A stretch of 64,000 nucleotides of DNA from Ginglymostoma cirratum. Taxonomy: Eukaryota. Where the stretch lies: NCBI GenBank assembly GCA_024137785.1, contig JAHRHZ010000069.1, positions 22,032,750 through 22,096,749 of the forward strand. The letters run 5' to 3'. This document shows, in pieces, positions 1 to 64,000 of this stretch. Position numbers and translations under genes: made by a program. Position 1 is the first letter of the stretch; every line of letters starts with the position of its first letter. The notes under the pieces are model-generated. The model did not search any database, was not told the origin of the DNA, and was given only the letters and a program-made list of their open reading frames with translations.

Positions 1-1404
1 AGTGTATATTTATTGATAGAAATTAACAAGCCACACAAGAACTCAAGGCACTTGGGTGCTCCGGGGGTTATAGTGTCCCTTTCTGGTGAATAGCTGATTG
101 GTTATATTAGCCTGCTGAAAAAGAGCTGCTGCTGTTTGCTAATGTGCAGCACAAGCATTTCTTTCTAAACTGTTGTTACAGAGATTGCAATCCTTTCAAA
201 TCTCCCCATCTGTGCTTCATTTTGCTTTATCCGGCCTGAGTCCAGTGCTCTAATTCATAACGCTTTGTCCTTTGCTTAAATAAATCTTTATTAATTGTCA
301 ATGAGCCATGATTAGATCAGTATACTCTGCAATGACATGAGTCAGGGGTTGTGGTTGTCTGAAAGAAAACCCTGTTTGGAGAAGCCCTCTGTGGCAATTT
401 GCATTGGCAGTGCAACACCCAATTTGCTCTTTACTGCTTACTCGTCTATGTAAGTGACTATTGGATACGTTGTGAACGTACAGGATTATGGTTAATAGAC
501 TAATTCCACTTTAGCAGCAGTGGCTATCTGTAAGTGTTAATTGGTGGATCACAGATCTGCACCACTACAAACCAGTTAAAATGAAAAATACCTCATTGTT
601 CTAAACTTAATTATGAATAGATAGAAGTGTTGAAGTGATAAATTTATTTCAACTTGTATACTGTTACATTTGATATCGACTAAAATTGTAAGATTTCATG
701 CAGCTGTAACAACAGATGAGCTTTCTTGTCACATTTTTCCACATCACAGAGACATTAATGGTCATCAGCAGCATTTTACAATGTTACATTTGATTAAATT
801 TAAGCTGAGAATTTTAAGAGAATTTGCTCAAAGATGGGTTGGGTTTGACTCAAATTGTGAATATATTAATTGTTACTTTTAATGGTTTGTTGTGGAATTT
901 TTAAGCAATTGCTTTATAAATAGGTATGGCACATGATTTCAACAATTCAGTGTTAAATTCTCAATCTTGCTCAGCTGAGATTATTTTAGCTGATTGTGAT
1001 AATTGGCAAGATGCCATATTGGTTCAGCAGTGGTTACCTTTCTGACATTGGCCTTGATGGTAATGGTGAAAGAAGCCTTATTGTGCATTTGCTCGTTTCA
1101 TACTTAACCTGAAGTGCTGAAACCAGACAAGTTGTAATTTCTAGCACCAACGTCCTTCAGACTGATAAGCACAAGATTTAAACACTTTTAAAGTATTTTA
1201 TAAAGCTCCATATTTGTTACTATGATACAATCATCATAAATCACAGCCATGTTCTGTACACTGAAGGAGTTATCCATTCTGGGAAGTTGGGCATGTGATG
1301 ACGTCTCAAGACCGAAATGGATGTTGCTGATGTGTTGGTGTCTGAAATGTCACTGAATTTGCATACTGTCAAGTCGCACATTTGGTGTAGGCTATGTGAC
1401 TGAT

Positions 1405-1590
1405 TAGGGAAGTTGCTTAGCTCTGTTGACTGGACAAGTGGTTTGTGATACAGAGTGCTGCTAGTAGTGAGAGTTCAATTCCTGTATTTGGCTGAGGTAA
1501 CCGTGAAGGTTGTTTTCAACTTTGCTCCATGCCTGGGCCATGGTGACACGCAGGTTAAATTCACCATGACTCCTCTCTGTCTCAATTAAT
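1405..1590 (+). mobile_element. decayed tRNA-derived SINE (family S2)
   Basis: B-box-like gagttcaattcc, then the core ggctgaggtaaccgtgaagg...ggtgacacgcaggttaaattcaccat. The reverse complement of this core recurs at ~19595 and ~49705. Confidence 0.6.
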
Positions 1591-2324
1591 CCTTTGAAAT
1601 TTTGACAACCACTACCACTGTGTGACTGTTTATGCCAAAATATGAGCCTTTTGAAGCACTTAGTGAATGTACTATTTCTTCCTGTGGAAAACAAAATCTT
1701 TGCTTTAAATTTAAGGCTCACAATAAAGTATTGATCCAAATTGATGTACTTTGTTTGATTAAGATTGACTTGCTAGGAAATGTGCTGAATATCTTTTTAA
1801 ATGAATCGCAACTACATTGTTCGCTCAAACCATGGTACATCAGGTGTTAGGATATATTTGTGCAGCCAGGTGTTTTTGAAGTTTGTTTTTAAAGATCGGG
1901 TAGGCCAATGATAGTGAAATGGGGTGAATTCCTCCTTCCTCGGAACTTCTGACTTTATTTACTGTCCTTTCACGGTGTTCTCGGTGTCTTTTGTTTTTGA
2001 AAGAAGTTAAATTTCTATCTTTAATTAATTCTGATCATTATCCACATCACATTCTGGAGAGTTTTCAGCCACAAGTTTTGATACAACTTCCAACAGCCAA
2101 TTTTCAAACAAATGTACACACTCTGAGGAAAGAAAAATTGGGCAGGATTTTCATTGTGGGATTGGGAATCCAATACCCAAATAAATTTGAGATGTTGACT
2201 CGTGCCTCAGCTCTGTTCCTGACACCACTGTATTTTTGATTGTTAGCAGCCTAAGAGGCTAGAGACCGAGCTTGATAGCCAAGTGATAGTGGCGTGAGCC
2301 TCCAGCAGGGGAGATTTCCTCTGT

Positions 2325-2459
2325 ATTCCAGATGATATTAAGGGGGCAAGACAGGGAAGATAAACTATTTTCACTGCTTGGGTGTTCTAGAACTAGGGGA
2401 CATAGTCTGAGAATTAGGGCCAGACCATTCAGCAGAAATATTAGGAACCACTTCTACAA
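2325..2459 (+). mobile_element. old CR1 LINE 3' fragment, left half (split by a younger CR1)
   Basis: Reads SRTRGHSLRIRARPFSRNIRNHFY, the CR1 ORF2 C-terminal motif. It resumes at 3423. Confidence 0.75.
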
Positions 2460-3422
2460 CTGCTGTTAGTCATTTTTATAGATGACCTGGATGAGGGCGT
2501 AGAAGGATGGGTTAGTAAATTTGCGGATGACACTAAAGTCAGTGGAGTTGTGAATAGTGCGGAAGAATGTTGCAGGTTACAGAGGGAAAATAGGTAAGCT
2601 GCAGAGCTGGGCTGAGAGGTGGCAAATGGAGTTTAATGTGGAAAAGTGTGAGGTGATTCACTTTGGAAGGAGTAACAGGAATACAGAGTACTGGGCTAAT
2701 GGTAAGATTCTTGGTAGTGTGGATGAGCAGAGAGATCTCTGTGTCCATGTGCATAGATCCCTGAAAGTTGCCACCCAGGTTGATAGGGTTGTTAAGAAGG
2801 CGTACGGTGTGTTAGGTTTTATTGGTAGAGGGATTGAGTTTCGGAGCCGTGAGGTGATGTTGCAGCTGTACAAAACTCTGGTGCGGCCGCACTTGGAATA
2901 TTGTGTACTGTTCTGGTCGCCGCATTTATAGGAAGGATGTGGAAGCATTGGAAAGGGTGCAGAGGAGATTTACCAGGATATTGCCTGGTATGGAGGGAGG
3001 GTCTTATGAGGAAAGGCTGAGGGACTTGAGGCTGTTTTTGTTAGAGAGAAGAAGGTTAAGAGGTGACTTAATGGAGACATACAAGATGATCAGCGGATTA
3101 GGTAGGGTGGACAGTGAGAGCCTTTTTCCTTGGATGGTGACGGCTAGCACGAGGGGACATAGCTTTAAATTGAGGGGTGATAGATATAGGACAGATGTCA
3201 GAGGTAGGTTCTTTACTCAGAGAGTAGTAAGAGTGTGGAATGCCCTGCCTGCAATAGTAGTAGACTTGCCAACTTTAAGGGCATTTAAATGGTCATTGGA
3301 TAAACATATGGATGACAATGGAATAATGTAGGTTAGAGGGGCTTCAGATTGGTTTCACAGGTGAGCGCAACATCGAGGGCCGAAGGACCTGCACTGCGCT
3401 GTAATGTTCTATGTTCTATGTT
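2460..3422 (+). mobile_element. 5'-truncated CR1/HER1-type LINE (RT to 3' tail), two frameshifts
   Basis: LLLVIFIDDLDEGVEGWVSKFADDTK (FADD at 2520-2531), WQMEFNVEKCEVIHFG, LVRPHLEYC, RGRFFTQRVVRVWNALP. Ends in an (atgttct)n tail. Confidence 0.95.
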
Positions 3423-3645
3423 ATAGAAAGGGCGGTAGATGTTTGGAACTCTCTTCCATAAATGGCACTGGATGCTGGATCAGTTGTTAATTTTAAATCC
3501 GAGAATTTTTTTGTGAAGCAAAGGTATTAAGGGGCATGGTCTAAAGTCAGGTTTATGGAATTAAGCCACACATCAGCCATGATCTCATTGAATAGCAGAA
3601 CAGGCTCGAGGGGCTGAAAGGCCTATTCCCATTGCTATGTTCCTA
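3423..3645 (+). mobile_element. old CR1 LINE 3' fragment, right half
   Basis: ERAVDVWNSLP, then the CR1 3' UTR atcagccatgatctcattgaa...ggctcgaggggctgaaaggccta...atgttcct. Confidence 0.8.
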
Positions 3646-6600
3646 CTCTTGTGAAACAAACCTAAGATCATGTTTAACAGCCCCTGATGGGACATTATAA
3701 CAAAAACAAAAGGAAACATTGAACAGAAACTTATAAAAGGTGAATGGATCCTTATTGAATCAGATGTATTCTATACTTAGTGGAAGCTGGAACACAGGAC
3801 TGAATAGAAGATTTATGGCTTCATTGCATGTAAGATGCAATGTCCTAAAGCAACAGAAAATGTAAAATATGCAACATCTTCACAAGTCTAAATGATAACT
3901 TACTGGGGTGTATGAGTTGTGTTGCTTTAAATTGTTAAAGGATTTTTAAAGAGCTTTGTTAATCATTAATGCTTGTAATCAGTCCTTGAAGCAGAGCTGT
4001 TGGGGGGGATGAAAACATGGAAGTAGATGTTAAAGTGAACATTATGTTCTACATTGTCTTTGCTGCTGGCTTTATCTATCACCAGCTTCCAGTTGCAGAA
4101 TGCGTCTCAGTGAAGGAAGCCCCATGACCGAGATGGTAAAATAAAAACTGCTGATTGGAATACAGAAACTCTTTTTGAAGAACTTCACACAAAATTTATC
4201 GTATGGCTAAGCTGTGTTCAGAAACTATGATGAGTTTCTTTATGCAGTGAACTTAAATATGTTCTGAGAAATGAACTCGTTCTTGACCTTATTTTAAATG
4301 AACTGTCTTTGGTAGAGGTTGACTAATAAGACTTAATTGAGTCATATTGAAATAATATTCATCCTAAATTCCCATTCGACTGAAAATTCAGAAGAAAAAA
4401 GAGTTCTTTGTAACCTCAATGCCAGACTCACATAATTGAGCAGCCATCAGAATTCCGGTTTATTCCAAGTTGTCTGTACTACTTTAAATACACAGAAGTG
4501 AATAAGTAGGAGTGCTGCTTCTTCATACTGTAGAATCACTGTCACTTTGAGCTGTGTTTTCACACTTAAAACTAAACTTTCCTGATTTATTATAGCTTCA
4601 GCGAAGACAAGCATGCTATACAGAAAAATGTACAATTATGTGTAAAAAGGATCATAAACCCGACACTCTTGTTTTTCACCTAGTCTTGCCATATGACTTG
4701 TTACCATACAAGTAAAGGCTATTAGCAGCAACTTCAGTAATCTTGATTTATCAAAGGCAGCATCTCACAGAGATTGTGGCATTCCTGACAGAATGGTTTG
4801 TGATGATCCATCGTGGGCAATTTGAAATTTGTACTACTGAAGAAGATAGTCTATACAGCAAAGACCCAGTAGCTTTTTAGTGAGTTAGGAAACTGACCCG
4901 ACTGAGGAACATCCTTCAGCAGTCTGTTTTGTGCACTGTGGTTATAAAATGCTTTGGCTATGTTAATAAACATAAGAGATTAATAAATTATGCCAAAAAT
5001 AAAATGTGTGGTAAGTTTAGCGCTGATGGATAACTAATATTTTTTCATCAATGTCTATGCTGCCACGCATCTTGCATACCAGTAACTTTTTGTTTCATTT
5101 GTAACCCTGGGGAGGAGGAGATGTATTTGAAAAGGTCCCATTTCTTATAGAGAAATTTGTTTCTTTTTTCTTGATCTCTGTGGCAAAATCATTCAACCAG
5201 TAGAATTCAGGAATTATTGCACAGTATTAATTGTGAATTAGTTCACTGTAAATTCTTTATGCTGGCGTTTGTCATTCATAGCAACTGCCAACTTGAACTC
5301 TAAAGCGCATAACAACCAGATCTACATTTATTATAAGCCACAGCTTGTATTCAAATCCACAGCAGGTTTATTTGCTGATTCTCTGTGTCACAAGATAGCT
5401 AAATATACTCTGGTTTGGGTGCAGGATTACGTTTTAAGTTTCTGATTTTGGTTTCTCTGTTGAGAGGGCAAGTGCACACAGCCCAGAGTGTGGATATTAA
5501 AGGAACAGTTGGTACATGATTGACTGTTCACCCCATTAAGTTGCACATGAGCACGTGGTGGCGGATCACCTGAGGAAGAGAAGCAAAAATCTACTTAAAA
5601 GTATTTGGGAATTGTTTCCAATAAATGTGTCAGATATCATGCATTGCATTTACATTTACATTGTGAGGCTGGGGATGTGCAGTTGATTTTTATCTGTGCT
5701 GAAATGTATAAATGTAAATGTTGATGATTATTGTTGCTTCCTGTGACATGTCTGATGAAGCCAGTGTGAGCAGATGACCTTTTGCACAGTACTTTCAGTC
5801 ATGGTCCACTTCCTTGCTGGAAGCATTCTGCTTTTACCTCACGTTTTGTAATTTGGCAACACAAACTTTTGTTTTCAATAATGTTGATACAGTAAACATG
5901 ATGGTAATATGTTCAAGGTTTTTTTTGCAGTCAGGATTGTTGTCTTAGAAGCAGTTTTTAGTCAAAGGATAAAATCTGAAGTTGTTGTATCATAATGTGG
6001 TTTCCATTATTAAGAAAGTATCCACTTTAAAAGTAAAACCATTCTTGCTGCTGAAAAGGGAGTTGTTAATATTGTATTTTGTCAGAATCTCCTCTGGTTA
6101 GGGTTGTTTCTCACCTCACTAGCTATTTTGCATATGAGCTTGCTAAACAGATTGTAATTGCATATTCCTGCACATTTATAACCTGACCCTGTTTCCCCAT
6201 CAGAAATATAGCAACATCTTTCAGAGTTCATTACTACTTGTGCCACTTGAAATAATTGCCATGATGTTCGGACCAACTGGGTGATAAACATGATGCAGAC
6301 CCTCCGGAGTGATGAAGGTGTATTCTTCACTTTAAAGGAGCCTAGATATTTCATTAGTTATTGAGTAATGTTAACCTGGAAAACAAAACCAAAACACATG
6401 GTATGAAATTTTAGTGGAAAAATGAAATCAAGATGCATACTCATGAATTATGATTCCAAACAGAGTAAGCAGCTGAATCTGTTTGCAATACAGCCTCTGA
6501 TTTGAATGATGAATGTACTATCAAGAAAAAAAATTCATTCTAATTACTCAGAGTCCAAATAAGTGAGTAATTGAGTAGCTGAACCATACAGATAGGCGAC

Positions 6601-6699
6601 AATTTAATTTGCAACAATACTGGTTCTACAATTGACTTAATCCCTGCGTTGGGGAGATAATATCTAGAAATATCCAGTAGATGCTGCTACAATTACATA

Positions 6700-6990
6700 C
6701 AATTTATAACATAGATACAACTTTCAGTCCAATCAGTTTGTGTTGATGTTTATGCCCCACGCAAGTTGAAGTCCCACATATCTGTTCTGTTCCTAAATCC
6801 CATAACCCTTTTTGCTCACCAATCTTACCTGTTCTTAAAACTTGACTTGGATTCTGTTTCAATAACTAGCTCTGGTATTGCAATTCAGTTTTACAGCCTT
6901 CTGTCGAGGATAAATTATTCTGTCAGTGCATAATCTATTGCTTTAATCTTGTATTGATGTACCCTCGTTGCAGACCCCTCAGCTACTGCA
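6700..6990 (-). mobile_element. highly decayed CR1-like 3' end
   Basis: Weak reverse-strand similarity to other CR1 3' ends in the window (ttcagtccaatcagtttgtg; cttgtattgatgtaccctcgttgcagac). Confidence 0.35.
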
Positions 6991-7649
6991 TTTTCTATTG
7001 GAACAAACTTATTGAGAGGACAATTAATTTTCCAGGTTTCTTTTTCTATCTTTTTCACATCATTCTTGTGATGAATACCTTTTTTATTGGATGTAATTTT
7101 GTGCTATAGCAGCTAGCACTCGCTGAACGTTGTAACCCTCAGGGAATAAAAAGTTCCAAGGGATTGGTAAAAGTTGCATTCAATTTTACCTAGCAATAGG
7201 TGTGATACTTGTTGCAAAGATTTCATTGGACCACTCAAGGTGCTGAAGGGGAGGTCCAGGCTACAGTTGGCTGGAGTTAGAAGACCAGTAGAGGCAGAGA
7301 CAGGCTCCAGGCAGAAAATAACTGCTAAACAGTGCTGCTGAGGAGGCAGCTTAGGGCCACCTGCTCTACGTCGTCAACACTCAGGACGAAGTTCCAGGAG
7401 TCATTAGGTTCAGAACTGATAGTGTAGTTGAGGCTCAGTGAGAAGTTAAATGTAGGTGGATAGCTCTGTGCTGTCTGAACTCAAGAAGGTGTTGCAGGAG
7501 CAGTAGGTACAGCTATGTGTTGGAGTTAGAGCTTAGAGAAAGTTCTGGGAACTGTGTTTACTTGGTTATGTTTAACGTTTGTTATGACCAGTGTGGAAGA
7601 TTTGATGCACTTCCCGTACAATTCTCCAATCCAGCTAGGAGAGTGTTAG

Positions 7650-8195
7650 ACAACACCATATGGAGCTGGAGGAACACAACAGGCCAGGCAGCATCAGAGG
7701 AATGGGAAAGTTGACATTTCGAGTCGGGACCCTTCTTCAGAAATGAAGAGGGGAAAGGGAGCTCAGAAATAAATAGAGAGAGGAGGGGTGGGGCTGGGGA
7801 AGGTAGGTGGCATGGTGATAAGGGAGTGCAGGTAGGCAGTGGTGGGGATTGGTCAATGAGGTGGGATAGGTGGGGGAGAAGATGAACAGGTTGTGCCACA
7901 TCAAGGAGGTGGGGATGAGAGGGAGGCTTGGACATGGGATGAGGCTGGGCAGGCGGGGTGATTTTAAAAACTGGTGAATTCCATGTTTAGGCCATCGGGC
8001 TATAGGTTCCCGAGGTGGAATATGAGGTGTTCCTCCTCCAGTTTGCAGGTGGTGTCATTGTGACACTGGAGGAGGCCCAGGATGTACATGTCACCCAGGG
8101 AGCGGGAGAAGGAGTTAAAATGGTTCGCGACTGGAAGGTGCTGTTGTTTGTCATGTACAGAGCGCAGATGCTCTACGAAATGGTCTCCGAGTCTT
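7650..8195 (-). mobile_element. Penelope-like element 3' fragment: GIY-YIG C-terminus plus family A pLTR
   Basis: Minus strand ~8195-7965 translates RLGDHFVEHLRSVHDKQQHLPVANHFNS...KLEEEHLIFHLGNL*PDGLNMEFTSF*, typical of the PLE endonuclease tail. A C-rich UTR and a pLTR with a hammerhead-like core follow (7713-7740). Confidence 0.85.
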
Positions 8196-11100
8196 CATTT
8201 GATCTCACCGCTGCTGTAAAGGTGTCTTGTATATTTCCACTTGTAGCAAGTGGATATTGCTGAAGGTAAATAAATGCTGTTTGGCAATTGTGTTGCTGCT
8301 CTTTTAGTTTAGTTTGAAAATGTATAGCAAACAATTTTAGTAAATTGAATACAGCATAAGATATTTTGGAAGAGTTGAAGAAATGCAATTCTCGGGTGCT
8401 TCAGATAGGTAGTTTGAGGCTGTTTGACTGAAAATAACGTAATTTAGTTAGAATAAAGCTAACCAGACTTGAGAAGTCTCTGTATTCCTGATGTTGATAG
8501 TTGAAGATGTTGAGGGTTGTGATTTAATGGCTCAAAATGTTTTTTTTAATGCGTCAAATTGTTCCAGAGCGGATTGGGTTGTGCTGTCAATGATCAGCAG
8601 CAGATTCCACTGTAATAATTTGTTCCCATGAGATACTTACCTACATACTTCCTTTTAACGCACGAAACAGCCCAAGGACTTCACAAGACAAATTATCAAA
8701 TGACTGTAGGAGTTCAGAGAGACAGAGAAACAAAATAGCCACACCAAGATGCTACAAGAAATCATACCCAAAAAATTTGTCTATGTGCTGTTAATTTTTA
8801 TGATACTACCGTAAGCAGTTTTGGCCCTAAACTTTGAATTTTTTAAAATCTCTCTCTTTCGCTGTAAGTCTATCCTGTCTCCTTATGTGGTTGACATCAC
8901 ATTTTGTTTGATAATTGCGCTTATGAAGTACTTTGGGACAGTAAAGGCATGACATAAATGTAATTTGTACTTTCTACTGCTGTGGATTGCACAAGTCCAA
9001 CTGATGTTACTTTTTAATACTGTTTTTAAAACTGCTGTTTGGGAAATTGAAGTGATTTTTTTTTGACAATGTTGTTTTCTGGTTGGGATGTTATCGTTGT
9101 GTTTTGTGACTTTGCTCGGCTTACAATTTTGGCTTACACGCATCTGTGACATACTCTTTTGTAACAGGCCAGATGCTGTAATTCAAAGCTATCCCTTTCA
9201 GCAAAACCAATTTATATTGCTTTTATTAAATCCAGCATTCTCCTTAAACAGAAAGTGGGTGAAACTTATTCTGTTAGGTAATGAAAACAACTGTAGCAGA
9301 CAGTTTAAGTATACTTTTTCATTTAATGTCTGTTCTGCCCTCCAGACTAGTTTATTAAAAATGTTAAAGATGAGGGAAACATGATGGAATCCCAGCTCTC
9401 TGAAGGCTAAAGCTAAAAATAATAATGACTGAATTCTTGGTTTAAGCCAACCTTAAGCTCCCTTGATTACTCTGAGATTTTTACAGCAATGTCCTGATCA
9501 TATCATTTCTGCTTTGTTGTGCAGGATTTGGTTGTACCTTCTAACATTTTAGCCCCTTTCATGGTTGTATTTTTCCAATTTCTATCTCATTGATCAGATT
9601 GACTGAGTAAAATTTGACAACGCACCATATTGTGTTTTGAACACGAGGCAAAGTTTGATGTCACTCCCAAGTTGAGTTTCATGGGGACTGTGTATATCTT
9701 CATGTTAACTTCAGGACCAGAGGCTTGAGGCCAGTCTTTCTGTTGTGCCACCAATTGGGGTCTTTAAGTGACTAACTAACGTCCACTCCAGGGCCACATC
9801 CCTCCACTAAGTGTATTCAGTCAGCTCCTGATTGAGGATAAGTTGATATCTCAGCTTACTCCAGTTGGATGAAGTACACACAGTCCTTGTTATCTGCTGA
9901 GGTGTTATCTCTGTGCTCGTGAGGTCAACCCCAGGACCCATCACGAACTTTTTCAGAAGGCTTTGAACTGCACGCAATGTTTCAAAATGCCTGCAAATGA
10001 GCAGGAGTGTGTGAAGATGTATTCCTGCATATGTGAGTCTGTTCCTATGTGCAAATCTCCCATACCATCTATGTGTGAGCATCTGCATCCCACTGTCTTG
10101 TCCAGTTCCACATGTGGTCTGCCCTGGTAAACATCACACCGTACATCTGAGGGGCCCTTTAGTGGTATGTGTGTTTGTTGTTACCTGTGCCATGTCCATG
10201 CCCCTATCCTTTGTGGATAATGAGTTCGGAGTGCAATGCATCTTTCTTATTGATACTCTGCAGCAAATTGTTCTAATATCACTGAAGAACCTAGGCAGAC
10301 ATTTTAAAAGTCAGAACTAATTGTGAAGTTTTGCTTAAAATTTCCAGGTAGCTGTGATTTAATCAGAGCTGGTACATGTGCCATGTGCAGGAACTATCTG
10401 TTTAATAAGGTACCGAGTATGTATCCACTGATGAAAAGCACTTCCTGTTTGCTTCAAACATTCAAGTAATCTCAGTGGAAACTACCTAAAGTTGATCTGA
10501 AAACTGTTGTCTTTTCTTTTACATTAACCTCCCCGTTCAGGTCAGTTGTTCATTAACTTTTTTCTTCATTCTGTGGAAATCAGAACATTTTGGAATTGCT
10601 GATGTCCACCTGAAAGCTTGTGGCTTGCACTTGTCTGAAATGGATCTTTTTGCATGAGTATTTCTTTGATTGAGCTGTCTTTTGTGCTCCTCTTCTGTGC
10701 CTCATGGGAGCAATACCGAATTGCCCTTATATTGGTATTCCTACAGATTTCCTTCTGATGAACAAATTTCCCAGCTCACTGGCTCCTTAAAATGTCTTCA
10801 TTTTGTTTTGGAATTAGAAAAATGAAAGTGCTGTGTACCTTGGATCTGCTGGTTGTTGGGGGAGTGTAGTGCCAACTCTGGCATACCTCCTCAGCAATTT
10901 AGGTAGGACTTTCTCCAGGGATCTTCCCCCATCCCCACCAGTCCTAACCAGAGTGATTGTTTTAAATTTCTGTCAGTTACATTCTAAAAGCACAAAAATA
11001 TACTTTATGGCTAATCAAGTCCATGCGAGGGTGTTTCTCCTCAAGATCCTGAGCCCACTCATTCTTCAATTCCGAAATTCTGCTCTTTGCTGGAAAAAAA

Positions 11101-11519
11101 AGGAATGTTAATAAACGGAATCTTTGTTCTTAGAACAAAAATTCCTTTTCAGTAGCAGTTTGTGATAGATTTTCACATTTCAATAACTGTCTGTTTCAGG
11201 ACTTTTATCCAACCTCAATGTCTTTTGGTGATTTTCTTAAATGTGTTCCCGTTCATTACCCTCCCTCAGACCAGTGAAAACAATCAATCCCTACTTGGCT
11301 TGTAATAACTTATCATTAGTCTTTAAGAGCTCTATTTGGTCAACCTTAAAATAGTGAAAAATGAACTTGTCTCTTCCTAAAATTTCAACACCTGAGCGAG
11401 TTGGTAGCAGCACTTTTAATATTGTCTTTGGGTCCTTCCTCTAAGTAGATTATTTGTAAATTGCGATGGCGGTGAAACTTGTAATCTTATCCAAGTTCAG
11501 CATTCATGTCATGTAAGTA

Positions 11520-12128
11520 CTGAATCTCCCATCATCAACTCCGTACAAGTTGGCATTGACCCACAAGTTTAACCGGACCAACCATATAAATAATATGGCT
11601 ACAAGAGCATGTCAGATTGGCTCTCTGTGGTGGCTAACTCACCGCTTGACTCTTTTAAAACTTATCCATCATGTGCAAAGCACCAGTCAGGAGGGTGATG
11701 GAATACTGTCCACATGTCTGAATGAGTTCAGAATCAACAACACACAAGAAGCTTGACACCTCATCCACCAATTTTAAGATTTCACTCCCTCCATCACTGA
11801 TTGACAATGACAGCAATGTATCCCATCTACAAATAGATGGCAGCGACTCACCAGGCCCCCATCAACCTCAAAGTATACCACCTAGACAAACAGGAGTAAC
11901 AGAAGTATGGTAGTACTCTCACTATCAAATTCCATTCAAAATACACACCATGCTGACTTGGAATTATATTACTGTTCCTCCTCTGGCACTGGTAGGACCC
12001 CCGGAATGACCTATGTGGCATCAAATACCATAGATTTAGAAGGTTGCTCACTGCTCCTTTCAAGGGCAATTAAGAATGAACAACAAACACTAGCCAGACT
12101 GGCCGCAAGCCGCGAATGAATATCGAAA
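11520..12128 (+). mobile_element. decayed CR1-group LINE 3' part (second lineage)
   Basis: Frameshifted peptides HKFNRTNHINNMATRACQ, QVRRVMEYCP-like and TTHKKLDT. The 3' end tcaagggcaattaagaatg...gaatgaat is shared with SINE family S3. Confidence 0.7.
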
Positions 12129-12179
12129 AGATTAGCTACTCAGTTTTATATTGTATGGATGTAATTTTGACATTGGTTG

Positions 12180-13000
12180 ATATTCTAAGGGAAAGTGATT
12201 TTAGCCACTTGTTACACATCTGCCAAGATATTCATTTTCATTTCACTCTTGCCCAAAGTTGTAAGTACTCCTGAGCTGCCAATTTGCGTTGTGTTCTTAA
12301 GGCCATTTCTGCCTGCATACATATGTTCCTGTCCTCTTCCTTTCATTTAAAACCTTCACTTAATTTCTGGTCTTGCTGCTGAAATACAGCGCTTCCGACC
12401 TTATTGCCTTGGACTTCATCTGTCACTTATTTGCTCTTCCTGCGAGTCTGTTTCCTTTTACAGTCTTTATCAATCCTTGTTGCAACTTATCATATTTTCC
12501 AATTTACTATAATCGAAAAATTCTGTTCCTGATCACTTATGTCTGGAGTAAATGCAGAGGCTCCAAAACAGACCTCTGTGAAACATTCTTCAGCACACCT
12601 CTCTTTTCAGGGAACATTTATTTTCCTACTGCCTTTGCTTCCTGTCTGCCAACCAAAGAGCTTGGCCAAGCAAAACTTGCTTTTCATAAATCTAAGCCAC
12701 TGGCCCTGATTGCCTTTCTTCAAATGTTTTGTAATTTTATCCATTTATACTTCTGTAATTAATTAAGCAAGGACTAACCTCAGCAAGGTTTTGCCCGTAT
12801 CTCTGTTTCAGAGAAGTAGATTACATTTAGCATCTTCCAGTGACCTGGCACAAAGGTCCTAACAATAAAATTCCATGTTTTTTTTTGCTAAATCATTAAA
12901 TTAAAAAATAGTAAATACTTTTTTTATCTGATTTCCATGATCCACGTAGCACTAGAGTTGAACACAATGCTTTCCCTCCTCAGACTAGAAAAAACTTGGG
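12180..13000 (-). mobile_element. old CR1 RT fragment
   Basis: The minus strand gives degenerate VSQRSVLEPL (GVPQGSVLGPL-like, ~12550-12590) and ANK*QMKSK (W-QMKFN-like, ~12405-12435). Confidence 0.55.
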
Positions 13001-13589
13001 TGTTTTTCACCTCCATAAGAAATGTCACCAATCTGTACTTCTGTTTTTCAAGTTTTACCATTCACATAATCTGACCCAGATTCTTTTCTATCTTGACAAA
13101 TCATTTTCTTATTTCATATTGGGTATCCTTCTCTTTGACTTTTCTTTTCCCTTCCTGTACTCATCTGAAATTGTATCATAATACGGTCACTGCTTCCCAG
13201 ATATTCCTTTACTTTTAGATTCTAAGCTTCCTCTACTTCATTAATCAGTACCATGTCAAATATATTTTGTTTCCTTTTAGTAGTTGAAACATGCTGAGAA
13301 AAAAATTTTGAAGATTTTTACCATTTTCTTAACTTATTCTAGTCAGGCATTTTAAGAAATATTTGCAATTATAATTTTGTTGGTAAAACATGTCTCTTTC
13401 TTTGGTCAGTAAATTTAGCTTTTATTTCTTTTCTCACTATTCACTGGTGTGTGGTTTGTATCCAGATTACTTGCTATTGTTCAAATCAAAGGAATTCAAT
13501 TTGAACCAAAAACACCAATTAAATTCTTAAGTTCTACTGTTACGACAAGATGTCTAGTAATATCTTTCATCCTTGCCTCTCTGTTCCAT

Positions 13590-14702
13590 TGTAACCTCAC
13601 TGATAGTTTCTGTATGTGTTAAAAAAAACTTCTCTTTCATTTTACTTGCTGCAATACTACAACTCACTTCCACCAAATTACCTACAGGCTTGGAGACAAT
13701 CTACAGAACAGATGGGAAACTGTTCAACCAATGCCAGCTTCAATCACAAACAAAATTCACTTCTTCCTTTGTTATTAAACTTCAGTATGCAGACTACTTA
13801 AGTGCATGCACGAAACTGAGTTCCAGGTCACTGTCAACTCCTTTGAAGCATATCAGAAAAAAAGCCTTTTGTTTAACACCTGGCAAACTAGCGTCTTCTT
13901 CCAACTAACTTCCACAGCATAGATGTCCATCCTGTTCATTAAAATCAAAGATGAGATCCTGGAAAATGTGGATTATTTTCCCTGTCTTTGGAGGCTTGTC
14001 TCCATGCAGGCAGGCACAAATAATAAAACTCCTCATCACCTGTGTCAGTACAGTCTTTCACTGAATGAGGAAAAGAGTTCCAATTTGAGATGCTGATCGT
14101 CAAAAATTAATGTGATGGTTTACCAGGCATCAGTGATCTCCACACTCCAATACGCTTTGGAGGCTTGACCAATGCAGAATGAACATCTCAAAGCAAAATT
14201 TCTTGCCAAATAAAGGAACCTCTTCTCCCAAGTTGATCTGTTAAGCATCATGGTGTGAAATATTCAGGACCAGCTCACTGGGCAGAACAAGTAGATTCTA
14301 TGCTGAACATCAGACTCCCAAAGCAGCTGCTCTATTCAAAACTTGGCTGTGGCAGGAAATTCCTAGGAGGACAACAGAACACTTAGGGGATGCCTTCAAA
14401 GTATCCCTGAAGAGTTCAAACATTCCCTATGACTGGTAGGAACCCCTGACTTTTGATAGACCAAAATGGAGAAGGTACATTCAGGAAGGCACCGGATACC
14501 CCAAGAAACTTTGGGAATATTCTGTGGCAAATATGAGGCATTGGAGGAGCACACAAACAACCCACTTATTCAACCCTTCAAGATCCATCTGCCCTACCTG
14601 ACAGTTTGCAAAACACTGATTGAATTTATTAGCCATCTCAGAATCCATTACACCAGAGGCAGCTAAGTCATCCTTGATTTTCAGGGACTGCCAAAGAGAA
14701 AA
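13590..14702 (+). mobile_element. decayed RTE-clade LINE (RT to 3' end)
   Basis: LPTGLETIYRTDGKLFNQCQLQSQTK...VIKLQYADY matches the RTE motif YRTDGKLFN-RRL...LQYADD. RLPKQLLYSKL occurs near 14310, and the 3' end gtcatccttgattttcagggactgcc is RTE-type. Confidence 0.85.
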
Positions 14703-15414
14703 TAGTCATTAGTCTTGACTGAGTATCAGTTACATTTCTGTTCCTGCTATTATATTGTGCAATTCTATTTGAAAGAACAACTCCAGTTGCCCTTGTTTGT
14801 TTATAGTACTCTGCCTTGATGCATGTACATTTAATGCTTGGATTCTTTTTCATTTCTCAATTTTTCCTTTCAATAGCCACTGATGTTCTGTTTTCTTCAA
14901 CACCTAAAATTAGCTTCAGCTTCCAAATCTCCCTTGCTCTACAGCTTCATCTCTCCCTCAAAATTTAATTTTAAAATCTCTGATTGTCAAGTATCCAATT
15001 TCTTACTCCAGTTCTAATGATTCCCAGCCCTTCATTATATCTGTCTGCCCATTCATTAATGAAGCTGTTAATGTCTGAGTGCTCCAGGCATCTTTGTCTG
15101 AAAAGTGACAGGGAACCGTAATACTGCCTCCTGTGAGTCCCTTTATTTGTTTTATTTCGCTAACTAGTTTTATATTCTGCTGTTTTCCCCTGATCGTTAT
15201 AGCTTGCATTAAAGAAGACACATAAAATCGTTCTCAGCTCAACATATAGTTCAAATGCTTTTTAAAAGTGTATTTGTTCTTGAAGTTTGGTTGACAGTGA
15301 TTCACTACCCAAGATGCTCTGAGAAGGTGATGATGGGTTTACTGCTTGAACTGCCACAGTCCTTGTGCTGAATGTGCTTCCAAGCCACTGTCACAGCAAA
15401 CTGTGTGCAATTGA

Positions 15415-15605
15415 TTTCAATAAACCTATAACTTGTGGGTTGGCACCTGGAGCAGTGATCATCAAAACTGTTGGGATTGTCCTAAAATCCAACTGGTTCA
15501 CAGATACCCCTCAGAGAACAGAGTTCTATCCAATCTAGTCCTGTCTTTCAATGTGTGGTTTGTTTCTTAATCCCTCTGATTTGGCATAATAAACCAGTCA
15601 ATTGC
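15415..15605 (+). mobile_element. decayed SINE family S3 fragment
   Basis: gattgtcctaaaatccaactggttcac...tgtggtttgtttcttaatccctctga matches the reverse complement of the 47993-48255 copy. Confidence 0.45.
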
Positions 15606-17279
15606 AGCCAACAGTTTAGTTTTGCTCTTGTGTAAAATGTACTGTCTATAGGGCTGAGAAGTACAGTGCAGACTTTTTTCACAAATGGCTATTATTTAGT
15701 GAAATAATTTATGAAGTAACTGATTGCTGTCTAGAAGTATGTTTTAACAAGAATGTTAAAAAAACAAAGCCAAGTGGAGCGACCTCCTGCAGTGGGATTT
15801 TGCATGGCCATTCTTTGTTCCTGCTAATGATCTGAAAATCTATGGACCCATTCTGTCTCTTTTTTTAGTTATCATGCAACTGCTGGCCCAGTGCCCATGC
15901 TATTAAGAAATAAGGTACTCTGGTGACACTAAAGTTGTCTATTTTTCAAGGATATTGTGTTTAAAACTTATTTTTAAAAATGTGAATGTAAGTTCTGCGA
16001 AGTGGAAGAAAGTGAAATTAGGGACTTCAAATAAGTAGTTATATTAAACTTGGAACATTACTCAAACTCTCTTGTGACCATAATATGAGACTGAAAGCAC
16101 TAATCTGTGGATTCCATGTTTCACAAGACCCCACAATGAGAAAACACTGTCTTAACTTTTGGGAGGTTAGAATATTTTGTGAAGAATTATGGCCTGAGAT
16201 GCCGTGTGTGGTCTTTGCATATCAACTTTTAATCCTGCTTAATAACTAAAAGACAAGCAAGTTTGTTCAGTAACAAATGCAGTTATTTTGAAGAGCATTT
16301 GTTATAGTATTTGAATATCACTGGCCTGTAAGCTAGAGATCCTAGATTTTAAGAAATGGCCAAGTTGGAATCTGATCGTTATTGAAAATATGGAAAATAT
16401 GTTTCCATTTGTTTTAACAGTACAGATGTTATTTTTAAAAAAAGTTACACTTCTATTAAAAATTCTTTCAAGTCCTAGCTGTTTTGTTAACAATGTACTT
16501 TTAAGTTTTCAAAAAAAAAACTAGTCTTCGAAGAATTAACACTGAGCATAATTTGGCAACAACCCCATTGCGTATTTTTCTTGCAGTTATTTTACTTCTC
16601 CCTGTGGATATTTTCTTGACGTTTCTGAAGTGCTAACGCCTTGTTTGATGACGCAATGTTTTGATTTGCTTTTCTGTCTCTCTCTTGGTTACACTCTGAC
16701 CTTTCGTGGCCTGATTACGTGCAGCCCTTGTGATTGGGAATTGTACCAAAAACCACTGACTGGTTGTTTCACCTATCACTGTGACAATCTGTGCAGTTGT
16801 CTTAAGTCTTCAACAATGCAACATGTTTCATATAAATTGGCACTAAACACAATGTTCCCTTTTGGAGACTGGATATGCTAAATTTTGTCCTATCAGTAAC
16901 TGAACCATAATATCTTGTTTTATATGCACAAATTAAAATTATATAAAGGAAAATAAAGACATAAAATATTTTTTACTGTGCAGTTAGCTTTTTACTCATT
17001 TCCCCCTCACTGCGAACAGAACATTACAGTAACAAGATAAGAGTAATGACCTCAATTAAAATACAGATGGTGGCCCCTTGCTTCGAACTGGTTACTTTCT
17101 GCCTTGCTTTCCTCCTTTAAGGCACATCTTGTATTTCTTTTGACCAAACTTTTATTTATCTAAACTAATCTCTCCTGTGTATTTTGGTGTCATACTTTCT
17201 TTGATATAATGTTTTTATGAAGCTCTGTGTGACAGTTTATTATAATAAAGTTCCATATAAATGTAAGTCACTGTAATAA

Positions 17280-17500
17280 ATATATGAACGTAGCAACAGG
17301 CCATTCAGACCTCTGAATCTGGACTGCCACTCACTTAGGTTAGGACTGATCTATACTTCAACTTCACTTTCCCACTTTTGCTGCAGATTCCATGATAAGC
17401 TCTTCCACAAGAATGAGTTTATTTTGGTCTTAAACATTTCAGATGACCTAGGATCAAGTGTTAGTTTATTCGCTGCTACATGAACAACCTGTCTGTTGAA
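17280..17500 (-). mobile_element. old CR1 3' end
   Basis: aggccattcagacctctgaatctg...ctgatcta is the reverse of the CR1 3' UTR. Confidence 0.55.
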
Positions 17501-18234
17501 GCTTTGCTGCAATAAAGAGGTAAACATCTTATTGCAAGGTTCCTGATTTAGCAGCATTGTGCTTATTTTGCATTGGATGTCTGGTTGAAAGAAGATTTAC
17601 TCAGAAAATGGATGGAAGCCATTGTCTGATGCAGAGAACTATTCTGTTAGCTTCTTAGAATTTGACGCATACAGACTAAATGTTTAGCTTTCTGAGATCT
17701 TGAGGGCAGTTAGCCAGGAAAAAAAGTAAAAACTTTAGACAAAGCATAGTGACCTGATCTACACCAGCATTGTTTGATGTAGATCTTAAAAAGGTAATGG
17801 TTAATTGTGGAAAGGCAGTGTTTTACTATCTGAGGAATACAAAGTTTCTGCTGTAAAGATAAGTTTGAACTTGTCTGTGAACAGTCAATCAGTGACTTTC
17901 ATCTGGAGATTAGACTACAGCATTCAAATAAAGATCTTTGCTGTTTGTTTTGAAGCCATTCATTACACAAGCAGTGTGTAGTCACTTCGATCAACATGCA
18001 CAAATATCTTGCAGGCCTAGCTTGCTTTCAGTATTTCAGTTCTGTCATTGTGAATATATTGTTTGGAGAATACTGTTTCTGCTTGGACCTATTCCTACCC
18101 TTCGATTTTGCCACATGTGATTTCTTTAAGTAGCGAGTTTCCGTTAAAAAAGATCCTTCAAATATGTTTAACGTGCTGGACTGTGTTTTGAATGTTTTAC
18201 TGCGTAAAATACTGCTAGTGAAATGTTTAATAAA

Positions 18235-18725
18235 AACATAGCAACATCAACAAATAGGAATCGGAGTAGACCAGACAGCACCTAGAGCTTACTTAGGCAT
18301 TCAACAGTTATGGCTTAAATCATTGATCTTAGCTACACTTTCCCACCCATTCACCGTAGACCTTGATTCCTTGATGGATGAAATCTGTCTATATATATAT
18401 ATATATATATTAATTGTATGTTCAATAATGGAAATTCCTTGAGCCCCAGACTGTAGTCCAAAGATTCACAACGTTTTGAGTGAAGAAACTTTTGCTCACC
18501 TCTTTACTAAATAATTGGCATCTTATCCTGAGATTGTATCCCTGTGTTTTGGATTCTGCAGCCAGGATAATCAACCTCCATGCCCACCTTATTGAGTCCC
18601 TTAAGAATGGGCTCATACTGATGACTTACTTATGGCCCTCTTTAGAACCATACATCGTTTAGGGAGATCATTTCTTATTCTGCTAAACTCTGGGGTATGT
18701 GCCCGATTTACTGAGCCTGTCATCA
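18235..18725 (-). mobile_element. old CR1 3' fragment containing an (AT)n tract
   Basis: ORF 18422..18616 reads ESKTQGYNLRIRCQLFSKEVSKSFFTQNVVNLW, the CR1 C-terminal motif. Confidence 0.7.
18389..18411. repeat. (AT)n microsatellite
   Basis: About 11 perfect AT units. Confidence 0.95.
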
Positions 18726-18849
18726 GGTGCACTTTAATTGCTTCATTTGGCTATTCCTCATTTGTGGGTAGGTGGCTTGTTACACCTCCAAGCCAAACTC
18801 TTTGAAAACAGACCAGAGGTGGGAAACTGCAAACCAAATGGTCCATAGC

Positions 18850-19035
18850 GATTATTCTTTGTCTGTCTGTCTGTAGTCCAGCCTCTATTGGCCATTTGAC
18901 AATTCTGCCCAATGCTTCTGTATGATGAACTTTTATCGGAATGTCATGAAATGCCATTGATTTGAAAAGATGACTCCTTGTTTTCCCTCTACATGTATTT
19001 CCTGATCTGTTGTGTATTTCCAACATTTCCATTTT
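18850..19035 (+). mobile_element. old PLE pLTR remnant (family B-like)
   Basis: ttttccctctacatgtatttcctgatctgttgtgtatttccaacatttcc resembles the family B end ctttctcttcacagatgctgccagacctgctgagcttttccagcaatttc at 63470. Confidence 0.45.
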
Positions 19036-19594
19036 ATACCGTGACCATAAATTTCTAACATGCTATGGATAGGCTTAGAAAATTGCCTTTATTTAATGAT
19101 CATCAAAATGGGGGATCTTCAGGTGAGGGAGACAATCAGTTTCCATTTCCAGCACCTGATACAATTGTCATTTTAAGCCATTGAATTACCCAGCCCGTTC
19201 CTTCCCATTTTCAGTTGTGTCCTTCTCCACCTCCTGCAATGTTCCTGGGCAAATGCCTCATAAATGTACCTCAGAGTACAATGCTATGTAATGGCTTCAG
19301 GACCTTGAAGCAACCTTGGGATGATGCAATGGAGCTCTATGGCAGGGAGTATAAATACCACAGAACAAGAACATTAGAAAGGACACAAGAAGACACTATG
19401 CTAATACATGAGAACTCTATATTCTATGGAATGATCTGAGCCTAGACCAAACTGCAGAGCTCCCATAGGAAGATACACTGAGAGTACATGGATATGAATA
19501 CCCAAAGCAAGCAGATTAGCCCTGAGCAACTGTAACTATAAGACAGACCCTAGTAAAGTCAACATTGTCTTGCTAAACCATATTGCTGCTGTCC

Positions 19595-19680
19595 ATAGGC
19601 AAGGGTAGAGGTTGAGAAGGAGAGTCCTTCACGGTAACCTCAGTCAGTTCAGGAATTGAATCCATGCTTATGCTTGTCAT
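19595..19680 (-). mobile_element. SINE family S2 fragment
   Basis: gaggttgagaaggagagtccttcacggtaacctcagtcagttcaggaattgaatcc, the same core as the 1405 and 49705 copies. Confidence 0.65.
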
Positions 19681-20229
19681 GTATTAAAGTGCTCAGTTTC
19701 AATGTATAATAAATCGTGTTACTTTGAAGGCTAAGCCTGATGATACTCTTCAGTTTTGCTTTCTCCTCGACCAGTTTGTAAAGAACCTAAGCTGGTAGTG
19801 TGGCATCGAATCATGTGATAAAAGTTGATGTTTACAGCTTTCAGTTAGAACACTGTGACAGCAATGGGTACAAGGACGATTGGACAATGACTTTAATCAG
19901 CGAAGGGGAATGAAAGATGGGTAGGGTGACCGGTTCTGGAGCATAGTCTTCAGTAGGAATGCTGGAATGTTGTCATACTGTTATTTTAGTCAACAAGTTC
20001 ATGGCTGATTTGTGACCTGACTTCATGTGCTTTATTTTTGGCTGCTGCTGGGACCAGGCTCCAAGGTTGGCAAAACTGAATATTCTCCTCCTGGCTGGCA
20101 TATCGGTTTCCTGGTTCAATCATGCAATTGTACCATTTTGCACAGTGGGATAACTTTATAAATTTGAGGGAATACAAAATAGTTTGTTTAGTTTATCTCT
20201 TGTGATCTGGATGCCTTTGTTGTAATCTA

Positions 20230-20720
20230 CGGTGTGCTCCCTCCAAAGTCAGTATATTCTTCCTAAGTCGGGCGTCCAGAGTGGTTCACAGTCTTCCTGG
20301 TGGTCTAAACAGGACTTTCCATTTGGAGTCTGTACCTGTAAAAAAATGCATTGATGACATCTTGATGATCCATATACGTAGGCTCCAAAGTCCCTTTGGA
20401 CTGCCAATGTCTGTCACTTTTCACCATTTAGAAAGTGCGATGTTCTATCCTTTTTAGGTTCAAGTGGACAACCCCACAATGGCAAACAGATTTCAAAGTG
20501 AACCAAGTTTCTGCCAATTTGCCTAATTTACCAGTGTCTCTTTGTAATTCTAAACTTCCAGTTGCGCTGCATATAACACCATGTCATTGACAAACTTGGG
20601 CATATGGCTTTCTGTTCCATCATCTAGTTTGTAATAAATTTGGTGAATATTTGAGGCCACACCACTGGTTCTTATAGTACATCATTAAGCATATTCCACT
20701 ATTAAAGCACTGATCCACTG
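20230..20720 (-). mobile_element. old CR1 RT fragment
   Basis: Minus-strand ccaagtttgtcaatgac is SKFADD-like (~20585-20600). Degenerate RPPGRLCE(P)LW-type LEYC/FW motif near 20270-20310. Confidence 0.6.
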
Positions 20721-23049
20721 TCGCTTTCAAGTTTATTGTTATGCTCCCCTTTTCTGTCTTCATCTCTATTCCTCCTCTTTAGCAACCTGCTTTCACTTAC
20801 CTATGCAGGTGGAAATTATGTGTATCAGGAGAATTGAACCTGATCAAATTTGACCCTCTTAACCTTCCTTTCTTTTTCCTTCTAATACCACTCCTTGTCC
20901 CTATCAGCCTTTCACAACAAGTCAGCACAAACCTTGGTCTCAAGCCTTGGATCATTATGATATGTTAGTTCTTTTTGGAGGAACTGAACCTCCACAGAAA
21001 CGTATTACTGCAAAATCATTGCTTCTAACATTGATGCTGATGCAGGTTATTTGAAAGTAAAATCTGCACCAACAACTAGCCACTTAATTATTTTGTTACT
21101 TTCTCCTGATTTCTCACTTTAGTTAAAACCATGATGACTGTGATATGAATGGTAAAATCACCACGTTCTATGCTTTCAGAAGAAAGTGACCCAAGCCGAT
21201 TTGAAAGGATCATTCTTCAAAATTAAAGCCTATTTCTCATGTTTGTTGAAGTGAAATATTTGACAAACATGTTGAGCATTGCTTCCCAAACTAGTTTTCA
21301 GCACAAACCAGTGTTAACACTTGGAAATGAACACAACTTAGATACCAGCGAAAACAAAACCATGATAAAGTGGCATAGTAACATTCAGTATATAATTATT
21401 AAAATCTGTACATCCTAGACCAATGCATCATAGATATCAGGAAATAGATAGAAAAATCTCACTGGTCAGTAACTCTCACCTGCCTTTATTGCCATAGATC
21501 TGAGCATGCTTGTCTAGGAAACCTTTGATGTGTTACATTACACCACAGCACAGCTGAGCAGAGCCAGCAGAGAGTGACCAAAGTGTCCAATACATGGAGA
21601 TTGTCTTGTTACGAGTTAATTCCGACTGCCAGGATAATATGAGGAGGAGGGAGATTAACATTATTTCTCGCAACTGCGTTCAGTGTTTCTGCAACTTCAA
21701 GGGGGTTTGCAAACCCTGTTTGGGAACCACTGATGTGTGTTATTTGCTCTGGTCTGTTATGAATGTATTCCTAAAATACTGTAATAAAATTCTGAAATTA
21801 ATGTAACTCTCTTTTAAATGTTTCTGACTTCGTTCTGATAACTATAACCATTGCCACAGTGTTTGCCATTCTCGCTGAGCTTGAATAAGCTACAGTTGTG
21901 TAATTCGGTTGCCTGCATTCCAATTTAGAAGTTTTAGAACAGCTGACTGTTTCAAGGCAGATGTCAATTCCTAAAAAGTGTGCACAACTTTAAATGTCCC
22001 CTAATAATTATGCATGACCACGGTCACATTAAAAAAGTGACTGAATCAAGTTAAACATCTTTAATACATTGACATTCAGAATTTTTATTAGTGTTCTCAG
22101 ATCATATTCTGTAACTCAAGTTTTTTATTGTGGAAACAGACACTCTTGTACAGCCTCTAATATGACATGGGAAAAGGCCATTAGAGAGGCAGTAACAGTG
22201 TCTGTGGTCCTGGAAATTCATGGCGATTGGGACTACAGTTTGTCTGCAAATTCAGCACGTGAACTTGGGGAGAATTGTAGTGTAAGAATTTGTGTTATTC
22301 ATTGAACACAGTCCACAGATATGTACAATAGAAACAAATGCAGTTTACCCATGTGCTTCCCTCACTGTAACATATTCCAGCCTGTGTTGCAAAAAGAAAT
22401 CAGTAGTATGCTATAACCTGCATGTTACCTTTTTTGACGTGTTGTAGCCTTTATATTACTGATTGCGACCTTTTGTAAGCTGAGTATTAATTTCTCTAAC
22501 ACGCAGCTGGCCTGTATATTTTTCACACTGCATTAGTTTACCTTGCACCATGTTTCTCTTTCTCAGCTGTTTCCTAGATGATTGTTTGTGTGCCAAGTGG
22601 GGGATGGTCTGAGTTCATTATCTTCTCCAAGGCCAAATGATTCATCTGATCCTGATCAACGGGCCATCATACCTTAACTAACTACTTCAAAACAATTTAA
22701 CTATTTAATGCAGACACCGACTTTCCACAGAAGACGAAAGCTTACTCTGATGATAAATGCTAAGGAAATTTACAAATGGGATGCATTTACTTCGGGAAAG
22801 TAGTGATGGGGAGTACTGAGTGAATCATGTGAAAGAAAGGCTGGAATGCACATTCTGAGCCTAAAAGATTGGCGATCACATGGACATATCTACTTTGTGC
22901 TGAGCCCTTATCAGGGAAATGACCCATCCCCTGTCTTTTTTTGTATTCAGTAAATATTATTAGTACTGGAATTTGACACTTTGCCGCTTTGAGTGCTTCT
23001 GGTTGATGGCGAGATAAAAGTGACTTTTCTGCTGGCTGGCATCTCATCT

Positions 23050-23330
23050 TCTTGCTCTCAATCCCAACCAGAACCCTGCTGCCTGTAACCTGGCAAATCC
23101 CGCTCACTCATCACTGTTGTCTTTGTTGACTCACATTGACCCTGTTTTTAAAACTATCTTCCTGTGCCTAAATCCTTCAAGCCCGTATCCCATTTATTAT
23201 CTCTATGACCTCTCCAAGCCACACAAACCCCTCCAGAAATTTGTTCCTTTGATGTTGCCATCTTGCCCTCTCCTGCTTTTGCCCCACCACTGATGACTGT
23301 TGTCACCACTCTGCTGGGGAGAGTGCACTG
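23050..23330 (+). mobile_element. L2-like LINE 3' remnant
   Basis: ttttaaaactatcttcctgtgcctaaatccttcaag...tatctctatgacctc is an FKIL...KSL...YL-like L2 C-terminus. Confidence 0.35.
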
Positions 23331-23967
23331 GTAATTAAGCCTCACTATCCAATGAACCACTACAGATGTATACATGACCATTAGAATCACTGAGATGGGT
23401 AATTTGTCTGATTCTGAGTGTTAGCTAGGACAAAAGAAACTTGCACCAGGTTTTATCAATAGACAAAAACATGCTTATTTATTATTAACAAACTGCTAAT
23501 TTAACAGGTGGCAAAATAGATTATTAAATACTCTGCAAACTTAAACTATATTCTTGTTAAATACAAAGACTCATTCAATCACAAGTAAGACAGTCAAAGC
23601 CGACAGTTCTGCAAAAATATTGTGGTGGTAAAGCACAGGCAAGAGGAACAAATTCTGTGGATCAAGAGGCGAAAGCACAAGGGTGGAATGAAGTGACTTT
23701 CTCACAGTTCTTTTGGATTATGGTGATGGTATGACATTGTTGTAAATGGCAGACCAATAGCAGAATCTCAGTTTGGTAGGTGATCAGTTGGACCGAAGTC
23801 TTTGCTCGAGTTAGAAGTTCTCCTTTTCAGAATCTTTGAGAGTTTCTTTTCCCCCATTCAAATGGTGAGGTAGGAGAAAACGGTCTTTGCTTGCAGGTTT
23901 CCCAGAGGTCTGACTACTGCTGTCCGGTCTTCGGGCTTGACAAATTGCAACCTAATAATTGATAGAA

Positions 23968-25382
23968 GCAGAAAGAACTGCAGATGCTGTAAATGAAAAA
24001 CACGAACAGAAGTTGCTGGAAAAGCTCAACAGGTCTGGCAGCTTCTGTGAAGAGAAATTAGAGTTAATGTTTCGGGTCCAGTGACGCTTCCTCAGAACTG
24101 ATGGTAGCTAGGAAAATGTGTTTATGTGCAGAAGATAGGCTGAGGGGAGGAGGTAAACAGTAGGTGGGGATAGAGCCCAAAGAGAGAGAAGAACACTTAG
24201 ACTGACAAAGGAGTGGATAATGATCTGTCTAGGAGAGTGAATAGCTGTTATTGGAGACTGTTAGTGAGTAACCGTAGGTAGTGGGGGGTGGGTGGGTGGG
24301 GTGGGGGGTTGGTATTGCAAGTGAAGGATGAGTGGACCAGGGTGTCCCGGAGAGGACAGTTTCTGCAGAAGGTGGACAAGGGACGGCGACATGTGTGTGG
24401 TAATGGCATCTCATTGGAGATGGTGGAAATGGCAGCTGATGATCTTCTGGATGTGGATGCTGGTGGGATGGTAGGTAAGGACAAGGGGAACCCTATCGCC
24501 TTTGTTGGAGGGAAGAGAGGGGGTGAGGGCAGAACTGCAGGAGATGAGTCGGACTCAGTTGAGAACACTGTCGACAATGGAGCTGGGGAATCCTTGGTTG
24601 AGGCAGAGGGTGGACGTTTTGGAGGCCCCCTCGTTGAAGTTGGCCTCATCGGAACATAGGCAACGGAGACACAGAACCTGGGAGAATGGAATGCAGTTTT
24701 TACAGGAAGCAGGGTGAGAGGATGTACAGTCCAGGTAGCTGTAGGAGTCAGTGGGTTTATTGCGGATATTCGTCGACACTTTATCCTCAGAAATGGAAAC
24801 AGAGATGTTGAGGAAAGAAGGGGAGGAGTCAGAGATAGGCCAGGTGAAAGTGAGGGCAGGGTGGAAATTGGAAGCAAATTCGATGAACTTCTGTGATTTT
24901 GGATGAGAGAGGGAAGCAGCACCAATGATATCTTCGATGTGTCGGAGAAAGAGTTGTGGGTGGGGGCCAGAACAGGACTGAAACAAGAAAAGTTCTGCAT
25001 AACTGGGGCCCATGTGCATACCCCATGGTCACCCCGTCTGCCCTGGAGAAAGTGAGAAGACCCCACAGAGGCCTTATTATCGCAGTCTGCTATTACACAT
25101 CACTGATTGTTAGCTATTAACAGTCTCCAATAACAGCTATTCACTCTCCTAGCCAGATTGTTGTCCATTCCCTTGTCTGTCCAAGTGTTCTTCTCTCTCT
25201 TTGGGCTCTACCCCCACCTATTGTTTACTCCTTACCTCCGCCCCCTCCCCATAGAGAAACCAATATTTTCCTAGCTACCATCACTTCTGAGGAAGGGTCG
25301 CCAGATCTGAAAAATGAACTCTGATTTCTTTGCACACATGCTGCCAGACCAGTTGAGCTTTTCCAGTAACTTGTGTTTTTGT
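23968..25382 (-). mobile_element. Penelope-like element (family B): RT fragment between ~280-bp inverted pLTRs
   Basis: Minus-strand RT reads TMG/HMGPSYA.LF, QLFLRHIEDIIG (RYIDD-like), FHPALTFT, SFLNISV, KPTDSYSYL and SSHP. Arms ~24000-24273 and ~25108-25382 are reverse complements. TSD taataattgatagaa (23953-23967) vs taaaagttgatagaa (25383-25397). Confidence 0.92.
24062..24099 (-). ncRNA. minimal hammerhead ribozyme motif (family B, slightly decayed)
   Basis: AGUU-CUGAGGA-A-GCGUC-ACUG-GACCC-GAAAC-AUU-AACU. Stem I is AGUU/AACU. Confidence 0.6.
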
Positions 25383-25407
25383 TAAAAGTTGATAGAACTG
25401 ATGCTAG

Positions 25408-25547
25408 AGATAGCAGGAACTGCAGATGCTGGAGAAAGGTCTGAAGAAGGGTCTTTGTGAAGAAGGGTCTAGGCCCGAAACGTCAGCGTTCCTGCTCTGA
25501 TGCTGCTTGGCCTGCTGTGTTCATCCAGCTCTACACCTTGTTATCTC
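25408..25547 (+). mobile_element. short family A pLTR-only insertion with 14-bp TSD
   Basis: Perfect TSD agaactgatgctag at 25394-25407 and 25548-25561. Termini are gagata...tatctc, and a hammerhead core lies at 25441-25484. Confidence 0.9.
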
Positions 25548-25989
25548 AGAACTGATGCTAGGTAGGTTCTCAGAAAGTTACATGACCTTGTGTAAGAAAT
25601 AAGTGAATATACACCTGAGTAGTGAAAAAATCTGGTACATTCTGTGCAGTATGACAATGCCAAAACTTTAGGTTTTCCTCGGTTCATATTCCAAAGAAAG
25701 CATGGTCCATTTTTGTCTAATTGTGCGTTGTGAAGCACTTTCAAACAATTTCAATATGAAGGTTCTGTAAGAAGTGCATGCTAATGTTTGCAAAGAGAAG
25801 AATTGCTGTTTAGAATGGATCTAGACTCCGTATGTTATCTGAAAAAAGTCTTCTGTGCCTTCCAATTAAAGTTCAAACATTTGCTCCTTTCTTTAGAGAG
25901 TTGACTATAGAACTTAATTAATTGCTGAATATCAAAAATAAATGTATAGCACACAACATAACTTTCGAGACTATATACGCATTTTAAAG

Positions 25990-26165
25990 TTATTCTTCAG
26001 TTGTGGGAATCACAGGCAATGCTGGCATTTCCTACCTGTCCTTGGTTGCCTTGATAAGGTCGGTTTGCATTTTGAACCAACCTGACTGAGTGGCTTGCCA
26101 TTTGAGTGCCATTTGAAGGGCAGTTAATATCTAATTGTATTGTCATGCAAGTGGTAAAGGCAACT
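25990..26165 (-). mobile_element. SINE family S3 3' fragment
   Basis: gtgggaatcacaggcaatgctggcattt...ggttgccttgataagg...ctgagtggcttgc...gggcagttaa, as in the 47993 copy. Confidence 0.55.
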
Positions 26166-27254
26166 CACTATTCCTTATGCTGACACTTGTAGGTGTAATA
26201 CTAAGCACACATATTCAATGTGTTCAGTGTGAAATAGAGAACAATGGAAAATTGGTTGAATCCATGTCTCAAGTATTGTATTAAAAACAGATTTTGGATT
26301 CAGATGATGTTGAACTTCCATTACCATGAAAAGATTTTACTTTAATTTTCAGTATATTATTAAGGTGGAAAAGCTGTTCATATAAATGCTATGAAGTCAG
26401 ATTGTCACATTTCTGTTTCCAAAACTCCTTTGTATAGATCCTGATATGAGAAGCAGCTCCTATAAGGAGATCAAAGCCAATACATTTAGATTCCATCGGT
26501 TTAGGCTGTGAAATGTAATCTAATGCAATCATCCATCATAAAATGAGAGGTTCCAAGGATGAGAAGAAATTTAGCTCATTGATTCCCTTCGCTTTATTGC
26601 CTCAGATCATCTGGTTTCAAATTAAACAGTAACTTAAAATGCTGAGTCTTTGTTTTCCAATATCTCAGTAATTCCTAGTTCCAAATATTTACATCCATTG
26701 TGTAAACCAGAGTTTCTTGAGAAGCATTTCAGTTCAAAGTTTTATTTTCACTGGTTTAAATTAATTTCTTGCCTGATACACCCACTTACTACAGAAAATT
26801 TCAAATAATATTGTCCATAATCATTGTATACTTCTGGAAAGTCAACCAACGGGAGTTTTCTTTCGGGATTTTAAGTCCCTTCTTTCAATAAAGCACCTGC
26901 TTATTTTGTTTGAAGTGATTCCTGTTGTTTTTCATGGCATCCTTGCCAATCAATGTCGTTTTTATTGAAATGTAGTGAAGTAGTTGTAATTTATTTTCAG
27001 TCACATTGACAACAAATGGACCACTGTTTTAGAAAGGTGTTAATTATTGTGTCAGAAAAAACCGTTAAAGCAGTGTCCCTTGGAAATGTGCTGAACAGAA
27101 TTACTTAAAGTATTACAAAATATTTCTGATCAGAGCTCCATTAAGGCTTTATAATGTAATGAGGATTTACACTCTCTCTTTGTATTCCAACATTTGTTAC
27201 GTTTTAATTGCTTGCTTGCTTTTTCTTACAATTGAAAGTGACCTGTCTGCTGTT

Positions 27255-27455
27255 AACTAAAACAAAAGTAAATACTGTTGGTATTGGAACCCTGAAATAA
27301 AACAAAGAAGACTGTAATTATTCTAAATCTGGAGAAAGATAAACAGAATTAGCTTTTCAGTTTGATCATTTTCCATCAGTATTAACTCTGTTTCTCTCTT
27401 CACAAAAACTATCTGGCCTGCTAAGTGTTCCCTGCTTTCTCTATTTATTTTTATG
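27255..27455. mobile_element. ancient palindromic family B-like pLTR remnant
   Basis: ggagaaagataaacagaattagc is inverted to ttaactctgtttctctcttcac. The layout resembles the 32952 copy. Confidence 0.45.
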
Positions 27456-27996
27456 TCTGCCATTATTTCCAGATCCCTTTCAAAGTGTGTCTGTGCAAAT
27501 TGTATTCTATGTCCTGAATTTTACAGGGCCTCCAAGAGCGTCCTATGAAGTGGGGGAGGAGGGGGAATGGTTTTGAAATTCATGGATGCAGTTAGGTGTA
27601 TCTGGCTCCTTCTCACCACATTGGCATTTTATCAGTAGTGTGGAGGGTGGTGTACAGCCTTTCTGCTTTAGGCCAGTTGAGGATGTTAAGCTCAGGGTAT
27701 ATCCCAGTGACCTCCTTATGAAGTGTGAGGAAGTGGGGCGGCAGGGGTATACACTCCTGAGTGGTCCATGGAAGGTCACCCCCTGAGTAACACGCCATTT
27801 TCTGAATCTGCTTGAATCGCTCAAACCTTGTTCTGGGGCCTGCCATATTGTTAGTCCTGCCTGGTTGCAGTTTCAAATGTGGCCGCTATTTCTGGTGGCA
27901 CTACTGGGATTGAATATTGACCTGTCTGGCAGGCAGTTCTAGGGAGTGGGGACTTTGTCCGTAAAGGAACAGGAGCCCCAATACAGGCAGTTAATA

Positions 27997-28089
27997 AGCA
28001 TGGGGCTGGATGAACACAGCAGGTCAAGCAGCATCATAGGAGCAGGAAAACTTGACGTTTCGGGCCTAAACCCTTCATCAGAAAATGTT
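27997..28089 (-). mobile_element. short family A pLTR-only insertion with 12-bp TSD
   Basis: Perfect TSD aggcagttaata at 27985-27996 and 28090-28101. Confidence 0.9.
28054..28081 (-). ncRNA. minimal hammerhead ribozyme core, intact
   Basis: Minus strand reads CUGAUGA-A-GGGUUUAGGCCC-GAAAC-GUC. All conserved core bases are present, with a GUC cleavage triplet. Confidence 0.75.
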
Positions 28090-28754
28090 AGGCAGTTAAT
28101 AGCCTGCTGCATGTAAAGTTGGGCCAGGGCTCTTATCTAACCAAAGCAAAGTTGTCTCTGACCTCCCAGCTAATGGACAAGATGACCATCGCAAATAAAA
28201 AATCCTGGCCCGTATTTTGGTTTCCATTTAGATCATGTGTCTGGTTCCACATTGTGGCGATGCTACTGTAGCTTTCTGGGTTTGGTGGATGTCAGCCTGA
28301 ATTTTGCTGCATACTGGCTAACTGTAAATTTTGGTGAGTTTTATTGAGGGAATTGATTCTTTGATGCTTAGCAAGATTCCTCAAGTTATTTTCGAAACTT
28401 GCATCATTGCCTATGCGCTACATCCCTATGGCACCCTGCTCGTCACATCTACCTCACGTCACAGGTGGAAGTAGTCCCTGCTGCCAGGATCTCCTGGAAT
28501 TCCCTGAGCTAGCACCACATTTAAAGCTCAGCTGTTCACCCAGTCAAGCACTGCCAACCATGTCCTTCATGGCCTTCATTGTGCATTTAGTGGGAGGGGA
28601 ATCAAAAACAAATCCAGTGCTTCTCTCGACACCCAGGTGGCATGGCTAACATTTAAATGCCACTGCCAGCGCTCATTTGTAAAGCCATTGATATTTAAAA
28701 ACCAAGCCATACAACTTAGCCATCAATGGCCTTATCCAGTTTTAGAACTGTGAC

Positions 28755-29469
28755 TGAAGAGTGTGGCTGAACAAAGAGACCTTGGTGTGCAGGTTCTTAG
28801 TTCCTTGAAGGTGGAGTCACAGGTAGACAGGGTGGTGAAGAAGGCATTTGGTATGCTTGCCTTCATTGGACAGTGCCATTGAAAATGCCATGTTGTGGCT
28901 GTACAGGGTATTGGTTAGGCAACTTTAAGAACACTGCATTCAGTTCTGGTCTCCTTGCTGCAGGAAAGACGTTGTTAAACTTGAAATGTTGCAGAAAAGA
29001 TTGACACGGATGTTACCGAAGTTGGAAGGTTTGAGTTGCAGGGAGAAGCTGAATATGCTGGGGCAATTTTCCCTGGAGCGTCGGAGGCTGACGCGTGATC
29101 TTATTAAGATTTATAAAATCATGAGGGGCATGGATAGGGTGAATAGCCAAGGTCTTTTCCCACCAGTAGAAGAGTCCAAAACAAGAAGGCATAGGTTTAA
29201 GATGAGAGGGGAAGGATTTAAAAGGGACCGAAGGGGCAACTTTTTCATGCAGAGAGTGGTGCATGCATGGTTTGAGCTGCCAGAGGAAAAGGCTGGTATA
29301 ATTACGGCATTGAATAAGCATCTGGATGGGTACATGACTAGAAAGGGTTTAGAAGGATATCGGCCAAATGTAGGCAAGTAGGACTGGATTAATTTAGGCT
29401 ACCTGGTTGGCATGGATGATTTGGACTGAATGGTCTGATTCCGTGCTGTACATGTCTTTGACTATATGA
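28755..29469 (+). mobile_element. 5'-truncated CR1/HER1-type LINE
   Basis: EQRDLGVQV, LERRRLTRDLIKIYKIMRG and GNFFMQRVVHAWFELP. The 3' UTR ends tctttgactatatg. Confidence 0.92.
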
Positions 29470-29889
29470 CGAAAGGAGTGTATCTCTACCTAATATCCAA
29501 CCCTAACATCATCTCATTTTTCAATGTGGGAGCAACATCAGAGATAGTAAAGCATCACACCATTGTAAGTGTTTGTGTTTATTCAGCAACAGCAAAAACG
29601 AGCAATAAAGAGAAAAACAAAAGCTGCATCTGCCCCTGGAAACAGACAGGGATTGCTTGCCTTTTGAGCCCTAACAAATTTACAGTCAATGAGCGATCAC
29701 TGCACCCAACTCTCATCTGCTAGGAAGAAAGAGTAAATTAAGTCCCATTTGGCTTCTTGAATCTGTCACTGCAGTGTTCTATCATGGAGAAGGTGATGTC
29801 CCCCTGCTCACTGTTCCTAACTTGCTGTTTGGAAAACTGCTGCCTCTCTCCCAGCTGTTCAGAGTCCATTGCATCCTCTCATTGCCTGC

Positions 29890-30560
29890 TCTAGTATTGC
29901 AGAGTGCAGCTTACTAGGATTATGTGACACACTCTTTCTGGAGAGTGCTGCAAGGAACCTCAGTAACCCAAACTCCTGTATGACAGACCTCTCGCCTGCT
30001 CTGTGATGGCCCTGGTTAAAGCATCGGCTGCATTGTATTCACACTTGGCCTCAGTCAGGGGGTTAAATAAATGAAGTTGCAGAGGCTATCCCTTGTCTTG
30101 CAGTAAACCCATCGTTACACCACGGCAACAGTGACAACAACCCTTGCTGCAGCTGGATTCACCAGTCACACTTAAAATGAAACTGTCTAGGGAATATCAG
30201 AAATACCTCATGAGCAGTCAGCATTCGCATTACACACAAAAGGCAGTTTAGCATTCTCTTCTATAGAGTGGGACATGAAGGACTCCAACAGGAAAGGTCA
30301 TGGAATATCTCCACATGAACCTTGGACATAGGGACTTTATTCCAATGATTGCAGCAGAAGCAATATCATGCCAATACAGTAGGAAGTTGAATGCTTTTTG
30401 ATGACTGATACTTTGTCCTCCCAGACCAGCATCACTCAAGAAAGGCAGCATTGCATACAAAAGAATGTTCTCAAACACCCACAGTTCAAAGAAATCAGCT
30501 CGGTGGCCTTTGAGACCTTGCACTGCCATTGTGAATTAAGGCCCACCAGGGCCAATTTTA
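29890..30560 (-). pseudogene. HARBI1-like PIF/Harbinger DDE transposase fossil
   Basis: Minus strand ~30110-29892 reads GLLQDKG*PL...PLTEAKCEYNAADALTRAITEQARG...GSLQHSPERVCHIILVSCTLQ. This is collinear with the Harbinger motifs LLGD.GYPL, YN.AH..TR..IE and LQYSPE.V..II..CC.LHN. Confidence 0.75.
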
Positions 30561-32194
30561 AGACTGTCTGATATTACTTCAGTTTCACTGAGATGGTTGT
30601 TATCCATCTGCAATTATTAATGACACAGTCAAGACTGTTCGTGACCAGGGGTTTGTAACCTACATAGTTGGACATAATACCCTGAAACGCACGTAGTGAT
30701 TACAGATGACAAACCTGTATTGTGAAAGTGCTTAATGATTGTAATTGCCCCTTGAATGGCCTCATAGTGCTCACCAGTATGTTCAGACAGGGAAAAAAAA
30801 AGCTTATAACACCTACTCCAATTTTGGAGGCAGCCATCTTACATTTCTATTGCACATTTGCAAGTTGAATGAGAAAGGAAGGCAACGCAGGCCAAATTTG
30901 GCACTGTGAGTCACAGGCTTAGTGATCAAGAAGGGTCACTGCGTGTTTATTTCTTCCTTTTAATCCAAGTCGAGACCATCACTATTCAGTTTTCAGACAT
31001 TTCTCTTTGGATTACACCTTCATCTCTCAGCGTTACTCCTTACATCTTAGTCATATGAATTACCATGCTGCAGTGCCCCAACCCATTGAGGCCAGGGTAA
31101 TGGTGACCATGAATGACCACCTGTCCTAAATCCTAGCTCCCCCAAACCCCCGATCCCAGACGGATTATCAATTCTCCATACTGTATGTTGAGTATTCTCC
31201 CATTTGCAATTATTTCCTCTCTGCATCCCAGGATGCTGTTGCATTCCTCAGTTTCCCTACCGGAGCAGAGGTGCATGATAACATCCACACACCCTCCCCC
31301 GACAACTTTGAGTGAACTGATCCCCAAAGGCAAGAGAAATACTATGAGCCTTAAAGCTCTGGTAAAGTGGGGGCAAAGCATGTTATGACAAGGCAAGGCA
31401 GAGATGCTGTAGGCACAAAGTATGTGAGCACAAAGAGAGCAAAGGAAGAGCCCTGAAATGCATCCTGATCGAATCTGTGAAATTGGTGCCTGTCTTGGAT
31501 TGTGTGTCCTGGCAGCAGTATCACAATGGAAGGTGCCATTGAACTCTAAAGTGCGGAACTGTACTGTACATGAATCAGAGTTGTGCCCTGATGATGCACT
31601 GAGGATGAAACTTATCTAATGTCAATGTCCTTGAACAGGGTGGCATGCAGTTGCTGACCATGGAGCATTAGTAGGGATGTTGGTGACTGGTATTCAAGAT
31701 GGAGGGACAGAGGAGCAAGCAGTGAGCTGGAGTCTCTGTGTACCCACTCTGATGTTCATTTTGGGAATTCTCATGTCGAGTTTCTCTCCAGAAGGTGGGA
31801 CAGTGAAAATGCTGTTCTATCAATTAGATGCGATGCTAATAGTGAAATGTTAACAAATGCAAATAGACCTCTCGCTGTCCATGAGCAAGATTCATGCCTG
31901 ACCATTCAAACTTTGGTTTCTTAGGGCTGGAAAAATTCAACCCACTGTTTCCACCCAAAGGCTGTGAGATAACATCAGCTGGGGAAAGCTGATGCAACTT
32001 CAGTATTAACTCTTTCAGAATCATGAACTTGACTTACACAATAGTCACAAAATACCTTATTCAGATGTTGAATTAGATTAATTTTCATAACCCGTATCAT
32101 TCACATAGAGACAACAATATTTGAAAAAAATGTTAGCATTCCTTATATCCAACCTACCACTTAAAATAAAACTGTCTATAGAATTTTTAAAGCT

Positions 32195-32545
32195 CATGAT
32201 TCAGACCTGGGGGTGGCCTGGCAAGGTTGCTCATCATTAGCTATGACTGAATAGCTTGTTAAGTCACTTCAGAGAGCAGTTGGCAAGAGTTGATAATAAT
32301 GTGGGATTGCATTTAGAATATTAATGTTAGATTGGACTCCTGCATAGGTCTATAAGTGTAAGGATGATTATTCCCCTTCTCTCAGTGACATTAGTAACTA
32401 GGCAGCTTTTATGACGATTGAATAACTTTGTGGTCACTTTTACTAAAACTTTTTTTTTATTTTCTGGATTTCTTGTAAAAACAATTACAGTTCTCGTGGT
32501 GGGTGTTGAACTTGGATTCTTGTGGCTTATTACTTCATGTACTAG
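32195..32545 (-). mobile_element. decayed SINE family S3
   Basis: cacttcagagagcagtt...gacattagtaac...ggtcacttttactaa...gtgggtgttgaac matches the other S3 copies. Confidence 0.5.
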
Positions 32546-32951
32546 TGCTCAGAAACATGAGATATTTGCTGCTCTGTAAAGATTAGATTTCGCAATCGGT
32601 TCACCTTGTGGGAGTGAATGGGTAGAATCATAAAGATTTGTAAAGAAGGTATTCATTCATCCTCTGTTCTTGTGCCAGTGAGGATACAGTTAGTTATTTA
32701 AGATGATGTATTCTTCTGATTAATATAAACTAAAATGAATGTATATTGAATTTCGATAATACGGCTTTAGAAACAGTGATAATAGGCCTCTGAAATGTTT
32801 GTAATGATGTTTTATTTGTTGGGAAAATGTCAGTAAAGGGAAAAACTGAATCAACGATACATTTGAAATGCAAAAAAAAGTGTTGAATTTATTTTGATTG
32901 CACTCTGTATTCTTAAAATTTTTGGTCTCTTCAGGCTAGCTTTCTAGATTG

Positions 32952-33109
32952 ATAGAAAAACAAATTGCTGGCAAAACTCGACAGGTTTGGCGGCATTTGT
33001 GGGGAGAAAGCAGAATTAACGCTTCGAGTCCGATGACTCTTCATCTGATGAAGATGCAGTTTCTGTTTTTGTTTCAGATGTCCAACATCCACAGTTCTTT
33101 GTGTTTATT
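32952..33109. mobile_element. short palindromic family B pLTR insertion
   Basis: The left arm carries a minus-strand hammerhead-like core (33018-33047). The inversion point is cttcatc-t-gatgaag and the right arm is mostly tail. Decayed TSD ttctagattgatag vs ttccaggtggatag. Confidence 0.75.
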
Positions 33110-34034
33110 CCAGGTGGATAGTTTCACCTCATTTTCTACTTTTGTTATCTGACAGGATTAATTTATATGAAATAAATTTCTGGTGTAAATTAAGATCTTG
33201 GACATAATACCTCATTAATCATTACTGCAAAAGACAAATATAGAGACAAGCTTGAGCTTTATTTCTTTGAAGACTATTGAGGGTTTGTGGACTATAAAAT
33301 TTTAAGAACTGTCCAATTGCAATATTTTCAGAAAATATCAAAAGTTTGCTCCACCTAACAGAAAACTGTCTTCTACTCTGTCTATTACTTGAACCCTTTG
33401 TCACGAAGTACAGAATATTCTTTCAGTTTAAGATGAGCTGGTAGGAAATCTCACTGCTCTAGGTGCTGAAGCCTGTTTCCATGAGCTCAGATCTTTGGTA
33501 ATCAGGTTCGCTGTTGCAATGAAGTACTTCCCCCAGCTCTTTTCTCAAAACAACAGCACAGTTGTGACTGTTAACCCTCAAAGATAATGCTCAGTAGAAT
33601 TATTTACATTCTTTCCAGTTTTTTTTTGTGAAGTAAACTCTGATTCAGAAATCTGAAAACATGAGCTGATGATGCAGGTTGCACAGAAACTTTCAGAATG
33701 TGGAATGAATCAGAGTGCTTACATTGTTTTGACAAAGCTGGCTGTGACAAGTTACCACAACCCCCAATAAGTCTTCTACTGAGATACCTGTAACTGGATT
33801 TTCTTTTTACTCACTTTCACATGCCAGGCATTATTTTTGCTGCTATCAAAATTGGAGTGAAACTCAGTGTGTGTCATGTTTTCATAATTATGTCAGTCAT
33901 GCATGAATGGTGCCCAAGAAATTCAGATTGCTCCCTTCCCAAGCTTATGTTTTCCTTTCTATTAGTTGTCTTTAGAAATCCTGTAGGCCTTGAAGCATAA
34001 TTTTAATAGTTTTATTGTAATCGCTCAACCCTTT

Positions 34035-35138
34035 TTGAGAACCTTATTACTCTTCTACCTCGACAGGAATTTTCATAAAACTTTGCGGTGCTAGGTGCAA
34101 GATCTATTAGACGAGACAGATTTTAAGGAAAAACATTGCCTTTCCTGATGTACTGATCAATTCCTAACCCCCCACAAATTGCTTTTAATTTATTCCTGTT
34201 ACTTAAGCCATCTCATTTGTTGAAAAGTGGAAGAAAATCTACCCTAAGGATTGGACCAAATCTTTGTAATTTCCCAGTTGGACCAAGAATGACTGTTTGT
34301 GTTGAAAAGGATAAAAATTGCTCTGATTGCTTGGAGTGAAAAGATTTGCAGTGGGAATTATTAAAGGTACTGACAAATCTATAGACTCAACTTCAAATTT
34401 TCACATTACTGTTAGAGTTCTTCCATTTCCCTTGCATTTTTAAAAACAAGTTGGATTCACTTGGTAAAAGAAAGCATCAGGAACTTTAGATTGCAATTTT
34501 TAGGATCTTGCTGTTAAACTGCAGAAATTGCAGCATCTCCTATGTATCCTATTCTTTAAAAAGGAGCATAGCTTCTAAATTGCTCATTTCAACCAGGTTG
34601 CAACCCATTCCAGAAAAGCTTTTTCTTGAAGCCAAATGGAACCTGTAAAGATGGCCACCCCTGTCTGTAATACTTACATGGATTTGTATTGTGCAAAGCA
34701 TCATCAATTCTAAATTGTTAAAATAATTTAGCAGTTTCAGTTTCAAAATTACCCAGAAGTTAATCATGTCTAAAATTTTACAAGTGCACAAGTGATTCAG
34801 TGTCTCTTTCAGCATGGTCCAATCATTGCTAAACTTGGTGTGGACTTTGACAGGATTGAAATAAAAGGTAAACATTTTGAGTTCTTCCCTATTAATTTTT
34901 AAGATGTTTATTTAATTTTATTTAACTGGATCATCAAAAGCAGTTATTTATTCAGAGTAATGTTCTAATGTCTTGAAGTTTGCCTGCTTGTGATTCTGCA
35001 TCCAGGTCATGTTCCAAACTGCACTGTGAATAAACTGGGGGAGGTGGTTATTCAACCTTGTCATTATATCTTGTCTGTAAGTTTTTTTTAGGGCCTTTAT
35101 ATTGAGAACCTTATTACTCTTCTACCTAGACAGGAATT
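34035..35138. repeat. 37-bp direct repeat pair about 1.07 kb apart
   Basis: ttgagaaccttattactcttctacct[c/a]gacaggaatt at 34035-34071 and 35102-35138, with one mismatch. Confidence 0.9.
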
Positions 35139-35509
35139 GTCTAATGCTTCCATTTCATCACAGCAGGATTGCCTGGTGTATTATCATGCATACATCTCAA
35201 TGTCACACGTTATTTAAAGCTTAGGATTTTAAATTTTTAATTGAAACAAAACCATTCAGTCAACAACTCTTGACTGCGCACATGGCAGCAGGAGGGCTGC
35301 TGTGTATAAATAGAAGCCAGTAGCAGGGTCAATGTCCTTTTAAACAAATTTTTGAGCTACCTTTTCTCAGTTTGGGTGACACACAATGGATGGAATCAGC
35401 TGTGGGTGAATGCATTTCTTTTGTGGTCAAACTTGAAACTGTTTGTTTTTAAACCAGAAAACCTTATGATCCAGTGACAACTTAATTGGACAGGGTAGTT
35501 CTTTCAGAG

Positions 35510-36330
35510 AATCACACACAATCTACAGCATCATAATAGGTATTTCTGCCCAGCAAATCTACGTTGGTGTTAATACCCATCCTGAGTCTTCTCACACTTT
35601 AATTATCTCTGCTGTGGCTGACCACAAACCTATTATTCCCTTCTCCAAATTATGTATGAACCTTCCTTTAAGTGCGTTACTGTAATGTGAATTGACAACA
35701 GACAGCTAGCATCATCACATTTGCACATTCTCATCATTCTCTCTGTAAAGAAATTCATCCTAAGTTCTTTATTGATCTGTTATTGTCTGTTTTGTCCCCT
35801 CTTTCTGGACTGATCGAAAGGTCAAAGCAGTTTCTCCATGTACGCTTGAATGAACCCCTTCTTAATTTTAAAGACTTTTATCAGATCTCTTCTCAGCCTC
35901 CTCAGCTTGAGGGAAAAAAAATCCCTAATCTGCATAATCTTTATTGACAGAGCTTTAACTTTCATCCTTTCCAATTCTGTAACAATCTTGTCAATCTTTT
36001 CTGCATTTTTGCTTGTACATCGACATGTTCTTTTGCAATGTGGAGACCATACCTGTGCACAATACTCTAAATGTGTTCAGTTCATAAAACTGAACAGACT
36101 TGGCTGCAGTTAGTCATTTTTATTTATCTGCAATCCCAGATATTTTGAATCTTCTATTATATTTAGTTACTTGGCTTTTAAGTCATAAATGGCTTCTTTA
36201 GTCTTATTACCAAAATTAATGATCTCACACTAATGGTACATTTAAACTTCATTTGCCGTTTATTCACATGCTCTGCAAGCCAGTTCATCAATGAAGCACA
36301 AATTTGGTAGCCCCTGAAAATTTCAACTCC
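35510..36330 (-). mobile_element. old CR1 3' half
   Basis: tggagaccatacctgtgcacaatactctaaatgtg reversed is HLEYCAQVWSP. aagacttttatcagatctc reversed is DLIKVF. Confidence 0.75.
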
Positions 36331-36403
36331 TAACTATAGGACAAAAGTTGGTTTTTGACACCCTGACAAAAATATTTCAAACAAACCAATAAATCCTTTG
36401 TCA

Positions 36404-36481
36404 GAGATAAAAGGTACTGCAGATGCTGGAGAATCCGAGATAACAAGCATGGGGCTGGATGAACACAGCAGGTCAAGCAGC
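36404..36481 (-). mobile_element. truncated family A pLTR insertion with 11-bp TSD
   Basis: TSD atcctttgtca at 36393-36403 and 36482-36492. It has the 33-nt tail and pLTR end but is truncated before the ribozyme. Confidence 0.9.
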
Positions 36482-37066
36482 ATCCTTTGTCACCTCGAGT
36501 TTTGCATCCAAGCACGTTATTTATGTCATCATTTAGCAAAGATTGTATTATTTTAATGCCATTTGTACTAAGCTAATTGTTCTGGATTCATTATATCTCA
36601 ATTTGTGATGGTTGGAATGATAATTCCTGTCTTTAGGCAACATTGGTCTCGTTTGAAAAGAAGTAACAACATTCTTCCAAATCAGTCTTGGGGTTTCATA
36701 TAGTCACCAATAATTTTAAAGGTCTTATCTTTATAATCGAATCTCCAGTTGAAACTTGCTGTGTTGTTTGCCAGTAGAATGATTCTACCACCAATCATCT
36801 CTTCTTAACTGGATCTGAGGTCCCATATGATAGAGGAGCAACTCTAGTGAGTCTTAATAAAATGATGCTCTGTCTTAACAAGATGTAGCCTTTTGCTTGA
36901 TAGCAATTGGGTGCAAGATGTATCAGCTAGTTAGATATTGCTAGTAAGGCTTTTGAAATACACAGATGTCACACATTTGTCACTTTTGAGATCGAGAGCA
37001 ATATTTCCAATTTCCTATAAAAACTGTTTGATATTGCCAGATTGGATGGATCTAACCATCTCCAAC

Positions 37067-37395
37067 GTGGCTTGGTGGCTTAGTGATTAGCACTGCATCC
37101 GCACAGTGCCAGGCACCCACGTTCGATTCCAGCCCAGGACGACTGTCTGTGTGGCCTTTGCACATTCTCCCTGTGTCTGCGTAGTATTCCGCTGAGCACT
37201 CTGGTTTCCTCCCACAGTCCAAAGATGTGCAAGTTAGTAATTGGCCATGCTACAGTGCCCATGGTGTTCAAGGATGTGTCGGTTAGCCATGGGAAATGCA
37301 GGGTTGCAGGGGGATGCATCTGAGTAGAACGTTCTTCAGAGAGTTGGTGTGGACTTGTGGGCCTGAATGGCCTGTTTCCACAATGTGGGGATTCT
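37067..37395 (+). mobile_element. HE1-type V-SINE
   Basis: A box tggcttagtgattag, B box gttcgattcc, V core ggtttcctcccacagtccaaagatgtgc and a CR1-like tail gggcctgaatggcctgtttcc. Confidence 0.9.
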
Positions 37396-38829
37396 TTAAA
37401 AAAATTAACCCTTCCTTTCATAGTCAATTAACTTGTACAACATCTCTTCTCCTGTCCCCCCGTAGTTAACACCTGTCCATTCATGTGTATACTTACATTC
37501 ACCATAACCCAGTGTCCTTTCAGGTCTCTGATGTCTCAAATTCAGGTGGCCTGGAGGTTTCACAATTCTTCAGAACACATTCTCCTCAGTCTTGGACAAT
37601 TGTTAGGTATTTGTCTTAAGGACTGTTGACCTTGATTCTGGTCTTGCTCTTGGATGATCTGTAAACTGTCTCTCTACTGAAGAATCTTTTATCTCTTGGA
37701 TGCCCTTCATGGAGGGCATGGTTTCTGTCATCCCAGATAGTTGACCCATTACCTTATTTGGATGATATTTTATTTCCTGAGTGTGTTTCACAAGAGGAAC
37801 TCTTTTCTGCTGAATGACAATGTCTAGGGGAGCTGTTAACCGCTCAAATTTCCATCATGGGAAATGGCTGCTCAGTGGAAATGAGTACTTTGTCAGGTGA
37901 TTTCATCTTTTTGACTGTTCCCTGAATCTGTGACCATTGGTTGGCTTCCATGGAGTCATATGCACCTCATCTTCATTTTGTGCAAGCAAATTTTATTCAC
38001 AAGTTGCTAATATATCTGTGTTGAAGTATGCAAACTCTTGTTTTTAAATTGTTGATTAGGTTTGACATCTTAATTTGCTTTGGTGGTTAAACTAATGTAC
38101 CAAATGTTTTCCCGTCCTGAGTTATGGTACTGATGGACGCCTGCTTACTTAGCATTGTCGCTAGCGCAGATTCTGATAATTCTTCTTTGGAAGGTGAAGA
38201 ATTGAATTGTTTCTCATGAACTTGTTTAATATCAAATTCAAACCTGCAATAATAGTTTGTTCTTCAGACAATCCAGTTCAGTTAAATAGTCCTCAGTGGG
38301 CTTGAGTGGGTTGTATCACTCATTATTTTTGTCATTACTTGCTTCTAATCTCAAACTTTGCTGATTCCTGTCATTTGAATCTTCTCCAATGATAATAAGA
38401 TTGCAAAATATTTCCACTGCTCCTGCTGAGTTGCAGATTTCCTTCCTGTTTTCAGTACAAAACAATTCTCTTTTGCTAGCATGGGTTATTTCAACAGGTT
38501 CTTTTTTGCGTTCTGCCGTGAATCTAGGAAGCACAATTAAATGTTCAACTGGTTGCCCCTTAACAATTCAAAGACAACAGTTTGTTCCTGGGCCTGAGGT
38601 TCTGTAACTAGCTTCTCTTTGAATAGACTTGGCATAGCTTGGTTTCTCTTGACCTGTTTGCTGTCCCTTAGAACTAATTAAACACTTTTTGCTACCTTGA
38701 GGTTGTACACTCGAGTGATAATATTGATTGTGAATCACTTGTACATTCTCAACTCGCAATTGTGTTGAGGAGTTGCTTGTTGCATCGCTTTCATCATGAG
38801 AGATACGTCACCTGGATGCCGTATTTAAT

Positions 38830-39718
38830 AATGCTAATCGGGCCGAGTCAGTATAATTCGTAAAAAGGAAATCGTAGTTGTCTAATCCATTGCAGTTGTG
38901 TGAGGAAGTAGCAGGGGTTGCTTATAAAAGGCAGCTGATAACTGTACTAAGATTTCAAAAATGCGTTTGACAAGGTGCCGCATCAAAGGTTATTGTGCAA
39001 AATAAAAATTCATCGAGTATTGGGTAGTATATTGGCATGGTTAGAAGATTGGCTGCCTAACAGGAAGCAGAGTGCAAATAATGGATCTTTTTCAATTTGG
39101 CAAAAGGTAATGAATGCTGCGCCACAGATCAGTGCTGGAACCTTAATTGTTTACAATTATATAAATGACTCGCATGAAGGGACAGAAGACACGATGCCAA
39201 ATTTGCTGTTGCCACAAAGATAGATTGGAAAGCAAGTTGTGAAGAGGATAAAAGGAGGCTGCAAAACTCATGGCATAGATGGGTAGCATATTGGCATTGA
39301 TAGGCATGAAAAATGAAATATAAAATGGAAAATGTTATTTCTTTTCATTTTGGTATGAAGAATAAAAACAAAAGCAGATTACCTAAATGGTAAGAGAGCG
39401 CAGAGCTGTGAAATAGATGAATTTTGATGTCCGTGTGCACGAATGACTAAAGTTAGTCAGCACGGACTGCAAATAATTAACAAAGATTATAGAATGTTGT
39501 ATTTTATAAGAGAATATTTGAACATGTGTGTGGTGAGATTATGCTTCAGATATACAGGGCACTAATGAGACCACATCTACTGCATCGATCATCTTATTTA
39601 AGGGAGGATATGAACGTGTTGGAGGCAGTCTAGAGAAGGTTTAGGAGTAAGGTAAAAATGGTAAGTTGACCTGTGAGAAAGGCTTGTACAGGTTGGATGT
39701 GTGATTTGATTGAAACAT
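38830..39718 (+). mobile_element. old CR1 RT fragment, left part
   Basis: DFQK/AFDKVPHQRLLCKIK...LAWLEDWL.NRKQ. Ends at DLIET. Confidence 0.8.
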
Positions 39719-39721
39719 GGA

Positions 39722-40018
39722 ATAACATAAGTGTTATTGAACAGAAAGGTACAATTCAGCCCAGTGTACCTGCAGCAGCTTGTTAGATGAGCATCATTAC
39801 CTCACGCCAATCTCCTAATTTTTCCCCAAACCCTTGCACATCATTTTTATCCAAATAATCTGCCAGTGCTGCCATGAATGCTCAATTGAACTGGCTTCCA
39901 GTGCATTCCATGCTTTTGCTACTTGGTGAGTGAACAAGTCTTTCCTCACATTGCCCTGTTTTTTGGTTTGCATTTCACTTTAAGTCTGTGCCCTTTTGTC
40001 CTTGTTCATTTTACAGTC
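39722..40018 (-). mobile_element. CR1 3' fragment inserted antisense into the older CR1
   Basis: Reverse CR1 tail (attcagccc), plus gcattccatg...aagtctttcctcac (FFT..V..W) and ttaagtctgtgccc (RGH.LK). Confidence 0.65.
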
Positions 40019-40020
40019 CT

Positions 40021-40372
40021 TTTAAGACCCTGCGAGATCTTGACAGAATAGATGTGGAGAAGATGCTTCTTCTTGTGGAACAGTCTAGAACTAGAGGTCA
40101 ATGATGAAAAATCAGGGGTTGACTATTTAAAACAGAGATGACCCCTTTCTTTTCTCTCAGGATGTCACACGTCTATGGAACAGCCTCTTCCTGAAAAGGT
40201 GGTGGAAGCAGAATCCATAATTTTTAAGGCAGGAGCGGATCGATTCTTGTTCAGCCAAGAGGTGAAAGGATATCAGATAGGCAGGAATGTGGACTTGAGT
40301 TTCCACTCAGATCAGCAATTGAAGTCCTGAGGGTCTGAATGCCTTACATTTTTTCCAAATGTATGTGTTGCA
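40021..40372 (+). mobile_element. old CR1, right part
   Basis: KTLRDLDRIDVEKM..SRTRG, then a CR1 3' UTR (agatcagc...agggtctgaatgcc). Confidence 0.75.
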
Positions 40373-40642
40373 TGTTTCATCTCTGTAGTCTGTAACTTTT
40401 GTTTCTTCAGCTAGGGTATTTGGTTTGAAAGGAATGTGACACTCATCCATGTATCAAATTTGAAGTCAATGAGATGTCAATTGACAGACTCTGTTAAATT
40501 TGAGTTGGTTGGATCGTCAGTTTCCCCTAGGAATGCTATGGTGGTGGTTCCATTATAAGTGAAGTATGTTGAACATCAAATTCTGAACTGAATAAACTGA
40601 ACCCTCATCTTTTTGTGAAGGTCCATGACTTTGGAGCTAAAG

Positions 40643-41549
40643 TAGTAAGTTTGCAGATGACACCAAAATTGGTGATGTAGTGGACAGCCAAGAAAGGTAC
40701 CTCAGAGTACAACAGGACCTTGATCAGATGGGCAGGTGGGCCGAGGAGTGGCAGATGGAATTTAATCTAGATAAATGTGAGGTAAACCCAGGTCGGACGT
40801 ATACACTTAATGGTAAGGTGCTGGGGAGTGTTGCTGAACATAGAGACCTAGGAGTGCAGATTCATAGTTCCTTGAAAGTAGAGTCACAGGTAGATAGGAT
40901 AGTCAAGAAGACATTTGATATGCTTGCCTTTATTGGTCAGTGCATTGAGTATAGGAGTTAGGAGGTCTATTGTGGCTGTACAGGACTTTGGTCAGGCCAC
41001 TTTTGGAATGCTGCTTACAGTTCTGGTCTCCCTGCTATAGGAAGGATGTTGTGAAACCTGAAAGGGTTCAGAAAAGATTTACAAGGATGTTGGCGGGGTT
41101 GGCAGGTTTGAGCTCTAGGGAGAGGCTGAATAGGCTGGGGCTGTTTTCCCTCGAGCATTTGAAGGTTGAGGGATGACCTTATAGATCTTTTTAAAATCAT
41201 GAGGGGCTTGGATAGGGTGAATAGGCAAGGTCTTTTCCCCAGGGTAGCGAAGTCCAAAACTAGAGGGCATAGGTTTAAGGTGAGAGGGGAAAGGTTTAAA
41301 AGTGACTAAAGAAACAACTTCTTTGTGCAGAGGGTGGTTCATGTATGGAATGAGCTGCCAGAGGTGGTGGTAGAGGCTGGCATAATTACAACATTTAAAA
41401 GTCATTTGGATGGGTATATGAATAGGAAGGGTTTAGAGGGATATGGGCCAAATACTGACATATGGGACTAGATTAATTTAGGATGTCTGGCATGTATGAG
41501 TTGCATTGAAGGGTCTGTTTCTATGCTGTACCATTCTATGACTCTATGA
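40643..41549 (+). mobile_element. 5'-truncated CR1/HER1-type LINE
   Basis: SKFADDTKIG (FADD at 40650-40661), WQMEFNLDKCEV and LVRPLLECCLQFWSPCYRKD. Tail is ctatgactctatga. Confidence 0.95.
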
Positions 41550-42257
41550 TAATTGTTAATATGCACTTCAGAGTCCTTGTTGTGACCCTCTGCAGATCAG
41601 TTTGTCATGTGGTTCTTTGATTCTAGTGGTTCTCATTCCTTTCAAATTAATCAATCTTCATGCTTAAAGTCACAAGTACACTATTCATTTACAAATGGAG
41701 ATCATTGTTGGGCTTGATGTGAACAAACAACTTTTTCAAGGCTCAAAATAGAGCAGAGTCCAACTGCTTTAAAGTTGAAAGTTAATTAGAGTAGGTTTGC
41801 AGTGGTTTCTCAAAAAATGACTATGAAACAGAAAGGTAGCTGTGTTACCATTTTTGTACATGTCGTTCATGTATGTTCTCCTTAGTGCATGCTACATATC
41901 TCCATTTGCTGAAATCAGCTTACATTCTTTGGCTGTTTACAATGCTACTGTTTTTCCATGATTGTTCCAGGCGAACTTATGTACGTGGATACATGTCAAT
42001 TAGCAGGCACAGACATCGTTTGTGCAGATCTCAAGATATTTCGTAGCTAGGGCAATCAACAGAGTGCCAGTAAATATGCAACTTTTTCTCCCCAAGGTGA
42101 AAAGGACAACATAAATAACCTGACAGTTGTGTGTGGATAGTGAAATCCTGCAATTGCGTAAAGTTTTTATGTTTATTTGCCCCAGTGTATTTTATTTATC
42201 CACGTGTTATATAAAAAAGTTTGTTATAGATTTTATTTAAGATGTATAATTTTCCTT

Positions 42258-42380
42258 AGGTCGTTCTGTGATGCAGTGATAGAATCCGTACCTTTGGGCC
42301 AGAAACTCTGGGTTCAAGTTCCACTTCAGGTTCTGATAGTTGTGGAAAATGGGATCATCAGGTAGATTGTCAACCTGTAA
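42258..42380 (+). mobile_element. short tRNA-derived SINE (family S4)
   Basis: gtgatgcagtgatag (A box), gggttcaagttcc (B box) and the end caggtagatt. Related copies lie at 60622 and 62228. Confidence 0.5.
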
Positions 42381-45049
42381 TTCCAATAAGAGCTGGAGAG
42401 TTTCCAGTTGTGTTGCACTGCTGAAAGTGATGGAAAACTTTATAGTACTTTGCCAAGTTTAATCATGGACTAATCCAGGGGAAGATCATGGCCACTCTTG
42501 CCATGTTAGGGTACTTGAAGAGAAAGAGTGAGTGTCTACCACAGATATTTGGGGCTATACCCTGCTATTCCACTCAACATTGGAAAATGGGGTAAAACTA
42601 CACGTGAGAACTGCATTAGAGATTTCTAGTATTATCTATTGATGTATGCAGACAAAGTCAAGGGAATTTTATTCATCGAGAAGTGGTATGCTGCTTTTGC
42701 TCACAATATATATCAGTCGTGTTTTTTCATTGTTTGTGTCATGGTAGCTTTGATAGTACCTCTGCTATCACCCCTTGGTTACCTTGAACTAATGTTGGAT
42801 TTAGTGGATGCTTGCATTGGCCGCTGGTGGGCATTTGTTGCAGAAAGATCCTATTTATTTTGGCTAACAAATAGAAAAGAACCAGCTGGAGCAATAATCT
42901 CTTTTCCTTACTGATTCAGTCATGATGCAATGTTTACCGCCACACTCAAGATGACATTTAAATTATTAAAAGGCAGCAATATAACTTCAATGGCTGTGAA
43001 ATGGACGTTTCAATAAACCTCATGCCTTGTCAATGTATTTTTCATGATGAATAAAGTGGAGAATATGTCCAGTGTGCACATGATTTATAAGTATAATATT
43101 ATGCCACAACATACAGCATAACTTCTCAAGTATTTAGTTCAAAAATCATATTTCTGATGAACATGTTTTCTTTCTGACTGTACATTCTATGAGGTGGTTG
43201 ATTAGTTTCAGGTTAAAAGCTTATAAATTAGATACAAAAGAGTCCACGCTTGACATTGCTCTGACATTGAGCGTGAACAGAAACACTAATGCCAGACCGT
43301 ACTGAATGTTGTGTTTGGTTTAAAACCATGTCACTGACCCCAAATAAGAAAATGTCATTGTCTCAGAGCGAAAATATAGATGATTAGTTTGTCAGTAAGT
43401 TTTTGTTTTTAATGATAAATTCTATGACACAGATTTTGTAGTTGTTGGCAAACGAATGCTATTTGACCTTGAAGAAACCTTTCTATGAAGATCAAGTGAT
43501 CTTTGTGGTATAAACTTTAACTTTCCCAACATGAATTTCATTTTATTACTAGCTGTAAAAAATCTCCAGTACCTGGTAACGTTGATGCCGTGAAGTAGCA
43601 AAGGCATACGAATCAATATATGGTGGAGGTCTACCCAGTGATGAACTCAGTCAAGTTAAATCTTTAAGTGAATCAGAAGCATACTCAGGCCACATTGAAG
43701 GATTCTCACAGATAGTAAACCAGGAAGTAAGCAGTGGGCCTTTGCTGCCATGTTTATAATTTTGTAGAAAGTGGAAGAAAGCTTGAGTTTGTGCATGGAA
43801 TGAATGTAGAAGCTGAAATATAATAAGTTTTAAAAACATGTTATTTTCACAAAATATGGAATTTATACCAAGTAGTTGAATAATTCAATGTTCTGAGAAA
43901 CACAATGACTTTTTCAGGGCCAGAGAAGTAATTTTGCCAGCAATTATGACTCAGTAAACTATTAACAACCAAGTTAACACCTCTTTCAACAATGTGTATA
44001 TTTCCCAAGGGTAAGAAATAGAAATTCCCATGTGTGATGATTTCTACTTGATTACCATCTGTGGAGACTTCACCTATACATCCTATGAAGAAGTGTAGAA
44101 TTGTTGACAAGAACTTGGGGATTTCCAAATCCAGCCGCACACAATGGATTCCAGAAATTGCTGCCTGTTTCAGAGTAATGACCATGAATGCTGGTAGTTT
44201 TACATATTGTTATTGTGGCTGTCATTCTTTGGAAGGAGATATTTTTCAATTTCCTGTAATCTGGCTAATTACCTTGTTGTTATCACTTTGGCCAAAAGGA
44301 AGCTGTTTTTGTGATGTCACGGTTTGATGGAAACACATTTGAAAAGTAAATTGGCAAACCTTTTTTGGTTTAGTTGAATCTGAATGAACTGTACTAGATT
44401 TTAGGATCTCCACAAATCAGACTTAAAGGTAAAACTTGTGAACAAAGCACTGATCATGTACAGACAATTAATAGTTCCATATTCCTGCTTTGTCAATTAA
44501 ATTCAAACTAGCAGGCAAAGAATCTGATATTATTCATTTTCCATAAGTTGGGATTCTGTAGGTGATCTGCCACAGCGCAGCAATGCTTTGCAGTCCAACA
44601 CGGTTGAGATTTGGTTTCGATATGTAATCAAGAGAACTCAATTTTTTAAAAATTTTGATGCTGGTCACAAGAAAACTTGTTTTGCCAGGTTGCCATTCCT
44701 TCACCACTGACATATCTCATCAGGTGCTGGGGAAAAATTCAGATTGATAATTACCGGCCTGCAAATCAGATCACTGTTTGAAAAAAAATGCAACTTGTTA
44801 TGCTGTGAAATTAAGTAGGAAATAAGATAAAACAAGATAAAATGGAATGTATAGGGGATAGAAAGTATTACAATCAAGAAAAGGCAGCAGAGATAATTTT
44901 GAAGATGTTATTGTGGTAATTTTCTTTTCTTTCTGAAGACAATCCGTGCAACATGATTCTGTGAATGGTCCTTCAGTAACTTGATGAAAATTGTCAGCAG
45001 CTAATTACACTGCAGTGCAGGGCAACACAGTTCAACAGACTTGTATTTA

Positions 45050-45230
45050 CACAAATTGCTTCACAGCAACATGATCAACAAAATTTGACACTAAGCTACA
45101 TGTGGAGTTACAACAACCGATAATCAAAAGCCTGATGAGTGAAGTAGGTTCAAAGGGCATCTCAAAAGTGTAAAAGAGGGGTGGACAAGCTTTATGGAGC
45201 TTGGTCTGAACTGTTCTTAGCCAGTGGACA
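45050..45230 (-). mobile_element. L2-like 3' end remnant
   Basis: aaaatttgacactaagc...caaaagcctg...gaagtaggttcaaagggcatctcaaa resembles a reversed L2 3' end (recalled, not searched). Confidence 0.4.
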
Positions 45231-46552
45231 GAAAGGTATAATTCAGCAGAAAGGGCTGGCATAAAATCAGGAGCAGTAATAATGAACCAATGTTCTGTCT
45301 TTTAACCAAGGAGTGTTGAAATCCAGTGTGTGTTGAAGTCCTGTCACTGCCTAGGTTGAAAATGATTCTTTCAGCATTGACTAGGGATGGAACATGGGAT
45401 CTTCCAGATGTGTATGACTTCTCTGTTGGCTGGACAACTTTGTGATCCACCAGCAAGATGACGTTAAAAACCCTTTTGTAAAATAGTTAAGAATGCTATA
45501 TTTTAGTGGTGTCACATTAATATGGTTTGCTTTGGCTCTATTCCTGATATTTTGGTACAGTATTAACAGTGCCTGTGTACATATTTTTCAAAATAACTTG
45601 CGGCTTTAGGGAGATGTACCACTGGCATTGCGTGTGTGGCTATCTGTGCATGCGTATCAGTATACACATGCTTACGTGTGATTGTTACTGGACTTTGTTG
45701 ACAATCTCTCAGAAACATTTTTAAAGTCTGTCCTGCATGGTTCAATCAATAAAGTCTTTCTTTAGACTTGCAATGACTGGAATATTGATTAACTAAATTA
45801 ACTGCTACAAACTCTTGCCATCTGTCAAGAATGTTGTAAAAGTGTTCTGACTGACAGGAAGGTAGTTTATATAATTATGAAAAACTTCTGTAATTTTGGA
45901 AATAGCTCAGGGCTTTCTTTTGACTACATGATGGGATCTGTCATGTTGGATTTTGTTTTGTGCTAGCCATTATTCTTCAGTATATTTTATCAAAGTTATT
46001 TTTAAAAGAAGACAAGCTGTTTGACTTTTCCATTCCTGAGCTGTTTTAAAAACTCTAAATCCAAATTTTTGTTTCTGGTCATTGAACTCTAGCCTGTGAA
46101 TCTTGTAACTGTTACATAATAATGATTTAAATTAAAAAATCAGTTAGGCAGTTAATAGCTGTGGATATTTTACATAAGTTTGAAGAAAAATATAGAGGCT
46201 TTATAATTTTCACTTGAAGTTCAATTAAGTTGATAAGCCTTTACTCCCATAAATATGTGTTGCCATCTTTAGAACCTGGATTAGATGATGAAAGCAATCT
46301 CTAGTCTTCTGAACTACTGTAATCCTGGTTTGTGGCTGCAGCACAGCTTTCTAGCTGTGACATAAATCTCTGCCGTTTTTGGAAATGTGTTTTGAAACAA
46401 GATTTTTTTGACATTTAATTTATCACGATCTGATGAAGGATGAATTCAAGGTTAACACGTCATGTTGTTGACACAAGAAAATGTAAGTGTATGTTGACAT
46501 GAAGTATTGTATGAAAAATTGGAAAAGAAACGTTTGCACGTCTTAATTCGCA

Positions 46553-46848
46553 GGGATGGCACGGTGGCTCAGTGGTTAGCATTGATGCCTCATAACATCA
46601 GGGACCCAGGTTTGATTCCAGCCTTGGCTGACTGTCTGTGTGGAGTTTGCATGTTCTCCCTGTGTCTGTGTGGGAGTTTTCCACCTGCTCTGGTTTCCTC
46701 CCACGATCCAAAGATGTGCAGACTTGGTGGATTAGCCATGGTAAATACAGAGTTATGGGAATAGGATAGGGACCTGCGTCTCGGTGGAATGGCTATTCAG
46801 AGAGTCGCTGCAGACTCAGTGGGCTGAATGGCCTCTTTCCGCACTGCA
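46553..46848 (+). mobile_element. HE1-type V-SINE
   Basis: ggcacggtggctcagtggttagc, ggtttgattcc, V core and tail gggctgaatggcctctttcc. Confidence 0.9.
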
Positions 46849-47992
46849 CTGACCCATATCCTTTGGATTATTACTCCATGACTTTACCACTATATCACTG
46901 TAGCCTCCATTGGAGGTAGGATACATGATTGTTTTAAATGCTGTATGAAGCAGATGCTATTTACAAAGTTGTGTTAGTCTATGAAACAGAATGCCCTAAA
47001 TTTTAACTACGCCCTCCCTCTGGAAGATTCTTTTGAGTACTGTTTTATTTTGCAGGCCTTGTGCACTAATAAACCAACAAACCTTGCAGCTCAACTTAGT
47101 CTATGGGTATGGTATGTATGTGGCATTTGACACTTCTTTCATGAGCAACTTGTAAACTGAATGGGTTGGGCAGCATGTGTTTTTAAGTGCCCAGCTGGAG
47201 TTCAGTTCCATGGAGGATGCAGACAGTAATGCTGTCAGGGGAAGTAAAGAACTAGGCCTGTACTTTGTACTTGGTTGTGCTTTGTACAGTGCAAGTTACC
47301 GACCTGGTACAAAAGAGTGTGGACTGTTTAAGCGTGTATCACATTTCAATGGTCATCTCTGCTAGTTTAAAAGACATTACTAAAAGCATGACCTGTCCAA
47401 TAAACCTGGCCATTTGTACCCAAAGATGGATTAACCACCAATGAGAATTTCAGCCAATTGTCTTCATTTTTAAGTGTTTGATGAGGTTCCAAAAATTATG
47501 GTGAGTTGGTTCATTTGGACACAAATGTACTAGTTGGAGCCTTTTAAAAGAATTTGTGTGCCATTATTTTATTTTACCAAAAAACTGTCATACCTCAGTA
47601 TCAAGTCTTTTTTTTCTATATATTGTTGCAAGTTATTATTATTTTAAATAGATGCAGGGTTGACTTATTTTTTGATATAAATAATATTCAGTGTATGAAT
47701 CAAATTATACCAATTTAAAAATCTTAAATATAATGAGTATATTTTCAAAAAAATTTCCCCACAAAAACAATGCCGTAAAAACACCGCCCAATGGTGCTTC
47801 TTCTGGGTAGAGTTCGTGTGTATCTGGTGATATGCAAAGGTGTTTGACCACGCCACTTGAGAAAAACTAAACAATTCTCAGAACGGGTGGGATCTTGGGC
47901 ACTCATCTCTCAATTTCCTCTCCTAATTAAAACCATTTTGGTTGAGGAGAGTTCTGCAGTCAGAGAGAATATTGTTTACAGCTGAGCATATT

Positions 47993-48255
47993 TTTTGATG
48001 GGATGTGGGTGTCATTGTCAAGGCTAGTACTTGTTGCTCGTCCCAGATTGCCCTTGAACTGGGTCCGTTGTAGAGGACAGTTAAGGGTGCACCATGTTGC
48101 TATGGGTCTACAGTCACATGTATGCCAGACCAGGTAAGGATGGCGGCTTCTCTTTCCTGAAGGGACACCAGTGAACCAGATGGGTCCTTATGACAATGGT
48201 TTTGATATCTAAACTACTGAGACCAGATTTCAATTCCAGATTATTGGCTAGATTT
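47993..48255 (-). mobile_element. SINE family S3 with CR1-group tail
   Basis: gggatgtgggtgtcatt...ttgcccttgaact (same tail as the LINE at 11520-12128), followed by cagaccaggtaagga...gtgaaccagatggg. Confidence 0.7.
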
Positions 48256-49199
48256 GCTTCTGGTCCAGGGCAAACGAGCTTTGAGCCTCCTATTTTGTTA
48301 CAGAATTCAGTACGATGTGAGCATTTAATGTTTCATATACAAGTAAATTCACAGAATAGCTGTTGTAATCAAAAAGCGTAAATGAGTTCAAATGTAATTT
48401 TTTACCACAAATCCCTCCTCTATCAATGACAACTGTTTACTTTTGATAACATCTCTCAGAAGTCTTGTGGGTACTGTGACTTGACCTCACCTAGTTTACC
48501 TTTACAGAACAACCATAGTTCTTTCACCTCGCAGATAAGTGCTTTGTTCAAGCATTAACTGAAACACTGACTAGCAGAACGGTGTAAGGACAAGTCATTC
48601 TGACTCTGGAGATGTATTGTGATTATATCAGGCCACTGTTTGTTTTTTCCAGAATGCACTTTGTATATTGTCCTGTCCCTTTTTAGATTTGTCTGTGCCA
48701 TTGAGAATGTAGAACTTTTTGCTCGCTCTTTTATTCTTGAGCTAAGTCTATGATTTCTAGTGGGCCGGTAGACTAAGTACAATTTTCGTTTGTTGTAGGA
48801 AAAAATAGCACATTCTTGAAGATATCATACTCTTTTGACAATTGTTTCAAATATAACAATAAGGTCCATGTTTTACAACTTGTCTAGAGGGAGTCAGAAG
48901 TGTAAACACTTTAAAATGTGTAGCATCCCTAAACTGCAATTTGTGAAATAGTTCATTGAAATAATTGTTAGTCACACAAATTTACAACACCTAATAGGTG
49001 TCCAAGTTTTTATGATAATCATGAAATAGGATTCACAAACTTTGAGCTTGCTTCTCTCTACCTTGTCTGTGTATCTGTGTCTATGTATGTATATGTGTGT
49101 ATAATTTAAATTTTAATTTCCAATGTCTATTTTTACAATGGAAATTTCTCCCACTGTAATTATTCCCACCAAATTGGAGACACAGAGAACCAGTACGTA

Positions 49200-49455
49200 T
49201 TTGTTTACTGTCTTTCATGACCTCAGGCCCCCTAAAGCGCAGGAAGTGGAGGACTTGTTGACTGTTGGTATATGGCATTGTTACCATGAACAGCAATGTG
49301 ATATTGGCAAAATATTCTGTTTTGGTGACATTGGTTGCAGCATAAATATTTGCCATGATACCAGGGAGAACTGCACCAGGATAATTTAATACAAGATTTT
49401 TTGCATTCACATGAAGGACTAGGCAGGAACTGAATTTAATGATTCATCCAAAATA
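49200..49455 (-). mobile_element. Deu-domain SINE (SacSINE1/AmnSINE-like) remnant
   Basis: Minus strand gttctccctggtatcatggcaaatatttat...aaccaatgtcaccaaaacaga...atcacattgctgtt matches the Deu domain as I recall it. The tail gcgctttaggggg-cctgaggtcatgaaag fits too. Confidence 0.7.
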
Positions 49456-49704
49456 TGTAGGAATCATCATTAAGTTGTGCATAAAAAGTAAAAATAAAAT
49501 TGCTTGCATATGAAGACAAGACAATCATGTTGGAAGAAATGAGAGACTGAAAAAAATTAGAAATTCTCACCTTTGTTTACATAAATACAGAATTTATTTT
49601 GAAAAGGTGATTCTGAGTTCTGATTTAAAGATGTTTGTGAAATCCTGATATTTCAGCGTTGCTCTCAGCAGAAAGCTATAACTTAGGGTAAAGTAAAAAA
49701 TGAT

Positions 49705-49885
49705 AAAGCTAAAGGTGCCATAGTCCGATCTAACCAGAAGGCTGCTCTCTCATTAAACAGAGACAACTGGTAATGGTTTAACCTGAGGGTCACCATACCT
49801 CAGGCAAGGGAAGAGGTTGAGAAAGAATGTCCTTAATGGCAACCTCAGTTGGTGTGGGAATTGAACCCAAGCTGTTGGCATCACT
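49705..49885 (-). mobile_element. SINE family S2, near full length
   Basis: gccatagtcc...ggctgctctctcatta...ggtttaacctgagggtcacca.acctcaggcaaggg...ggaattgaaccc. Confidence 0.75.
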
Positions 49886-51094
49886 AAATGGGAAAACCTT
49901 TTAGGGTAAGCAACCACAGTCTGTCAGCACCTGATGTTCCCTTACGACCACATCCCTGTTGGTTGAGATTTCCGTTAGGTCTAAAGCAAGGCAGTTTGTC
50001 ACATTTCATTTCAAAATAATGCACAGTTCATTTTGTGGAAAACCAGGTAAAATAATTTTGTGATGCATTGAAGATGAAAACACTCTGTCATTCTGCTTCT
50101 CAATGTTGCAGAAGATGATGATTGTTAGCAAAAAAGACCCTGCCCTTCGTCTCTGAGCTGTAACTGAATATGTTAAAGCTATTGAAGATAACAGCAGGAG
50201 GAGGCAAAATATAACCACACCTATAATTAATACTGATTGATGCAATTCAACTGGCAAAAAAAACTCACCACAGTGGTCTGCAGGTTACTTTGCTGTTCTA
50301 ATTTTGTTGAAAAAGTTCAAATTAATTTCCTACTAATAGACTAGAGCATACAGAATGTGTCCTTTGCTAAACAATTATTCAGAGCTTACTGTACCAAATT
50401 AGTGCACTGGTAAAGTGGAATTTCAAGGACAAAATGACATACGTCATTTGGTACTTTTAATTGTCCTATGCTTACCAATTTACATGGTTCACTTTTACAT
50501 TTTGTATCCGGCAGACTAATGAAGAGTTTATGGTAAAATAAATTTTGTGCATCTTATGCCAAGTTGCTTACATCTTACAATTCTGCATTTAGTTGAATTT
50601 CCACCCCATTAACTTTTACTTGTGTTGAAAGGCCTGTGGAGGTATATCAGCTCCTTCCAGTGGCCAGTGCAGTAAATTGAGATACAGAGCAAATTGACTA
50701 CAAACTAGTCTAGTGGTGAGTTTGTTAAAATTCCACACAATGTATTTACACCTTTCAAATGAATGATCAGCAAAGCCTGTTGACCAAGGCGTATTTTTGG
50801 ATAAATACTCCTTTCAGTTTCTAGTGTATTTACATCTTTGTTTCCAATAGTTCCAGGTTGAGAAGAGCATCTCACATGTTCTAATTGCCCCACTTTTATA
50901 TTCACAAAGAGAGGCATTACGCTCTCGATGGAATTTTCGTAAAGTATGTTTGTGGGTCCAAGATGTTTGACCCTGAAACCTTGCTTTATTTACAGAATAA
51001 AAAGCATCTGATTGAAGGAGGTCTTTTATGGTCGAATTCGGCGCTTAGTGTGAAGTATCATTTATACTGACTCCAGAAGACCAATGTTAATTAA

Positions 51095-51228
51095 AAACTG
51101 AAAGAACTGTGGATGCTGGAAATTGGGTACAAAAACAGAAATTGCTGTAAAAACTCAGCAGGACTGGCAACATCTGTGGAGATAAAGCAGAGTTAACATT
51201 TCAGATCCACTGACCCTTCTTCAGAACT
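51095..51228 (-). mobile_element. short family B pLTR-only insertion with 16-bp TSD
   Basis: TSD gaccaatgttaattaa (51079-51094) vs gactgatgttaattaa (51229-51244). A decayed hammerhead lies at 51191-51228. Confidence 0.85.
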
Positions 51229-51369
51229 GACTGATGTTAATTAACAGGTTTCCACTATTTTCACTGCGAGATCTGATTCTTTTATATTAAACTGTGTTGG
51301 CTTCTGGGTCTAGTTCTGAGTAACTTAACTGGATTTAGTATTGCAAATATTGATGGCTGGTAGTTAGTT

Positions 51370-51666
51370 TCATAGAATTATCATAGAACCCCCACAGTGT
51401 GGAAGTAGGCCATTAAGCCCATCAAGCCCACAGTGACCCTCCAAAGAGCATCCTACCCAGACCCAACCCCCTGCCCTTTCCCTGTAACCCTGCATCTCCC
51501 ATGGCTAACCCACCTAGCCTGCACATCTTTAGACTGCGGGAGGAAACCCATGCAGACGTGGGCTGAATGTGCAAACTCAACACAGACAGTCGCCTGAGGA
51601 TAGAATCGAAGCCAGGTCTCTGGCACTGTGAGGCAGCAGTGCTAACCACTGAACCACCATGCTGCT
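51370..51666 (-). mobile_element. HE1-type V-SINE
   Basis: Reverse complement of the 37067 and 46553 family, ending gctaaccactgaaccaccatgc. Confidence 0.9.
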
Positions 51667-52749
51667 GGTTTCTGGGTCAGAACTTGAGCTACTTTTAGCT
51701 TATACAAAATGTATGCCAAAACCTTTATTTCATAATGCACTGATCCTGAACTACTGGTCCTAATTCACTTTATGTTGGCTTTTGCTAGCAGTGGTAGGGG
51801 AACTGGGGAGCTAACAGTAGCCTATGGCAAACCAAAGGTTAACTTGCCAGGATTCACCTTTTAATACCTCGCTCATTGGACTTGGGAGACCTTGGTAAGT
51901 TTCCTCGAAAATGAAGCCTGCAGAAGTCTCACGTGTTGGCCTCCATTTCTGGCATGGATAGCAAATGGCATCAAAGCAGCTTCAAATAGTGCCAGTGTAA
52001 ATGGATTTAAAATTCCTTCTCTTGTTGTGTGTCTAAATGTTGGCTGAAACTTCAATCTCAGGTTAGGATTATATGACCCTGCAATATTGCCTCAAGGTCT
52101 AGATGCTCTCGATACCGTCCATTTTGGATGCACATGACGGCTGTGCTAAAACAGCTTTTCTGTTGTGCTAACATACTGATCTGAGAGTTGTAAGCAAATT
52201 CCTGAATCACTCCAAGTTTGTGCCTTGGTCTATTTCTGGTGGTAGTCCTTCAAACCCGTAAAGACTTCATTTTTTGAAGCAGTCAGGTGCCAAATTTGCT
52301 TTATGTTGGTCATGTGCCGACAGTGGTAAGGGAACTGCAGAGTTAACAGCACCCGGGCATCTTCAGTGTAATATATCACTTTTCAATCGCGGTTTCCAAA
52401 CTTTATTTTCTGGCAGCCGTACTTTCCTATTTGCTGTTGAATGTGCAGAGAACCAGTGTACTCCAACAATTTCAGAAGATGGAGTAAATGGCTATGTTCA
52501 CCCATGACCAGAAAGACTTATGTAAGCATCTCTATCAACAGGATTGTTATTGTTGTCAATTATTATCACTGCCTATTCTGTCCACCTCTTCAAGCAGACC
52601 TTTTCACTCCCATTTAATCCTGTGTCCTATTATTGCTGTAAAGTCAACAGTTTGTGCCTTTTTATTTAAGGTAGCTTAACATGAAGTGAATGCTGTCTTA
52701 CTAAGTAACATTGTAGCCTAAGCAAAAGCCATGGAGGGGAAGTCTGTAG

Positions 52750-53335
52750 TCAAGGACAAAATGTTTACACTTGCTGGGTCGACTAGAACGGGGTGCCATA
52801 AATGCAGGACAGCCACTAATAAATCTAATAGAGATTTCAGGAGAAGCAATTTTACTTTAAGGGATGTAAAAACTTGCTATCTAAAGAAGTAGTTCAAGTA
52901 TTAGTACAAATACATTTGAGGGGAAGCTGGGGTAATACATGAAAGGGGAAAGAGTTTCCCATGACTGCCACCTCTAAGTGATGGAAAGAATAGGAAGAAA
53001 ATTGACCTTATTCTTGAGCAATGGGCAGTAGCTACTGATCTAAAGATAGCGCTGAAGAATGTGAAATCTTATTTTCTTCTTGCAGGCTGCCCTGCAGTCC
53101 CAGCCCCCCTCTTTACTGCCTCCCCCACCCCAATTCCTGGCCCTTGTGACATCACTGGCCGTGTCTCCGCATGCACGGGAGCCATTTTGCACTATGGGTA
53201 ATTGTTTGCAGACGAAGGAATCAAAAGTTTTGCTGGTAGGGTGAGATAAAGATGAATAGGAGGAGTCTGAAATGGAGCATAAACTCTGGCAGGTGTACGT
53301 TAGACTGAATGGTCTGTTTCTGTGCTGTGATTCCG
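52750..53335 (+). mobile_element. old CR1 3' end, interrupted
   Basis: DKMFTL..STRTG motif, catttgaggggaagctgg and the tail agactgaatggtctgtttctgtgctgt. Confidence 0.55.
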
Positions 53336-53490
53336 AAAAAGAAAGCATCTGCGTAAGGATTTGGACTTCTTAGTCCATAAAAATGTCAGTGTTTTGCTCT
53401 GCAAGTTCTTTTGTTGTGCAGTTGCTATTGTTTTTCTTGCATGGTGAGATTCCACAATGCATTGAATAACCTGTTAATCAGTGGTGTTTG

Positions 53491-53578
53491 AGATAACAAG
53501 GTGTAGAGCTGGATGAACACAGCAGGCCAAGCAATGTCAGAGGAGCAGGAAAGCTGACGTTTCGGGCCTAGACCCTTC
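53491..53578 (-). mobile_element. short family A pLTR insertion with 15-bp TSD
   Basis: TSD aatcagtg[g/a]tgtttg at 53476-53490 and 53579-53593. It is truncated inside the hammerhead core. Confidence 0.9.
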
Positions 53579-54504
53579 AATCAGTGATGTTTGTTCAGTC
53601 TGCTAGTGAGTAAGTGAATGCCGCTGTTCCAAATCCCACAAGCATTTTGATTTATTTTAAACAGATGTTAATACATCTTTTAAAAACCTCATTACAAATT
53701 ATAGCACAAAATAGCTCTTCTGTAATTCAGATAGCTGGGCGGTGAAGGATAGATCTGAGAGCTGGTTTTTATACACTTATAAGTTTTCATTTGTAAAGAC
53801 GCAAGAATATATTAAACATCTTGCTTGTTTATTTTGGCCACTACCAATACCACTTTGTGCCTGTGTCTAGTAACGCGTGAGACGGAGAAAGCACATGCTT
53901 ATGTCTGTTTCCAAGGTTAGTTTGCCTGGAACATGTTGCCAATCTGTTATCAAAAGCTATAGTCTAAGGGGCGCAACAGTACATCAACTGTGGTTGACCA
54001 GGATACTTTTCTGCTGTTAGCACGTGCGTGGGCGTATCGGGACGATTGACACATTGATAAGCAACCAGGTTTGTCCACAGCATGAATGCAACTTGTAGAC
54101 TATCAAGTACTGGAGTGGGGCTTAAACCCAGAGCTTCTGGCTGGAAGAGATGCTTGATGTCATTTGTGGTTTACTATATGCGTTAGTCTAGATAACACAT
54201 GGACCACTGGATTCTTGTAATCAGGTGTCTGAAGTTTATGTGCAACACTGACTATTTAAAAGGCTACAACAACACAGACGTACACACATAGTTTGGCTGT
54301 GCTTACTAATGATAGTATACGTTGCAAACATACACAACCAACAGCCTACACTACTTCAATTATCTGGAGAGACCGTGTAGACGAGGCATGTGTTATCATG
54401 TAACTGTTTGAAAGGTCTGTTTGCTCTACAGTCTGTGCTATAATTCAAGATGCTGCCCATTGTGCTACAAAATGTCCTGTGTGTGTTTGTGCTGTACTTT
54501 GTTG

Positions 54505-54672
54505 ACTAAGTTTTGAATCTGCAACCTACAGACTTGAAGTGAGAGTGCTACCCACTAAGCCACAACAGGCAGGTATTTTCCAAAAGCTGCCGTGACTTGA
54601 ACCTCTGTCCCCAGAATACGAGCCTGGGCATCTGTGTTACAAATCCAGTGACATTACCACCACACCATTGCT
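54505..54672 (-). mobile_element. two adjacent tRNA-derived SINE heads
   Basis: tttgaatctgcaacct...gagagtgctacccactaagcca, then acttgaacctctgtccccag...atccagtgacattaccac. Confidence 0.55.
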
Positions 54673-56096
54673 GGATAAGATTTTAATCCCTGAAACAGTA
54701 AATGATAAGATGCATGTTAAGCAAAACTATCGTATGACCTGGATAAGGAATAGCTTTGGATCTCAAACGAAGTAGAACGACCATCTGGTTCTCACTCATA
54801 ACATTTGTAACAGTGTCTATCATACCAATGTCACCTGTATCTTATCGCTTTCATTCAATAAAACACAACCTATTTAAGACAGGAAACATTGTATTAGTTT
54901 ACCATCTGGATTTCCTCTACCACACCAGTCCAGGCAGGTCCTATATATTCCAAACTAAAAAGAGGATTATGAGAGCAAATCTGCTTTATACTGACCAATA
55001 GTCCAGATAACTTGTACAACATGAGCAATCCTATCCATAATATTCCCTTTGCCCTTATCCTAAATACCTTGAATCAAACAAGCTCTGAGTCAGGTGGCAC
55101 TCAAACCTAGACCTTCTAGCCCAGAGATAGAGACATTACCACTGCACCCACTCGATTCAAATGCTTATAAATTTTTGTGCTCGACATATCGTAATATTTC
55201 ATTTTTACTAATTTATGAAATAGTCTTCAGCACTTCGGAGGAGACAACTTTGCACAGTTGTATGATTCAGTTAATATTTTGCAACAAACATGAATTAATG
55301 ACCCTGAGCTTATCATTAGAAGCATGGGTGAGTTTCCAATTAATGCTTGATGTGAGTTTTGTTCTCCGTAGAGTATTTTTACCTGCTGTAATAATTTTTA
55401 TGTCATCCCTTGTAACGTTATAAATTAGGCGTGGTCACCCTGATATTGAAGTATCGGACAGATTCTCACTACCAGCTGGCTGTTATGTACAGATTATTAA
55501 ATTCACAAGCGCACTGGTGTCTGGAGGAAGTTAAGCTGCAAAGTATAGTAGGCTTCTATCAACATGTCGTGCTTCAACTCATTCCAAGTGAGATGGCATC
55601 TGAGATCTTTCTGTGTTATTGATGATGTCATGGCTCTATATTAAAGTATATGGACTTGGAGACATAACACAAGGCCTGTCACTTGAATGCCATTAAGCAG
55701 ACAATTGACACACAATTAACACCCTGTTGGAACAGATTTTTACACTTTTGCTTTATAAAAGCGCATAAGATACATTCTCGGTTCTGATTCCTGCTTTTCA
55801 AAATGAAATGTTTGCACCTGTTGGAAATGAAACCTGGTCCTTCTCACCTCCAGCAGTATAATATATTTATTTGGTGCATTCACTGTGAGCTGTGATGCAT
55901 ACCCAATGCACTAGGATAGAGCACCCTCATGTGGTCAGGTTTTTAACTCTGAACGAGGGACACTGAGCTTACAGGGGAGCATTTGGAAAGTTTAGCATAT
56001 TCTGGAGTAAAACCCTAATAATATCTTCAATTAGTTCAAATGTATGAGCATTAAAATATGGTATTTTTTGAGCGCAGCTATTGCTATTTGTTTGAA

Positions 56097-56630
56097 ATAA
56101 CAAGCATGGGGCTGGATGAGCACAGCAGGTCAAGCANNNNNNNNNNNNNNNNNNNNNNNNNNNNNNNNNNNNNNNNNNNNNNNNNNNNNNNNNNNNNNNN
56201 NNNNNNNNNNNNNNNNNNNNNNNNNNNNNNNNNNNNNNNNNNNNNNNNNNNNNNNNNNNNNNNNNNNNNNNNNNNNNNNNNNNNNNNNNNNNNNNNNNNN
56301 NNNNNNNNNNNNNNNNNNNNNNNNNNNNNNNNNNNNNNNNNNNNNNNNNNNNNNNNNNNNNNNNNNNNNNNNNNNNNNNNNNNNNNNNNNNNNNNNNNNN
56401 NNNNNNNNNNNNNNNNNNNNNNNNNNNNNNNNNNNNNNNNNNNNNNNNNNNNNNNNNNNNNNNNNNNNNNNNNNNNNNNNNNNNNNNNNNNNNNNNNNNN
56501 NNNNNNNNNNNNNNNNNNNNNNNNNNNNNNNNNNNNATGCTCCTATGATGCTGCTTGACCTGCTGTGCTCATCCAGCCCCATGCTTGTTATCTCGGATTC
56601 TCCAGCATCTGCAGTACCTTTTATCTCTGA
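56097..56630. mobile_element. palindromic family A PLE insertion spanning the gap, 15-bp TSD
   Basis: Perfect TSD tgctatttgtttgaa at 56082-56096 and 56631-56645. The arms on either side of the Ns are exact reverse complements over 40 bp. Confidence 0.9.
56137..56536. other. assembly gap (400 N)
   Basis: Run of N. Confidence 1.
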
Positions 56631-59630
56631 TGCTATTTGTTTGAACTTCAGTCGGAAGTCAGACAGGTAATATTTCAAAAAGGTTTCATTGTTGATGATT
56701 TAAAATAAAAGGAAAGTGGGGAGAAAGGACTTTTACAATGTAAAAATATATCATTTCAGTTTTCAGGTTCGGCAACACAATAACCGGAAATTTGACACCT
56801 GCAGATTTCATTGTGTAATTCGCAACCACTCAACCAATTCCTCAGTGGGCTGTCTTTTTCACATTTGCAGCCTGTACATTATATTCCTGCCAGGTAAAGA
56901 TTAGCTCAGGAGGAGATTTTTAAAATCCTCCTCTGTGGGTTTTGGTTTATGCTTTGTGTCATCTTACATGTTGACTGAGACTCTCAGAATACAGAGAGGT
57001 TTGATGTGGCGGACCTGACACAGATTTCACCATTCTTTTGTGCATTGTTTTAGAGGTTCAGTATGCCTCAGCATTCTGTGAATAATTTTTTAATGCATAC
57101 TTCATTTCACTGATGCTTGATTAGCTTTGGACTGATTATATAAAATTAAAAATGTCTCCAGTTTTCTACCCTTAACCATTTTCTCAAGGCAATGTGAGGC
57201 AGGCTGCAGAATGGGAGCTACCAAGACATGGTTTGCAGCACAAACTGTCAGTCAGCTCTAAGCCAACCTGATTTCTAGCTTCAGGTCAATTCCCAGGTGG
57301 TTACACATATTACTTACTGCAGAGACAGGGGTTGACAAACTGTTTGATATTTTGAGACTGCTCGCTTTTGTCTATTCTAAACATTAATCATTTATACCAA
57401 GAAGAGTTTACTTGCTAGGAATTGGACATTACTGACTTGTGGGACAGCCTATAGTATCCCTGTTTTGGCTTCTGGGGCCAGCGTTTGTTTCAGTACTTTG
57501 TAAACTTGATCTGTTTGGCTGATCGGTATCTGCTGCAGTATATTGCTGCAAACAGAGGAAGAACTGTTGAGTATTGATATACTGTATTCATTTGGGACTT
57601 TGCTAAAGACAAGATTGGACTTAAAACCGCATGTGATTCAAATACTCTACAGATTTCAGCAATGAGAGCTAATATAAAGCTAGGATTTCTACCTTTTTAA
57701 AAAATGGCATTGCCTTTATGGACAGCTAATAGAAGAAATAGTGTGACTCAATTCCACATTGATGAAAGAATTAACATTCAGTGATCCAATGAGCCCAATC
57801 TGCCAAATCAGTTCAACAGTCTAATTTGTCTCTTGTTTCTTAATTGATTGCAAATTTGAAAGTTTGACATAGGACTTGTGTCTTTTTCAGTTTGCATGGT
57901 TTTCAGTTGGTTCTCACGGTTCCTGATGGGACGGAGGTGGAACAATTATGTCACTCCACCTCTGAAGCTAGACTACTGCATTGATCATTGTAAATACTGC
58001 ATCGTGCCATTTGCTGCATGTTCAGCTCAGAGCCATTAGACTGGATTGAGGAAATTGCAATTTCTTTTTGTTTTTACCGCAAGTGATCGGGTAGAGAGAG
58101 CAAGAGCACGATGGTGACAAAATTCAAATAACTTGGAACATGTTTTTTCAGCATTATTGGTATTTCAGGCCCAAAGGTGCATCTGGAGCAAATGAGTTTG
58201 GTTTGGTTATGCTCGATGCCATTTTGATGGGGCCGTTATCCTGGGCACTTGGGAGTACATACCAAGGAATGTAGAGTAGGCAGTTCATGGTTTCAGTCAG
58301 TGTGTAATGTTTGGAGCAGTGTCTTTTTCACCTACCTTGCTGAACAGCTTGGAACAGTTCTTGTCCTAAACGACCCAGTATTATACTGCAGTATTGTCAT
58401 GTGGACAGCAGTAAATAGTGAGGGTAACAGCTGGGGAGGTAGTGGTGACAGAATGAAGGATGTTGTCCTGAAAGGTGTCTAATAACTTCGTCTTGTTGGA
58501 GTCATTGCCACCCGCCTGGGATAGCACTGTAGCCATGTTTCTTTTATCGAAAACACAGATTATGGATTGCTGTCCACAGCCACAATGGCAGCTGTGTGAG
58601 AATGCGTGGTGTCAGTCAGCAATTGCATGGCAACAAGTTGAGTTTGCATGACTTCAACCTGATCTTTCACTGCAGCACTCAGATGATCAGTAGCTTCTTT
58701 CACATGGAGTTGGTCATCAGTTGAACACTAGAAGGAATGGGTTTCCAGCTCTCAACAAGATTTTAGCTCGACTCACTATGCTCCTAGACAACGACAGACA
58801 AGAGGCTTTCTGGCAATCTTGTTAAGGCACTGACTGTTTTGTTGTGTGTGCTTGTCAGCTTTTCTTTTAAAAGTCGCTGCTGATTTGAACCCTGTAAAGC
58901 AGAACATGTGCATTGTCTGACACAGCACTCGGGAGACAGGCACTCCCCCAAAACCCTATCCCCTTTTCATGCTGCAAGACGCTTGTGCCTAATATAGCAC
59001 GCCGAGCTGATCCCGTCTCTGCTAGCCTTCCGTGTATGCAGTGGCAGTATCTAAGCTGGTGGCTACAAGTATGAGAGAGAGTAATTGTGTTTCTTTGCAT
59101 CAGTGTCAGCCTCTTCCTTGAACACCTGTTGTTGTGGTGAGGGGAGAGGGAAAAGCAAGATGTGCATATGTACACCATCCACGGCCTGTAAATCAGCATG
59201 TGTGGGATGAGGGCTAAGTGGGATATGAGGAGGAGGATTTGCTATGAACAAAGTATCGCTGTTGCTGGTTTTGGCTGCTCCATTATCTGTGGCCCCCATT
59301 AATGGCCACTGCAGTGATGTCGAGCACCATCCCCTCAGTCAGGGTGAGGGCATTCAGTCAATATTGTCCTTTGGCTTCCTGCACTAACCTTGTCCTGCTA
59401 GAATGAATGCAATGTGTTAGTGAGTGTGATGTGAGGAATTTGGGTGATGAGGCTACAGGGTGGAATAGCTGGCAGTGAGTGTAAGCTGCCAGATATGGGT
59501 GCAGGTTTGCAGCAGTGCTTAGTGTGTGAAGGTGAGGCAAAACTGTGAATGTTAGGCATATGTCTTGTTGAATAGGTAGTTAAATGTTGGAGTTGTTGAT
59601 TGAGTTATCTGTGAGGCAATAGGTTCGGTT

Positions 59631-59880
59631 TTAAGTACATGACATTTGAGGATACGTTCGTTGACTATGACTTTTCATGAGCTCACTTGATTTCCTGCAC
59701 TGTGTACATGCCCTTGGGGCTAGACTGCTCCTATTCTTAAAGTTTATCTTCAAAGCCTCCTCGTCCCTTCCAGGGTAGAGAATCTCTCTTTCTATCCAAC
59801 ACCACTCTCCCTTACGCTTACTCTGCATGTAGGTCATGCTCTCTTCCCCAGCTACGTCAGAACCCGCTACAGCCAAAACA
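59631..59880 (-). pseudogene. Myb/SANT-like (Harbinger ORF2-type) fossil
   Basis: EREILYPG...SSLAPRACTQCRKSSELM resembles the R..LYP...R.W.QCRKKFNDL trihelix motif. Confidence 0.5.
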
Positions 59881-60273
59881 CAGGTGGTTTAAAAAAAAGC
59901 AGGCTGACTTTATGCAGTGTAGGCTAGCTTTAAACGGTGCTGCCCTCACATGATATTAAACCAGCTAATGAGGCACGGAGCCACTCAAACAGTAGATTTC
60001 ATGCTAGACTGCATGCTACTAGAATTTAAATGAGCAGGCAGCCTGAAGTTTGTGTGCAGCCTGCATTGGATGACACGTGTGGATTAATTCAACATCACGA
60101 TTACCACACTCATTATCTGGCACTACCTACTTTACTGTGCAGGTGTCTGAGCTATTGGGGTTGCTGACAAAACTCAAGTCATCTTGAAGTAAATGGGTGA
60201 AGATTGTTTAAAATTCAAAACTGATTGTATTTCTATGGAAGACTGGCAGGCTTGAGATATTTTTAATTAGTTG

Positions 60274-60621
60274 TAGAAACCCTACAGTGTAGCAACAGGC
60301 CATTTGGCCCAACCAGTCCACCATGGCTCTCCAAAGAGCATCCCACCCAGACCCACCCCACACCCTATCCCTGTAACCCTGTATTTTCCATGGCTAATCC
60401 ACCTAACCTACACATCCCTGTACACAGGGCAATTTAGCATGGCCAATCCACCTTACCTGCACATCTTTGGACTGTGTGAAGAAACCAGAGCACCCGTAGG
60501 AAATCCATGCAGACATGGGGAGAATGTGCAAACTCCATACGGTCGCCTGAGGGTGGAATTGAACCCAATTCCCTAACGCTGTGAGGTGGTAGTGCTAAAC
60601 AGTGAGCCACCGTGCTGCCCC
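60274..60621 (-). mobile_element. HE1-type V-SINE, full length
   Basis: Reverse A and B boxes (cagtgagccaccgtgctgccc, gaattgaaccc), V core and tail. Confidence 0.92.
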
Positions 60622-60710
60622 AATTAACCTGTTCAGGCATATTGTGACACCCTTCTGGAGCAAGTGGGCCTTGAACCCAGCCCTTCTGGCCACTTCAGCG
60701 TAAGAAACCC
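60622..60710 (-). mobile_element. SINE family S4
   Basis: aacctgttcaggcatattgtgacaccttctggagcaagtgggccttgaaccc, homologous to 62228-62335. Confidence 0.65.
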
Positions 60711-62227
60711 CTCTCCCACTCCCCGCCACCCCCCTCCACCAAGCAAACTTTAGATTTGAGCAAAGCTTGCAATGATTTTTTTGGTGAGGACTGGCTAGTA
60801 TGTGCACTTTGGTAGACTATACAGAGGAATATGTCTGAAGCTGATGCAAACATTTCAATGTCTGTTGAATGCTTTGTCTTATTTTAGCTATGACAAGCAG
60901 AAAGCAAACCATGAGTCACCAAATTAAAGAAATTTGCTCTCTCAATCTCTGTCCTTTGTTCTTTTTGGAGGTCTCTTATTGAAATATGATTTGCTTTTAT
61001 GTTGACCTTAGTTAAATCAGATTCTGAAAGGCTCATGTGGGCAAGTGGTTCCTGATATTTACATTGCAGCAATGAGTAGAGTCAGTTTTTCAGGGCCTTT
61101 GAGCTTTTGCTAGATTTATTAATGTAAATGCTGGCAATTGCCTCAAGGGCATCAATCTCCCAGAATCTGAATTAAAACCAGGCTCAAATAATATAGACGT
61201 ATAAACGATGGAAACTATTGAAGTGCGGTGGATGTGGGGCTGCTGAACATGATATTAAAATATTAAAGCAAAAACTTCACAAAGAGAATTAAATTGACAC
61301 AGGGGATTTCTATTCCTCTACTCCTTTACCCCACCTTCTCTTTCCTATTGTTTCTCTCGGGTTAGAATTGACACAAAACAAAACTAACTCAAGCTGTCAC
61401 AGCGTGTAATAAAGTTGCACCAGCTGAAACCAGGCATATCTAAACACACCCTACAAAGTGGTTGTGCACTGCTTGTGCTGCTGCTTATCACCCAGGCAGA
61501 ACTGTGTGATTAGTTTAGCAGACGGCAACATAACTGACAGGGCCAACGGCATCCAATCATTACACTGAGAATAAATCCTGAGAAAAGTTCAGATTGTAGG
61601 AGAAAAGCACTCACTTCAATTGTTTGTAAAAGGGAAGAGCACAAAATTATTTTCCTCCCCATCTGTCATTGGCCCATTGTATGATTTGCAGAGCTAATTA
61701 GAGACATTTGTTTTATCTCCGTGAGGCCCAAACACCTCAAATGTAATTAGGCTTTGGTAACCAAATGTTTAATGTGGAGATAGCAGATGGCAGCCCGTCA
61801 TTTTCACAAGAAAATACAGTCAGTCAGATAGTTCAGCAGAAACTATGGGTAGGATTTTCCCTTTTGGATTTGTGAACTTTATGGTTAGGCTCAGTATGAG
61901 TGAGGTACTTGCACTGTGAGGAGACATTCCCTCTGTAATGTTTTCCTGCAGTGAACAATTCACGCCCCGCCATTAAGTTAGAAATGACAGGCAGATTCAA
62001 GCTGGAAAGTTCAACAGAGGCTGTTCAGCATGAAAGATGGCTCTCCCCTCCCTCCCACCCTTTTAATGGTTGACTTTTATAGCTAGGTCACCACTGAGGG
62101 GCGGTGGTCTCCTTTGGCCAGTCTGTGACTGTTACAGCGCTGAGGTAGATGAAGAAGGTCTCCAGTCTGCTTGGAGTGTTGTGTCACACCTCAGTCTGCC
62201 TCAGTTAAAACTGTATCTGGAGGTATT

Positions 62228-62335
62228 GGTAACCAACCTGTTCAGATACGGGACACACTTCTGGAACAGATGGGACTTGAACCTGTATCTTCTGCCTCAC
62301 TTGTAGGGATAAAACCATTGTTCCACAAGACCTCT
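62228..62335 (-). mobile_element. SINE family S4
   Basis: aacctgttcagatacgggacacacttctggaacagatgggacttgaacct...ccacaagacc. Confidence 0.65.
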
Positions 62336-63068
62336 GCTGGTACCAGGAGGTCAACTGGAAAATCCAATCTTGCTTTCTTCTTAGCCTTGATGGGCTGTTG
62401 ATGACCTTAATTGGCAACTGCTGCATGTGGATGTCTAGCCATACCTCCACCTCTATCCTGCCTCCATATTAATATCTATCAAGCTGGCGACCCAGTCTGC
62501 TGGTGTCATGTGTACTGCCAGCTGGCCTTCAATTCTGCTCCCAGTGAGCTCTAAGCATCAAACCTGTGTTTTGAGTCAGCCGTTGTGTTCTGTAGATACT
62601 ATTATTCAAATGCCAAACATTTTTGATTTTTTTTTCCTAAAAGGTTTGCTAAATTCTACTCCCCAGTGATCTTTTTTGTTTTACTATGATCTGGTTCCTG
62701 GAATTTTAAATTTCCTCTGCCTGGATTCAGTCGAAGATTCAGAGATGGATAGCTGCAGTGGGTGAATTACGATCGATTTATTGAACTCCGTATTGAGTCC
62801 AGAAGATTGCAGGGGTCCAAAGCAGACAATGAGGTATTGTCCTTCCTGAGCTGAGCTGAACTGAATTGAGCTTTGAATTCAATAGTTTTAAGGCCTGAGT
62901 ACCTTCTCCCATGTGCTAACCCCCAACCCCCACACACCAGGCCTTGACATCACATGAGCTGCTGCCACAATGTACCTGTTATCAGCCAGTAATGTTCCCC
63001 ATTAGCAACTATTCATTCTCCCTGGCTGACCTTCACCCATCCCTTTGACTGCCCAACTGTTCTCTCTC

Positions 63069-63274
63069 AGAGATAATAGGAACTGCAGATGCTGGAGAAC
63101 CTGAGATAACAAGGTGTAGAGCTGAATGAACACAGCAGGCCAAGCAGCATCATAGGAGCAGGACAGCTTGACTTTTTGGTAATGAAGGGTCTAGGCCCGA
63201 AACGTCAAGCTTTCCTGCTGCTCTGATGCTGCTTGGCCTGCTGTGTTCATCTAGCTCTACACCTTGTTATCTGT
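63069..63274. mobile_element. palindromic family A insertion nested in the family B element
   Basis: Arms 63103-63172 and 63204-63272 are near-perfect inverted repeats. The tail is at 63070-63102. TSD tgttctctctc at 63058-63068 and 63275-63285. Confidence 0.9.
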
Positions 63275-63276
63275 TG

Positions 63277-63277
<1 letters not shown>

Positions 63278-63307
<30 letters not shown>

Positions 63308-63336
63308 TGTCTCTCTCTCTCTCTCTGTCTCTCTCT
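63278..63336. repeat. (CT)n/(CTGT) compound microsatellite
   Basis: ctctctctgt units expanded within the family B pLTR. Confidence 0.9.
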
Positions 63337-64000
63337 GGGCTCCATTTCCACCTATCGTTCACTCCTGCCCTCTTCCCCACCTCGCCCCTTGTCTAGCATT
63401 TATACCAACCTTTTTCTAGCTACAATCAGTTCTGTAAAAGGCCCATTGGACCTGAAACATTAATTCTGCTTTCTCTTCACAGATGCTGCCAGACCTGCTG
63501 AGCTTTTCCAGCAATTTCTGATTTTGTTTCTGATTTCTAGCAAGTGCAATTTGTTCTCTTTCTTTTATTTCCTTTTCTGTTAAACCTGGAGGCACTGTGA
63601 TATGAATGTGATACAAGCAATCAGTCATCTCGGGTCAGTTGTTGTTATGCAGGTGATCAGTCACTGAAACCAAACAACTGCACATGACCTAATTAAACAA
63701 GCAGGCATATTACAATTTTCCCTGCTTTGGGGAATACAGAAGTGCTTCAGTTGCTGGGCTGGCAGCACTAGAGTGAATGATTTCTCATTTTATTATCTAA
63801 TGTCTCCTGCCCACAGAGATTATATTGAGCAGGAATCCACTCCACGCTTGTCATAGTTCTTACAAAGAAAGCAACCACTCAAGCCACTAAACTTGGACAA
63901 ATGTTAAGGAGGTCGTTCTGCAGAAATGGCATTGAGTGACTTAATATTTTCAAATGAATTGATAAAGGTGTTTACTCTTTCCAACAGCAGCGTTATGAAA

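Follow-up and report, generated by a model that had tools for sequence, protein, structure and literature searches.

The 64,000 nucleotides of Ginglymostoma cirratum DNA analyzed here (the window) contain six very short repeats, designated family A, each enclosed by its own target site duplication (TSD), and the question raised by this locus is what kind of RNA was copied to produce them. A preliminary description proposed a self-cleaving hammerhead RNA of about 130 nt, mobilized by the proteins of a Penelope-like element (PLE). The reading favored here, with a probability of roughly 0.6, is that family A represents the pLTR, the module found at the 3′ end of a Neptune-type, endonuclease-positive PLE, and that the six short copies are end-only insertions made by its reverse transcriptase (RT)/GIY-YIG protein.

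Six short insertions and their age

The family A pLTR is composed of a minimal hammerhead, a body of about 65 nt, and an optional tail of about 33 nt, so that the copies have two possible 3′ ends. As initially described, all six (6/6) carry a TSD of 11–15 nt; an exact repeat of at least 11 nt at both edges was found for only 2 of 20,000 random pseudo-elements. Three copies consist of a single arm on the minus strand. The first, at 27997–28089 (subfamily 2, tail-less, 93 bp), starts 8 nt upstream of the hammerhead core and has a 12-nt TSD (27985–27996 and 28090–28101; all duplications are given on the plus strand). The second, at 36404–36481 (subfamily 2, tailed, 78 bp), has no hammerhead, its truncation point lying about 21 nt downstream of the cut site (TSD of 11 nt, 36393–36403 and 36482–36492), and the third, at 53491–53578 (subfamily 1, tail-less, 88 bp), starts within the first catalytic box (TSD of 15 nt with one mismatch, 53476–53490 and 53579–53593).

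The other three are inverted composites. The 140-bp copy at 25408–25547 (plus strand, subfamily 1), positioned at the end of an older element of a second PLE family (family B), begins with an inverted tail of 29 nt (25408–25436), followed by a tail-less pLTR in sense orientation in which the 5′ junction of the hammerhead is restarted; its first catalytic box occurs only within a duplicated junction, and its TSD of 14 nt (25394–25407 and 25548–25561) was identified as a direct-repeat match. The subfamily-2 copy at 56097–56630 has two head-to-head arms, the left tail-less and the right tailed, separated by a gap of 400 Ns (56137–56536), so that its 534-bp span is not a measured element length; its TSD is exact over 15 nt (56082–56096 and 56631–56645). 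The subfamily-1 copy at 63069–63274 (206 bp), placed within a UTR that belongs to an older PLE of family B, is also head-to-head: its tailed arm (63069–63172, minus strand) ends near the cut site, and its tail-less arm, with a damaged first catalytic box, runs to 63274 on the plus strand (TSD of 11 nt, 63058–63068 and 63275–63285). A tail is present on one arm only in all three two-armed copies (3/3), as reported for other PLEs (PMC8557442; PMC3846280), and in one of the three single-armed copies.

The five fully sequenced copies thus have the lengths expected from the preliminary description, 78–206 bp, and the density of six copies per 64 kb, or one per 11 kb, is close to the claimed one per 10 kb; no further family A copy was found in the window by profile search. 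The existence of a single unit of about 130 nt was not borne out, given the two different 3′ ends and the three inverted composites.

The two subfamilies proposed earlier were confirmed by arm identities. Subfamily-2 arms agreed at 77/78, 47/48, and 40/40 letters, the last value being that of the visible arms of the 56097 copy, and the sense arms of subfamily 1 at 81/88 to 83/89. Empty orthologous sites, which had been suggested as a check, were found in two related species (X5 and X16) for two of the three loci compared. At 27997, the empty site skips exactly the element and one duplication (105 nt in both species), and the TSD occurs there once in organisms B and C. At 36404, the copy is present in X1 and absent from X5 and X16, the empty site again skipping exactly the element and one duplication (89 nt in X5; net 88 in X16). 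The copies at 27997 and 36404 are therefore genuine, recent insertions. Recent mobilization was in this way upheld for subfamily 2. The 25408 copy of subfamily 1 is apparently common to the window species and organisms B and C. Subfamily 1 is read as the older one, and the expansion of subfamily 2 as following the split of the window species from the two relatives, which is shown for two loci.

Relationship to a Penelope-like element

The connection with a PLE comes from an older copy on the minus strand. In it, the C-terminal part of a GIY-YIG endonuclease (7964–8209), recognized by tblastn and protein matches and broken by two stops, is followed by a pyrimidine-rich 3′ UTR of 220 nt between the ORF stop and the hammerhead (7744–7963, with no second copy in the window), and then by a tail-less family A pLTR that ends this 5′-truncated PLE (7650–7743; degenerate minimal hammerhead from 7740). 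The fragment matched 27 predicted proteins at 69–84% identity, and the five that were looked up are whale shark predictions. These relatives contain RT, a CX4CxxC linker, and GIY-YIG (e.g., P0007 and P0013), the Neptune/Nematis signature of PMC8557442, which does not separate Neptune from Nematis. Because the fragment in the window stops short of the linker, the CX2-5CxxC motif is known here only through the whale shark relatives. A Pfam search returned nothing in the window's own fragments, and Pfam GIY-YIG was below the cut-off in one of the four relatives tested.

The original statement that the same sequence caps a GIY-YIG fragment was correct insofar as a homologous pLTR follows the 220-nt UTR. 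Its identity to the young hammerhead-containing arms, though, is 76–79% (64/84 to 67/85 and 72/92 letters), and no duplication was detected around it; the 7650 pLTR is therefore an older relative. That the sole ORF-linked pLTR is only this similar to the young arms is a point against our reading, and in the window neither young subfamily has a copy with ORF or UTR sequence, hence no young pLTR 3′ of a GIY-YIG-ending ORF on the same strand. The young copies match the older one in strand and order (GIY-YIG end, UTR, hammerhead, pLTR), which, together with the homologous pLTR, supports the PLE origin. The optional tail and inverted 5′ arm of endonuclease-positive PLEs are also present. Family B, an older PLE family in the window, shows this anatomy too, its arms ranging from about 50 bp to more than 1 kb, RT included. 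An ORF starting inside the hammerhead, as in Anolis, was considered and set aside: a subfamily-1 frame is open through the tail, but searches with the pLTR frame retrieved only one and four short whale shark predictions, none in frame with RT; this is weak evidence either way.

The hammerhead, the 5′ ends, and the alternatives

The description of the copies as hammerhead-bearing holds for one of them. The full core pattern has a single match in the window, in the 27997 copy (28054–28081, minus strand), and this is the sole clean minimal type I core of family A in the window, without helix III and with a palindromic ACGU. Accordingly, one of the five fully sequenced copies has a clean core and one has none; at 53491 and 63069 the first catalytic box is damaged at the junction, and at 56097 the hammerhead position falls in the gap. 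Rfam, searched at E up to 5, gave three matches in the window, the hammerhead family not among them; two sub-threshold matches to miRNA models reflect the 63069 palindrome. Folding of nine arms gave z-scores of −1.83 or higher, the hammerhead fold was at −2.6 kcal/mol versus −9.3 for the best monomer fold, and cofolding of two copies did not yield a hammerhead dimer. The pattern had no match in viral contigs. One metagenome contig (L001) matched on a second scan, the first having found none, and was discarded as a chance match (61% G+C, no PLE protein match, homology limited to the pattern).

Of the seven 5′ ends visible in young copies, four lie within 14 nt at the upstream edge of the hammerhead (−8 to +5 of the core), 22–36 nt upstream of the cut site, two lie downstream of it, and one, the left arm of 63069, is within about 3 nt of it; none is permuted. 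As the four upstream ends derive from uncut RNA, and no tandem hammerhead unit was found in the window, a self-cleaved template of about 130 nt is not supported; further against it, hammerhead mutants were without effect on insertion in the sole PLE tested in vitro (PMC11167929). The hammerhead would be a passenger, and the template mostly uncut RNA. With the long copy included, 4 of 8 ends in 14 nt was unexpected under uniform (0–600 nt) or exponential (200–500 nt) truncation (P = 0.001–0.017), and not significant at a truncation scale near 100 nt (P = 0.09–0.18). No young arm that reaches the hammerhead runs more than 8 nt past it (0/4, versus 4/5 older arms; Fisher P = 0.048), a post hoc comparison in which old short copies are harder to detect. 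Since the four edge-starting young arms are all tail-less, a length limit near 90–105 nt also fits. Both 3′ ends recur genome-wide as loose ends (25546–25551 in each of the four runs, 36401 in a single run); among the six loose ends listed per run, with 7,582 more rows beyond the listing, no common upstream continuation was seen.

Insertion by a PLE-type RT and endonuclease, as first suggested, is supported. The endonuclease would make staggered cuts 11–15 nt apart, consistent with the duplications observed. The RT would start at either of two internal RNA sites about 33 nt apart, giving the tailed and tail-less 3′ ends; such start sites define the tail in the Anolis PLE (PMC11167929), whose assignment to the Poseidon clade, not Neptune, weakens its use for family A. 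If each strand primed synthesis at one or the other site, this would account for the head-to-head copies with one tailed arm. Most of the shortness would come from an RT that begins on a pLTR close to the 5′ end of the element's own RNA and runs off that end, just upstream of the hammerhead; the remaining short copies would be plain early truncations. In Drosophila virilis, the Penelope transcript begins in the upstream pLTR (PMC2377424) and its intron ends at hammerhead helix I (PMC4209133).

It is possible, but rather unlikely, that subfamily 2 is instead a pLTR-only, SINE-like master of about 135 nt that makes its own RNA from the upstream edge of the hammerhead onward and is inserted in trans by a Neptune-type protein. 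The absence of young arms beyond −8 and the near identity of subfamily-2 copies are in line with this, as is the ratio of summed contig depth between the 27997 and 25408 bins, which is no copy number: 1.0 and 0.89 in the window species versus 0.11 and 0.09 in the two relatives. In rotifers, moreover, pLTRs suffice for mobilization in trans (PMC3846280), and Chlamydomonas has putative non-autonomous derivatives of PLEs (PMC8557442). The 5′ hot spot, however, recurs in subfamily 1, in family B (one tailed arm of which starts at about −9), and, by back-translation, in the whale shark copy P0034, which suggests a feature of PLE ends in general rather than of a single master. The whale shark prediction P0031 joins a subfamily-1 pLTR peptide to antisense RT, the usual inverted-pLTR arrangement, though the gene model may have joined pieces that do not belong together. 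Neither a master nor a promoter was identified, and no SINE head was found in the window (no tRNA, 5S, or SRP match at E up to 5); the whole family A unit aligns to a PLE end. As for the fixed ends of a SINE, in the window the 5′ ends cluster in 4/7 arms, and two 3′ ends and inverted composites occur. If true, this reading would imply a lineage-specific burst to very high copy number after the shark split from its relatives, by a SINE-like PLE partner with no polymerase III head that passes through neither tandem arrays nor circles.

Simple random 5′ truncation, running from the 3′ pLTR on a very short scale, with a hot spot arising from T-rich microhomology at the core edge and small numbers, is in our view improbable. 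It fits the ends located 29, 78, and 103 nt away from the end of the tail, the one copy of about 560 bp, the 3–5 letters shared with the target at the junctions of 53491 and 36404, the short-scale P values above, and the heavy 5′ truncation that is the norm in PLEs (PMC8557442), but it needs an assumed scale near 100 nt and does not expect the same edge in family B.

Very improbable is a non-LTR retrozyme, in which tandem units self-cleave as hammerhead dimers, circularize, and are reverse transcribed from the circle. The core architecture is of the dimer type (helix I/II cells paired in 84%, versus 11–65% when slid; cleavage is a prediction), one arm ends near the cut site, and one chondrichthyan is reported to have PLE-derived retrozymes (bioRxiv 10.64898/2026.07.22.740005). 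Head-to-tail joints from elsewhere in the genomes (25544 to 25454 and 25550 to 25458) are also listed, rarely, in contigs from four or three of the runs, as joints with the intervening letters unread, but at a depth of tens to hundreds versus about a million on the element (X1, X2). A joint from tail end to core (28074 to 25404) was seen in one contig of one run and is left aside here. Against this origin, none of the six copies is tandem (0/6), two or more consecutive complete hammerheads are absent from the 10 tandem repeats in the window, circular permutation is absent from every copy (upstream of the 27997 core, the sequence is similar to the 7650 UTR and not to the tail), a clean core is the exception, and covariation in helices I and II did not exceed that of shuffles. 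Minimal hammerhead monomers showed no cleavage in vitro (PMC4209133), nor did 8/9 Xenopus dimers. Hardly probable at all is an origin as solo pLTRs, in which the direct pLTRs of a full-length insertion recombine, with an inverted-plus-direct unit giving a palindrome like 63069: this would keep the duplications and account for the fixed 5′ edge, and rotifer solo pLTRs are ascribed to recombination or deletion (PMC3846280), but those have no duplications, frequent exchange between repeats of about 100 bp would be required in very young copies, and the start of 36404 downstream of the hammerhead and the tail-only arm of 25408 are left unexplained.

Comparison with known systems

The six copies resemble the 5′-truncated and inverted insertions of endonuclease-positive PLEs in the Neptune clade (Craig et al. 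2021, PMC8557442; Arkhipova et al. 2013, PMC3846280) in the pLTR downstream of a C-terminal GIY-YIG, the hammerhead in the pLTR, the optional tail of 30–40 nt on one end, the head-to-head inverted arm, the TSDs, and the CX2-5CxxC linker of the relatives. The young copies differ in that only the element's end is present, with 5′ starts gathered at the edge of the hammerhead, and in their density of one per 11 kb, and their duplications of 11–15 nt are longer than the 8–10 nt of the rotifer examples available. The two 3′ ends separated by a tail and the uncut RNA template are shared with the Poseidon element PAc of Anolis carolinensis (Frangieh et al. 2024, PMC11167929); unlike in PAc, whose ORF starts in the hammerhead, no shark protein was found running from the pLTR frame into RT, and PAc targets are A+T-rich, whereas the shark TSDs (55–73% A+T versus 61% for the window) show no clear bias. 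Non-LTR retrozymes (Cervera and de la Peña 2020, PMC7229834; Li et al. 2026, bioRxiv 10.64898/2026.07.22.740005) are likewise non-coding, dispersed as monomers, and akin to PLE pLTRs, with a type I hammerhead, but they are defined by tandem units, complete hammerheads, and circular RNA, and most of the shark copies have no complete core.

Textbook PLE anatomy includes two 3′ ends, inverted arms placed head to head, and strong 5′ truncation (Craig et al. 2021; Frangieh et al. 2024), and the pattern as a class is already known, solo minimal hammerheads from truncated PLEs having been reported in 2014. That study (Cervera and de la Peña 2014, PMC4209133) describes the same minimal type I hammerheads, without helix III, with an extra base before helix II and palindromic 15.2–16.2, and thousands of single motifs and opposite-strand pairs 100–700 bp apart, ascribed to truncated PLEs; the available part names no shark and maps neither TSDs nor 5′ ends nor empty sites. 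No title or abstract describing family A was found in the literature, a search separate from Dfam and Repbase.

What this locus adds is the empty-site proof that PLE ends of less than 100 bp insert as such, together with a dated burst of one subfamily and a 5′-end hot spot. The lineage-specific copies are usable as presence/absence markers. Should a pLTR-only master exist, it would be a minimal non-autonomous PLE partner. If the hot spot is the RNA 5′ end, the many young copies in shark genomes would reveal in vivo where the PLE transcript begins and where RT starts at each of its two sites. The internal-initiation model, shown so far in vitro for one lizard element, would thereby be tested directly on genomic data.

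Short PLE-end insertions and their sites in related genomes

The window has a G+C content of 39.5% and holds six family A insertions, which are short ends (pLTRs) of a Penelope-like element (PLE). The copies at 27997-28089 (tail-less, direct repeats of 12 nt), 36404-36481 (tailed, 11 nt) and 53491-53578 (tail-less, 15 nt with one mismatch) are single arms, while those at 25408-25547, 56097-56630 and 63069-63274 are head-to-head composites with one tailed arm each and direct repeats of 14, 15 and 11 nt, respectively. Family A inserts with target site duplication, terminates at either of two 3' ends and includes inverted arms. An exact repeat of at least 11 nt at both edges occurred in only 2 of 20,000 random pseudo-elements. 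When the window was scanned with a profile of eight family A arms, no extra family A copies were found, only the related, older family B. On the evidence of their letters, two subfamilies are real: sense arms of subfamily 1 (25408, 53491, 63069) agree at 81/88 to 83/89 letters and arms of subfamily 2 (27997, 36404, 56097) at 77/78, 47/48 and 40/40. The window's only assembly gap, 400 Ns at 56137-56536, is flanked by two identical inverted arms, a placement that would be expected if short reads fail on a palindrome. Two of the six copies (25408 and 63069), a very small number, lie at the end of, or within, older family B ends, so that PLE ends may possibly be preferred targets.

Four contig-set runs of the 24 listed were compared over 25000-37000, which covers the 25408, 27997 and 36404 copies. 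X1, from the window's own species, showed no letter differences in 8 of 8 listed pieces (one gapped), and its pieces entered the 36404 copy from both sides. The divergence from the window was 3.8-4.6% for the relative X5 and 6.5-7.6% for the relative X16 (two pieces computed for each, with some differences not counted). One X5 contig joins 27984 to 28090 and another 36392 to 36482; the same two sites in X16 are shorter by 105 nt and a net 88 nt. Because the skipped lengths equal the element plus one duplication (93+12 and 78+11), both subfamily-2 copies were inserted after the split. The family A insertions are therefore real and partly recent, and the recency claimed in the preliminary description holds for 27997 and 36404, whose sites are empty in X5 and X16. 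The subfamily-1 copy at 25408 seems to be common to both relatives, since their single-copy piece would have to start at or before ~25536, inside the element. The summed depth of the 27997 bin relative to the 25408 bin, which is not a copy number, was 1.0 and 0.89 in the two runs of the window's species, 0.11 in the species of X5 and 0.09 in that of X16. The listed loose ends, six per run, coincide with the two 3' ends; none of them marks a 5' edge. Apparent head-to-tail joints of 91-93 nt were seen at low depth.

Other repeats were also present. A 41-nt near copy of 34035-34074 at 35102-35142 replaces 7 letters found in both relatives; this local insertion, templated 1.07 kb upstream, is probably a repair product. 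A LINE family, seen as three RT/3' end fragments (2605-3331, 28759-29469 and 40734-41549), is presumably CR1/L2-like, and a SINE-like interspersed repeat of ~300 bp, in four copies (37068-37395, 46557-46846, 51384-51665 and 60274-60618), may be of the shark HE1 type.

Relation to a probable Neptune-type PLE and the hammerhead

As the preliminary description had proposed, family A is tied to a PLE: on the minus strand, at 7650-8209, the end of a GIY-YIG ORF (with two stops) is followed by a pyrimidine-rich UTR of 220 nt and then by an end resembling family A. A 64-residue open piece of this fragment matched 27 predicted proteins at 69-84% identity, and several of the 15 protein relatives inspected have RT, thumb sequence and a CX4CxxC linker before the GIY-YIG; Pfam GIY-YIG was found in one of the four relatives tested, with a score below the cut-off. 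All five proteins looked up, one of them from the GIY-YIG match set, were whale shark gene predictions. A linker of this type is described as a mark of Neptune and Nematis in the accessible text of Craig et al. (PMC8557442). The order of ORF, UTR and end, together with the linker in relatives, identifies family A as the pLTR at the 3' end of a PLE, probably of Neptune type, in a shark-like genome. The pLTR at 7650, which shares no more than 76-79% identity with the young arms and around which no target site duplication was found, is a relative of the young copies, not their source. Whale shark gene predictions also read through family A ends (P0031-P0034); P0034, back-translated, is a palindromic copy whose arms meet at the upstream edge of the hammerhead, and in P0031 the pLTR is fused to antisense RT sequence.

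In the PLE sense, the module runs from the hammerhead through a body of ~65 nt to an optional tail of ~33 nt, the same arrangement as in PLE insertions in the portions available of PMC8557442, PMC3846280 and PMC8969392. For Anolis Poseidon, excerpts of PMC11167929 report a tail bounded by two internal RT start sites, insertion unchanged by hammerhead mutants and no RNA-seq reads ending at the cut site. Family B has the same build across a wide size range, with copies at 23960-25393, 32954-33107, 51092-51233 (a tailed arm) and 62987-63563, and its end carries a related hammerhead. The first of these copies combines an inverted pLTR with an RT fragment that has 49% identity to a whale shark relative.

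The full core pattern was matched once in the window, at 28054-28081 within the 27997 copy. The first box is broken at the junction in the 53491 and 63069 copies and kept only in the restarted junction of 25408, and the 36404 copy has no hammerhead; an Rfam search of the window gave no hammerhead matches. Among nine arms of both families, 84% of the cells of helices I and II were paired, compared with 11-65% after sliding, and covariation was not above shuffles. Helix III is absent, with an ACGU palindrome in all four young arms reaching it. It corresponds to the minimal motif of dimer type described by Cervera and de la Pena (PMC4209133), who had already found solitary motifs by the thousand in a genome and pairs on opposite strands 100-700 bp apart, both attributed to truncated PLEs, and who observed no cleavage of the minimal monomer.

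The 5' ends and the origin of the short copies

Counting the first core base as 0, with the cut after +27, the 5' ends of the seven visible young arms (two more are hidden in the gap) lie at about -8 (27997), -1 (25408 right), -4 to +3 (63069 right), +5 (53491), +25 (63069 left) and +49 (36404), and at the tail start (25408 left). Four of the seven fall within a 14-nt stretch that precedes the cut, and the template of these arms was therefore uncut RNA; the self-cleaved small RNA of the preliminary description does not follow from the sequence. All four edge-starting arms are tail-less.

Earlier work, in the parts available, describes internal RT starts (PMC11167929), Penelope transcripts starting within the upstream pLTR (PMC2377424) and a Penelope intron ending at hammerhead helix I (PMC4209133). 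An RNA beginning just upstream of the hammerhead, with RT starting on its first pLTR, would let the cDNA run off after ~90-135 nt, leaving an end-only copy whose 5' edge is fixed, and no separate element would be required. We favour such run-off from a pLTR near the RNA 5' end, with a probability of roughly 0.6. A pLTR-only master mobilised in trans is a distinctly weaker candidate; it predicts the same copies, and only its lack of an ORF-bearing parent would distinguish it. Plain truncation on a short scale is unlikely.

With the long copy included, four of eight ends in 14 nt has a post hoc P of 0.003 for a uniform 0-600 distribution, 0.001, 0.017 and 0.089 for exponential means of 500, 200 and 100, and 0.18 for uniform 20-150. 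Arms reaching the hammerhead passed it by >8 nt in none of four young and four of five older cases (P = 0.048), a contrast that is biased because short copies are hard to recognise once they are old. That the tailed family B arm (51092-51233) also starts near -9 speaks for a set position rather than a set length, with the reservation that the four young arms starting at the edge all lack a tail.

Retrozyme circles are very improbable. Non-LTR retrozymes consist of tandemly repeated units, each with a complete hammerhead, and give rise to circles (PMC7229834), whereas none of the family A copies in the window is tandem and one of their seven visible 5' ends lies near the cut site. The accessible part of a 2026 preprint (10.64898/2026.07.22.740005) derives retrozymes from PLE pLTRs and reports them in one chondrichthyan, with a mean unit of 363 bp. 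That the copies are solos from recombination is the least probable reading of all. Nor is family A a SINE in the strict sense, as it has no polymerase III head. Literature searches listed no paper on the shark family, nor was there anything further on sharks in the accessible portion of PMC6155905; the preprint's supplements may list related families.

Family A probably consists of end-only insertions of a Neptune-type PLE, a kind of insertion already known, and what most merits genome-wide testing is its 5' hot spot.
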